Shown one piece after another: positions 1 to 64,000 of a stretch of 64,000 nt of DNA; the first letter of the stretch is position 1, and each line of letters begins with the position of its first letter. Origin of the DNA: Lytechinus pictus (Eukaryota); contig NC_087252.1 in the NCBI RefSeq assembly GCF_037042905.1, positions 14,136,001-14,200,000 of the forward strand, in the 5' to 3' direction. The notes below the pieces were generated by a model, which was not told where the DNA came from, did not search any database, and worked only from the letters and a program-made list of their open reading frames with translations. The translations under genes were made by a program, and so were the position numbers.

Positions 1-332
1 TGTTGTTTGCATGTGAATGTTTTCGATACGGCCGACCCCGCCGCCGGCCAAGACGCGGGCGAGGCCCGCGGGGTACGATCGAGAGTGATGGAGTCAAGAG
101 CAGTCACGATGTGTGAATTGTCATACTTTGTAGTGAAGTGAGATCGTGTTTTGTGAGGTTTTGTGGCCAGTTAATATTCGTATTTTGGAGTAATTACTGT
201 TGCTGTTCTGTGTATTCTGAGGAAAAAATATGTTTTCCGTGATTTTCCGTTTGAAATGGCACTTTCCGTTTCAAAAGGCAATTTCCGTGAATTCCGTCCG
301 TTTTTCGCGATCGCGGAAAATCACTGTCCCTA
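1..332. mobile_element. One end of a non-autonomous DNA transposon (TAGGG-type terminus, hAT-like)
   Basis: CpG-rich segment with repeated TTTCCGT subterminal motifs ending in ...TCACTGTCCCTA; other end is outside the window. Confidence 0.4.
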
Positions 333-860
333 GATAGTATTGTGCTTGCAGTTATATACCCCTGTACATTATAGCCCATGCAGGCCTGGCCCATGATAAG
401 ATAATTACACACCACTTGAAAGAGGTTTAGAGCCAACATTCTGTCTTCCACCTGAAAATTTGCTTGCTTACTATGCTCATTCGCTGCATTATCCAATAAT
501 CACACCATGTCTTCCAACTACTGAAAAATTGCTCGGTCGCTTCACTCGCTCGCATTTGGGTATTAACTGTAGTTCAGTATATAGTTTATAACACAACAAA
601 TTCATTATTATAGCCATTGAAAAAAAATTCTTAGAGCGGCCTTTAACTGAAAGACAAAGGATTATGTACACGGTTATATACACCCTTATACATAGCCTTA
701 GGTGTGGGGGTGTCCCCTAAATTTTTAATTGTCAGGTCAATATATTGCTTTCATCCCCCCTGTGCTTGGACCAGATTTACGCCAGTGGACTAGAGTCACA
801 TACAGCAGACTGCCAAGTTTGACTCAAGTCCCATTCTATTCACAATACACACACAGTACA

Positions 861-1258
861 TTATTATTTATACAACTCCCAAGAATGTTCTGTAATCTGA
901 TTGGTCCAAATCGGATCACATGACATTCAGCAAATTGCACTATTGCATCCAAAATGCACTATCCTGCACTCTGACGTCATACCAAAAGTACTATCCTGCA
1001 CTCTGACGTCAGAGTGCAGGATAGTATGAGGTCTGGGATGATCTAGAATTATCTAGAATTTAGATCAAATAACATGGGGGAGGAGGGGGGATTGTATAAA
1101 ACAAACAATGCATGCATTCTTGTGCATAGAGGACCTAAATAATGAACTCTGTGCTCGACCTCGGTGACCTCGGTTCGGTATATCCATTGGCTCTTCTCGC
1201 ACATCATTCATTATTTGCCCCTGCATGCACGCGCTTACGTGCATTATTTGTATATTAT
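861..1258. mobile_element. Crypton-like non-autonomous element
   Basis: TTTTATAC...GTATAAAACAAA layout, CTGATTGG motif, internal palindrome (989-1026) and long imperfect terminal hairpin (~1100-1255); same architecture as 22360-22876. Confidence 0.45.
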
Positions 1259-1698
1259 TGTTCTAACACACATACATGTATACAATAGTGATGTGTGCAT
1301 CGCAGTGTATTGTGTACACACAAAGCTTTTCTTTACAATGAACCTATCAAAAGCTTTTGTGAGCTGAAGTAGCATAGTCTATGTAAAACCCCTCTTAAGG
1401 TTGCACCTCGAAATTAATGCGGCACAGCAGTGATTCTAATCGTGACGGGCAAAAAGCTAAAGGAAAACAAATCCCATTGAGTGAATAACTCTTATTGAAA
1501 ATGAAAGGAGCAATTTAAAACAAGTTTCATCAATGTCAATTATAAAATAATAGTTATGGATGTTTGAAAAAAAAATTGCATCACTTTCTATGGGGATCCT
1601 CAAATTGGCAAACACGCTTCAAAATAGTTGGTTGATTTTATATCAAAATGAAGAAGAAATCTCAATTTATGATTATATTGAAAAATATAAAAGTGAAC

Positions 1699-1930
1699 CT
1701 GGGGCCCGTAACACAAAAATGATCGTAGAACAAATTTTTACGATTGATTCCATTGACTACAATCATAAAATCGTAAAAATCAAGCGTACGATCAAACGTT
1801 ATGCTTTGTGTTACGGAGCCCTGAGTCCCGTAACACAAAGGTTAGCGATTGATCTTGCATTGTAGTCAATGGAATCAATCGGAGAAAAATGTCTTACGAT
1901 CATTGCTAACCTTTGTGCTACGGAGCCCTG
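1699..1930. mobile_element. Two tandem Harbinger-like MITEs sharing a CTG target
   Basis: TIRs CCCGTAACACAAA...TTTGTGTTACGG, each flanked by CTG; related copy at ~48281-48411. Confidence 0.65.
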
Positions 1931-2001
1931 GTTCCGATTTTTGATCGTGTGTGGGATTCACTTTGTAGATAATACTTGTTTTTACTCTTTCCTCGTGACA
2001 G

Positions 2002-2165
2002 GTTTATCAAACAGCGCCTATAGCTATTATGTAGGAGTTGACGGTCACCATTCTTCTGTTACTATCCTGGTTGGTAAACTCCTTAGTTATTACCTTGGAC
2101 TGGACAAAGAACCAATGACACAGGATGCGGCAAAGGAGAACTGTAAAGACGGTGAAAATGATCAG
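2002..2165 (+). CDS. NCSTN: Nicastrin, third-from-last coding exon (GLSNSAYSYYVGVDG...CKDGENDQ)
   Basis: Pyrimidine tract + ACAG acceptor, CAG|GTGAAT donor; YYVGV motif; joins the next exon in phase 0. Confidence 0.8.
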
Positions 2166-2930
2166 GTGAATGGACGTTACCGGCCCAGTGTTCTGGCTTG
2201 GTATTCTTGAAAACTGTCGTAAATTTTTGCCATTTCTCTCCGGGATGAGAGACCGCTGTGATTGTCACAAATCGGTTTTCTGAAAATTGGCTTTTCTCTG
2301 TCGTATCTGTCTAAGTTCCACACATCTTTTCACTGACTAATCAAGTTCCGAGTGGGACCAATGAATAGGATGGCCTGGGGACACATGCCATGAAATGTAG
2401 CCAGATATATTATATATGTAAATGGATAGAATGTTCACTAATGTACTTATGTTAATTTTTTGAAAATATTTATAATTTTCTTGGTTTTTGTCTCTCTTTA
2501 GTCTCTCTGACCTCCCTCTATTTCCCCGTCTCAAGTGTCTCATTCTGCAATACATTTCTACTTCTACCCCCCCCCCCTGGTTCCTCACTTTTCTTTCTTT
2601 CTTTCTCCATGATTATTGATGCCATTCAATCATTAAGCCAAAAATTATATTTACTTTACTTGTTATGGTTTTTTTTTGTACTTTGTATTGATATTGTAAA
2701 TTGACCCATTCAGCCCTGCTGCTGGTCAAGTGCATATACCAATAGATAAAAAAATAAAAAAAATCCTCTATAGAGTAGGTGGCATATTCGGGAGTCCAGA
2801 TTAACTCAGGCCCTCGTCTAATTCTGGTGAAATTATGGGAAGCCAAAAATGTCAGAATTTTGTTCAAACTGTTTGAACTTTATATATAGCCGCTAGGTTT
2901 AGGGTTTAGGTACCGTATCTGTATTTCAAC

Positions 2931-3309
2931 AATTTGGTGGATTCACAATATAGGGCGCCATCTATCCATTGCAGCAAACAGGTTGAAATTCGCAATAACT
3001 CGTGTGAAAAGGTCGACATCTGTTGCGCGTGGTAGTACTAAAGTGCATATGCATGCATGGCGCGACCAGATATGCTGTTAACTCAGTCCAGGAGGTGGGA
3101 GAGAAATTCGCCCACATATTTCTTAGCAAAATTTATACCATTTTTCGTGAATTCTTGCAATATGGTTTTCATTTTTGAAGCTTCACAGTCGCATTACAGT
3201 ACGCTAGCACAGTGTGCTGCCTGCGCGCGATGTCGACCCTGAAGTTTGAAATTTGGCCTGTTCGCTGCAACCTATAGATGGCGCACCATAATGTGAATCC
3301 ACCGAATTA
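2931..3309. mobile_element. MITE with long TIRs in nicastrin intron
   Basis: AATTTGGTGGATTCACAATATAGGGCGCCATCTAT ... ATAGATGGCGCACCATAATGTGAATCCACCGAATT. Confidence 0.65.
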
Positions 3310-3530
3310 GGAAGTGTAATTCCTTCTGTTTCTATTCCAAAAGTGTTTCACACAAATCAAGGAAAATTAAATTGGGGCTCAGGGTGAATTCACCTCCAAT
3401 ATGCTCAAAAGAGCCCTGAAAAATGTCCATTCACTGCAGTGTTAGAGCTTATCCATCGTTGCGGATTTAGGTAGTAGGTTTTGACAAGTATCCCCGAAGA
3501 AAAAAAAATATGTTCTTATTTCCTTGACAG

Positions 3531-3740
3531 ATATTGAATTACCACTTCGTAGCTGGTCCTGACTTCAATGGCACACATGGCTTATGTGTAAAGAGCACGC
3601 AGCAGATTGCTCCTGCTGTCTCACCCGCGTTTGATGCTGATAATCCTGACTGGAGTTCAACGATCTACTCCACGTGGACCGAGTCACAGTGGGGTTCTTA
3701 CAGGATAAGGGCTTTCCTAAAACCAAGTAGAAGTCAAGAG
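3531..3740 (+). CDS. NCSTN: Nicastrin, penultimate coding exon (ILNYHFVAG...AVSPAF...YSTWTESQW...FLKPSRSQE)
   Basis: Diagnostic nicastrin C-terminal motifs AxSPAF and YSTWTESxW; TTGACAG acceptor, GAG|GTAAGT donor, 210 nt, phase 0-0. Confidence 0.95.
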
Positions 3741-3779
3741 GTAAGTCACTAGACTATTCTTTGTCTTAGTTGCTTTGTT

Positions 3780-3842
3780 GAGTTACAGTGAGGTTCTTAC
3801 AGGATAAGGGCTTTCCTAAAACCAAGTAGAAGTCAAGAGGTA
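3780..3842 (+). repeat. Tandem duplication of the 3' ~60 nt of the nicastrin penultimate exon, including its donor
   Basis: Near-identical to 3681-3743 at a 99-nt offset; TGG has become TGA in the copy. Confidence 0.9.
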
Positions 3843-4659
3843 TAACATGTAACTAGGTTCTTCTTTTTCCGATTTGTTTTTGTTGTTGTAGTAGTATTTG
3901 CAGTGAGCAAAGCTATGAAAATGGACAAAATTCATAGTTTTATAGCCGTTTCATATACTGAAGCGTATGTCCCATAATCTGAGGTTGAATTTACTTCAGG
4001 CCATTGTCTAACTCTGTGATATATCTATGGAAAGCCACATTTGTCAAAATTTTATTTATGTTTTATGCTTTGTATATAATATACTGTGCTCTTTCTTTAT
4101 TGATTGATGATGAAGATAACTGGCATATTTATCCTTCGCAGACAGTTAAGAATTATTTAAGTGTCAATGGGCTGATTCATTTAACCTCTATGTTTAGAGA
4201 TTTATGTCACAAATGGCTATCCATAGTAGTTGAACCACAGATTTAGACTAGAATTTTTATGGATAAATCTAAATTATAAAATTTGTTGTTTTCAGGTGTT
4301 TTTCCATAGCACTATAAAACGACATAGAGAAAAACAGTTTCTCTCTGTGGTAGGATGTAAAATAAGTCTCTACTTCTAGACATTTCCCCCCCCCCTTTTT
4401 TTTTTTACAAACATAGGGGAAATTCACCCTGAAGAAAAGTTTGTTGTAAAAATAGCAGAAAAAATGATAAAAAGCATTCTTCCAGAGCCACTTGGCACAT
4501 ATTTCTTATTTATACATACAAACACTTGGGTGGTATTTATTTTTGGATTCTGTTCGAACTCATTTTGAGATCGTTACCACAACTGATATTTATCTTTAAA
4601 GACCATATACGTAAAGTAATTGTCATCTTTTCTTTTGATTTTGTACTTTCCCTTCGCAG

Positions 4660-4752
4660 ACGGTAACTTTCTCAATGGGAATGATCGTGCTTATAGTATC
4701 GTTAACCAGTGCGTATTTCCTGAACAAGCGATCTGATGATCTGTTTCCATAG
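4660..4752 (+). CDS. NCSTN: Nicastrin, last coding exon: transmembrane helix and short tail (TVTFSMGMIVLIVSLTSAYFLNKRSDDLFP*)
   Basis: Long pyrimidine tract + CGCAG acceptor; in frame; resembles the vertebrate [28 protein letters not shown] tail; TAG at 4750-4752. Confidence 0.93.
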   Translation, partial: TVTFSMGMIVLIVSLTSAYFLNKRSDDLFP

Positions 4753-4931
4753 CAACCTACTCTTCCTCACCGTAATCTCATCAGGACCAAAGTTTGTATA
4801 TTCAAGGGGGGGTTGCAAAGCTATAATTGAAATTACGCATGATCTGACAAACAACTTTGTTATGAAGTAGTTAATTTATGCTCGAAGCCTTTCTTTGGTA
4901 ATGATTCACAAAGCTGGTGGGTGTTTTATTT

Positions 4932-5323
4932 AGGGCCATTCTTGGTCACATGTGTAACTGAATATGACAAATCTCGACTTTCATTAGTTATAAATCTAAC
5001 AAAAATAGAGATTTATAACTAATTATGATGATTTTGAAAGTTTAATTTCATTTTAAACTTCACAGGAATTTGAAAATTCAATTTAACTGTCAAAATCAAG
5101 CTTCTGTGTGAAGTCACACACGTGATCCACTTCTTTTGACCTCTGACATTGAGCCTGCATATTGGAGACAGCAAAAAATATCTCCAAATGATGGCTGACT
5201 AAACATGTTAATGTTATATAACATTTGAATTACTAAATCAATAAAAATTATTTTTAGATTTGTAACTAATTAAAGTCAAGGTTTGTCATAATTTTGGTCA
5301 CACACGTGACCAAGAATGGTCCT
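4932..5323. mobile_element. MITE with ~70-bp TIRs in nicastrin 3' UTR
   Basis: AGGGCCATTCTTGGTCACATGTGT... / ...ACACGTGACCAAGAATGGTCCT. Confidence 0.7.
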
Positions 5324-5356
5324 TTAGCTGTTTGTAATGTTATGCATGACTTTACG

Positions 5357-5587
5357 CACGACTGGAACATGTTCTTAGGTGCCAAGTCAGATACATAAGG
5401 ATATATCATATAGCGCAAGATAGGGTCACCAGTCATGACTGGAACATGTTCCTAGGTGCCAAGTCAGATACATAGGGATATATCATGTGGCACAAGAAAG
5501 GGTCACCAGTCACGACTGAAACATGTTCTTAGGTGCTAAGTCAGATACATAAGGATATATCATGCAGCACAAGAAAGGGTGACCAGT
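5357..5587. repeat. 77-bp tandem repeat x3
   Basis: GACTG(G/A)AACATGTTC...GGGT(C/G)ACCAGT units starting at 5360, 5437, 5514. Confidence 0.9.
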
Positions 5588-6040
5588 GACCAGTTGGTTC
5601 CATGGCTTAGGAGTTGCATAGCTGAATGCGCAATCTCCAATCTAACTATATTTTAGAAAAAGTTTTTTTTTCCATCAGCAGTCTGAAGAGATACAGCTCT
5701 ACCTTTGCCTTATTACACAAAAGTGTTTTGTTTTATTTGCCATTCCTGTTTGATACAAATAGTTTTCTTTGAATGATAAGGTGTGTCATTCAACATGAAA
5801 CTTACATCACCTCGCACATGTGTGAGTGTATGAGAGAGAGAGAGTGTGAGAGAGAGAACAAGAGAAGAGAAAGGGAAGGAGATGATAAAAAGAAGTTCAT
5901 TGGACTTCGATCATATATTTTGCTAATGATATGCATCATGTTTGAATCTGTATTTAATGATTTGTAAATTAGCACTTACGTTACATTACCATAATCTCTA
6001 TTGAGTGCAATAACATACAAGCGTTTTGATGTACATGTAC

Positions 6041-6100
6041 AATAAATCATTGCAAATTTTCAATAGTATACATGTATGTGTTTTTTTTTTTTTTTTTTTT
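6041..6100 (+). terminator. Candidate proximal poly(A) signal of nicastrin
   Basis: AATAAA at 6041-6046 followed about 30 nt later by a GT/T-rich tract. Confidence 0.4.
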
Positions 6101-6193
6101 CAAGAACGAAAGTTAATTTGCACTAGTTAAAAAAAGAGAAGATTTTGAGAAAAATCTTTGATGAAATAGCCTTGTTCAGATGTGATACAACTG

Positions 6194-6350
6194 GGGAGTG
6201 ATCCATCAATATTCTTGTCCGACAAGTTGACAGATCTGACAACTTTCCTTGAATCCGATTGGCTGAAAGTCAATGTTACTATGGTAAATGTCGGATAAAA
6301 CAGGACTTGTCAGATAAAACTTCTGACAAATCCTTTCATGAAACGCTCCC
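6194..6350. mobile_element. CWG-flanked Harbinger-like MITE
   Basis: CTG GGGAGTG...ATGAAACGCTCCC CAG; relatives at ~49300-49820 and ~63326-63493. Confidence 0.55.
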
Positions 6351-8247
6351 CAGAACTTTGCAATGTTTTCCATAGTGATCGGATAATGGGGAGACAGTTG
6401 CAGACCATTTAGGAAATGGAGTCCTATTGACTTGCACATTATAATCTGCCGTCATGCAAGCCCTGCAGACTAGTGTGATAAAAATGCAGCCGAACTCTGG
6501 ATCGTCATGTACACGTACTTAATGTTTTTTAAATTTTCTATACTAATCAATAGCCCTGAGTTGTAGACTTTTACCAGGTCTCATGATTTTTTTCACAAAC
6601 CTAACACCCTATATCACAAATTTATGTTTAAAATAAACTTCTTGGTCCTCGGTCTCTACCGATTTCCCTGAAAGAAAGAAATTTTTTATCGTCTTGAACC
6701 ATTACAAATTTGAAATTTATGCATATTATATTACATAAAATATGGGGTAGCTGCGTGTTTAAATGATGTCACATCAAAAACTTGACATTCTAATACATTT
6801 CCTAACCTTTGATGGATTTTCCTCAAACCTTCATGATTTTTTTTCGGGTGATTTTACTACAAAATTTTCTTCAGGGTTAACCTCCCTTTTGACTATGTTG
6901 CCAAGCTTTGTAGTGTTATGTCTGAACAAGGGTATTTTATGTCTTGAATTTAAAATGTTTAATCAAGTGATGGTGTGCTTGATATGTATGCAAAGCCATT
7001 CAGATACATGAGTAATCTTTTAAACATTGGTACATCTTGGATTGTTTTGGCACCATTAAAGGGGGATTCCTTTGTAAAATTTAAGTGATTTCCTGTCTTG
7101 TTGAAAAGGTGACAATTGCACTGTTTTCTCTAAAACTTTGTCCTTAAGGTCAACAAATACTAAGTACACACAATTGTATGTGTAATATTGCTGCAAAACA
7201 AAGGTGTCACATTCTAATGATATGTTGAAAAAGAAAACATACAGTATTATGATTTCATGTATTTCAATTCAATTTATACCGAACGGTAAAGTTACAGCTC
7301 GAGTTTATTCCTCTGTATTCGATATTTTATATGTGTATGCATGTATGTTATTCTCCTTTATTTAAATGCTTACATATGGGGGAAATGAGAAGAATTGGCC
7401 AAAGTCTCGACTAACTTTTGAGTTGAATGTACCTTTATATCTCCAAATCTCAAAGTAGCCAAGTTATTTAAAGTTATGTTATAATCACACCACTGAGACA
7501 ATTTGCTTCTGACCAGCGGTGTTCAAATGGACATAGCGTAATAGCTTTCGTCGGGCTGGAATCTGTTTTAATAGTTTGACATCGGCATTACGTTTTATTG
7601 AGGTCATATTGCTGGCATGTTATGCTTTGTTTCACCATGTACATGTTGGGGGGAATGTCTGTGTAAAAGTGTTTAAAATATTACACTGTTCAATAATCAA
7701 TTAGTTTGCTAGTGCAATTGACGGATGTGCTTCTTTACCCTTTGGAGCAGGGTTGGCTATTTTCCAGGAAATTTAGGTATTTCCCACCTTGGTGCAAAAT
7801 ACAGTTAAAAACTAGTAAATGCTGGGAAGTACTAGGATGAATAGGGTGGTACAGGGAAATGCTAGAATATGCTTGAGAAAGACCTGGGCAATGCATTTAT
7901 ACATTTTTCAATTTTTATCAACCATTATTGAGACAGTATTTTCCAGTGTAAACCACTAGTATTTCCCACTCCAGCCAACGTGGGGTCGGGGACTCCAGGG
8001 TCTAACAGCATACAGTTTGTCTTTTATACATTGCAACAACTTTGAAGTAGCTTCCTCCATAGTTTAATATCACGATCAGAAATTCATCTTTGATATTTTG
8101 TGTAAAACTTATTGATTATGACGAGAGGTAATATATTAGCTTAATTTATTTATTTTAGGAGATGTAGATATTGTAACTAGAATCATAGTATAGAGCACAG
8201 AACAGTGTAAGGGCATATATCATGCTCATGAAGAACATTCCCCTTTA

Positions 8248-8486
8248 CACTGCAAAAACTCTGGTGTTGATTTAACACCAGCCCGGAATCTATATATGTC
8301 CACACCAGAGAAGTGTTAAACAACACCAGTTTCCTTTTGGTCTAACACCAGATAGGTGTTTATACAACACCAATTCGTATTAAAAAGCATCAGTTTGATT
8401 CCAAACTGGTGTTGTTTCAATACTTCTCTGGTGTGGACATATAGATTCCGGGCTGGTGTTAAATCAACACCGGAGTTTTTGCAGTG
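8248..8486. mobile_element. TA-flanked CACTG...CAGTG MITE
   Basis: ~80-bp near-perfect TIRs and TA TSD; same termini at 31433, 42875, 54780. Confidence 0.8.
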
Positions 8487-8865
8487 TAATATTGCATTAT
8501 AACAAATATTACTTGACATTATCAAAGGTTGACAAACAGAAGGTTAAGACAGTGTAGGTATTTTAGGCCATTTTGAGATTTTGAAGAGAAAAAAAAATCA
8601 GTAACAGTTTCTGAAAAGTTGTGTAAAGAACTTAATTTGTGTTTTTCATAAACCATCTGTCTGAATTGCACCCTTATTGTGACATCACTCATTTGCAAGC
8701 TTCAATTGTATTTAAAGTAAAGCAATATTTCTCTGCATGTCTATAGATTTGCTTGTTAGTAAAAACAATCATTAGATTAACATTTTTTTTCTCTCTCTGA
8801 AAACTTTTTTTTTTAAATTAAAGCCTTCTGTTTGTGAACCTTTGAATAGTCTTTGGTATTAAACT

Positions 8866-9148
8866 AATGTTGCTTTCACATCAAGGTACGGTCGCTGCGA
8901 CCGTACCCAGCGACCGATTAAATCATTAATCATGATGTAAAAGCATTTTATCATACTCAGCGACCAATGCAAGCTTGATGTGAAAGCACATCGTACTCAG
9001 CGACCGATCAAAATGCCCTATTCATCACTTGTGACATCAATGTGCATAGTGTGAAATATGCGCTGATCATGATACGCACATACTTACAGTTACCGATCGC
9101 TCGGGGCCTGACCAAATTTTGATGGTACCTTGATGTGAAAGCAGTATT
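8866..9148. mobile_element. MITE (Harbinger-like)
   Basis: TIR TGCTTTCACATCAAGGTAC / GTACCTTGATGTGAAAGCA; internal CAGCGACC repeats. Confidence 0.65.
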
Positions 9149-9308
9149 AGATATCTCAAATAGACAATGGTGTTGGAAGCATGATGTGTACTTTTGATAT
9201 GTACCGTAAGCATTGCACTGTATTTAAGCTGTAGTTCATAGGTAATATCATTTGACATTACAAGGAGAAAAAAAACAAGATTTTATAAATATTGTAAAGA
9301 CTTTCAGG

Positions 9309-9314
9309 AATAAA
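9309..9314 (+). terminator. Candidate distal poly(A) signal of nicastrin
   Basis: AATAAA ending a long U-rich, UTR-like stretch, followed by T/GT-rich sequence. Confidence 0.35.
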
Positions 9315-9813
9315 ATGTAGATTGAAAGAAAAACGATTCTGGAAGTTCTTTTCATTTCTTGACTGTCATTTTGTCTTAGTTCGGATCCTTCATTTTCTTT
9401 TTGAGAATATATATACAGAGTGATTTCAAGTCCATTGTTGGCCTTGGTGTTGGTGTTGGAATTTGGATTGATTGTCTTAGCTCCAAAACTTATTCAGAGT
9501 TTGTAAAACTGAACCAGATCACATTATTGACATCTCAACAACTAGTGAGTGACTTTTCGGGATCATCTTCATTTTATGTTTGGTGTTATACTCACCAATA
9601 GGTGAACACTGAACTTGAAATCACCCACTGTATACTCGGGAAACAGTGTCCAAGATTATTTATTGAATGATTTCCAGGTCAAAGTTCATCTCAAATTTCA
9701 TTCCCCTCATATTTTATCCGTTTTGTGTGGCAGAGATGGTCCATATAATTATGTGTGTTATAGTACTTATTGCCGTTATGAGGTTGCAAGGATGACAATG
9801 GCTATTGTGTTGT

Positions 9814-9825
9814 TGGTGGTGGTGG

Positions 9826-9856
<31 letters not shown>

Positions 9857-9896
9857 GATGATGATGATGATGATGATGAAGATGATGATGATGATG
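9814..9896. repeat. (GTG)n-(ATG)n microsatellite
   Basis: Seen directly; produces the poly-Met and poly-Ile pseudo-ORFs. Confidence 0.95.
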
Positions 9897-10355
9897 TTGG
9901 GGATGGTTCTGGGGATCAAATTAACACTTACTAGTATGGGAGAGTTAAATTTCCTTTTGTTTTGAGGGATGTGACACACAAAAAACACTATTTTGGAGAG
10001 ACTCCTCTCCCTCATCCCCCCCCCCCCCCTTGTGGAAATTTAGAAATCCAAAAATTTTCTGATTTTATTTATTTTGTTACAAAAACTTCTTACTATATAT
10101 ATATTTTTTTTTTTTTGGGGGGGTGGGTTTGAACAAGTTGAAATTCAATCATCTTTTTTGTATTGTGTTTTACTTTGTTAGTGTGTTTCTATTAGTTGGG
10201 GTCCCTTTTTGCAAAAATGATTATTCACCTGTCCGATTCCCACCCAGGGATTCCCACTTTCATTTTAGCAATAAATTGTGAAATCGAATAACGCCCTCTA
10301 CGATTATTGAAAACATTGTATTTTTTGCGATTTGATCTCCATTACGTGTGGGGGG

Positions 10356-10670
10356 CATGGGCGGAAATCCCAGGGGGGGACGTGTCCCCCCTACCCAAAA
10401 TAGTAGGGGGACACAATATCAAATGTCCCCCCTACTATTTTCGGTATTTTATGATGGAAAGAAAGAAATTGAAATAAACCATGTATTTATGACGAGATGA
10501 CCTTACTTATTGGGTGATAACTTTTTTTTTTTTTTTTTTTTACTTGTCAAATATATTTTGGTCGAAATGACCCCGTACATTTTTGGTGATAACCTTTTTT
10601 TTTTTTTTTTTTGCTCGTCAAATTTTCCAGCCCTGGTCCCCCTACCTTTGGAGACAGATTTCCGCCCTTG
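10356..10670. mobile_element. hAT-like MITE
   Basis: TIR CATGGGCGGAAATC / GATTTCCGCCCTTG; 8-bp TSD GTGGGGGG/ATGGGGGG. Confidence 0.7.
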
Positions 10671-11876
10671 ATGGGGGGGGGGTATTTTGGTGATAAATAG
10701 GCGGATCCAATGGCGAATCCCCCCCCCCCCCCGCATGGTCAGCGGTGGAAAACAACAAAAAATAAAATGGAGAAAAGAGAAAGAAAAGGAAAAATAAAAG
10801 AAAGGAGAGGTGAAAAGGAGGAAGAAGAAGAAACAGAATAATAAAAAGTGCATTAACCGAGGGGAGTGGAAATTAGAAAGAGGGCAATTCCATAAAATGT
10901 TAAACTCTTTTGTACGTCCAACCCCCAATTTTCTCAAGTCTTACTTCACTTCATAAACTGGCCAAATCATGGTCATTTGAAAACATTACAGACTGTCAAA
11001 AGAACAAGAAATCAGAGACAGAAAATTTCATAAGGGTTCCCACATGTAGGGGGTCGGACGTATAAGTAACTGCCTAAAACATCTTTTCATTCATATTATC
11101 AAATTAAAAAGGCGCTCGCTTTTTATGTTCACATTGTCCGTTCAAGGAGATGCCTAACCTTTAAACGAGGCCGCCATGGCGGCATCATTGTCAAGCCTAA
11201 TCGCTCACGATGGCGGTCTCCTCCATTCCTCTTAATTATCATTTTCTTAAACGAAAAATGCATTTTGTTGATATTCATATCAATTTCTTATCTTACGACC
11301 ACTGTATTATTCTTTTGTTATTTACTTATCACTTTTTGTATGTGATGTTGTATAATCATCTCTGATGTGAAACAGAAATAAAATCAATCGATCAAAAGTA
11401 GATGACATAAGCATGTAAAGGGCTTAAAATATCTCGTTTTACTAAATAATTTTCATAGCTGTCAATCGGTGTTCATGGTTGGGGATGGGGTGAGTGACAC
11501 AATGTTGCTCTATGTGAGTTTTTTTGGGGGGAGGGGGCGTGTCAGTGGCGTAATGAGTAAGGATAAAATAGGGGGCTAACATCTGACATGGCATACAGGG
11601 CAACATTTCTTATCAGGGGTATTCCGGCTGGCTCAAAATACTTTTATCTAGATAAATGGAGTAAAATTCCAAATTAAAATGATAAAATTCCATCATAATC
11701 TGAAAAAAAAATAGTAAGGTTATTAAATGTTTAAATTTATCGATATATTGTGAACACGCCGTCATTAGATGGGCTGATGATGTCACATTCCCACTTTCCT
11801 TTCGTTTAAATGAAATTATAATTGTTTCTTTTTTCATACAAGTGTGAATATGTCTCCTTTGTAATGAAATAAGTTG

Positions 11877-11978
11877 CATCATTATTATTATCATAATTAT
11901 CAATATTATTATTACTATTACAATTATTATCATTATTATTTTCATTGTTATCATTATTATTATTATTATCATCATCAT
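11877..11978. repeat. (ATT/ATC)n microsatellite
   Basis: Seen directly. Confidence 0.9.
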
Positions 11979-13484
11979 TTATTTATTTATTTTTGTTTGG
12001 GGGGAGGGTCCATACCCCACATGTGTATGCCAGCGAGCGGGGAGGGCGACGTTCTTATGACTGAATTCAAGTTTATAAGCATGTGCTAGCTATCATAGTG
12101 CGAAACACGCGAGCCTGAAAATTTATTGACCGGAAAATAAAACATTTAGAGGACTCTTGTCAGTTTTCACTGTTAGTATACACTCTTTTATTTAAAGAGT
12201 TCTCATTTCATTTGTATTTTCTCCCCCTAAACCGTAAACCTGGAAGACTCAAAACAATGAAGTGACATTAAAAAAAGGTGGTAAAATAAACGGAACACGC
12301 GCATTGCGCTTGGTTACGGGGATCGAGAGTAAATAATAATAATGAAAAAACATGTCATGTATACGGAAACAGGGGACTCGATCCATTTTTTCAGATTGGG
12401 GGGGGGGGGGGTGGACAAAATCATGAATCCACATTAGGCGCTCGATCACACAAAATAAATAAACTCTCACACAGTCATACAGTCCTTAAACTGATTTTTT
12501 GTTCCGGGTCAGAATCTAACAATACAAAGTTCAGATCGTGCATGATTCGCGCTCATATCAATAAGGTGAGCCCCTTTTGTTCTTCAGTTTATTCGACGCT
12601 TGTTCCGTTTTCATAAAGTCGGAATATTTCACCTCGCACTTTGCGCTGTCCTCATTTGATTGTACAGATATGTATCATTTTCGCGACTTCCTGGAAACAC
12701 TCCTTTTAAAAAGTCCCCTTTTCAGATCAGTACATAAAAAAATCACATCAGTCGCTTCCCGCTGGCATTAATCGTTTGGTTAGAGCACGATCTTGTTCGT
12801 GAAAAGAGATTCTTTAACAATGTTCCACTGTCAGGTCTTAAAATAAATAAATATACAAACTCGAGCTTCGCGCTTGCATCGTTTAGTTAGTTATTATGAG
12901 ATACCACTTATTGTATAGAATAAAAGGAAATGCACTTCAACTTTAGTCATTCTTTTTCTATCCCCGAAATAGAAACAGCCGTGAAGCAACTCGCCATCAA
13001 ACCAGAAATTTAACTCTTCGATGGGGGGGGGGGGGGGATTGATGACTATATATTCAGGATAATCAATACAGATAAATAGGGTCGAGCTAAGAAGTAAACC
13101 AAAAAAAAGTCGACTTATCTCGATCACTAGAAAAAAAAGTCGGAATTGAAATAAACGAAATGAAATGAAAAGTTATGATATGCCCCGATCGCCGGCCTCT
13201 TCGGGGATGGACACACCAGAACTTTTGCATAGCGTTGTCACAATTCCGAGACAATAATTCATTATGAGGATTCCCTCTGGCTCCGGCCGAAAAGGGAATT
13301 CCTGTTGTTTGAACGAAATAAAAATACAGGTTTGCTCTCTCTTGGTCCAAAGGTCGCAGTAGTATTCCATCGAAAAAGGAAGAGATATTTACCCAGACAC
13401 GATCAGTCACAATGACAACAAAAGTAACTTTTGAAGTTTTGTAGAGATAATCGATAATTTAGATTTGTTTAGTGTCTACATATG

Positions 13485-13494
13485 ATGACGTCAT
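13485..13494. promoter_or_regulatory. Full CRE palindrome (ATGACGTCAT) in the putative promoter of gene 2
   Basis: CREB/ATF consensus about 230 bp upstream of a strong donor, in a CpG-rich region; half-site ACGTCA near 13526. Confidence 0.55.
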
Positions 13495-13559
13495 TAGTGA
13501 TTCACAATTTTCTGGCTTTTCGGATACGTCATATCCGCGAATGGCGTTAGATGAGCTCT

Positions 13560-13724
13560 ACCGTACCTTTATGTCGAGGAAATCCGAGGAGCTATAATTT
13601 CCGTTTTGTCGATAAGAACTACTGATTTGAAAGCAGTGGAGACGCTTACCTGGACGTAGTGACTGGTATTTTCAAAGGATTATTGAACTGGAAAGAAAAA
13701 TCGAGTCTGAAGTCATTTATTCTG
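13560..13724 (+). other. Putative non-coding first exon (5' UTR) of gene 2; start approximate
   Basis: CpG-rich non-repetitive segment ending CTG|GTAAGA; CpG depletion and footprint motifs begin downstream. Confidence 0.5.
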
Positions 13725-14194
13725 GTAAGAAAAATTATGTTTAAGGATGTGTGCTTGCTTGTTTTCGGTTTCGAGGGAGTGTTCGGACATGAACAAGCAC
13801 ACCAGCCCGCCGTATATGGGTGTTTGTCCGTGTCCTCCCCGCTGGAGGAGGTCTCTGCATGCAGCCGCTCAAGCTCGAGCTGGGGCCGTGTTTTGAATTC
13901 TATTTCTATGACGATCATCTTCTTTCTTGTAACTTTTTAGATGGTCCCAGCAAGATAACAGCTCGCTAATATCGGCGTTAAATTTATTTAACTGTTTAAA
14001 AAAGGACGTCCCATGCATATTTTTTTTAATCTCAGCTCTGAAAGAGTCTGATTAAGTACCGTAGTCTCTAATGTTAGACAAGGTCAAGCCTGAACTAGTT
14101 AAGTTGACCAGATTTCACAAAATGAAATATGGGACAATCGACATCAACAAAGAAGGCTACACAGTCACAGTGTTAGACTTGTGAAAAAATCTAA

Positions 14195-14832
14195 AGAATT
14201 GGAAGGGAGGGTAAACAAAAGAATGAAGGAGAGAAAGAAAAGACGAAAGAGAAGAGATGAATTGAGAAGAAAGAAAAAAAAAAAGAAGGGGAAAATGAAG
14301 GAAAGATAAAAAATAAAGGAAAGTTAGATTGAAAGGATGAAAGAGAGAAAAGAGGTTTGATTATGTCATTCTTTGAAATGAATATAGTAGACAGACAGAA
14401 AGAAAAAGAAAGGAAGGGAAGATTAATAAATGTGTGAAAGACAAAATAAAGGAGAGAAAGGAAAAAAAGTAAAAAAAGAAAGGAGGAGGAAAGAAAGAAT
14501 GAAGGAAAGAAAAATGTTTCCTTCATTCTTTGAAAGAAAGAAAGAAGAAAAACAGGAAGGGAGGGAGAAAGGAAGGAAGGGAAAGAATTAGAAGGAAAAA
14601 ATATAATAAAGAATGAAAGAAAGGAGGAAAGAATGAAGGGAGGAGAGAATGAAATAAGAAAATAATGGAAGGAGAGAAAGAACGAAAAGAAAATGGAGAG
14701 GAAGGGAGAAAGAAGCAAAGAAAAGTTTAAGGAAAGAAAGCATGAAGGAAATAGAGGAAAATTTAATAAAGAAGGAAAGTATTAAAAAAGAGAAAGAAGG
14801 AAAGAAAGAAAAATGAACAAAGAGAGAGAGAA
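14195..14832 (+). repeat. Polypurine (AAG/AAGG) low-complexity tract
   Basis: About 640 bp, mostly A/G on + strand. Confidence 0.9.
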
Positions 14833-15189
14833 AGGTTCCAAATCAGTAATCTGAGAATCCATAATATAATTATAAAAATTTCCTGCCGATTTTGTGATTA
14901 TTTTGGTGGAAAAACTGTTAATCATGTGAGATTGTTTGCACCATTGACAATCTGCTCCGATCCTACATGTAGCTAGTAAAAAGTATGTATGTATAAACCT
15001 GCCATGCACGTTCAGGCAGGAGGCCAGTTCGTTTGCAATGTATTGGGTTAGCAAGAAAATCACCGCAGAACTTGCAAAAGTTTACAGTTATCGATTTTGT
15101 TGTCTCTGCTTCGTCATCTGTTGGTTATTTGATGAAAATTCATCACTTTGAAATGTATTAGACCTAACTACATTTTGTTCAATATTCTG

Positions 15190-15294
15190 AAATACGGGAC
15201 AAATAGGCGTCCCGGGGAGGGTTTGTCGGGACGCGGGGACAAAGGAGCAAAATACGGGACGATCCCGGGAAATACGGAATGTCTGGTCACCCTG
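15190..15294. mobile_element. hAT-like transposon end (CAGGGTGACCAGA on - strand)
   Basis: CGGGAC subterminal repeats ending in TCTGGTCACCCTG. Confidence 0.5.
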
Positions 15295-15472
15295 TCTCTA
15301 GATAGATCTACTAGCAGTACATGTTAGTCTACTGAATCTAAAAAATGTAGCCTAATGTTTATAGTCCGAAATTAAAGTTCACCAGTTTTTCTTTTGACTT
15401 TTGTCCACCATGCACCAATCATTAATGTTGTCATTTGGCTTTAATCTAATGTTTAATTGTGGAGATGCTTAA

Positions 15473-16090
15473 AGGAAAATGAAACCCTCGGAACAAGTGG
15501 GCTTGTGTGGAAAAAGAAAAATCAAAGAATAAGATCAAAGAAAGTTTGAGCGAAATCGGACAAATAATGAGAAAATTATGAGCATTTAAATATTGCGATC
15601 ACTAATGCTATGGAGATCCTCCCATTGGCAATGCGACAAAAATGTGTGATGTCACAGGTGAACAACTTTCCCTTTGATGGACTATAAAATACCCCCAAAT
15701 GTTTCTTTTTGCTCTTTCTTATGGTGATACAAACTCTTTATCCATAATATATTCTTTGAAAATCTGTATTACAAGCCCTCCTATACTACATGTACATATG
15801 TAGAAATAATTCATGATCTACTGATTAATGTAATGAAAAAGGCATTTTAAGTGAAATATATACAAAACTAACAAAAGCAATGGGAAAGTTGTTCACATGT
15901 GACATTACACATCTTAGTCTAAGATAGTCGCATTGCCAATGGGAGGATCTATATTACAATAATGATCTAAATTTCAAATGCTCTTAATTTTCTTATTATT
16001 CATTCAATTTTTCTCAAACTTTCGTTGATCTGTTTCTTTGATTTTTCTGTTTTCACACAAGCCATCTTGTTCCAAAGGTTTCATTTTCCT
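15473..16090. mobile_element. Kolobok-like MITE, family A
   Basis: TTAA TSD, AGG...CCT termini, long TIRs; relatives at 55321 and 62500. Confidence 0.8.
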
Positions 16091-17067
16091 TTAAATAAAT
16101 TATTTGATCAAAGTATCTCCTCTGTAAAAAAAGTGCATATTGTTCTGTTGCTCATACATGAAATTTCCATTGCCCCCGGCCCGAGGACGCTTATGCTTGC
16201 GTGTTTGTTAGCCCCCGAGGACTGTTTTCGGGCTGCCACAGTAAGCATGCTTGATACAATGGCTGTCATGTCACAGGCATATTTTCTTTGAAATGAGTCA
16301 TCCTGTCGAATGAGATCTTTAAAAGCTTGTCTTTAGTTTTGGTATTTAAATCTTCCCTATGGAAGTGAATGTCACTGAATTCCATCTCATGTCATAATTA
16401 CTCTAGATAGAGACTCTATCAATCATAATCAATGAATATGTGCCCGAAACGTTTGTTGCACAAAGGATATTACATGTACATGTATAGTCTAGACCTTTCT
16501 AGTCTATCACTAAAAATTTGTTTTTGGATTAGTTTACCAATTTAACATCAGATTTTAAATTAAATTGATCATCCAATATGGCTTGTACATCATGTATACA
16601 TGTACGATTCTCAACTTTAAAAATAAAGAAATATGGGTACTGGGTAGGGCACTGTACGTAAAGATATGAAATCTGAATTTACAATTTTACAAAGGATTTT
16701 TGTCCTTGGTTGTTTCCTTCTGTGGGTGCTTACATGTGTAACAGTGATTCTGAAACCTAAAACCTAAAACGTAATTATACCCATTCCATACATTATGTAC
16801 ATGTAGGTCTGCCTAGCGGTGAGCTGTCAGTATATTTTTTGCTGTATCATGTTGGAAACCCTCCGTATTCTAATAACTGATGATGGATGCTATTTTATTC
16901 CCTCTCCTTCTCTGCCACTTGAGAAGCTGTACTTTGGTTTCACTTTCAACAGACAATATCCGATTTTAGAATGAAAAATGTCTGCGGACAGTATCTGCAT
17001 ACATGAACATTGATCCTCAATTTACATGATGTACAGTACTGAACAGGCCCCATCTTACAAAGAGTGA

Positions 17068-17276
17068 TTTTTTTTTTTTTTTTTTTTTTTTTTACCTGAT
17101 TGCTAAGAAAGCATTAATGCTTGTAAGCAAGCAACCAGAGGACCGACGGCTTAAGGTCCTCTCCGAAGGACCTGGTACTGAGGATTAATGCCTTACCAAA
17201 GGGCACTAGCGCACCAAGTGGGAATCGAACCCGGGTCACCGGAATACGAATCCCCCGCTCTACCGACTGAGCTATC
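17068..17276 (-). mobile_element. Young tRNA-derived SINE (MetaSINE-like core)
   Basis: On - strand: A box TAGCTCAGTCGG, B box GGTTCGATTCC, core GGTCCTTCGGAGAGGACCTTAAGCCGTCGGTCC, poly(A) tail. Confidence 0.85.
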
Positions 17277-17371
17277 CGATCAATCGCAACTATGGACGGC
17301 CAGCAATGTCAACATATAAAATGCATACGAGTTTGCAAAAAAAAAATCTAGATATGAATGTATACATATCC

Positions 17372-19246
17372 CAAGGCTCCACATTAACTTTTTTTGGTGG
17401 TGGCCCGTTCGGGCCACCAAAACCATCAAATAATTTTTTTTTGGTGGCCCGATATTAAAGTTTGGTGGCCCGAAAAATATAAAGAAAAACATTAAAAATG
17501 AATAAAACAAACTTCTGAAATATTAATTCTGCAGCCACTACCACTAAGTTCCTTTCACTTTATACATCTTGTATGTAAACCTTGTTTGCTGTTATTTTAC
17601 TTTGCTAATTGATAATTGTTTCTATCGTTGTAAAAATGAAATGATTGAAAGTGAATAAATGAATTGTATTGTTCGCAGGTTGTGTGGACTTTTTTTTAAA
17701 TCTCTGTATAGAGATAATGGTAAAGTAAATAAATAGTGCATAGCAAACTCAGATAGATGTACAAAACAATGGTTTTTCCTTCCTTCCTCTTTGAATCCTA
17801 AAACCTAGATTATGCATGCCCCAAATCCAGTTTATTTCTGTTTTCTCTTTTGCAGCATATAGAAGGAGAAAATCACAGAAAAATATGCTGCAAAATCAGA
17901 ACAATGCATAAAAGGGAGAAACAAACGAAAATAAATTTCAAAAAGTATATAACAAAAAGAAAACAAAAATAATAAAAGGAATNNNNNNNNNNNNNNNNNN
18001 NNNNNNNNNNNNNNNNNNNNNNNNNNNNNNNNNNNNNNNNNNNNNNNNNNNNNNNNNNNNNNNNNNNNNNNNNNNNNNNNNNNNNNNNNNNNNNNNNNNN
18101 NNNNNNNNNNNNNNGTTAATATAAACATGGGGAAAAGGGGAAAATTAAGAAGCCATTACATATATTTTTAACAGTTGTGGCAACAGTCTATTCTGACTGG
18201 AATATAATTAAAAGCCAAGCATATAATTTTCACTTACATTTTGGGAATGGCACATTTCTATTTTTATATCCTTTAGTTTGTATTATTTTATTTTCAGTAG
18301 AAACATATTTTTTAATCAGGCATATTCAATGGGAAGGGGTATAAATGGTTTAACCACTGTCAAAAAAAATAAAAGAAAAAAAAAGAAAACGGCAAAAACT
18401 ATATTGGAAAAAAAGTGTGAGAAAAGTCCTTCCCTATATTTGCCAAAATGTTGGGAAAAAAATCACATTTCATATCAATGAAATGCCTTCCCAAAGTATT
18501 TACTTTCTTAAGAGTGGTTTAAGAAGTCATTTATAAACAAGAAAGAAAGAAACTGTCTGTTTGTTTAAGGCTAGAAAATACACAGCTTCGAAAGAAACCA
18601 AGTATCAACATAAATACAAATGCACACGTGGGACTGTGATGTACTTGCCTATGTGTTTTTATGTGTATTAATTCATGTGGAAATCGGTCTTTTTGAGTCA
18701 AAAGAGAGGTCATAATTCCTCTTCTTAATACTTGCAAATAATCAGGGTACACCAGATTTTCGTAATATAGACTGTAGAATTTCATTTCATTGGTGTAAAA
18801 GGTGACTTTGACTTAGATTTTCAAAGTTCTGTGGAAGATTTCTCAGCAGCAACATTTTTTATCGCAGCTCCCTGAGTCTGAATAGGCTGAGCTAGAGTTA
18901 GAGCACAGCTGTATGCAGTGGCTTCATGCAAAGCTCACGCCAGCCGGCCGGCGCGGCTGGCTGGATAATAGCTACCGTATGCTATAGCTGTAGGCCTAAT
19001 ATGCAAACTGTGTGTGTGTGTATTTGTGTGTAGATCAACAAAAAAGGCGCATGACGAACTGGCTTGCAATTTGAGCTGTAGAAAGTTGATAAATGCGTGC
19101 AAAATTGGGAGAAAAATTGCGCTACTTTGAAAATTATTGGTTGCCCGATTCGGGCCACCAAAACTTAACATTTTATCAATAATGGTTGCCCGAGGTGAAT
19201 TTTTGGTGGCCCCGGGCCACCGGGCCACCGCTAATGTCGAGCCTTG
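17372..19246. mobile_element. Non-autonomous DNA transposon with CAAGGCTC(C/G)ACATTA TIRs (spans the gap)
   Basis: TIRs plus GGTGGCCC/GGGCCACC subterminal repeats at both ends; no clean TSD. Confidence 0.65.
17983..18114. other. Assembly gap (132 N)
   Basis: Run of N. Confidence 1.
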
Positions 19247-19687
19247 ACTTGCATATCCAGATTAAAATTCATTGATTTCTTGACAATTTGGTGTGTTCTT
19301 CTTTGTTTACAAAGGACATTTTTTAAATTTCCTGTAGAAAAAATTATGACACTGATGGATTTCCATAGAGTTAAGCTTGATTGGATCAATCGTAACTCTT
19401 TGTAAGACGGGGTTCAGGAGTGTGTGTGTGTGAGTTTGAACAGGCTTGTATGAGGGTATCAATCTGTAATATGATTGTTTACATCTGAGACTGACATTCA
19501 ACAACATTACCATCTGATAGAAGTGACCTGGGACCCGTCTTCATACTAAGAGTTACACGTATGATTGATCCAATCAATTAAAACTCTATGGAAATCCATC
19601 AGTGTCATAATGTTTTTCTACAGGAAATTTTTTATGTTCTTTGTAAACAAAGGAGAACACACCAAATTGCCAAGTAATCAATGAATA

Positions 19688-20298
19688 CACTACCAGTCAC
19701 AATTCTTTGACTCACTATTACCTGTTTCGGCCAGAGAACAATAGAATCAGTGGACCAAATCTATTGTTCTCTGGTTGAAACAGGTAATAGTAGGTGGTTT
19801 CAAACCGCCTCGATCACAAGAATCCCCGTTAAATTACGAGAACTTTTTTAGGCTGAAAAATACCCATTAATTATTCCTGCATTCACACCGCCCTGAAACA
19901 TACCCTTCGGGATAAGTTCCTGAAGTTACGAGCATGCGCAGTATGGTCTGATAAGCAGCAAGGCGCGAAATTCAAAATCACTAGCCCAGCAGCAACCCAT
20001 GCACGGCGCCGCACCCAACGACACGCTGGGCTAAAAGTTCCCGTAATTTGCTTTCAGACCGCCAAAATACCCACGACCTTGGAAAAATCCCCGTGAAAGT
20101 TCTCGTAATTTCGCCAAGTACCTACTATTTATCGGGTATTTTCTTTCGGGGATATTACGCGTAGTTTGCTTTCAGACCGCCAAAATACCTGGTATTTTCT
20201 GATCGGGGTAAATTTCCCGATCAGAGAATACCTGGAACTGGCGAACTTCGAGGCGGTCTGAAACCACCTAGTGATTCAAAGAATGGTGACTGGTACTG
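19688..20298. mobile_element. TA-flanked Tc1/mariner-like foldback MITE
   Basis: TA CA(C/G)TACCAGTCAC ... GTGACTGGTACTG TA. Confidence 0.75.
19792..20269. mobile_element. Harbinger-like MITE with 3-bp AGT TSD
   Basis: AGGTGGTTTTCAAACCGCCTCGA / TCGAGGCGGTCTGAAACCACCT; the host palindrome is restored on removal; older copy at ~48465-48938. Confidence 0.8.
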
Positions 20299-20676
20299 TA
20301 CATGTGATTCTATGCAGAGAAATTTTTGAGCAAACATGCATTTCATATGTTGACTTTGGTGGCTTTCCATACATGTACATGTAGTTGTGATTTGTCAGAT
20401 CAATCACAACTCTTTGTAAGACGGGCCCCAGAGCTCAAACAGTCCGGAACCTCTGCATCGTAACTCCCCCAAAGTACTGTTCATTGTATCTCGGATAATA
20501 GGCGCACGCAACAACATCCAGTTGTGCATTGTGGCAACAAATGAATCAAACTATACATGTAGATCCAGGCTGGTATTAGTATGTAGACTCTACATGTATT
20601 CAACCTGTACACTGTGGTCTGTACATGTACATGTACGTGCATGCTTTTTGTATGAGGATCAACACATAATTATTAA

Positions 20677-21270
20677 AGGGGAATCCAGCCTTGGCCATAA
20701 AATGTTGTGTTAGGAAAGAGGAAAATAAATTAACAAAATGGTGAAAGTTTGAAAGAAATCGGACAAGCAATAAGAAAGTTATAGCTGCTTTAAAATTGAG
20801 ATCACTAATACTATGTAGATTTCAAATTGGCAACTGGGTAAGTAAATTATGACAAGGGGCAAGGACAACTTTCCCATAGGCCATGTACTTTATTATCAGG
20901 GATTTGTGGTTTTCTCCTAAGTACCCATTCCCCTGGGGCGGTAATCTAAATATAACCCAGGTAGTATATTGTTTTATGTCCTCATGAAAGAAAAATATAA
21001 TTTGAAATAAAACTTTTGGGAAAAATGACATTTTAGCCATAATATGTATTGGAGTACATGGAAGAGTAGTCCTTGCCTTACATCACTATGACATCCCATA
21101 TGCGGCCAATTTGAAGTCTCCATGGGTATAGTGATTACCAATATTTACAACTTTTAAAAATTCATAACTTTCTTGTTGTTTGTCCAATATTGTTCAAACT
21201 TTCACCTATCAACTTGTTTGATTTTTCTTTTCCTTATAAAAACAAGTTTTTATTTGGGTTGGATTCCCCT
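20677..21270. mobile_element. Kolobok-like MITE, family B
   Basis: TTAA TSD; AGGGGAATCCA...TGGATTCCCCT; near-identical inverted copy at 32365-32965. Confidence 0.85.
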
Positions 21271-22359
21271 TTAAAAATATGAAACTTTGGATTTTGGAAC
21301 TACCGGTACATGTAGGTGGTAGTAAGTGTTCTGTACAACTTTACATTGTACATTCTGGATGTACAGTACATGTACCACAATGAGAGCATTGTTGCAGTCT
21401 TACATTTTACAATTGTGGACTTGAATCTAGATATTCCTCTCGAGTACATGTGCTTTAATACAGGCTACAGGTGTGTGTGCAGTACATGTACATGTAGGTG
21501 TGGAGACTTTGATTTTTAAACCTCATGTGATCGTGCAAGGAAATAAGGGTGCTGTGTAGATTTGGGAACACACCCATGAATTTGATCATGGACCTACATG
21601 TACTGTATGTACTACTCTGTCAGAGTAGTAGGTCCATGTATACACATGTAGGCCTCTTGCATTTTAGATGTACATTATATACCCATAACCCATTAGGAAT
21701 TTTTGTCTTCCCTTTTTGCCGAGATCCCAAATGATGACTTCTGAAAGAAAGATGGGTTAAAAGAATCAATTTGGGAATTGTAGATGTAAGAGAATTGTTC
21801 TGTAGAAACTTCTTTTCCTGAATATATGTTCACTGTTCTTTAGTTTTATTCTCCCTCTTTTTTTGGGAGGGGTCGGGGGGGGGGAGGGGGTGAGGGCTCC
21901 CACTCAAATCACTTCAGTAATACCAAGATGGAGTGAATGTCTTATTAGATTTCTACATGTATTGTCCAATAACTTGTAGGCTTTATTGTACGTGCATGGT
22001 TTCTGTCTTTCTGAACACTGGTAACTAATGACTCATGAAGCCTAACCCCAGGGGTCTCCAATCTATGACCTGACCTTTGCAAGATTTTGATTTCCACCAT
22101 AGGATGTGACCAGTCGAGGGTCATGGTAATTGGAACGTGTAGTGTGTTATACTGTACAGGACTACAGGATATGAAGTATAGTTTTGAAAGTCAACATTAA
22201 TTATAACATTGCATTGTAGTTTATAGCGACAATATGGTATGCAGACTACAGTGTAATTAAAGAGGGAGTGAATATCAATATTGAGTTTGGTCTCTCCTTA
22301 TAATGTACATTGTAAAGTGTACATAGTTTTAATACCCTTTGACATAAAATAGCCTTGTA

Positions 22360-22876
22360 TAATTTTATATCCTATATAAATTAAATCATGTATGCTGATT
22401 GGTTTAAATACATCATGTGACCAAACATATTCTCACTATTTTGTGATGATGTTGAAAATGAAACGCCCACTGAAGAAAAATTGCTATTCCGTGACGTCAA
22501 TGATGGAATAGTGCACTATTCCATCATTGGCGTCACAGATCATGACGGCGCAAGCACTAATACGCGTTCTGCGCTGTGAGCGCGTGGCTTCAGGAAAAGT
22601 ACCGGTAGGTCAGTTTAATAGCGCAGTGGGTTATCTTGGCTCAGATTAAAAAAGGATGAACTACGAGTACAAAAATTAGATTTTTAAGATATATTGCTCT
22701 AATTTATTCAAGTCGGATATAAAACAAATATATTCCAGGCCTTTATTTCGAAAGTATAGAGGGAATTACCGTTCTCATCCTTGGTTGTACACTGTACTGG
22801 CAAAATAGTAATGCCAGTCCAACCTCGGATGAATAATTCCTGCTATACTTACTCAAAGCCTGGTATATTCATCTAT
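22360..22876. mobile_element. Crypton-like non-autonomous element
   Basis: TTTTATATCC...GGATATAAAACAAAT, CTGATTGG, 46-bp palindrome at 22491-22536, terminal long hairpin ~22730-22870. Confidence 0.45.
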
Positions 22877-22935
22877 TGTAAAGAGGAAAAATTATTTTTA
22901 AAATGTTTTGAGAGGAAAAGTACTGTTTTGCTACA

Positions 22936-24019
22936 CAGTCAGACTGCAGGTCCCAAGAAAGTGGCTTCTTTCATCCAAGTGATATTCATGACTTGGGATG
23001 TTTTGCATATTTAATGAGCTTGATGCGGACCAAAACACCTCTTTTCATTCGGTCATTGCTGCTCTAATTGAGCATCGAATTTCATGAATTTGGTACCATT
23101 GTAAAGAAGAAGAATCATTCTTTCAGGTCATGTGTTTGGATTTATTCAAAGATTTTGTAATAAAGGTTAAAATTTTGATCTAAAATATGCTACAAAATAA
23201 ATATTTTTACCTGACAAAAGCTGCTATTTTCACACTTTATTTTTATTTGAGCCCAAATGATTTTTATATCATGATAAAGCTGAATATGTATGCTTTAAAA
23301 TGATATAGGTTTCAAAATAAGAATTGGTTTAATCGGGTCAAGATCACACTTTTCATTTGCCAAGTACATAAAGCAGTTTGAAAACAAGAATACTGCACTC
23401 TGATTGGTCAAAGAGACCACACAATGGAAAATTCCAACGGTCCCAGTGCCTGTGTTCGTGGGAAGGTAACACTTCCCATGTGCTAATCTCCTCAAATACC
23501 CCGCGCCTGTTGTTCTGTGAACCTTATCCAGCCAATCAGAACTCTGGATTTCATGCAAGTACAAAATTTCAGAAATCTCGTCTTGTACCCTGGTGGGAAA
23601 AGTGTGATCTTGACCCGATTAAAAGGTGCCGCATATCAAGAGTGGCATTGTGAGAAAGTACAGAAGTTCAGCTTTATGGAGATATAGATATCATTGAGGC
23701 TCAAAATAAAAAGTTTTGCACAATTTGCAAAATAAAACAGAGGAAGAAAATTCAGTTTTGAGGCACATTTTCAGGCCAGAAATTTACTTATTTAACAAAA
23801 TATTGTATACAAATTAAATGACCAATATAAAAGAGTAACTTTTACTCTATCTGATGGTGCAATAATATTTCATTTAACTTGAGGTTAAGACATGTAAATT
23901 CTTAGAGAAAGAAAATCTCACGAATCACGAGATTTTGCAAGGAGGAGGATTCAGCCACGAGATGATTTGGATGAATCTGGCCTTTTTGCTCATTAGCATA
24001 GGGACCTGCGGTCTGACTG
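22936..24019. mobile_element. Non-autonomous DNA transposon with CAGTCAGAC(C/T)GCAGGTCCC TIRs
   Basis: 19-bp TIRs; CAGT terminus typical of Tc1/mariner; TA on the right flank. Confidence 0.7.
23328..23623. mobile_element. Internal or nested inverted-repeat element
   Basis: TTTAATCGGGTCAAGATCACACTTTTC / GAAAAGTGTGATCTTGACCCGATTAAA. Confidence 0.7.
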
Positions 24020-25493
24020 TACATGAAGTATGTACAGTACTTTTTGGGGTATGGATGTATTGAGCAGTGAGTAGTGATTGTGTGGAGCCTACTACATGTA
24101 CACACTGTTTTTAGTGTTTCATTATCATGGGCAAGGAACGTGGTCAGTGTCAGTAGTTATAGTCGTGAGGTGACATGCTACAAGGCTGCTCGTTATCTTT
24201 CTTTTTTTTCTTTTTTTTGGTGCTTTTTATGAACAGTGCCTCACGATATCACCCTTTTTTCATTAATAAAAATGATGTAGGCTTTATGCCTCGACGTAGT
24301 CCATATACCGTAGTCATTCCATTCCGCTCTTTATTCAACTGCTTCAGATCCCATTTTCCCCAAACTGTTCCCCACATTAGGTCCCGAAGCCCAAGGACGA
24401 AGGGTCAGCTAAACACTCTTCAATTTCTGTTGGTTTTGGATCAAGTTTAACCGCTATGTTCAAAGTTGTGCCAAGTTTCTGAATAGGAATTCAGAGTAGG
24501 CACTTCGAGCTGGCAACCCCATTGCCATTGTGTTGTCGGTTAATGTCTTAAAGGGAGTTTCAATTTTCATTTGAATAAACAGCAAGGATAGGAGGGACAT
24601 TGTAAAATGAGAAGAGTTCTATTCTAGATTGGAGGGACGATAATGTAGAAAGGTGGTTTATTGTGTCATGGAATTAATAGCAAAAAATATAGGTTTCTTG
24701 CTCAGGGGTCAAAGAAAGAATGGCAGATGAAGATTCTTAAGAATGAAAACTGGAAAAGATGTTTGTTCTTTTTGTTTTGTTTAAAATGCAAGGAGGTCAT
24801 TATTCACATACCTCGCACAAAGTACAGAATCAAGGGTCCCTACATGTTTGTAGGCTTATAATTATACTACATACATGTACGTATCAAGATTTGTCATTTG
24901 TGATACTACTGTAGTATGATAATCAAAGAGTGAGGGGCATAAACAAGTGTTTCTGGGCACTACTTTGTCCAATAATCCTATCTTTCTAGTCAAAAGAAGG
25001 TTGCCATATTAAAATTAAAGATTCTTTTGAACTGTTTTGTACATGTGCTGTACATAGTTCAAACGCAAAATATTACTGAGAAGCATGACATGTATACAAT
25101 GTGCACTTCCCTGATCCAAACCAATGCTCCGCATTGCATTCCGACACTTTCTTGGTTCTCCCCACCCTTCGTTGCATGTTACGATGCACTGTATTGAAGT
25201 TGGCCTATAAAAGTAAATATTACCTGTCCATGCATAACAAAAATTGTTTGCTAAATGTCTGCACTCTATTGTTGTAAGGTCAAATTTTCTGCTTTATCAC
25301 AGGTGCGAAACACCCTCAGTGAACTTAATGTGTTTATATTCGATTATTCAACGAATTATTCTGTTATTAGGTATTTACATGACGTGTGGAATAGCAGTAA
25401 GATCAATAGACCCATTCTCACCAGCCCATTTTGGCTCGGTATTGAGATTTTACTAGGCTTGTGCCTATGTACAGGGGCACTGTGGTCTTCAGC

Positions 25494-25678
25494 TAGTCTG
25501 CAGGCACAGACCCTGATTGAAACTTTGATCAACAAGTGGGTCTCCATGCAAAGACTAGCACGTATAAAACCTGCTGTTTCAATTCGAGGGCCTTCAGTAC
25601 AGGTACACAAGGCATTATACATGTACAGGCTGCTTATTCAGACCCTTAACCCGAGTGAAGGGTTTGCACAGCAGACTA
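25494..25678 (+). mobile_element. TAGTCTG...CAGACTA mini-element with 9-bp TSD
   Basis: TSD GTCTT(C/A)AGC; copies at 38458-38620 and 61958-62126. Confidence 0.8.
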
Positions 25679-25747
25679 GTCTTAAGCAGTGTGTACATGT
25701 AGGCCGCGCATTCAGACTGCTTGTATCAACTTGGGTTTGCACACAAA

Positions 25748-26068
25748 GGCCCGTATTCTGAAGTCAGGTTTAATTTAAACTCTGGTTTTTAATACTGTAA
25801 GTTGTGGTTTAACTATGGAAAGCCCATTATTACATAAATCTCTCACAGTAGAGGTTCAATGTATCAGCTCATTTGACTCCAAAAACATTATTAACTGCCT
25901 GGGAAGGATAAGTATGACAATTGTCTTCACCATTGAATAATTAGTGAAGAGCACAGTTAACATGAGAAGCATTCACTGTAAACAAAATGTTGAAACGTTT
26001 GGCTTCCCATAATTTTAGCACAGAGTTAGACCATGGTCTAAGTTAAACCCGACTTCAGAATACGGGCC
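25748..26068. mobile_element. Harbinger-like MITE
   Basis: TIR GGCCCGTATTCTGAAGTC; second copy 34084-34407. Confidence 0.8.
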
Positions 26069-28126
26069 AAAGTGTATAGACATACAAGTATGTAGGGTCT
26101 GTATTATCAGACTATTGTTTAGTTGAGGGGGGAGGAGACTGAGAGTGAGCGAATGAGTCATGAGTACAGTCATCACCCAAATGGCCATCTCATCCATATC
26201 ACGTTTTAATACACATACAGTACTTCCACATAAAATTTGTTGAGAAGCAACAGCCCATATTTCACCCAAATCTAGTACATCAATACAATATCTTGCAAAA
26301 AATGCCTTCAATAAATGTCTGTAATTTATTCTTTCCTACTTTTACATCCACTGTGTATAAATTACAATTTAATGGCCCTGTAGGCTGTAGTGTAGGCTTG
26401 CCAAGGATCTTTTTAATTTGGATATTGTGTGCATGCAGTAAATGCATTTCCACTTTTAGAATATGATGAATAACAATGTTCAGTGTAAATTTCACACCAA
26501 TTGATACATGGATCAACATAATACACAAATTTCCTATTAATTATGTTTATTGTACAGTACATACTTCACAGTGTGTAAGAGGATTTGTTTTAAAATTCCA
26601 ATAATGGTAATATTTGAAATAATACCAAAGAAAAGTGTTTTGTCCTTCCAATCCTTTGTGAAATGAAGGTTTTGCCATGATAGGGCCTAAACATGCGTGT
26701 ACATGTATGTCCACAGCATACAGTACATTCCATATATCCAATCATGCTGAAAAAACGTTTTCAAATTCAATATGAATTCTATCAAGTATCAAGTGATACC
26801 CAATTCAATTCATGATCAAAGAATTGTGACTGGTAGTGTACATGTACATACCTGGAAGTGCTGCCAATGTTTTATTTACTGAGAAACACACCTTTGAGTA
26901 TCATTGTAGACACGTATTTCATAAAATTAATCATCTCATACATGTACATGTACATACTGTACCGAATTGCAGTCCCTGCAAGATGAATCCATCTGCTTGT
27001 TTAATAATAAGGAAAGGTTTTAGCCAGCCATTAGTCAGCCATTTTGGGGAAAAAGGGCCTCTTCTGCCTCGTGCCCACTCAGACAGGACGCTTAACATAT
27101 TCTTAAATATATTTCGCCTATTATAACCCTCCTCTATTTTTGGCTCTGTATGATTCACACCCCTATACATGTAGGTAGCGACAACTAAAACAAAAGGAAA
27201 GAAAGGTTGATTAATAAAGTAGGAGAGACAAGGGTTATCTCTTGAAAAGCTTCATAAATTACCTCTCTTGTACACTCTAGACTGCTTTTACACCTTCCCA
27301 GTTCTGAAAAATGCTTGGTATTCAAGTAGGTCATTCCACTAGTGTGTGGAATTTGCAGCGGAGCAATTGTCGGCTGAGAAAATGTTGTGGAACCTTCAAT
27401 TCATTCCACTTATGAATATACTTTTAACGATGTTTATGACAGTTTCATGAATGCATTTTTTAAAAACAACTTTCCATTTAAATAATTTGCATTCCTTGAA
27501 AGAAATTTACAGCAAATTTGTTTATAGTGGGGATGTTTTTCTTCAAAACTTTGAAAGCATGAACAAGCATTTTTTCCCCAAGTTTGATGGGATTTTATAG
27601 CTGTGTTAAAACTTATTATATGTATGAGACAATGATGTGAGGCTAGGGAAAATGTGCATCCTTGTCTTCAGGAGGCTAATAAACTCAAAGAAGATGATGT
27701 AAAATAGCTATTTTGTATTTAATCATGATTCTGAATATTGTACGTAAAACTGGATTGATAAAATACGGTTCAGAATTCATGTTTTCAAATTTGTGGATAT
27801 TTGCTTTCCAGGCAATAGCCTAGAGGTAAAGACCATAATTGAGCCAGTGCGATATAATGAAATAATAATCATAATAATATAAAGTCACTGAATCAAAGAA
27901 TATGTGATTACATGTCCCATTTCACATTGCTCCGTCATGCGAATGTGATGTGACCGCCTTTCAAGCGCAGAGATTTCAATAATCATTATAAAGAGATAAA
28001 ATAGTGGGTTCTACTTCATACCGGTTGCTTGCATATACACAGTGTACATTTGTAGATGTTGCTTCATGAATTGGAGCGTTGAATGACTTCACTTTTGATA
28101 TAGCCAATAACTTATGAAAACATGCA

Positions 28127-28308
28127 TTATAATAATAATATTCCGCATTTATATAGCGCTTAATACATCGGAACGACGTCTCTAAACGCTTTACAGACAT
28201 ATCATTACCCCGGTCATCGGATCCTTGCATGCCCGCATACAATGTATGCACCTTCTCCACTCCCTGGGGAGCATTCCAACAAGAGTTCCGAGACTCAATT
28301 GCTAGGCA
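28127..28308 (-). mobile_element. 3' half of a SINE (Deu/Nin-domain-like, L2-type tail)
   Basis: On - strand ATGCTCCCCAGGGAGTGGAG ... TGTAAAGCG...AAGCGCTATATAAAT(TAT)n. Confidence 0.65.
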
Positions 28309-28805
28309 TTATGACCGAGATTTTCTCATGGATGTTTGCACGTGATTGTCGATTGGGCTATAATGTATGTACAATGTAGACCCAGTGCCTGTACTTTTAA
28401 ACAGTTTCTCTTAATTAGCTCTTTTACTTTTTAATCACCAATAGCACAACACCAGGAACAGTCTAACCCCTTTTCTGCTACTCAATACAAAATTTATACT
28501 TTACACCTTCAACATATAAAACTTCAGCTTTTATCTTGTTTTATTTTCATCATGCACATTGAAAATTCTGTGATAAAATTATTAAAGAATTATCCACATC
28601 CCCAAAAGGTATAAATATTCTATGTACAGCAAAAGAACCCTCTGCCTTTAATATATTTCTATTTTAAATATTTCCAATATGTATCAACAGACGTCTTATT
28701 TCATGTTCATGCTTCGAATTTTATCTTCTGCAGTAACATTCATGAGCCAGCCAGGGGTGGATACGATTCTTGCCCTCCTGAGTTGCTGCCGCCATTCTTG
28801 CCAAT

Positions 28806-28900
28806 ATGATGAGCCCAGAGGGAGCGATGGTGGTGAGGGTATCAGCCAGTACAGTAGCTCAGCCCACTAGCACAGAAACCATCAGCACATCGCCAGACAG
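28806..28900 (+). CDS. Gene 2 first coding segment A (MMSPEGAMVVRVSASTVAQPTSTETISTSPD-), within exon 28734-28900
   Basis: TTTTATCTTCTGCAG acceptor, CAG|GTGAGT donor, GC-richer than its flanks, ends in phase 2. Confidence 0.65.
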
Positions 28901-28969
28901 GTGAGTGTTCACACTAATCCACTTGTTAACGTTTATAGTTGTGGAAATCGTTCGACACCTTTACAACTG

Positions 28970-29097
28970 TGGGGGTGTCGTGGTTAAGACTCTCGTCTTC
29001 CAATCAGTGAGGGATGTTGGCTCGATTCCCAGCCATGGCGTGTTTTCTTCAGCAAGAAATTTACCCACATTGTGCTGCACTCAACCCAGGTGAGGTA
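28970..29097 (+). mobile_element. 5' part of a tRNA-derived SINE
   Basis: Degenerate A and B boxes (GCTCGATTCCC) followed by CAGCAAG...GCACTCAACCCAGGTG core. Confidence 0.6.
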
Positions 29098-31432
29098 TTT
29101 GTAAAAAATCATGGTGACCTGCACCGAATGGGACAAAATTTGTGACTTTAGAAGCTGATGAAGTCAAGAAAAATACAAATATTACGTACTGTACCAAGAA
29201 TATATAACAGATACATCAGAGTAAACATTCATCGACATGTAACTTTTATGCATACATCAACTTGGGAAATTGAGTTCAACAAAATTGAAATGGAGTGAAG
29301 TTGTCTGCAGCACATGTGCAAACTATACATCAATGTGGTGAGCATAAACTGTATGGACCAGGCTAATTTCCCTTTTTATGAGGAATCCAATCCAGCATGC
29401 AAAAATGTTTATGATAAAAGGTACATCATTCAAAAGTTTAAACATAGATGGTGATTTCAGACCTGTTAAGAAGAGAATGTATATTGAGTTAATCCCTAAA
29501 TATTGGACCTCAATGTTCAAATTTGAGAAACCGCTTTGAACATAGAAAAAGAATGATTCCTTTATTTTGTCAGGGATCCAATATGTCATTTGAATCAGAC
29601 ATTATTTAGATTTTGTTGTTGTTTAATTGATAAAAAGTGATATAAAGATTTTTAAACTGTAAATTTTGCTTTAATTTTTCTGAAAATGTGTAAAATGAAA
29701 AAAAAAGAGTAATAAAATTGAGATTTTATCTTCCAAAATTGAATACAGGGTAAATAAATAAAGGTGAGAGGATGCAAAATTCACTTATTAGTATGTTATA
29801 TAAAATGGCAAGTTCCCTCAAGTCTGCGCAGTCCCCCTTGTCAGGTACATCTGCGCAATTCTAGTAAAAAGAAGATACACAATGAACACAAACTTTACAC
29901 ATGCAATAATAGGCAGATATCAGCCAGATATTCATAAAAAAATCTGAATCAAAATGGTGGAAAAATAATGAATTTTGGGCATTTCTTGTGACGGCCTCAA
30001 ATTATGCAGCCTTCCTCATCAAAATCCCTGAATCGCATGCAAAGTGAATGGGAGCACAGACATGGGGCACAATTTTTTTTTGTTTAATCTAAAAATGACT
30101 GCCCTAGCTTTTTTTCCAAGAAATTCATATATATCTTTCAAATTCTTATGAGATATTTGGCATGCCAACTCATAATGATGTAAGGAACATTATCAAATGA
30201 AAGCTAAATAAAAAGAAATAAATAGAAATATTAACTCAAATCATTAGGTGCACCGACTTGGGGGCCATCATCATACATGTACATGTATAATGGAGAGACT
30301 CATTGATATAATAAAAGTCTGTTTGACATTTTTAATGTATAGGCCTGAATGTGCCAAGTAAGCAGCTGCATTGTTACCCCTGAAACAGGCTTCATAGTGA
30401 ATCATTCTACATAAAGGCTTCAGTTATAAACTTTGTATCTCGATGCAAAGTACATGTACTTTTGGGGAAATGAAAGAATTTCCTTTGAAATTCAGACTTT
30501 GAATGTTTCAATTCATGTATTTCTTGATGTTAAAATTGTTTTATTATTATATCACAGAACAATAATATTAAAAGCAATACATATACAAAAATACAATTTA
30601 GAAACTGTAACAAAAGATTAAAAAGAAATACTGTATCGGCAGGAATTGCTTTACATTGTACAGTAGGCCTACTATTTTGGGGATTTCATGAAAGTACCGT
30701 TAACTCCTCCAAACACGTATGCAGTTTATAAAGAAGCTGTCTATTTATGATAACACTCCAAATAATAGTAATTTGTCCCAAATAATAGGGCAAATTTTAA
30801 AGTCATGTACCTATTAAAAATATGTACATTATAAAGAGGGAAGGACTCTTTTTTGTTTCAGTTTATAGTTTACCAGAAAGAGTACTAATTACACTTTAAG
30901 ATAGATGTTTGAAGTTATTTCTCAATCCATCTATCCCATTCTAAATCAGACAAATCATCTCATGAGGGAGTTTCAATGCCTATCGAAACTCTAATATCAG
31001 AGCAAAGTCTAAATTTTGCACACAAGTAGGGATCCAAATAATAACTTTATATGGAGTTAATGGACCTTAAACATTGGTATTGTCCAGGGTTTCTCTGCAA
31101 TTGTGTTTCAACTCTATTCTCTTTCCCAATTATTGAGTGGATTTTTTTGCAGTACGTGCAGTACGTAATCTACGTACTTCAATAGAATCAGATGATTGAT
31201 GATGTATTGTGTGGCTGTCATAGCAATAAAACAGCGTACTGTTTGCGAATATTTTAAGGTTTTTTTTAAGTTTCTTCCTCTTCCTTCTACATACAATGTA
31301 CATGTACGGGTCTATTTGTTGTGCCGTACTGCTAATCCATGCAATCAAATTTTCTCTGAAATTTAAATTAATGGCTTTTACACTGTAAATTGGAGAAAAG
31401 GGTTTTATTCAGTTTTAATATGATCAACCATA

Positions 31433-31598
31433 CACTGTAAAAAATGAAGTGTAATTTAGCACTTACAGTGCTTGTATGACTGCTAGTCTATCGAGTGCTG
31501 ATTGTTTAGTTTAAATTTGAACTAGAAAATCAGCACTCATAGTGCAGTCACTATACTAGCACTGTAAGTGCTAAATTAGCACTTCATTTTTTAGAGTG
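31433..31598. mobile_element. TA-flanked CACT...AGTG foldback MITE
   Basis: Near-complete palindrome with TA TSD. Confidence 0.75.
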
Positions 31599-32364
31599 TA
31601 AAGTCATGAAATTTTAATATTGGGACAGCTGCTCATTCTGTTATAATATACAGGTATCATGTAGATCTAGACTACAGGTATGGCTTCACAAAATCAAACC
31701 TTGAATTAAAATTGGAGAAAATGGTTTTCAGTCATGATTGATCAAACCATAAATTAGGTTTCCTTCAAATTCAAATCGCACCGCCTTGAGTCGGTGACTA
31801 CCGATTTTAATTGTGATAATTGGTTGCTGAAAACTGTCTTTATATGGCAAGCTTGCCATTATTGTACACTGTCGTTTTTCACTGTGTGACAATGGAACCT
31901 GACTATTATTGTTTCTTTTCGAGGGGGAAGGGTCGAAACCAGGGATCGAAAGAGGGAAAAGGGAAAATGCATACGATTTTTATAATCATATACGATAAAT
32001 TCTTAATTGGTCTAAAACCAATCTAGTTGGTCAGTACAGTCTCGACCCATTACATGATGTACCTAGGCCTAATAGCATTTTGTCTACCAAACAATGTATG
32101 AAACGGTGTCCCTGGATTGAAGCTCAGAATATTTCTGCTCCATCGTCATTACCACCACTACCATTACCTCTCGTTTATATTTTTTATCATGAATCATAAA
32201 GTTATGAAATAATATTGTATTGTATTCTGCATATCAATCATATTCTCTGCTTTATAATAATATTCCAACTAGCTTTGCTCAAAAACAGAACATAGAAAAT
32301 TGGTCACAAAATCCAAATCTCCTTTTAACGTTAGAAATAAAAGAACACACAAAACAGGCGTTAA

Positions 32365-32965
32365 AGGGGAATCCAACCCAAATAAAAACTTGTTTTTATA
32401 AGGAAAAGAAAAATGAGACAAGATGATAGGTGAAAGTTTGAACAATATTGGACAAACAACAAGAAAGTTATGAATTTTTAAAAGTTGTATATATTGGTAA
32501 TCACTATACCCATGGAGACTTCAAATTTGCCACATATGGGATGTCATAGTGATGTAAGGCAAGGACTACTCTTCCATGTACTCCAATACATATTATGGCT
32601 AAAATGTCATTTTCCCCAAAAGTTTTATTTCAAATTATATTTTTCTTTCATGAGGACATAAAACATTATACTACCTGGGTTATATATAGATTACTGCCCC
32701 AGGGGAATGGGTACTTAGGAGAAAACCACAAATCCCTGATAATAAAGTACATGGCCTATGGGAAAGATGTCCTTGCCCCTTGTCATAATTTACTTACCCA
32801 GTTGCCAATTTGAAATCTACATAGTATTAGAGATCTCAATTTTAAAGCAGCTATAACTTTCTTATTGCTTGTCCGATTTCTTTCAAACTTTCACCATTCT
32901 GTTTAATTTATTTTTCTCCTTCCCAACACTACATTTTATTTTTATGGCCAAGGCTGGATTCCCCT
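32365..32965. mobile_element. Kolobok-like MITE, family B (inverted relative to 20677-21270)
   Basis: TTAA TSD; ORF track shows the near-identical MAKMSF.. frame on opposite strands. Confidence 0.85.
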
Positions 32966-33959
32966 TTAATTTAAATAAAGAAAATATGAATTACATATGA
33001 AAGTTGATAAACGCGATTCTGGAGAAAAGAAGAGAGTACAAACAACTTAAGAATCAACTTGACGTATTATCACTCAGTTTTACACCACTAGCAAAAGTTA
33101 ATTACTGCATCCCCCCCCCCAAAAAAAAAATTACGGTACAGGCCGGGCGCGACCGATATTTTGCGTTGCTCTGACGTAATTTCGTCCCACCCGTGGAAGG
33201 GACGAAGGGCCAGGGCTGGCTCTGACGTAATTTCGTCCAAGCCGCGGCGGGATGAATCTCGTATACATGTAAGGCTACATGTAGGGCTGATATTGCAGAG
33301 CTCTTGGATCTGTCGTCCTGGGCGCGGCGGGATGAATCGCGGCGCGCTCGGGGCGTGCAAGCAGAAAAAGGGGCTCACTGAATTGCCACATCGTCCCGGA
33401 CGGCAGAATTTCATCCCGGGCGCGGCGGCCCGCAACCAATAATAAGTTTGCTTTCCCTAAAAATGATATCAATTCCCTGGGAATACTCAACCGAGTACTA
33501 GCATCAAGTGACTTGCTCAATGTTCACTCTTTCAAAGAGAATGAGTTTTAGTTATGCTGCCCTCTTGTGTTTAGAATCCATAGAGTCCTGCATTGCAAAA
33601 TGTAGTATGACAGAGCATCAAATAATGAGTGGTTATAAAACTTCTTCTAGAATTTAGGAAATTCTTTGAAATTCTGAGTTTGTTGGAAATTTGTTTAAAA
33701 CAAATGTGAAGATATCAGGAAATTAGTTAAAATTCAAGCTGTGGAAACACTGAATTACATTGTGAAAGTCTGTCTCAAACATGTTAGCATTCACCTCCTG
33801 GCAAGGTTCACTCTCAAAAGGAAATAAATCACCATTTTTCGTTACATTTCAAAATGAATCCCAATTCTAGCTTTTGGTTTTATATGATTCAGATTTTTTA
33901 AAAATTTTTAACAAACAATTTGCCTATTAAATGTACATCATTGTGCCCAGGGACTGCAC

Positions 33960-34490
33960 GAGTCTGTAGTCACAGACCCTTGGTTTTCACAATTCACGTA
34001 GTGCATAACAAAGAGTCTGAATTAGTGAGACTAGATTCATTGTGTACTATGCATGTGGCTGGCTCTACCAAGGCACAGACATCGGCCCATATTCTGAAGT
34101 TGGGTTTAACTTATTAAAACTCAGGTTTAAAGTTGTGGTTTAAGTATGGATAGCCAATTGTTACATAAATCACTATTAAACAGTATAGATTTCATATTTC
34201 AGCTCATTTGGCTCTCAAATCATTCATAATTGTCTAGGAAGTATAAATAGGTGATTGTCTTCACCATTGAAGAATCAGGAAATAGCACAGTAAATATAAG
34301 AAACATATATTAAACTTAATAAAAAAATTTGACACTTTTGGCTTCCCATAATTTTAGCACAGAGTTAGACTATGGTTTAAGTTAAACCTGACTTCAGAAT
34401 ACAGGCCAGAGTCTTTGGATTCTAGTCTTCACTCTAGACCTCTTATTGATTGAAGTCAAGTATCAAATAGGAGTCTGTGCTTGCAGACTA
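33960..34490. mobile_element. 9-bp-TSD (T)AGTCTG...CAGACTA element containing nested MITE 34084-34407
   Basis: TSD GGACTGCA(C/T) at 33951-33959 and 34491-34499. Confidence 0.65.
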
Positions 34491-35399
34491 GGACTGCATA
34501 TATCTTGAACAATGTAATGTACACATTCATGAACTACAAGGTTCGGTCATCTCATTCTCCCTCATTGGACCTATACATGTAGTCTGTACCAGCCCCCCTC
34601 CCCCTGCCAAAAAAAGAGAGTTATAAATCTGGGAAAGGGAAATGAGTATTTCCTCTCTTAACTTAACTCCAAACAAGCGGAAGTCGACTAATTAACAGGC
34701 TTCAATGCTGTGTGACCAGGCTACAGTACTTATTAAACAACAGTGCTACAGAGTTTACAAAATACAAACATGCTTTCCAGTGCAACTTGGCACCATAAAG
34801 AATTATGATATTTTCCTCATTTGAGAACAAAAAAAGATACAAACATGATGTCATGAACACTGTACTTTTAGTTGAAGCGTGATGAAATGTTGGATGTTAA
34901 AGATAATGCTTGACAAGTTGGTCAAAATGGTCAATTCACTTTGCAATTTGGAGAGATTTATAACAGTTTTTATTAGGTGATCAGTCATAAAAATACTGTT
35001 TGTTCCAATTGAGATGATGCTCACTACGTACTTGTAATTGTTATTAGATTATTTTACGCACGATACATGTATCTACACACTTAAAGTTCTGTTCAAAATT
35101 TCAAAAATGATGAACTTTACAGTAGGATCTGCCTTTAAAGTACATGAACTTTAAGTTTGAACAAATCATTAAAATTTGAATGTCAACGAAGTTTGATTTT
35201 TTAATATTTTATCTCCAATGAATTACATGTACATGCCAACTCATGGTTGTTTAAACCTATAAAAACAAGACAGCCACTGTTTTAAATAAAATGTAAAACA
35301 ACTTTGTATATAACAAATTGAAAACACCTTTATTACTGTGTAGATTTCTCAAGCTATGAGTAAAAACCCAATTATCCCAAACCCCAAAACAAAAATTAT

Positions 35400-36030
35400 G
35401 TAGTGGTGCTAGAGAAGGCAAGCTCATTTTGCTCTTTCATCACCATTCAAACACCGAACTGAAAATCACATAACACACATTAGGTGTTGGTGCTAGATGA
35501 GGCAATCTCAGTTCTTTCAACACCATGAAACGCGAGCAGCAAGCACCAAACTGTAAATCACAAAACTAACATGAGGTGTTGGTGCTAGATAAGGCAAGCT
35601 CAATTGCTATTTCATCACCAACACCATTTAGCACGAGCTGCAAATACCAAACTGGAAATCTCAAAACTCAACATTAGGTGTTGGTGCTAGATAAGGCAAG
35701 CTCAATTGCTATTTCATCACCAACACCATTTAGCACGAGCTGCAAATACCAAACTGGAAATCACAAAACTCAACATTAGGTGTTGGTGCTAGATGAAGCA
35801 ATCTCAGATCTTTCAACACCAACACCATGAAACGCGAGCAGCAAGCACCAAACTGTAAATCACAAAACTAACATTAGGTGTTGGTGCTAGGTAAGGCAAG
35901 CTCAATTGCTATTTCATCACCAACACCATTTAGGACGAGCTGCAAATACCAAACTGGAAATCACAAAACTCATCATTAGGTGTTGGTGCTAGATGATGCA
36001 ATCTCAGTTCTTTCAACACCAATACCATGT
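35400..36030. repeat. ~100-bp minisatellite (6-7 units, two variants, internal hairpin)
   Basis: GGTGTTGGTGCTAG at 35483, 35575, 35677, 35779, 35877, 35979. Confidence 0.9.
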
Positions 36031-37308
36031 ATACAGCTTTAGTTTAAGCTTCAAACACGAACTGGATACATATCCCGAAAGATCAGTTAGATCGTGGAAT
36101 TTGCATATTACCAGATCCTCTCCAATTGACCTGACAACATGTGGGCAGGACTTTATACAGGTGTAGGCCTATAATGGTGTACTAAAATGATTGTATGAAA
36201 TTGAACAAAGTTTGAGCTGAATTATAAAAAAATAACCCTTTGCTTGTTGCAGTATTAGAGAGCTCTCTATAGATTTTTTTTTAACTGAAGTGATGCGGCA
36301 AAGTTCCATGTCTTATACTTTCCACAGACATACTGTAGACCTCATCTATTCCAATTTGTTAATTGATAGCCTGTGGTCACTCGTGGTCATCGCAAGGTCG
36401 TTCTTAATTACCGGTTTGGTTCCTCTTTCTCGCAGGAAGTTATGGCCGGGTTCTCGGTGCTAAGTGGCCAGAACCCCAAAGGAAATTGTGTTGATTTTCG
36501 ACTGCTTAAACTAGGTTGATATGATTTGTGTTTTTTATTCGTTCCAGGTGTCTCTGCTTCACAATGTGACAGGAATTCAATACATGGATATGTTCATAGA
36601 CAACATACTTGACTTTGAGATCATGTCATTCTTAAAATTGTCTAGCACTTCTGGATACTTTGCATGTAAGAATGTCTTGTGTATCAGATTTCATATCCAC
36701 ACTTCATTGTTTTCGGAGCAGACTCAGTATTGAATTGTATACTGGATTAATCAATGCACTTCGTGTGACTATGAGCAGTGTTATTTGGATTTGGCATACA
36801 TATAGCGGAAAAGGGTTAGCATCGAATATAGGATATCCATGCATGGGATTTTGTTTTTGATACAGTATTAAAAAGGGAAAATGTTGCAGGGGAAAATCAC
36901 TTTCTGGAGACTTTCCAATTTTTGTTTTAATATGAAATTCGGAGTCTGGATTTTTCTTTGAGCAGATTGAGATATTGAGATGTTGTGATGAAACTGATTG
37001 CTACATTTTATGTACTATTGACGCTTTCACAATTGTGACCTTCTCATGCCCCTTCCATTTACAGCCCTGGGAGTACATATGTATTTGCGGATGTGGACTA
37101 CATCTACATGTACATGTACCTTTTCTTGAAAAATTAATCAGTGGTTCCATGACATTTGCGCCAGCGACAATTACGGGGATGGAAAATCTGCATGTTAAGC
37201 CAAACATAATACTAGTAATATACAAAACTAAAATGAAGTATATCTTGTTTACATTACTCTGGACCAAATTTTTTTATTACAATCCCAACTCTAACCCTTT
37301 CCCTCTGA

Positions 37309-37669
37309 AGGGCCTTCTGTACCAGCCCGAGTTTTCAAATTAGCGCGCTATTTCTGATCCGGCAAATTATCCCTATCTGAACAATCTCAAGATTATTTGT
37401 AATGGAGATGCAATTCTCGCGCTAGTTCGTAGGATTAATCTCGAGATTGCAATCCCAAGTCAACTTGGGATTATTTGCAAAATAGCGTGCTATTTTACGA
37501 ATTATCCGCCTTATTCGCAGGTGCAGACCCACTTGGGATTATTTATTCACGGCGTCAGAGTCAGACCATAATGCATCGACGCCTTGCTCGAGCAGGAATC
37601 GCTCTTCTTGCGATGGTGGAGACGGTGTTTCTTGAATCTCGAGATTAATCACGAAGAGGGCCGATCGGT
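37309..37669. mobile_element. Harbinger-like MITE, truncated
   Basis: Homologous to 44127-44474 and 47073-47472. Confidence 0.75.
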
Positions 37670-38457
37670 CTCTGATGTAGACAATTTGGTGGTGAATTTT
37701 AGGAAAGGGGTATCCCTCTCAGCTTGCATATGACATTGACATTGATACAATGTGTGTTAACATCCGTGAGAATGTTTTATTCCAATTATACCAAACAGGA
37801 AATTCATCAAGTTTGTTTTTATAAGGGATGGTGTGACTCCCAAATTGTTCCCTTTTCAGTGGGAATGTAGGCCTAACATGCACTGTTCCTGTCAAGAAGT
37901 GAAAGTTCACCAAGAATACATTGACTACATTCATGATTCAGATGCTGAGAATCAGTGATAATTAGATTTTTATGTTCTTCTGCTTTTTCTCACAGATCAC
38001 TATTTGTAGCTCATAAAAGTGTTGAGGACTTTATACTGTAGAAAATATATTACAGTGCATCTCTTTCTGTTGATAGGCACTGTGTTCGAAAACCCATTCT
38101 AATTGGATTTTTGTGTTTCAAAGCTTGACATGCTGGTAGATTTGGAGTCAGAAGTACCGAAGTTTCTCTATTGAAAGCGTACCAGCCATGAAAGGGAGAA
38201 TTTGATTAACATTTCTTTTCATTTTCCCCCTCTTGGTTACATGTATGCATGCACTTTTCAGACTAATTAGCCTTCTCATAGTTAAGCATATTCTCAAAAA
38301 ACAGTTGAAATTTGTTTCAAGGAGGAACAAAACAGTGCTATCTATTAAAAGGAGATGGTGACATGTCACTGAAGAATTGGATCTTTTCAATGAATGGGAT
38401 GATAATGGATAATCATTGTTATCATCACCGCTATCGGTTATTGTCATGACCATCATC

Positions 38458-38620
38458 TAGTCTGATGTGCAAACCCTTCACTGGAGTTTATAAGGGTCTG
38501 AATGTGCAGCCTACTCATGCCTTGTGTACTGAAGGCCCATAGCAAATTTTGTATGTGCTAGTCTTTGTGTGGAGGCACTTGCTGATCAAAGTTTCAATCA
38601 GGGTATGCGCCTGCAGACTA
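38458..38620 (-). mobile_element. TAGTCTG...CAGACTA mini-element inserted in an (ATC)n tract
   Basis: Reverse complement of 61958-62126; degenerate 9-bp TSD. Confidence 0.8.
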
Positions 38621-38800
38621 GTCATCATCATAGCTGCTATACTTTCCCTTGTGATCATCACCATCATCATCATCATGTCATCATCATCATCATCATCATC
38701 ATCATCAGTCATCATCATTGTCATCAACATCATCATCATCATCATGTCATCATCACCCTCATCATCATCATCATTACATGTACATGTATCATCATATCCT
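38621..38800. repeat. (ATC)n microsatellite
   Basis: Seen directly. Confidence 0.9.
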
Positions 38801-39871
38801 TGTCATCTTCAACATTAACATTATAATTCATCATCATAATTCTCAATATCACCTTCAGTATCTTCTCATCGTCATTATAATCACCAAATTATCACCACGA
38901 TACCATTGATATTAAAGTGGAACGGCAAGAAGCTTTGGTAAATAAGCCTACTTTCTGAGTAGGAAAACAGTCTAGGATCACAGACCTTCTTAACCCATCA
39001 GCTCTTCTGATAGCATTTCAGTATGGTGTCTCCCTTCATATGAAGACGTCTTTTCGATTGAGCGTTTCTCCATTGACCGATGATCTGTTCACATTCTCAG
39101 CAAATTTTCACCGTTTTCGTTAAGTATAAAGCAAGGGGTGTATGAGAATAAGGAAACTTTGTGGATGAAAATTGATTGCAGGTCTGTATGGTTGTTCATT
39201 CTGGCAGCAATTATCTGACGGGTTTTGTTATGATTGCATTTTTTTTCAAATGCTAGTCAGTAGTCAAACATTTTAAATTCTTTCTGTGACGCTTAAATAG
39301 AACAGGTAACCCAAATCCCCCAAATGTTGCTCAGATATGTTGTTTGATATACATGACACATGTACATATTGATGAAATTTCGTTATACCAGGATCAACAT
39401 TACCTGTCAGATTTGATTGTCATTTTATGTATTTTATCATAGCTCTGAACAGTCCTAGATGTAAAAACCTACACAAAAGACAATAAAATGCATAGTGCCG
39501 AATTATGATGTGATAGCAGGAAAATCATCTCCAGAATTTTCATTTTCAAACTGAAAAATAATTTACTGTACTATGTATTGCATACATATACATACATGTA
39601 TTTCAAGTGTGAACACAGCAAATTAGGCACCACACTCTCATGCGCTCATAGGGAGTTGCATTCCATGATGCGGAGGTGTTGAAAGGCATTCGGATGATGG
39701 AGTGTGTAGGGTATCAGGTGTGAACATGATGTTACTGCAGCATTATTTGTACAGCTGAGTGTTGCCAATTTGAGGATCTTAAAGTTGGTTGTCACTTCCA
39801 ATGTATACTTCTTCGCAGTATTCTAATAAAGTGGACACATATGTGCATGTCTACAGATTGATAGACTCCCA

Positions 39872-40030
39872 GGGCCCCATTATATAAAAGTTACCATTTT
39901 CAGTAAACTTTGCCATCCAATGGTAACTTGTATTGGATCCTTGATTTTGATTGGTTGGTGATCAGCGTTACCATGGTAGTTACCATTGGATGGCAATGTT
40001 ACAGTACTTAACTTTTATGCCACAGGGCCC
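39872..40030. mobile_element. CAG-flanked palindromic MITE
   Basis: GGCCCC..ATAAAAGTTA / TAACTTTTAT..GGGCC; relative at ~41170-41352. Confidence 0.6.
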
Positions 40031-41632
40031 AGGAGTCCTAGCAGCTATATACTGTTGGTAGTGGGGTACAAGGGGGGGGGGGGTAGGTTGATTGGCCATG
40101 GCCCCCCAAAAAAGTTTCATTCATGACCAAGAACAAAAAGGAGAAAAGGATTAAGAAAAGGATATAAAATGGTAAAATATCACTATTTTCTTTAATATTT
40201 AGTGAAATTTTGTTTAAAAAAATTACTTAGGTTTTTGTATTAAACAAGGTAAAACTTGTTCACTTGCATCTTTTTTTTTCTCCGTTTGTAATATCTGGCC
40301 GGCCGCCCCGTCAAATTTTTTTGGGGAAATTATGCTACTGACTGTAAATTGAAGTATACAGCTGGCTGGCAATTCAAGGGAATGCTATACCCACTACTAT
40401 TTTTTTTAATGAAGTGATAGAATCCTGTAGTGCACTTTTTTTTGCCTGGATACACAATTTTAGTTTGATATCAATTTAAGGATTAATCTGTGTTTTTTCC
40501 GAGAGAATGGAATTGAATTTCAGCCATTCATTGGTTCAGAGGATTGATAGAGCTTGATTTTTTGCCAATGTCATGCCAATTTAAGGATCTATTTTTCTTT
40601 TGTTTTATCATAGGGAAGGTGATAGAATAGCTTTATTGTTGCCAATTTTAAGGAATTACCTGTATCATTTCAAGAAGAATCTGGTAGACTGGTGATCTAC
40701 ATTGTATGGACTGCAACTCTATCTCTCCGTATCCATGTTTGAAGAGCATTCCTTCATGTACTGTATCAATATCCCATGTTCTTGTGAATGAGTCTGACTA
40801 CTGAATGAGAGCTTTCACATGAGTTTTTAGTGCTGAATAATAAATGGTAATATGGGCAGAACCTACATTGTACCCCTGAACATTACTGTGAAGCAATGGA
40901 AAGTGATTTTAGTATTTTAAGTCTATGAAAGAGACTCAAGTTTTTGTCATTTTCATTGTCATTTTGTCAAATTCTGTCATTGTATTCTAGTGATTGAAAA
41001 TAGGGTTTCAGGAATCCATCCTTTTTATTGAAATGCCTGTTTAGATTCAGGTTTCTGTTTGTATTGCTATCAAGGGGAAATTTTATGAAAACAGTTCTTT
41101 TTTGTTTTCAACCACACATCTTTCTTATCCATGATTATGGGCCAAATAATTGCACTATAAACACAACCTGGCCCATGTTGCATAAACGTTACTACATGTA
41201 TTATAAGGATAACGCTGTTATCCAACGGTAATTTTCATGGAATCCTTGATTTTGATTGGATGATGAGCATTGTTATACCATGGTAGTTAATAATACCATT
41301 GGATGGCAAAGTTACCATAGGCCTAATAGTAACTTATAATGCAACTGGCCCTGCATGGACACTAGTGTGAAAGGCTCATCAGTACTCTCTTTCCTCCTAC
41401 TTTGCTTCTTTAGAGGGGGAATGCGTAGGAGTCGGTAAGGGCATCTTGCAGATTAATTTGGTGGAATTTTTTTTTATCTTGAGGGGTATCATCATCATCA
41501 TCATTACCACCACCATCTACATGTCTCTTAAACCAGGAACAAAGATGCTTGAAGTACATTCATGAGTTGACTGGATTCTAGGAAGGGTAGGAGAAGGGTC
41601 TAGGTTTCTACTCCCAGAGACACATCCATCAT

Positions 41633-42045
41633 TTGTTTCCTTCGTGGAATAGCTGGATGATCTGAGGTAATCTTTCTGGCAGACTTTGCAATGAACACAG
41701 CAAAGACTCAATTATCAAGGAAATCTCATCCAGTTCATGACTCTTTGACCAGTTTTCATTAAAAATTTGTTTCTTTGGAATACATATGTACATGTACATT
41801 ATGTAGCTGGAAACGTGAGGTAATCTTTGTGGTACATGTACATGTTCATGTAGTTGCAATGAACACAGCTACATAGGACTCAATTGTCATGGAAATCGCG
41901 CATGTCTTTGTTTGTTTGAAAGTTTTCGCTTCAAATATGTTTCTTTGGAAAAGCTAGTCTTTCTGCTTGTTGTGCAGTGAATGCAGGATTCAATTATCCA
42001 GGAAACTCATCTCATTGCACACTGTTTCTTTTACCAGTTTTTATC
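41633..42045. repeat. Old ~130-150-bp tandem triplication
   Basis: TAGCTGG..GAGGTAATCTTT..TGCAATGAACACAGC..GACTCAATT..GGAAA repeated. Confidence 0.65.
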
Positions 42046-42874
42046 AAGGGTGAAGCAACTTTTTGGATTTTGTATTTGAAGTCATTAGTTTCTGTTTGAT
42101 TTGATGTTGTCTCAAGATACAGCAACAAAACTGAGAGAAGGGGAATTTTATAGAATTTTCAGCAGAGAGGCAGGGAAAGGGTGTTGGATTGTGAATGCCC
42201 TTTTCCCCCAATAGCTTTTAGCCTTGTAGGCCTTTATTCAAATGGTACAATACCCCCAGTTGATTTTGAAATTATTTCTTTGAAAATCTTTCCTTTTTGT
42301 TTGCTTATTTTTGGTTAGAAACGATTTCTCTGGCTTCATTGGTTCTGTTTCGTAAAGGTTTATTATTATAACAAATGCTATATTTCTGTAACTAATATAC
42401 ATACATGTATACTATCACCCAAAATTTTAGATTGAAGGATTTTGGTAGCTTTTATTAAACTGTTTAATAGTGCAAATTCGTTTTCAGAACAATTTTAAAA
42501 CAGACCCCTGTTTCTTTGAAGATTTGTAACAATATCAGTCTTTTAATTTTCTTAGATTATGAAGAGCTGCAATAAATGTTAAGATAATTTTGCATTGTTT
42601 TTCAAAACATTAATAGTTATAATGTAATGGATAAACATCTCTCTATTCAATTGTATTGAGAAGGGGGGGGGGGGGGCTGAATAGATTTTTTGCGATATCC
42701 ACATTACAAAGAGCAATGCATTTGGATAATCTTATGTATTTCCTGGTCAGCTTTTGTGGATTGAAGTACTTCCAGAACAGCTTGTGTATGCAGTATGTAT
42801 TTTTTGTGATTTTGTCTTAATACATATGATTGTGTGTTATACACTGTCCATGTATTTATAGTTGATGTTTGATA

Positions 42875-43104
42875 CACTGTAAAAACGCTGTTTAAAAAAT
42901 TTTAAGCAATGCTGTTAAGCCCGCCGCTCTAACAACTATTGTTTATAAACTTTTATTTTAATCAACGACTATGATTTAGGGAAAGACATTTCTTTTTCTT
43001 TCCCAGATCATAGTCAGCAATTGCTTGAAATTTAAAATGAAATAATAGTTATGGGATGGACTAAAACAGCATTGCCTTATAAAATTTGAAACAGCATTAC
43101 AGTG
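42875..43104. mobile_element. Degenerate TA-flanked CACTG...CAGTG MITE
   Basis: Termini and partial TIR. Confidence 0.55.
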
Positions 43105-44126
43105 TAGGTCTTAGTTTTATTGTGATCATACACTGCCTACATTTTCTGATTATTTAAATATTGCTTTTATACTCTTCATTGGATACTCAAGGCATTTTTT
43201 AACTAGAAAACCTATCACTATATAGAATTGTTTCTTGACACTCATTGCTACTGTGTTTGTGATCCTTGGAAGGAGTTGGTATTTCCTACATGTAGATGCT
43301 GTCTTCCTTAGACATGAACCCAGCATTACGATGGAAGGTGTGAAAAACCAGCGGAACTATTGGAGCATCAAATGATGATACAGCAGCGATGACTGGGGTA
43401 AACTCCTCTCGATGGCATTCCAGAGATATTACCCACATGCATGTTAAGATGATGTTTATTTGGCCTGATGGTTAAGAAAGCAAGTATCCCCTAGCGGCAT
43501 CCCGATGCATCATCTTTAACTTCTATGCAGGGAAGGCCATACAAGTGTTCATTCTTGTCGGAATAAGGGGACATCGCGATAATGACTTTACATATTGAAC
43601 TTGATAAAGTCTATACATGTAGGAGATTTTTATTCTGATTCTTTTGCTTGGCAGCTTAGGAAGCAGGTCTCCTGAGACCTGTACTGGAGCTTCATCTTAT
43701 ATGCTGCATTTGCCTGGGCTTTTGGTTTGGACCTTATCAACCTTATTCCACTTTGAAGATTAAGTTGAGTGCTACAATATGGATTATAGTCTGGTCCATG
43801 ATCTGATAATGTGATACATTGAATGGGGATTGTGATATTGAATTGAAATTTTTGAGGAGGTTCAAAGGCATTTTCCCTATAAAAGCTTTGGTAGACCTAT
43901 GCTTGACTGCTTTGTAGTGCCCAAGCATCTTTAGCATCCATTTGGCAACGTCCCTTCGCTGATATGAAACCTTCTTATGCCTCTAAAACAAAAGTTTCTG
44001 GAAGGCACTGCATCATTTTGAATTATGTTTAGAGTGGTATGGAGGCATCTGCAGTGATATGATTGACTTTGAGGTTGTGGAGGATCTTTAGATGGAGACC
44101 TGTGTCTTATGAGAAAATTGATCAAT

Positions 44127-44474
44127 AGGGCCGTCTGCACCAGCCCGAGTTTTCAAATTAGTGCGCTATTTCTGACCCGGCAAATTATCCCGATCTGAAC
44201 AATCCTGAGTTATTTGTAATGGAGACGCAATTATTGCGCTAGTTTGAGATTGCAATCCCAAGTCAACTTGGGATTATTTGCAAAATAGCACGCTATTTTA
44301 CGAATTATCCCGCTAATTCGCAGGTTCAGACGCACTCGGGATTATGTATTCACGGCGTCAGACCATAATGCATCGGTGCTTCACTCGAGCAGGAATCGCT
44401 CTTCTTGCGATGGTGGAGACGGGGCTTCTTGAATCTCGAGATTGAGCAAACTCGGGCTATGGTGCACCACTGCT
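44127..44474. mobile_element. Harbinger-like MITE
   Basis: TIR TGCACCAGCCCGAGTTT / AAACTCGGGCT..GGTGCA. Confidence 0.75.
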
Positions 44475-45421
44475 TAATAACTCTACAGTGTATTCTATTT
44501 TTTTTAGTTTCCTGTTATGAACCAAACAGATGGGTTGGAATAAACCAAAGTGAAGATCATGTATAATTTTGATTATTTCCTTATGCTCTTGTAAAGGAGA
44601 TCTATGTCTACATGTTTGGCCATTTAAAATGGAATGGTATTTCTCTATTTTTTTTCTGCTGTTATTAAATGTGCTAGACAAGCCTACCGTACTTATTCTT
44701 GTTTTGATTGGAATATGAAATCAGTGAACTGAAGAACATGAACTTCTAGAAATGTTTTTACATGCATGCCTGTGAGGTATTTCTACCATCGATGAAGATA
44801 AACATCTTTGAAAAAAATCAGTTCCTTTGGATGGTATTAAAAGGTTTTACGAAGCACATTTTTCACCTGTGATTGCACTGCTCAGATTGAGATTTTGTTT
44901 TGAAATAGGCAGAACTTTGTTCACTTCACAACCGAGTGTAGGATTGCAAGGAAAAGTTCTGGAATATAATATCCTCATTTGAATTCAAAACATTTTTTTC
45001 TTATTATGAAATTAGATGTTTATTTATTGATTTTTACAATTGCTGTCAACCATTAATCAGATTATCCTGTCATTACAAGATTTTTTTTCTTCACAAAATG
45101 GAATGATGAACATTTGAACACATTTTATTCGGTGCCGACTTTCTCTTAGAATAGGATCAGATTCCCTCTTTACCATCAGAAATCTGGATTTACTGGAAAT
45201 ATATCATGTACGGACTTCCATTATCTTGTGATCTGCGGAAAATTTTGTAAGACAACACTTTGATCAGAGCATTATACTTCAAGATCGGAAATTGATACCC
45301 GAAAAAACATTGACACCATTGGATTTATGCCTGCATCAAAGGTTGTATCATACATGTATACAACTTTAAAATAGCTTCTGTTCGACAAATCATTGATAAA
45401 TCCTGTGTGGGAAAAAGAATC

Positions 45422-45564
45422 ATGGACACAATGTTCCGTTGGCGTAGCAACACGTGTGGTTGCGAGAAGGATTTAAGTCGCATAAGGAGACAACAGGATT
45501 TCTTGAAAGCTCGCCAGGAGCTGCGTAACGATGACGTTGGGCCCATCCGACGAGCCTTCACATG
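45422..45564 (+). CDS. Gene 2 alternative first coding exon B (MDTMFRWRSNTCGCEKDLSRIRRQQDFLKARQELRNDDVGPIRRAFT-)
   Basis: atcATGG start, open 143 nt, CpG-retaining, ATG|GTAAGT donor, phase 2. Confidence 0.7.
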
Positions 45565-46072
45565 GTAAGTTTCTGAAGCTTTTGTTTGTAATGTAAGCCT
45601 ATACACTGTACAGATAAACTGGAGGTTGTTTTGAAATACTATTTAGTACAGATCGATGTACTGTATTTGCCCATTAATAATCCAATTATTGATATTAATC
45701 GCTGCCCTTTAAAAGTGACTATGTTAAAAATAGTTTTATTCCCACTGTTTTTGCAGGTACATGTAGTGTGCATGTGTAGGAACATAATGAAGGAGTCCAA
45801 ACGGGAAGGAAGAAGTACATGTAGATAGAAATTTTCAGAATGAAATTGGACAAGTAATAATGTTCAGAAATTTCCTCTACTTAAATGTAAATTGGATGCA
45901 AAATGGTAATTCCAAGTTCTACAATTTTGGAAGAATAACCCTGGCAATTAAATATTCATGGTATGCGAATGAGAGCTCTGATGAAAATGGCTCTGTATAT
46001 GTTAAAAAAGGGTACCTCACTTCCACTTTATGCTGATAACTTTATAGGATAGGCCTACATGTAGTTTTTTTT

Positions 46073-46833
46073 GTCTCACCTGCATAGCAGAGTGAGACTA
46101 TAGGCGCCGCTTTTCCGACGGCGACGGCGGCGGCGGCGTCAACACCAAATCTTAACCTGAGGTTAAGTTTTTGAAATGACAGCATAACTTAGAAAGTATA
46201 TGGACCTAGTTCATGAAACTTATACATAAGGTTAATCAAGTATCACTGAACATCCTGCATGAGTTTCACGTCACATGACCAAGGTCAAAGGTCATTTAGG
46301 GTCAATGAACTTTGGCCGAATTGGGGGTATCTGTTGAATTACCATCATAACTTTGAAAGTTTATGGATCTGATTCATGAAACTTGGACATAATAGTAATC
46401 AAGTATTACTGAACATCCTGTGCAAGTTTCAGGTCACATGATCAAGGTCAAAGGTCATTTAGGGTCAATGAACTTTGGCCAAATTGGGGTATTTGTTGAA
46501 TTACAGCCATAAATTTGAAAGTGTGTTGGTCTAGTTCATAAAACTTGGACATAATAGTAATCAAGTATCACTGAACATCCTGTGCGAGTTTCAGGTCACA
46601 TGATCAAGGTCAAAGGTCATGTAAGGTCAAAGAACTTTGGCCACGTTGGGGGTATTTGTTGAATTGCCATCATATCTCTATAAGTGTATTGGTCTAGTTC
46701 ATAAAACGTGGAAATAAGAGTAACCAAGTATCACTGAACATCTTGTGCGAGTTATAGTAGTTTTCAAAATCAGCACTGCTGCTATATTGAATCGCGTGAT
46801 GCAGGTGAGACGGCCAGAGGCATTCCACTTGTT
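46073..46833 (+). mobile_element. Helentron/DINE-1-like non-autonomous element with ~163-bp internal tandem repeats
   Basis: Subterminal IR GTCTCACCTGCA / TGCAGGTGAGAC, inner GTGAGAC, (GGC)n, about 3.5 repeat units, T-run insertion site. Confidence 0.75.
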
Positions 46834-46858
46834 TAAATTTGACTCAGGATTTTCTGAT

Positions 46859-46923
46859 CTGGCTTCAAATATCAAGCTTTGGCTTCAAATATCAAGCTTT
46901 GGCTTCAAATATCAAGCTTTGGC
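46859..46923. repeat. 20-bp tandem repeat x3 (TGGCTTCAAATATCAAGCTT)
   Basis: Seen directly. Confidence 0.9.
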
Positions 46924-47072
46924 AAACTCAGCCTGAATTGAGACTTTGTTCCATGACACAATATTAAATCAAGATAGAGTACTAATCTTTTATTTTTGGA
47001 AAGTGCATTGCCATTGAGATTATCTCTTATTGATTACAAGGACATGGTAAAGCCAGGACATGCATGGACAAC

Positions 47073-47472
47073 AGGGCCGTCTGCACCAGCCCGAGTTCTC
47101 AAATAATCATGCTGTTTCTGATCCGGCAAATTATCCCGATCTGAACAATCTCGAGATTATTTGTAATGGAGACGCAATCATCGCGATAGTTCGCTGGATT
47201 AAACTTGAGATTCCAATCCTAAATCATTTGCAAAATGGCACGCTATTTTTGAATTATCAGGTAATTCGCAGGTGAAGACGCACTCGAGATTCCATTCAAG
47301 ATTACTTATTCACATTGTCGGACCATAATGCATCCATGCCTCGCTCGAGCACAAATTCCTCTGCTTGCGCTGGTGGAGACAAGATTTCTGGAATCTCGAG
47401 ATTAATCGCGAAGAGGGCTGATCGGACTAAAATCTCAAGATTGAGCAAACTCGGGCTGGTGCAGCACTGCCT
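47073..47472. mobile_element. Harbinger-like MITE
   Basis: TIR CTGCACCAGCCCGAGTT / AACTCGGGCTGGTGCAG. Confidence 0.75.
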
Positions 47473-47553
47473 TATGTTGTAGATCTAAAGAGATATTCCA
47501 TTGTTCCACCCTGACTGCGATTTCAATGCACGCGATCAAGCAGAACATCACAT

Positions 47554-47700
47554 GGCCAAGTGCATGGTCTAAGGCGCCTGACTCTACATGGAAAGTCCGG
47601 GGTTGGATCCCTGGTCGCGGCACCTACATGTATGTCCGTGAGCAAGGCATTCAATCGACAATGCTCTTTTATCCTGCATTCAAATAAATGGAAATGCTAT
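47554..47700 (+). mobile_element. Degenerate tRNA-derived SINE
   Basis: TGGCC..GGTCTAAGGCG, B-box-like GGTTGGATCCC, GAGCAAGGCA core. Confidence 0.55.
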
Positions 47701-48464
47701 ACGCATTATTGGTAACTATGTGCTCTTGTTTTACGTGCAAAGTCAATGCAGTGCAGATACGACAGTTTAATTGACTGACCGCGCATTTGCATATATTCAG
47801 TGCATGCAGTTGTTGTTTGCTTTGCTATTATACACGTTACTAAAAATTTTGAAAATCCCCACATATCAACAGAAACTGAATTAAATTGCTGCCTAGAAAT
47901 TTAATGAAGTATTATGCAGAATAGGATTTGTGTTTTCATTTTCTATAAAAACCTCAAATCATTTCTTTAAAGCCAAAATTCACTGATGCGATAGTTCAGA
48001 TGAATGCCTACGATATGCTCAACTGTACTCCTCAATAAACTTAAATATTAATTTCCGCCTCCCCTCCAAAAAAATCTGATAAAGTGGTATTAAATGCATT
48101 TAAATATTGATGATTTTGTTTGAAGTATAGGAACATATTCTATATACTGTCTAGACTCTGATGGTCACACCTTAAAGTTCAGGTTCAAGTTCAATGTAAA
48201 TTCCATGTGAGTGTTATTCCTATCCTGATGTCCCATAAGGTATAGTCTCCTCATGCAAACACAACTGGTGGTCAATCAGAGTCCCATGACACAAAGATTA
48301 GCAATTAACCGTACGCTTGATTTTCACCATTAATTGTACATTGCAGTCAATGCAAAAGATTGTAAAAAAAAAATGTTCTACAGTGATCATAAAGCTTTGT
48401 GTTACAGGCCCCAGGAGAAATATAGCAGTGGGATGGCAAGTTAGCTTGCAAACTGGTCGTTCAA

Positions 48465-48938
48465 TAGGTGTATTCAGACCAATTACTAGAGTACCTGTTG
48501 AAATAAGAGAACTTGTTCAGGCTCGAAAAATACCCCAATTATTATTTTCCACATTCAAATCAACCCAAAGAAGACACCTTTCGGGGTAAGTTCATGAAGT
48601 TACTAGCATGTGCAGTATGGTCTGATATTAAAGCAGGCAAGATTTAAAATCACTAGTTCCGCAGCCATCTACGGCGCCTGCTCCCAGCTACACGCTACGT
48701 TATTTAAAGTATTAAAGTTCCTGTAATTTGCTTTCACACTGCCAATGTACCTGCGATCTTGGAATAATCCCTGCGAAAGTTCTCATAATTTTGACAAGTA
48801 GGCCTATCTACTATTAAGCAGGTATTTTCTTTGGGGGATATTACGCATAATTTACTTTCACACGGGTATTTTCTGATCGGGGTAGATCAGGGCAATTCCC
48901 CGATCAGAAAATATTTGGAACTGAGTAACTTTAAGGTG
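48465..48938. mobile_element. Diverged copy of the 19792-20269 MITE
   Basis: Colinear similarity throughout. Confidence 0.75.
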
Positions 48939-49339
48939 TTTTTTTTTAATCTGGGTTTAGAACTTGAAAAGGAAAATGCACTGTAGTCCAAAGGGGCCGA
49001 GTAAAAACATTAAACGCGGTTCATACGACCGTTTTTAACAAGCATAAACCTTTCCTATTTTGACAACCATTTGACTGCAAAAAAAAAACTTCCCCCCAAA
49101 GTTGCAGAAATTCATATTTCACAACATTGCAGCCATGAAATGCTCATTTCTTTTCTGTATTTCCTTGTTATATTAGTTGAAAACTACAAATAAATTAAAG
49201 ACTAATCCCATCTTTGTTGACTCTGAAAGATGGTTTTCAGTTGATGTTCACACTCTTTCTGCCGACAAAAATGTCTACATGTGGGATTACAATGTCTTTA
49301 GAGCATTTCATCAACATTTGTCGTCTGAAAAGTTTTCAG

Positions 49340-49740
49340 GGGCCCGTTGCAGAAAGAGTTGCAATCAATCGCAACTCTAAAAATCATGCGTAACTTGATT
49401 TTCTACAAATCAACAGCGCGCAATTGAGACTTGCGATTTATTTTTGGACTTGCGTTTAAACACATTGCAACTCTTTCTGCAATGGACCCCTGGGCCCCAT
49501 CTTACAAAGAGTTACGATTGATTTGATCAATCTATGGAAATCCATCCTTGTCATAATTTTTTCTACAGAAAACTTGCAAAATGTCCTTTATAAACAAATG
49601 AGAACACACCAAATTGTCAAGAAATCAATGAATTTATGGATATACAGTACATTTATATCTAGAATTGTATATGTTGACTTTGCTGGCTTTCCATAGTTGC
49701 GAATGATCGGATCAATTGCGACTCTTTGTAAGACGGGCCC
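49340..49740. mobile_element. Two tandem CWG-targeting MITEs nested in a third MITE
   Basis: CAG[GGGCCCGTTGCAGAAAGAG..]CTG[GGCCCCATCTTACAAAGAG..]CTG. Confidence 0.75.
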
Positions 49741-52700
49741 CTGATCTGACAACTTGGCTTGATTTTGATTGGTTGTCAGACTGCTATGATGGTACGTGTA
49801 GCTATTGGATAAAGCAGACTACAACGTGCGAGTTATACTTTCAGTCACGTAGCTAAGCTTTGGAAAGAAACTATTCAACTTTGTAACATCCTGGATGATG
49901 GTGATGTCTCCAGTCAGAATTGATTTAAATTTATCCTGTACCTTTGAGCCTGTAGACACAGCAAAGATGTTTGTTTGCTTGCAAATTGAAGAAATTGATT
50001 ATTTTGCCTTATAATTACCGGTACCTTTTAAATTGTTATTTGTTATACAGATAATTTTCTTATGAGACAGATCTTTCTATACCCTTGTGCATGCCTTCGT
50101 GACTGGAATAATAAACTACTAAATAATCATCGCCAATCGAGAGAGCTGGTAAACTCATGATAGTGACGATCTCCTGAACCCAGCCCTCCCAAACCCCGAA
50201 AGGGTGGACGCATGCCGGGAATGGCTTGGTCTGTACCCTCCACCGCAAGGGATCCCCCCTGATCGGCGATATTCGCATTAAATGATATCCTGGTGGTTTT
50301 GAATACATGTGATTGCCTTTCCTACCCCTCGACAAGCCTCGTTTTGAAGTGTCACAGTGAGCCCACCTCGTAGCATGTATTTGTGGATATTAGAGATTAT
50401 TCAATTTGTAGAACTAGCCATGTTTGTGCATTGTTGACTGTTTAAAGTACCAGGAAACGTGGATTGTGTCACTTCGGTAGTGTCCGTTGCTTAATGCTGA
50501 ATGTATTCACAGACACCATGCCATCCATAGGAAGAGATACTGTTTTTAGAATGGTCGACTTTGGTTTGGACTAAGCATTAATTAATCAATGACAGTGATT
50601 TGTTTTCAAGTGGGTTATAATGTACAACTACAAAGTCTTGATTGATATTGTCTGTACATGTACCATTCAAAAGTTCGTACTTTCAAAAGCAAATATATAA
50701 AGAAGACTTTTAAACCGTGGTTTCACTACATGTACATACAAAATTGCTTGGATTCCTCTTGAACCTTTATTAAATTTCAAATTGACATTGACTTGTGCAC
50801 AATTGTCTTTGATTATTTGATAAAGGAATTCAGCAGAAGTGGTTTTGTTTTAAAAAAGAAAGCAAACAACAAGACATAAAAAATAGTTTTTCTGATGCTT
50901 TGTGTCGCCATGGACTTGTCACTTTAATTTTGATATTTCAAAAATTGATTTGTTTCTTTTACTATAAATTTGCATAATGGAATTTGATTATAGTGGATAA
51001 ATGCAACATTGAAAAAAAATAAAGAAAAAAAATCAATAATGGATTTCAGTCTTTAAAATCTTCTTCATATAAATTTACAAATAGTGCCTCTTATCAAGTT
51101 CTGAAAGTGATTTCTAAAGAAAAGGACCTTCTTTCTTGAGCCAAGCAGCCTTCATTCATCTACAAACATGTTTGTATTTTGATGCCGTTTCCTAGGACTA
51201 AGTTTCAAGCCGAGGAAATTTTTGTGGCAGGGATATCCGGCAGGCGATGGATAAATCAAGTTAATATAAGTTTGACATCACTCTTGAACTCCCTTGTACA
51301 TGAAGACATATCCTGAATAGTTTTTTTTTCAGATTTGTAGATCTCTTTCTTGGTCAGCGAAAGTGTAGGAGACTCGAGAGAAACCTTAGATGGGTTTGAA
51401 AGGCTTCGTTTCATCAGGACTGGTTTGAGTCAATGAAGCCTTGATAAGTTTAGAATGGTTTCCCTAAACTCTCGATCACGTCGGGAATCTAGTCTTTGGA
51501 TGTCACCGAGCACCGTCATTGTCGCTCATGCTTTTTCTCAGAGAGTTGATATGTCCAGTGCACATGATCTTTGGTTATTTCAGCCCTGCCATTTTTACAA
51601 TGGCTGCAGTATGATTTTGCTTCAATGTACATGAGAGCCCGACTGTTGCCGTGAAGATTTGCATTGTCAAGGTTTGACTTTAAAAAACGCAGCTCTCCTA
51701 CTTTATTCCCAACTTCAGGACTCGCCTGCATGCAGTATTTAGGTTTTGTTGCACACCCAGAGGAGTGTTAGAGAACGGTACATTTGTAGTTATTCTTAAA
51801 TTTGAGGATGCACTTAATTACACTGTTTTCAATGAAACATGGGATTCTGATGCTTTCGACATCAGTGGCTTTTATCGTGGTCAGCTGATAGGCTTTAGAA
51901 CTACCACTGGTTAATTAAGTATCCTGTACAATATATTTGCTGCGCGTTCAAGGACCATCTTCCATGAGCATATCATCAGATCAACTGCTTCGACCTGTGG
52001 ATATCCTTCATTGGCAGTGAATAAAACATGCTTGCAAATGCTCAGGTCATTATAGTAATTAGCCAAAGGATTAAGATATTAATCACCAGGTGTTGACATA
52101 ATGTGCTTTGTACACATAACAAAGGATGCTTGTTCAGAGATGACAGCAATTAACATTGAAACTGTTATTGATGAGGTAGTATATCGCGCAAATATTGACA
52201 TGGTAATTGATGACTTAGTTTTGGTATTGATTACCAATAGGCTATTGAGAGCACTCGCATGGAAGCTACAAGGAAGAATGTAGGTTTTCCATGTAGCCTA
52301 GTAATTCAGGAATCATTGTGTTTCAAACTATGCATCAACCAGTCAAAGCAATGTTGTCTGGAACTGGGATAAACGTGGATATATGTCAATTCCTCAACAA
52401 CGAACTTGGCCACAGAGTTCTTAAAATGTCAAGCAGATGTTTACTTCATACATTGCTACGAAGCAAGTAAGAGACTCTGTTATTGACACTACCATGAACT
52501 ATTCAGCAAGGACGCTTGAGTGGACAGGAGAATAAATATTGTCGGGTATGAAAGCAGTACAGTCTTGGTGTAGATAATTTGGAATGATTTTGGAAAGCCT
52601 TTTTCTCCTTGAATTATTTGTGTTCCAAAGGAAAGTGTTATTGTTGTCTGAGTCTTCTTTTTTCCTTGATTTCTTTTCACTTTATTTAGCAGGACCATTC

Positions 52701-53857
52701 TAATTGAGACTACTGTAGGATCTATATTTGGAAAAAGGTTATTTTTTTGTTTTTCAACAATTACCAAGAAAAAGCGTTATACCATTTCCTACATCTGGTC
52801 TAGCATGAATTCATTTCTCCTGTTGGCTACATGTCATGTACGTGTAGGGTTATGATGATGATGCCTTATTGGGACCCCACATACTTGGTAATTGAAGTGA
52901 CAACCTATGAATACAATTATTGCATCACAGCGTAAAATGCAATCTTAATTACTTCTGGACTCATCATGGATATTAGACTATTTGACATCCCTACTGGATT
53001 GGTTGGCTAAAACTAATTCAAGATTCTAAGAATCCATGAATTTCATCATCTCTACATGCTACAGTGTAAATGCTGAATAGCGGGTTTAAAACACCAGACA
53101 CTTTCAGTCTATTTTGGAAACATATCGAAGGAAGTCAAGATCAAAGTTCTCACTCTTTATCAGATGTAGGAACTGAGTATCAGGGTTCAAGGATGTCAGT
53201 GTCGCTTGTATTCCATTTTTGACGCTGGTGACTTCATTCAATCCATTGCGTACTGGAGAAGGGTGTGTCCTGTTGGATGTCTATTGGGATTTGCAGTCTC
53301 GTGAGTGAATGGGTTAATGTGTAAAGAGGTTGGGTCTGTATGAACAATAATAAAATTTGATCAGAGACATCATTTGACCACCTTGGCATCACCATTGCCA
53401 ATAAGTTTGTGGATCCAAGCGAGATCATTGTGATTCATGTGCAAGGAATAGGGTGTGGAGTGCATTATGCTCGTTTTTTCATGGAACGCTGATATCGACT
53501 TTACTGGCCACTTTGATAGAGTTAAGTGAGGCTGTCAGTTATATGTTGGCAGTGGATAAAGTGGTGCGGATCATAATAGAAATTGTCGTGGAGAACCTAC
53601 ACACACATAAACTTTTGATCTATGAGATGATGAAGCCTTCTCAAATGTGAAACTTTAAACGCTTGAATTAGATAAATACTAAAATTGAAGCAAGTTAAGT
53701 ACTGGATATTATAGTGGAATATATACACACTCTTCAAGTGCTGAAAACAGCTATGGGCATGTGTTGAGGAATATGCAGGGTTGTTGAAGCTTTCTGTTGG
53801 AATTGGAGACCTTTATTAACATGTTTTGACTATCAAAAGACTTTAAAGGATACAAAG

Positions 53858-53931
53858 ATGGCTCAACGATCAATGTTGAAAAAGATTGGTGAGATGGAGA
53901 GACAGAGGTGTATGTCATGGAGTTCTCCAGG
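53858..53931 (+). CDS. Gene 2 alternative first coding exon C (MAQRSMLKKIGEMERQRCMSWSSP-G)
   Basis: aagATGG start, open 74 nt, AGG|GTGAGT donor, phase 2. Confidence 0.6.
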
Positions 53932-54214
53932 GTGAGTATTCGTGCAAAGTTTTTATACTGGGGGTATAGTTTAATTAAGGCCCGTGATACACATACGTCT
54001 TGTTTGAAGGTGGCCCCGACACCGGCTTTGAAGCCGCCTTCACCCTTTCAAAATTGAATCCTCGAGATCATTATTCCCCTGTAACACACGGTCTGAGGCT
54101 TGTAACTGTGTGTCTACACATAAGCCGGCTTCACATCACCTATTCATGCGGCACCAGTCACCGCCTTTTTATAAAAAAAAAATTATTGTCCTTAATTGGG
54201 TTGTTAGGTATATA

Positions 54215-54695
54215 ACTTTAACGAAATAAGGGTGTCAAAAACACTAAAATGATGGAAAAAGTGTATCTATTTTCGAAAGGAAAGCTACATGTTTAGGGTC
54301 AAATTTGCGAGGGTATAAAAAATCAAGACTAAATGTTTTAAAAAGGATGTACTTTTTGCCCCAAGAGTCAACACTACGTGTTTAGTGTACAATTTGCGCG
54401 AGTGGGCTGTACCATATCTCTATGGGCTGTACTAAACCCAATGATGTAGGTAAAGGTAAAACCAACAACCGACGTCCGTGACATAAATATCGCTGTACTT
54501 GTTTAGGGGTTCAAATCAGGGAATACTTGCCAATAGTATCGTTTTGTTTCCAATACTTTTTAAGGGTAGGGTTTCACACGCCAATACCTGTTAAGGGGTG
54601 CATTTTCAGAATGTGGAAAATACGTGTCTAGGGTGCTTTTTGAGACCTCATGGTCGCGCATGGTATCCACTCATCAATGGAAGTGGCCCCCCGGG
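54215..54695. mobile_element. DNA transposon fragment with a CCCGGGGGGCCACT-type terminus
   Basis: AAGGGT/TAGGGT subterminal motifs ending in ...AGTGGCCCCCCGGG. Confidence 0.4.
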
Positions 54696-54779
54696 AGATG
54701 GACTTAGCACTCAGCCGATCCAGCGCATAAGTCGAGCTGCGTCTGACGCTGGCTTCAGTCCACTTTTGATGTATGTGTA

Positions 54780-55018
54780 CACTGTAAAAAATGTGGTGTT
54801 AAAACTGACACCAGTGGCAGTTAATAGAGGACCACACCCTCTGGTGTTAAAATTACACCCTAGAGATTGAATATAACACCAAAGAGTGTACATGTAACAA
54901 CCAAAGGTGTTGTAATAACACCTTTAGGTGCTAAACTAACACTGTCAATTTAACACCGGTGTAAAATAACTGGTGTGGTCCTCTATTTACACCGGTTAAC
55001 ACCGCAGTTTTTGCTGTG
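54780..55018. mobile_element. TA-flanked CAC...GTG MITE
   Basis: Termini, TA TSD, AACACC/GGTGTT repeats. Confidence 0.65.
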
Positions 55019-55320
55019 TACATGTTTCACCACCCTAAGAAGAAGAAATCCAACTTCCATGTCTTTTTCTGAGAAAAAATATAAAATCAGTGACAACAGA
55101 AATAGTTTACATCTTAATATAAGCATGAACATGGTAATGAGATGATGTTTCTAGAACCAGGCATTACTGAACATACTGGTTTGAAAATATTATGCAAAAA
55201 TTAAGTTGGTTCATTAGCATGCTTTATAGCTTATTGAACACAATGAACGGAATAAAGAGCATTAAAAAAATCTTAGTATTTCTTCATCTATGTCTCATAA
55301 TCTGATTTTTTTTTATTTAA

Positions 55321-56102
55321 AGGAGAATGAAACCCTTGAAACCAGCTGAATCCATATCAAAGAGAAAAATCAAAGAAACATATTGTTGAAAGTTTGAGGA
55401 AGATTGAATGAATAATAAGAAAGTTATGAGCATTTGAAAATTGAGATCACTAATGCCATGTAGATCCTCCCATTGGCAATGCAACCAAGATCTGTGATGT
55501 CACACACGTACAACTCCCTCATTACTTTAGTACTTATTTCACTTATATTCTCACTTTTATAGAGTCTATCACAAGGTGAGGTGTTCTCTTTATGAGAGGA
55601 CAAGTACAGAGGTTTCACAACATTATATCAATGATGAATCGTTTGTCATATGATTAGAATGAGCAAAACGAGATGTTTTGGGGTACATTTTCAGTGTCCA
55701 AAAGGGGAGAGTTGTCCAGTTTTGGACACTGAAAATATACCCCAAAACATCTCTTTTTGCTCATTCTAATCATATGACAAACGATTCATCAATGATATAA
55801 TGTTGTGAAACCTCTGTACTTGTCCCCTCATAAAGAGAACACCTCACCTTGTGATAGACTCTATAAAAGTGAGAATATAAGTGAAATAAGTACTAAAGTA
55901 ATGAGGGAGTTGTACGTGTGTGACATCACAGATCTTGGTCGCATTGCCAATGGGAGGATCTACATGGCATTAGTGATCTCAATATTCAAATGCTCATAAC
56001 TTTCTTATTATTCATTCAATCTTCCTCAAACTTTCAACAATATGTTTCTTTGATTTTTCTCTTTTATATGGATTCAGCTGGTTTCAAGGGTTTCATTCTC
56101 CT
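55321..56102. mobile_element. Kolobok-like MITE forming a near-perfect 782-bp palindrome
   Basis: TTAA TSD; 383-bp arms with a 16-nt loop (55704-55719). Confidence 0.9.
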
Positions 56103-56469
56103 TTAAGAACATTCTGCCTCGAACATAATTGAGTTGGATCAAAACTCCCTGTTTGGAAGTAATGTTGACAGACCCAATGCATAAATCCGTTCTTCAAAGG
56201 CATACACTCTTGTGCAGTGAAAGTGGACCACCTGCTAATTAGCACCATGGATAGTTCTAGTAGGATCCATGTTTGCACCAAAGACCATGTTCTGTGAAGC
56301 AATGCCATATAAAAACGAAATTCAGGGATCTTTGGAATGCTTGTATTAGTCATGCTTTCAAGTAATAAATATCATTTTCAAAGTAACTTTAATATTTGTC
56401 ACAACCTCTAGTGCATTACTTTTACAATATTGCTTATAAATGCATGTGTATGCCCTGCTCGTTCTGTTT

Positions 56470-56775
56470 ACAATCAAACCTGTATTAGTGGCCGCCTGTC
56501 TGTAGTGGTCATCTGCCTATAGTGACCACTAATACTGATTCCCATGAAGGAAGATTGTGTGTATAAGAACCTGCCTATAGTGACCACTAAAACCAATTCC
56601 CATGGAGGCAGATTGTGTGTATAAGAACCTGTCTATAGCAGGCACCTGCCTATAGTGACCACTAAAACCGATTCCCATGGAGGCAGATTGTGTGTTTAAT
56701 AACCTGTCTATAGCAGCCGCCTGTCTATAAAGGCCACATTTTGTGTTTCCCTTTGGTGGTCACTATAGACAATTG
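56470..56775. mobile_element. Degenerate pogo/Tigger-like MITE with internal tandem repeats
   Basis: TACAATCAAACCTGT start; repeated CCTG(C/T)CTATAGTGACCAC units. Confidence 0.55.
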
Positions 56776-59297
56776 GGTGTTATTTTTTAATTGAATTGAA
56801 TTGAATTTATTACCAAATTTCACTGTCTGGTACAATTACATGGAAAAGTACATCACATATATGAACAAAACATTTGGTAATTGGAGCTAACATATCTAGC
56901 AAGATGCTATTTTTTCTCTGTATGTATTGTTTTTCTTAATTTGTAACAATTTTATTGTTAAATGCATGTAAAGTGATGAAATACTACTTACAGATGTACA
57001 TGTATGTAATACAACTACAAAATGTCAATCCTGTTGGAAATGGAAACAAAATTAATATAAAAAAAGATAAAGGAAAAGAAATTAATAGCATTGAAGGAAA
57101 TGGCCCCTGACTCTTGACATGCTGTGCCAATGGTTGCAGCAGAACGAGTTGTTAACAATATCCTCAGTCGTAAAGCTTTAATAGATCCAATCTAAATAAT
57201 CGCTTCACAAATTCGTGCCAGGAACGAATTAAGGAATTGGGACTTGATGGCAAATATCTCCTGTATTTCATTACAGCATCGCTAATCTGTAGGAGACAGA
57301 TAGCGGGCGCGGAGTTTGCCCCCATTGGCAGTGAATCTCCCCCTCCCTAACCCCCATCCTGGCTTTATGTCTGTCAGTGATTGCACTCCCACGTGTCATA
57401 TGAGCTTCCTAGCAAAGTCATAGAAAACCTAGAAGAAATACCGAAAAATAGAGAGTTGGATTAAATATTTGATACGCCTCTTAAGTCAGATCAGGGATAC
57501 AAAGAAGGCAGTTGGGAGATAGTGAAGATTTGTTCAGCTCTTCGGGGGAATTATGGGTAGTTGTTCCTGGAGAAATTGCCTGTTTTGTGTGGGAGACTCA
57601 CTAATCCTTTACGCCTTGTAGGCATGGAATGTGCATCTTTTGAGATCGGGGTACGAAGCAGCAGTCTTCGCTCATTTGCCTTGGTGAAGGCATCTTATTG
57701 TTCACTATAGGTATCGCGTTAGCTGAGCTGAGATTTTTTGTGAAATGCTGTCGCCATTTCTTGGAGTGATCAGTGATTTTCTATGTTTTGAATTTCAAAG
57801 CTCTATCTGGAATATTTCTTCTTGTCTAACATCCTGATCTGCATTTGTATTATTTGTTGCCCTCAGTTTGTCTCTATAGATTGCACATTTTAATATTTGA
57901 ACATCTTCAATATTAGTTTTTCTTCTTTCTATTATTCAGGGATACAAATGCTGATATTGACCCAACCAAGGATTGACAAAATTACAAAACAAAACTCCCA
58001 AAAGATGTGAAGTGTTTTTTAAAAACAAAATACTCTGCTTTCAATTCATTGCTGTTATTTTGTTATGTCTTGTGCAAACGTTTTCCTTCTTAGCCTGGCA
58101 TTATTAGCAAAAGTTAACCCTTAGAATTGCCTAAGAGGTGTCAGTAACATATTTTCAAACATATGCAAAGTTCTGTATTACCATGATTACTGAAGAACAA
58201 TGAGATTATGATGGACAGAGACAATTATTTCATATTTCTTAGTCTTCACTCTCTTTTTGCATAACACATTTTCTGGGAACCCCTTTTCTTGCATGCGAGC
58301 CAAGGAAAGTCATAGCTTTCATGTTGCTTTCTACTGGATACTGATCAATCAAGGTGAATATCACACTATTTATGGACTTCTTGGATTTCCAGCCAAGTGT
58401 TGAGAGGCTAAGAATGGACGACAGACTTTCAATGCCAAATGAATTCTTATTCAATCAAGATATTGCGTTGAGGAGTTTACAAGATTGGTTTCCCCTGGAA
58501 ATTAATACATGGAGTTACTTTTGACTTTATTCAAGGAGAGCTTCAAGAGAATGCTTTGGTCAAGGTATTTTATGATACCTCAATTTCATTGCTGATTCCA
58601 GTTCTTCAACCAGTATCATGATTTTGAGAACTTATTTATTGTCTAATTATTATTGAAACACAAGATCTGTTTATAGTCCATGATTACACCAAGCAAGGTT
58701 TGACTCCGCTAGACAGTCCAACACCAAAGAACATTGTTGCTGATGTTGTTCCAATATTGAACATTAATTGGGGAGTCAATGAATTGATTGTGTCTTGTGA
58801 ATTTGCAATTAAAGACAATGATGTTCACCTGAAAAAAATATGCACTTATAAGAACAGTCTGCTATAACATGATGAGCAGACATTGAAATGTTCAAATATT
58901 GACCTGGGCATCTTTAAGCGAATCATTGCCAGGGACAGGGTCTGTTAATGTCCTGGACCATTATCAAGACTAATTTGTTTTTGTTCTAAAGTAGATCCTA
59001 GACCAAACGTTCTGGATAGCATGAATAGTATCCTATTTCATCTTCACTGATGTGTACATTTACCAATCAATGATATCAGTTTGTGGATCATTAACTTCAA
59101 TAACTTGAGCTTGAATTGGGCTAAAGCGTGAATGTTACTGTGAAAAAAAATTCCATGGAAGAACTCTTTTCTGCTGCCCAAGATCAGAAGCATCCCACAT
59201 GGTACAGTATAGGACTCTACTTTAAGTCTTATGTTCAATTGGTGACCTAATGACTGTATCAGTGTTCCTTGTCTATTGATGCTGATCTTTGATAAAC

Positions 59298-59374
59298 ATG
59301 GCACCTACTACAAAATTTGTTCAGAAGCGTGCAATTGTTAAAAGGAGATACTACTATTCACAGAGATATATCGG
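59298..59374 (+). CDS. Gene 2 alternative first coding exon D (MAPTTKFVQKRAIVKRRYYYSQRYI-G)
   Basis: aacATGG start, open 77 nt, CGG|GTAAGT donor, phase 2. Confidence 0.6.
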
Positions 59375-61532
59375 GTAAGTTGTAGTTACTAACTTTTCCA
59401 ATTTCATTGATTGATTTTACAACAATAGAGCTTAATAGATAAAAATTAAGCTTAAAAAGGATAACCAATCAAGCTATAATTTTGCTATAGTGGCCAAGAA
59501 ACTGAAATAGCAAGAAGAATGGCTTGATGAATGCCTTATGCCTATTTGATTCATGACATGTTTTCCTTTGTAGCAAGAAATTAATCTGCATTTTGCTGCA
59601 CCCGACTCGGGTGATAATATTTTCTTGAATGGACTGAGCATGGGAATTATAAAGTAACACATCTTGAGCTTAAGTGGATGCTTTGTTTCCTCTTGGAAAA
59701 AAGCATACAAATACAAATCCAGCCTCTGATGAGATCATTGTTGTGAGCTAGATTGGAAAGGGGTTTGTTTTCTTGCTTGTATTTTGTTAGGTGATATATG
59801 AAGGGGAATTTTGTTGTTAATGCTGAAAATATACCACAGCTTTTCACCATGTCCAGGTTCTAGGCAGAGTCATTCAGCACAGCGTGATCTGCCACATCAT
59901 CGGTGTTGGCAAAGTACATGAACTTGACATTAACATTTTGATGATGTCTGATGTGGCTGTCTGTTTGGATACTAATGTTGGCATATGATAACCAAAATCA
60001 GGCCAATAAATTCACCTTTAATAGGAAATCTGGCAACTGGCAGAATGCATATGCTGCAATTCTGTCCAGGTAGATTTACTTTTTTTCTCCTTGTTTTGTT
60101 GCCTTGTCTTTTTTGCCTTGTAAATGTACAAGTATGTTTTTCATGGTATCAAATTTAGAGCGTAAGCTCTAGGTAATTTTTTTAAAGGGGATAACAATAG
60201 ACAATTTTTATGATTGGTGGCGTTGTGAGCAGAGCTAAAGAAAAAAACAAAAAAATAAGGGGCCAAAATGGCATATTGGCTAAAGTTAATATAAAAAAAA
60301 GAGTTGTGAGGGAGCTAAAACTTGCACCTTTTTTGTACTACAGGTATGTTTGATGATAGAATACAACATAATATTTAGAAAATGATGCAATTTCACTGTT
60401 TTTCTTATCTTATCCTTTTCTTTCTTCTATTTTTGGTCATGGAACCTTTTTGGGATCAAATGCCAGTAACTCCCTCCAAATCTATATGCAAGTGAATATG
60501 ATAATTTGGTGGATGTTGGCCTACAGTTTATGTAGTTGGGTATATGTGCTTTGCAGGAATTGGTACTGTTACCAAATACATGTGCATGTACTTTGGATTG
60601 ATAATTCCCCTTCTCCCTCTTCAGATTTTGAAATCATACAATTGTACACATACATGCGCACCGACATGTAGCAAAGGAATTTCCAAATGCCTGTTTACAT
60701 CATCACCGTGTCTACATTAAAGCTTCCTTCATAACATTGAATGAATCAATCAATAGCTTTATACAGACCCTGTCTTGCATGTACCATGGAGCCAAGACGA
60801 ATCCCGTATCGGGGCAGCTTCCACACAGCTGCTAGGGGCAATACAAGGGCATAACCGGACCCTCCTCTGCAGGGCGGAGCCAGAACTCGTGATGAGGTGT
60901 AGCCTGTGAAAACTGCCCTCAAGAAAAGGGAGTGTTTTTTTTTCTGCAAAACAGGCAGAATGTTTCTCTGGAATTTTTGAATGCATATTTCCAGAAATAT
61001 TGCTAAATCTACATCAAATACTATTTTAAGATAAAATATAAATTGAAAGTCAATTTTGTATTATAATTTCTGCTTGCTAATTGAAATATTGTCTAGTATG
61101 TAAGAATCTTCTCTACAGTGTGTGTATGTCTATTAATGCAAGAAGCAAGATTTCACTAATCATAATTTTCTGTCATGTTTTAAAAATAACTTTTTGATTT
61201 ATGAAATTTTCTGAACAAATCATTACTTAATATGCCAAATAGTGATAAAATGCTATTAAAAAGGGGCATTTTGGCCATGCCTATCAGAGACTTTCAGGGA
61301 TTATGTTATTGGATGGATAAATATTGTTCTACTGTATTAGGCATAAGCAATATTCTATATTTATCGTGTAGTCTTGGCAATTCAAATTTCCAATGTTGAA
61401 ATGTCTCAAGCTCTTTTCTGGTTCTGTTCAAGGCTTGTTGGCATACTTGATATCAACTGCTTTGAATTGTCATGGAGCTCACCTGAGTAGCTTAATTCAA
61501 GGTCACCTTTATTGTGAATTTGGGCCTTTCAA

Positions 61533-62328
61533 AGGGATGGTCCAGGCTGGAGATATTTATATCTCAATAAATACAGTAAATTCACAAAGCAAAATGCTGA
61601 AAATTTGATCGAATTCGGATAACAAAGTACAAAGCTATTGAATTCTAAATATTTGCATTATTCCGGTGAAACAGTTCTAGGCATGTCTTGATTGAATATT
61701 CATTAGGTGGGCTGATGATGTCATATCCCCACTTGTTCTTTTGTATTTTATTATATGAAATTAAATTAGGTTTATTCAACAAATTTTCTACCAAGAACTA
61801 AAACAATTGGATATGACAACTGATAAAGTGAATTAGTTATTTATTGCCGCAACTTATTTCATCATAATGGAGACACATCATTTACATACTGTATGTATGA
61901 AAAAAATGAAACATTTATGATTTCATGTAATAAGAAAAAGGAAAGTGGGGATGTGACTAGTCTGCAGGCACAGACCCTGATTGAAACTTTGATCAGCAAG
62001 TGTGTCTCCACGCAAAAACAAGCACATACAAAACTTGCTGTAGCGAGAGGGCCTTCAGTACACAATGCATGAGTAGGCTGCACATTCAGACCCTTAACTC
62101 GAGTGAAGGTTTTGCCCAGCAGACTAGGATGTGACTGACATCATCAGCCCACCTCATGAATATTCATGACAATGTGCATGTAACTATTTTCACAAAGTAT
62201 TGATAAATTTTCAAATTTAATATCTTCGTTATTTGTTATCTGATTTTGACAAAATTTTCAGCATTTTGCTCTGTTCATTTTACTCTATTTAATATTTAGA
62301 TATAAAATTTTCAGCCCAGACTATCCCT
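61533..62328. mobile_element. Kolobok-like MITE, family C, with a nested insertion
   Basis: AGGGATGGTCCAGGCTG / CAGCCCAGACTATCCCT, long TIRs; related fragment near 11680-11810. Confidence 0.7.
61958..62126 (+). mobile_element. TAGTCTG...CAGACTA mini-element with perfect 9-bp TSD
   Basis: GGATGTGAC on both sides. Confidence 0.85.
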
Positions 62329-62499
62329 TTCAGTTCATAGTGTAACAGGGAGTATAATTGTATTCACTATAGCAAGAAATAATCTGTTATTGCCTTTTTT
62401 ATTTTTAATAGTCTATGATTTATACTGGAAAATTTTGAAAAATTTGAGGAGCGAACTGACAAAAACTATGTTTGGTCTCATTGTGTTATGAATAGTTAA

Positions 62500-63087
62500 A
62501 GAAGAATGAAACCTTTAAAACAAGATAGCTTGTGTGAAAACAGAAAAGTCAAAGAAACAGATCAACGAAAGTTTGAGAAAAATCGGACAAATAATGAGAA
62601 AGTTATGAGCATTTGAATATTGCAATCACTAATGCTATGGAGATCCTCAAATTGGCAATGCAACAAAGATGTGTGATGTCACTTGTGAACAACTCCCACC
62701 ATTACTTTAGTATATATTTCACTCAAATTGCCTCTTTTATCACATCTATCAGTAGATCATTTTTTTTTCTAAAAATAGGAGGGCATGTAATACAGTTTTT
62801 TAAAGAATACATCATGGACAAAGAGTTTGTATCACCATAAGAAAAAGCAAAAAGAGACATTTTGAGGGTATTTCATAGTCCATCAAAGGGAAAGTTGTTC
62901 ATATGTGACATCACACATCCTTGTCCCATTGCCAATGGGAGGATCTCCATAGCATTAGTGATTGCAATATTGAAATGCTCATAACTTTCTCATTATTTGT
63001 CCGATTTTTCTCAAACTTCCTTTGTTCTTATTCTTTGATTTTTCTGTTTCGACCCAAGCCTACTTGTTATAAAGGTTTTATTCCCCT
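62500..63087. mobile_element. Kolobok-like MITE, family A (inverted relative to 15473-16090)
   Basis: TTAA TSD and long TIRs. Confidence 0.8.
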
Positions 63088-63796
63088 TTAAGTCTTAAAG
63101 CTACTTTTTTAGCTTAATAATACAAAGAATAAATTAGCCTATTGTGAGAAATTTAAATGTTTTGAGGTGAAAGTTACTTTTGTTTTTACGTTGAAAATAA
63201 AATGGTATGTATGAGTACTGAATTTGTGAGTTTTCATTCAAGTGGGCCTATATTACAAGACTACACCTCAGAATGTTGCATTATGGGGTAAAGATTGGTC
63301 AGGCTTGAGTTGCAGAGGACACCTGGGGGTTGTTTCATGAAAGTTGTCATCACTGACTAAATTGTCAGTGCTGACTCTTTCAGTGAAATCCTTGCTTTTG
63401 ATTGGCTGAGGAGCTATGGCCTCTGACTGTTACTATGGTAACTGTCAGAGAAAGACATCTTGTCAGTGCTTACAACTTTCATGAAACGGTCCCCAGGCTG
63501 TGCTATGCCAGATGTATGGGTCATTACCGTATTTCTTTTAGGAGCTCCAATTTCTTCTTGGTAACCCCTGCCACAATGGTGCATATAGCATGGAGGTTCT
63601 GTTTATTTGTCATATTATGATTTTTCTACTTTTCATGAGTGAAAAATGTTTTTTTTAAACACAAAATGTCCTCGTGTCCATCTGTTACACACACACCCAC
63701 ATGCTCACACACTCACTCACACACAACCAAGTGCCCCTTGTATGGATGAAGTACTTATCACCTTTTCATTTTCTTCTTTTCTTCTCTTTTAACCAG

Positions 63797-63823
63797 TTCT
63801 GTGGCGTCACTTGCAGCATTGAG
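63797..63823 (+). CDS. Candidate 27-nt microexon of gene 2 (phase 2-2: xSVASLAALx)
   Basis: ~30-nt pyrimidine tract + AACCAG acceptor, GAG|GTAATT donor, length a multiple of 3, open in phase 2. Confidence 0.55.
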
Positions 63824-64000
63824 GTAATTATGAGATTATTATGATACATGAATGTCTGAAAATATTTGTATAAAGGTTAAATGGAAAGTTCACCCTGACA
63901 TAAAACTTGTTTTTTAATGAGAAAAATAAAAGGGGAATTGGTGAAGATTTGGCAATAACCAATGCCTATCCTGCTAATTTGGCAATTACTAAAATGATAA

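Follow-up and report, generated by a model that had tools for sequence, protein, structure and literature searches.

The window, a 64,000-nucleotide stretch of the Lytechinus pictus genome (NC_087252.1, positions 14,136,001 to 14,200,000), contained 60 copies of the octamer TACATGTA, where dinucleotide-preserving shuffles predicted 1.72 and gave at most 6, in line with the preliminary description, which had put a dense field at roughly 55–65 copies by eye against about 2 expected. Fifty-seven copies (1.2 expected) fell within 14964–57004 and made up 49 loci (41 single units and 8 doublets TACATGTACATGTA), with clustering of loci inside this interval at p ~1e-6; the remaining three lay on the left (1273, 6032, and 6069), and none occurred past 57004. 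This field of what are called scars below had 1.17 loci per kb, or 4.4 times the genome mean; its left edge was sharp, and its density fell over ~40 kb. The field spanned an assembly gap (N) at 17983–18114, which had A-rich flanks and was located between sites 16798 and 20370; all counts refer to read letters only, the gap was left unfilled, and no claim needs continuity across it. A CpG-rich patch (12001–14000; observed/expected 1.11), possibly a promoter, adjoined the sharp left edge, and scar density displayed a weak negative correlation with CpG observed/expected (rho -0.33, p 0.016, 52 bins). Neither ORF lists nor a composition score revealed a gene in the window, nor did a crude exon finder that took splicing into account or a pair of Pfam scans; an Rfam search of the window gave no family, and strand skews in the window were noisy.

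The genome-wide k-mer count proposed earlier gave 224,046 copies of TACATGTA, ~8 times the ~27,000 (2.13 per 64 kb) estimated from base composition. The flanks of the TACATGTA sites were mutually unrelated, and thus the sites did not belong to a single repeat family. Among the 136 word classes of the form TA-N4-TA, palindromes accounted for four of the top five (GGCC 17x, CATG 11x, CCGG 11x, and GATC 6x), the other being a (TAC)n microsatellite word. TACATGTA is a member of a TA-flanked palindrome class, a membership newly recognized here, and such a palindrome excess is expected if two letters stay from each inverted transposon end. The GGCC member TAGGCCTA was found 66,473 times genome-wide against 3,425 for its control (an excess of ~63,000). 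The field further contained all 8 window copies of TAGGCCTA, all 10 of TACACTGTA/TACAGTGTA (0.4 expected in the field for this class), 27 of the 33 TACAGTA/TACTGTA (5.0 expected in the field and 7.3 in the window), and 61 TACATA/TATGTA (31.8 expected). Apart from TAGGCCTA, these words and TACATGTA itself were graded and fitted CAG../..CTG ends, with excesses of ~29 (+4), ~22 (+5), and ~56 (+6); the extra letters were those at the tips of the two inverted ends, CATG being CA plus TG of CACTG/CAGTG-ended elements.

Sequence comparison was applied to repeat copies within 264 kb, composed of the 64-kb window plus 200 kb sampled elsewhere in the genome. Eleven paralog comparisons were informative: six displayed a clean +6 or +12 at TA, four displayed complex insertions, and one (L018:8997) was substitution-like, its octamer differing from TATATGTA in the paralogs. 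The claim that the octamer arises by insertion at a TA was thereby upheld in 10 of 11 cases, the extra letters standing between two TAs where the empty site had one TA. The individual examples read as follows: (i) the doublet TA-CATG-TA-CATG-TA at 20370–20383, set against the TA at 49691, differed from the sister repeat copy 49669–49747, with its plain TA, by a clean 12-letter gap at TA; (ii) the doublet at 38775–38788, which interrupts an (ATC)n tract, left ATCATTATC upon removal of 12 letters, its TA having arisen by a C-to-T change; (iii) TA-CACTG-TA (+7; TACACTGTA, plus strand) at 22788–22796 was present in only one of the two arms of a diverged hairpin, its counterpart carrying two letters at that position; and (iv) the site at 47625, a possible insertion, lay within a tRNA-like SINE. 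In addition, the single scar at 41193–41200 corresponded to a TA in its paralog in sampled stretch L014 (clean +6), and the compound scar TACATGTACATATGTA at 15787–15802 added 14 to 17 letters when compared with two further members of its MITE-like family.

The units occurred not only singly but also in chains. The genome-wide unit series comprised 205,789 singles (96% of loci), 8,455 doublets, and 449 loci with three or more units, and was roughly geometric; arrays were phased TA to TA in 449 cases and in another phase in 113. The mixed chain TAGGCCTACATGTA was found 2,421 times genome-wide, equally in both orientations (1,204 + 1,217), against 7 for its control, which ruled out slippage as the source of such chains. 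The field contained four mixed chains: TA-GGCC-TA-CATG-TA (46050–46063; two scar types with one TA in common), TA-CATTG-TA-CAG-TA-GGCC-TA (30652–30671), TA-CAG-TA-CATG-TA (21362–21374), and TA-CATG-TA-CTG-TA followed by TGTA (21595–21607). Doublets in the field were at 17 times the genome mean and loci at 4.4 times; doublet density thus went approximately as the square of scar density, which fits two independent hits. A CATG unit followed a CATG unit in 4.2% of cases and a GGCC unit in 1.8% (2.3x), and slippage, or activity at the same time and place, may therefore account for some homodoublets.

Target context was symmetric: T was found upstream of the site at 4 of 49 loci (background 0.30, p 2e-4), A was found downstream at 2 of 49 (background 0.29, p 1e-5), no scar lay at any of 329 TTAA sites, and the favored context was G or C adjoining TA. 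The Sleeping Beauty/Tc1 target consensus is AT-rich and palindromic, unlike this preferred context. One-off variants of TACATGTA numbered 62 against 27 expected (35 in excess) beside 57 intact copies, giving a mean scar age of ~7% substitution. A young TTAA-flanked MITE of 603 bp (20673–21275), whose copies elsewhere were 97–98% identical, was located within the densest scar cluster and contained no scar locus (3.9 expected, p 0.02), and it thus serves as a time marker. Site 21954 was present, with a C-to-T change, in a contig from an independent individual in another study, so it was not an assembly artefact.

All four of the TA-flanked CA..TG elements listed in the preliminary description (8248, 19688, 31433, and 54780) were present: a 239-bp MITE with inverted ends CACTGCAAAAA.. 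at 8246–8488 (outside the field), a 611-bp element with inverted ends CACTACCAGTCAC.. at 19686–20300, a 166-bp MITE with inverted ends CACTGTAAAAAATG.. at 31431–31600, and a 239-bp MITE with ends CACTGTAAAAAATG.. at 54778–55020. Genome-wide, TA-flanked CACTG termini TACACTGYAAAAA numbered 8,301 against 288 for the control and were paired at ~160 and 235 bp. Stretch L014 harbored a TA-CAGTG element of 1.7 kb whose inverted ends matched perfectly over 220 bp, and 104 such ends were found genome-wide. The proposed search for an active TA-targeting transposase recovered candidates: among 729 at first look, at least 150 equally scoring, near-identical putative Tc1-type transposase matches (DDE_3, PF13358; ~72 bits) had no internal stops, and most lay in a 364-residue open frame, so that the genome appears to encode a DDE transposase of the superfamily. 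No element ends were seen near the matches of this 364-residue family; the L014 element was considered as its end and rejected, its 104 termini not being near transposase matches. No TA-flanked elements with GG..CC, GA..TC, or CC..GG ends were found in the 264 kb read, and the GGCCCGTATTCTGAAG.. MITE family was rejected as the source of TAGGCCTA, its target duplications being of three letters rather than TA.

The best explanation, with a probability of roughly three in four, is that the octamers are fossil footprints left by the excision of cut-and-paste transposons that target TA and belong to the Tc1/mariner kind. Excision of Tc1/mariner elements leaves 2- or 3-letter 3' overhangs that give TA-flanked footprints via end-joining (PMC7827188; bioRxiv 10.1101/659086). 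An element would enter at a TA, which would be duplicated; upon exit, the transposase cuts in the non-transferred strand would fall two letters within the element at either end, so that TA plus two element letters would stay on each flank (CA on one side and TG on the other), and end-joining would retain both overhangs, giving TA-CA-TG-TA (net +6). Since element ends are inverted copies, the retained letters would always be palindromic. Other element families would give TAGGCCTA, TACCGGTA, and TAGATCTA by the same process, retention of three letters would give TACAGTA/TACTGTA and TACACTGTA/TACAGTGTA, and chains would form when a later element entered the TA of an older scar and then left. The earlier insertion-excision reading is supported by the insertion at TA, the palindrome class, the mixed chains, the symmetric flank preference, the abundant TA-flanked CA..TG elements, and the Tc1-type transposase matches. 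No single locus displayed the element-occupied, empty, and scar states side by side; that excision made the scars, with a stagger of two letters and repair by end-joining, is what we infer. With its several jointly enriched scar types and its sharp left edge by the CpG-rich patch, the field most likely, if tentatively, reflects a regional target or repair property, such as chromatin or the transcription of one unit in the germline, and not a single donor element hopping locally.

The same letters could have been inserted at TA without excision of a resident element: through integration that aborted and ended in disintegration, with end letters left behind, through a TA-cutting transposase-derived or other nuclease with short oligonucleotide capture, or through elements whose termini are palindromes of four letters and rejoin by their 4-letter sticky ends. 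In keeping with such routes, the main product of Tc3 and Sleeping Beauty experiments was a form other than +6 (bioRxiv 10.1101/659086), no GG..CC-ended element was found in the 264 kb read, no element-occupied allele was seen, and the near-random integration of Tc1/mariner elements (PMC7827188) makes fields unexpected. But the inserted letters were constant and flank-independent, the commonest being identical to the outermost two letters at either end of abundant TA-flanked elements; the graded +4, +5, +6, and +7 forms all matched CAG/CTG ends; and enrichment was confined to palindromic N4 words, whereas a 4-letter stagger with non-palindromic ends would enrich non-palindromic pairs, of which none were seen. 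Such routes are unlikely. Spreading of (CATGTA)n hexanucleotide microsatellite seeds or short arrays by replication slippage would agree with the share of doublets (16% of field loci), the roughly geometric unit series, and the 2.3-fold CATG-CATG adjacency; it is very unlikely as the main cause and already contradicted in that role, since slippage accounts neither for a first unit at unrelated TA sites nor for the 2,421 mixed chains, doublet density followed the square and not the first power of local scar density, arrays kept TA-to-TA phase, other TA-flanked palindromes behaved alike, and the arrays did not have the homogeneity of slippage products.

A selected protein-binding palindrome, that is, a regulatory site enriched at this locus, would agree with the perfect palindromy of TACATGTA and its clustering in one region near a CpG-rich patch, and later exaptation of some copies may have occurred. 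As the source of the octamers it is highly improbable, in agreement with the original view that this is not a protein-binding motif: the sites were insertions at random TAs with unrelated flanks, some inside repeats; they decayed freely (one-off variants exceeded expectation by 35, beside 57 intact copies); they co-occurred and chained with the unrelated palindromes GGCC, GATC, and CCGG; they numbered 224,046 genome-wide; and they were not found as maintained sites in a specific context. Substitution, including double CpG decay of TACGCGTA, was the alternative named earlier as fatal to the insertion reading. It may account for the single site L018:8997, but the field had one TACGCGTA, two TACGTGTA, and one TACACGTA against 57 octamers, and length change, not substitution, separated 10 of 11 paralog pairs; the near absence of intermediate words excludes CpG decay, and substitution in general has a negligible probability. 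An assembly, polishing, or library artefact, in favor of which nothing was found, is scarcely credible given the point-changed 21954 site on a contig that came from another individual, in another study, the existence of decayed variants, the respected TA context, and a young MITE without sites.

Minos, of the Tc1 family, leaves a footprint of TA plus four element letters (net +6); these four letters come from one end, as a mismatched 4-letter overhang pair, and give two non-palindromic variants. The scars resembled those of Minos in the net +6 but differed in that only palindromic N4 words were enriched. Tc1 and Tc3 of Caenorhabditis elegans, as described in bioRxiv 10.1101/659086, which cites the original work, share with the candidate process TA duplication, CA..TG ends, and TA-flanked scars made by end-joining; there, the cut lies two letters inside the element and the donor flanks retain element letters. 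According to the same paper, the commonest experimental footprints are +4 for Tc3 (TACATA/TATGTA) and +5 for Sleeping Beauty (TACAGTA/TACTGTA); the commonest Tc3 scars retain one overhang, unlike the mostly two here, and Tc1/Tc3 scars were seen experimentally at single loci, unlike the ~200,000 fixed copies here. Sleeping Beauty also leaves TA-flanked CAG/CTG remnants through non-homologous end joining (PMC7827188), matching the TACAGTA/TACTGTA excess in the window; however, its 3-letter stagger with overhang pairing gives +5, a minor class here, and the list of eight Sleeping Beauty footprints in bioRxiv 10.1101/659086 does not include TACATGTA. Overall, the scar spectrum, dominated by +6, did not resemble that of characterized family members. 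Sleeping Beauty integration is reported to be near random genome-wide (PMC7827188) and thus does not predict sharply bounded fields, unlike the fields formed here. Excisions of grass mariner-like elements and Stowaway MITEs, concentrated near genes, likewise revealed the exit of TA-inserting elements as a mutational process by comparative genomics (PMC5023962, PMC1925063), but 158 curated excisions between two rice species contrast with a single genome carrying >250,000 recognizable scars, of two or more types, and the grass studies reported no one scar word that dominated. A search of the open-licence literature found no report of TACATGTA enrichment in echinoderms.

The scars are best read as an abundant source of small insertions in the L. 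pictus genome that can be counted, namely, a mutational process adding 4 to 14 letters at TA, at a few per cent of favored TAs in some regions. This process bears on how indels are modelled and sequences aligned, and on why sea urchins are so highly polymorphic. Excision footprints are usually seen locus by locus in experiments; here seemingly hundreds of thousands of several types have been preserved, with unit counts behaving as independent hits. If the excision reading is right, they form a countable record of past cut-and-paste activity, vanished elements included, that is datable by word decay and mappable along chromosomes, and the field structure makes testable the old question of whether Tc1/mariner integration is random in a natural germline. 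More tentatively, and with doubt prevailing, scar fields could be a heritable fossil map of where TA-transposons landed and left in the germline. Were this so, the sharp left edge by the CpG-rich patch, the fall in density over ~40 kb, and the joint enrichment of unrelated scar types would mean that entire transcription units or chromatin domains lay open to the coming and going of transposons, or were steered toward the end-joining that forms scars. The density of octamers would then reveal, for each gene, its former chromatin or transcription state in the germline, and echinoderm genes would owe many of their small insertions and new palindromic sites to cycles of insertion and excision, a major source that differs by region.

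In anchored-pattern surveys of repeat copies, SINE anchors (47625) matched the window's own copy only, and MITE anchors containing CpGs matched only 15 copies, with no insertions among those few. Reads over 21290–27280 (four runs, likeness 85) gave only repeat-borne indel rows, the high-copy repeats 22290–24089 and 25490–26089 dominating; contig ends at 26945, 26951, and 27167 coincided with unit boundaries, the only hints of a TA that may be occupied by an element in another allele. All-against-all indel tabulation over the 264 kb yielded only 21 six-letter events, two of which were ACATGT.

The octamer TACATGTA (TA-CATG-TA) matched the 64-kb window at 60 places, whereas shuffles of the window that preserved dinucleotides gave an expectation of 1.72 and a maximum of 6, and it ranked first in over-representation among window octamers, homopolymers aside. 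A field of ~42 kb at 14964–57004 held 57 of these matches, arranged as 49 loci, of which 41 were single units and 8 were doublets (two units sharing one TA); three matches lay to its left and none after 57004, and the clustering of loci in the field had a p value of about 1e-6. The strong enrichment that a preliminary description had reported for this span was thereby borne out. The 30 letters on each side were unrelated between sites in the window, and the word was therefore not borne by a single repeat family. The 812-Mb genome contained 224,046 copies (17.7 per 64 kb), with a density of 0.26 per kb in twelve random 10-kb loci versus 1.6 per kb at 16–48 kb of the window. The left edge of the field adjoined a CpG-rich patch at 12–14 kb, the density of the units (putative scars) fell toward the right of the field, and this density was weakly correlated with low CpG observed/expected (rho -0.33). 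A gene or transcription was looked for in the window and none was identified. An assembly gap at 17983–18114 within the field, having A-rich flanks, was >1 kb from the nearest TACATGTA site, and no result leaned on continuity across it. The window also harbored 11 poly-G/poly-C tracts of 10–15 letters (2567, 4386, 10016, 10673, 10719, 12398, 13023, 21875, 33111, 40072, and 42663; 35 overlapping 10-mer matches versus 0.02 expected), five of which were located at 10–13 kb, adjoining the CpG-rich patch.

Every TACATGTA locus of a 264-kb sample (the window plus L001–L020, other sampled 10-kb loci of the same genome) was set against paralogous repeat copies, giving 11 informative sites: (i) six displayed a clean net addition of 6 or 12 letters at a TA, namely L004:708, L012:6510 (by the agreement of four paralogs), L018:8774, and window 20370, 38775, and 41193; (ii) four contained longer compound insertions made of the same building pieces, namely window 15787 (TACATGTACATATGTA), 25618, and 1273 and L004:2798; and (iii) one, L018:8997, showed a single substitution. 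The earlier proposal that the octamer was an insertion at TA thus held at 10 of the 11 sites, including its examples at 20370 and in the (ATC)n tract at 38775. CpG decay as the origin, which had been named as an example of a finding that would overturn this proposal, was rejected, because TACGCGTA (one copy) and the one-step intermediates TACGTGTA (two) and TACACGTA (one) were nearly absent from the field, against 57 copies of TACATGTA. Among the 84 ACATGT cores of the field, 57 had T and A flanks. An octamer was also borne at 47625 by a tRNA-like SINE copy (47555–47720, with box-B-like GGTTGGATCCC), whose exact flanking anchors were unique in the genome; the copy had therefore diverged.

All 136 TA-N4-TA word classes were scanned in the 264-kb sample against second-order expectation, and four of the top five were palindromes (GGCC 17x, CATG 11x, CCGG 11x, and GATC 6x), the remaining one being the (TAC)n microsatellite word. 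TAGGCCTA (TA-GGCC-TA) had eight copies in the window versus 0.52 expected, all inside the field (18991, 30664, 32064, 36164, 37868, 41318, 46050, and 48799), and 66,473 copies genome-wide versus 3,425 for the reversed control. TACACTGTA/TACAGTGTA had 10 copies versus 0.45 expected, likewise all inside the field; TACAGTA/TACTGTA had 33 versus 7.3 expected, 27 of them inside; and TACATA/TATGTA was at about 1.9x in the field. TACCGGTA and TAGATCTA were enriched as well, and TAGATCTAGATCT and TAGATCTAGGCCT chains were present in the 264-kb sample. An array rich in (TACG)n-like repeats at L018:1092–1450, with TACGTACGTA 17 times, raised the counts of some TA..TA words outside the field.

The excision footprint is a kind already known: after cutting by a Tc1/mariner transposase, the donor flanks carry 3' overhangs of 2 or 3 letters, which end-joining turns into TA-flanked footprints (PMC7827188; bioRxiv 10.1101/659086). 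On departure of a TA-inserting element, a few letters of each inverted end would stay behind, so that a palindrome between two TAs is the expected remnant, and the graded set CA/TG, CAG/CTG, CATG, and CACTG/CAGTG fits element ends CAG... and ...CTG. The octamers were accordingly read, as in the preliminary description, as excision footprints of TA-targeting elements, with a probability of roughly 0.75. The commonest footprints are TACATA and TATGTA for Tc3 and TACAGTA and TACTGTA for Sleeping Beauty, whose eight listed products do not include TACATGTA (bioRxiv 10.1101/659086); in Lytechinus pictus, by contrast, the form keeping both overhangs (TACATGTA) was dominant. This dominance is therefore a real difference from the Tc3 and Sleeping Beauty spectra, and it suggests either a distinctive stagger or repair route in the germline of this animal or another, related process, the latter being considered improbable as the origin of the scars. 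In the searchable part of the literature, no report was found of the scale (>250,000 recognizable scars), the +6 palindrome dominance, the several palindromic scar types, the hit-like chain statistics, or the organization of scars in fields; the nearest comparative study set two rice species side by side and counted 158 excisions (PMC5023962), against >250,000 recognizable scars in the L. pictus genome.

Units shared TAs, and the field contained 12 multi-unit chains, eight CATG-CATG and four mixed (CAG-CATG, CATG-CTG, CAG-GGCC, and GGCC-CATG). Genome-wide, counts of 8-, 14-, and 20-letter words gave about 205,800 loci with one unit, 8,450 with two, and 450 with more. Replication slippage would raise doublets linearly with loci, whereas the field exceeded the genome mean 4.4 times in locus density and 17 times in doublet density (n = 8 doublets), nearly the square, which fits two independent hits; nor could slippage make the mixed chain TAGGCCTACATGTA, found 1,204 and 1,217 times in its two orientations (equal) versus 7 for the control. 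A CATG unit came next after 4.2% of CATG units, 1.8% of GGCC units, and about 0.4% of generic TAs, and re-hitting therefore accounted for most doublets. The 2.3-fold homotypic excess left after re-hitting could be due to slippage or to activity that coincided in time and place.

Insertion disfavored T before the TA (4 of 49 field loci; background 0.30, p 2e-4) and A after it (2 of 49; background 0.29, p 1e-5); scars occupied 0 of 329 TTAA sites and about 4% of GTAC, GTAG, CTAC, and CTAG sites. This symmetric preference is expected of a two-fold symmetric enzyme complex on TA. Sleeping Beauty integration is described as near random genome-wide (PMC7827188) and would predict no field, whereas the L. 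pictus scars formed one. Since the scars jointly enriched in the 42 kb were of several types, which presumably derive from different element families, a property of the region, either the accessibility of targets or the choice of repair, was favored over local hopping from one donor.

One-off variants of TACATGTA in the field numbered 62 versus 27 expected, beside 57 intact copies, implying a mean scar age of about 7% substitution since insertion, an upper bound because imprecise scars were also counted. A young 603-bp TTAA-flanked MITE at 20673–21275 (~110-bp inverted ends starting AGGGGAATCC; at least 40 copies elsewhere with 96–98% identity across about 600 bp; relatives of greater age at 15469–16094, 32361–32969, 55317–56107, and 62496–63092) lay in the densest scar cluster and had 0 scars versus 3.9 expected (p 0.02). 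At 21290–27280, single-copy DNA had 3.1 loci per kb versus 0.8 in high-copy repeats, the split being taken from read depth. The site at 21954 was present with a C-to-T change in a contig of another individual, and the insertions were thus real and at least some of them old. Three contig ends from two other individuals' sequence sets fell exactly on unit boundaries (26945 and 27167 in X2 and 26951 in X6; about 0.24 expected, p 0.002), as a de Bruijn graph would yield at a presence/absence bubble, which hints at polymorphism.

As previously described, TA-flanked elements with CA..TG inverted ends were present, four in the window (8246–8488, 19686–20300, 31431–31600, and 54778–55020), and these are candidate sources of the scars. 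Their terminus TACACTGYAAAAA occurred 8,301 times genome-wide versus 288 for the control, facing each other in pairs at spacings of about 160 or 235 bp, so that the MITEs number 4,000 or more. At L014:2073–3790 (G000:C1:27002073-27003790), a TA-flanked element of 1.7 kb, with CAGTGCGTCTC.. ends (CAGTG..) and a ~220-bp perfect inverted repeat, contained no ORF above 69 residues; its termini occurred 104 times genome-wide, about 20 being paired 1.7 kb apart, and it resembles a non-autonomous Tc1-like element that was mobile until recently. At least 150 DDE_3 (Tc1-type) matches of near-identical score were found genome-wide, stop-free, mostly within open frames of 364 residues, and many of them forming facing pairs 1.3–1.7 kb apart (e.g., G000:C9:712162-714088 and G000:C4:487726-489835). 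The L014 element was rejected as the end of this family, its termini not lying beside transposase matches. A TA-flanked element with GG..CC ends was sought in the 264-kb sample and none was found; a ~320-bp MITE family with GGCCCGTATTCTGAAG.. (GGCCCG..) inverted ends (25748–26068, 34084–34407, L013:3035–3350, and L017:1268–1578; roughly ten thousand copies suggested by read depth) was rejected as the TAGGCCTA source, its target duplications being 3-letter and non-TA. A 1.6-kb segment at 24093–25701, mostly single-copy with a high-copy repeat at 25490–25689, was bracketed by two octamers, and its outermost 7 letters were inverted copies (CACACTG ... CAGTGTG); the arrangement resembles an element inserted at the central TA of a doublet scar, or the match may be fortuitous (rough odds 0.02).
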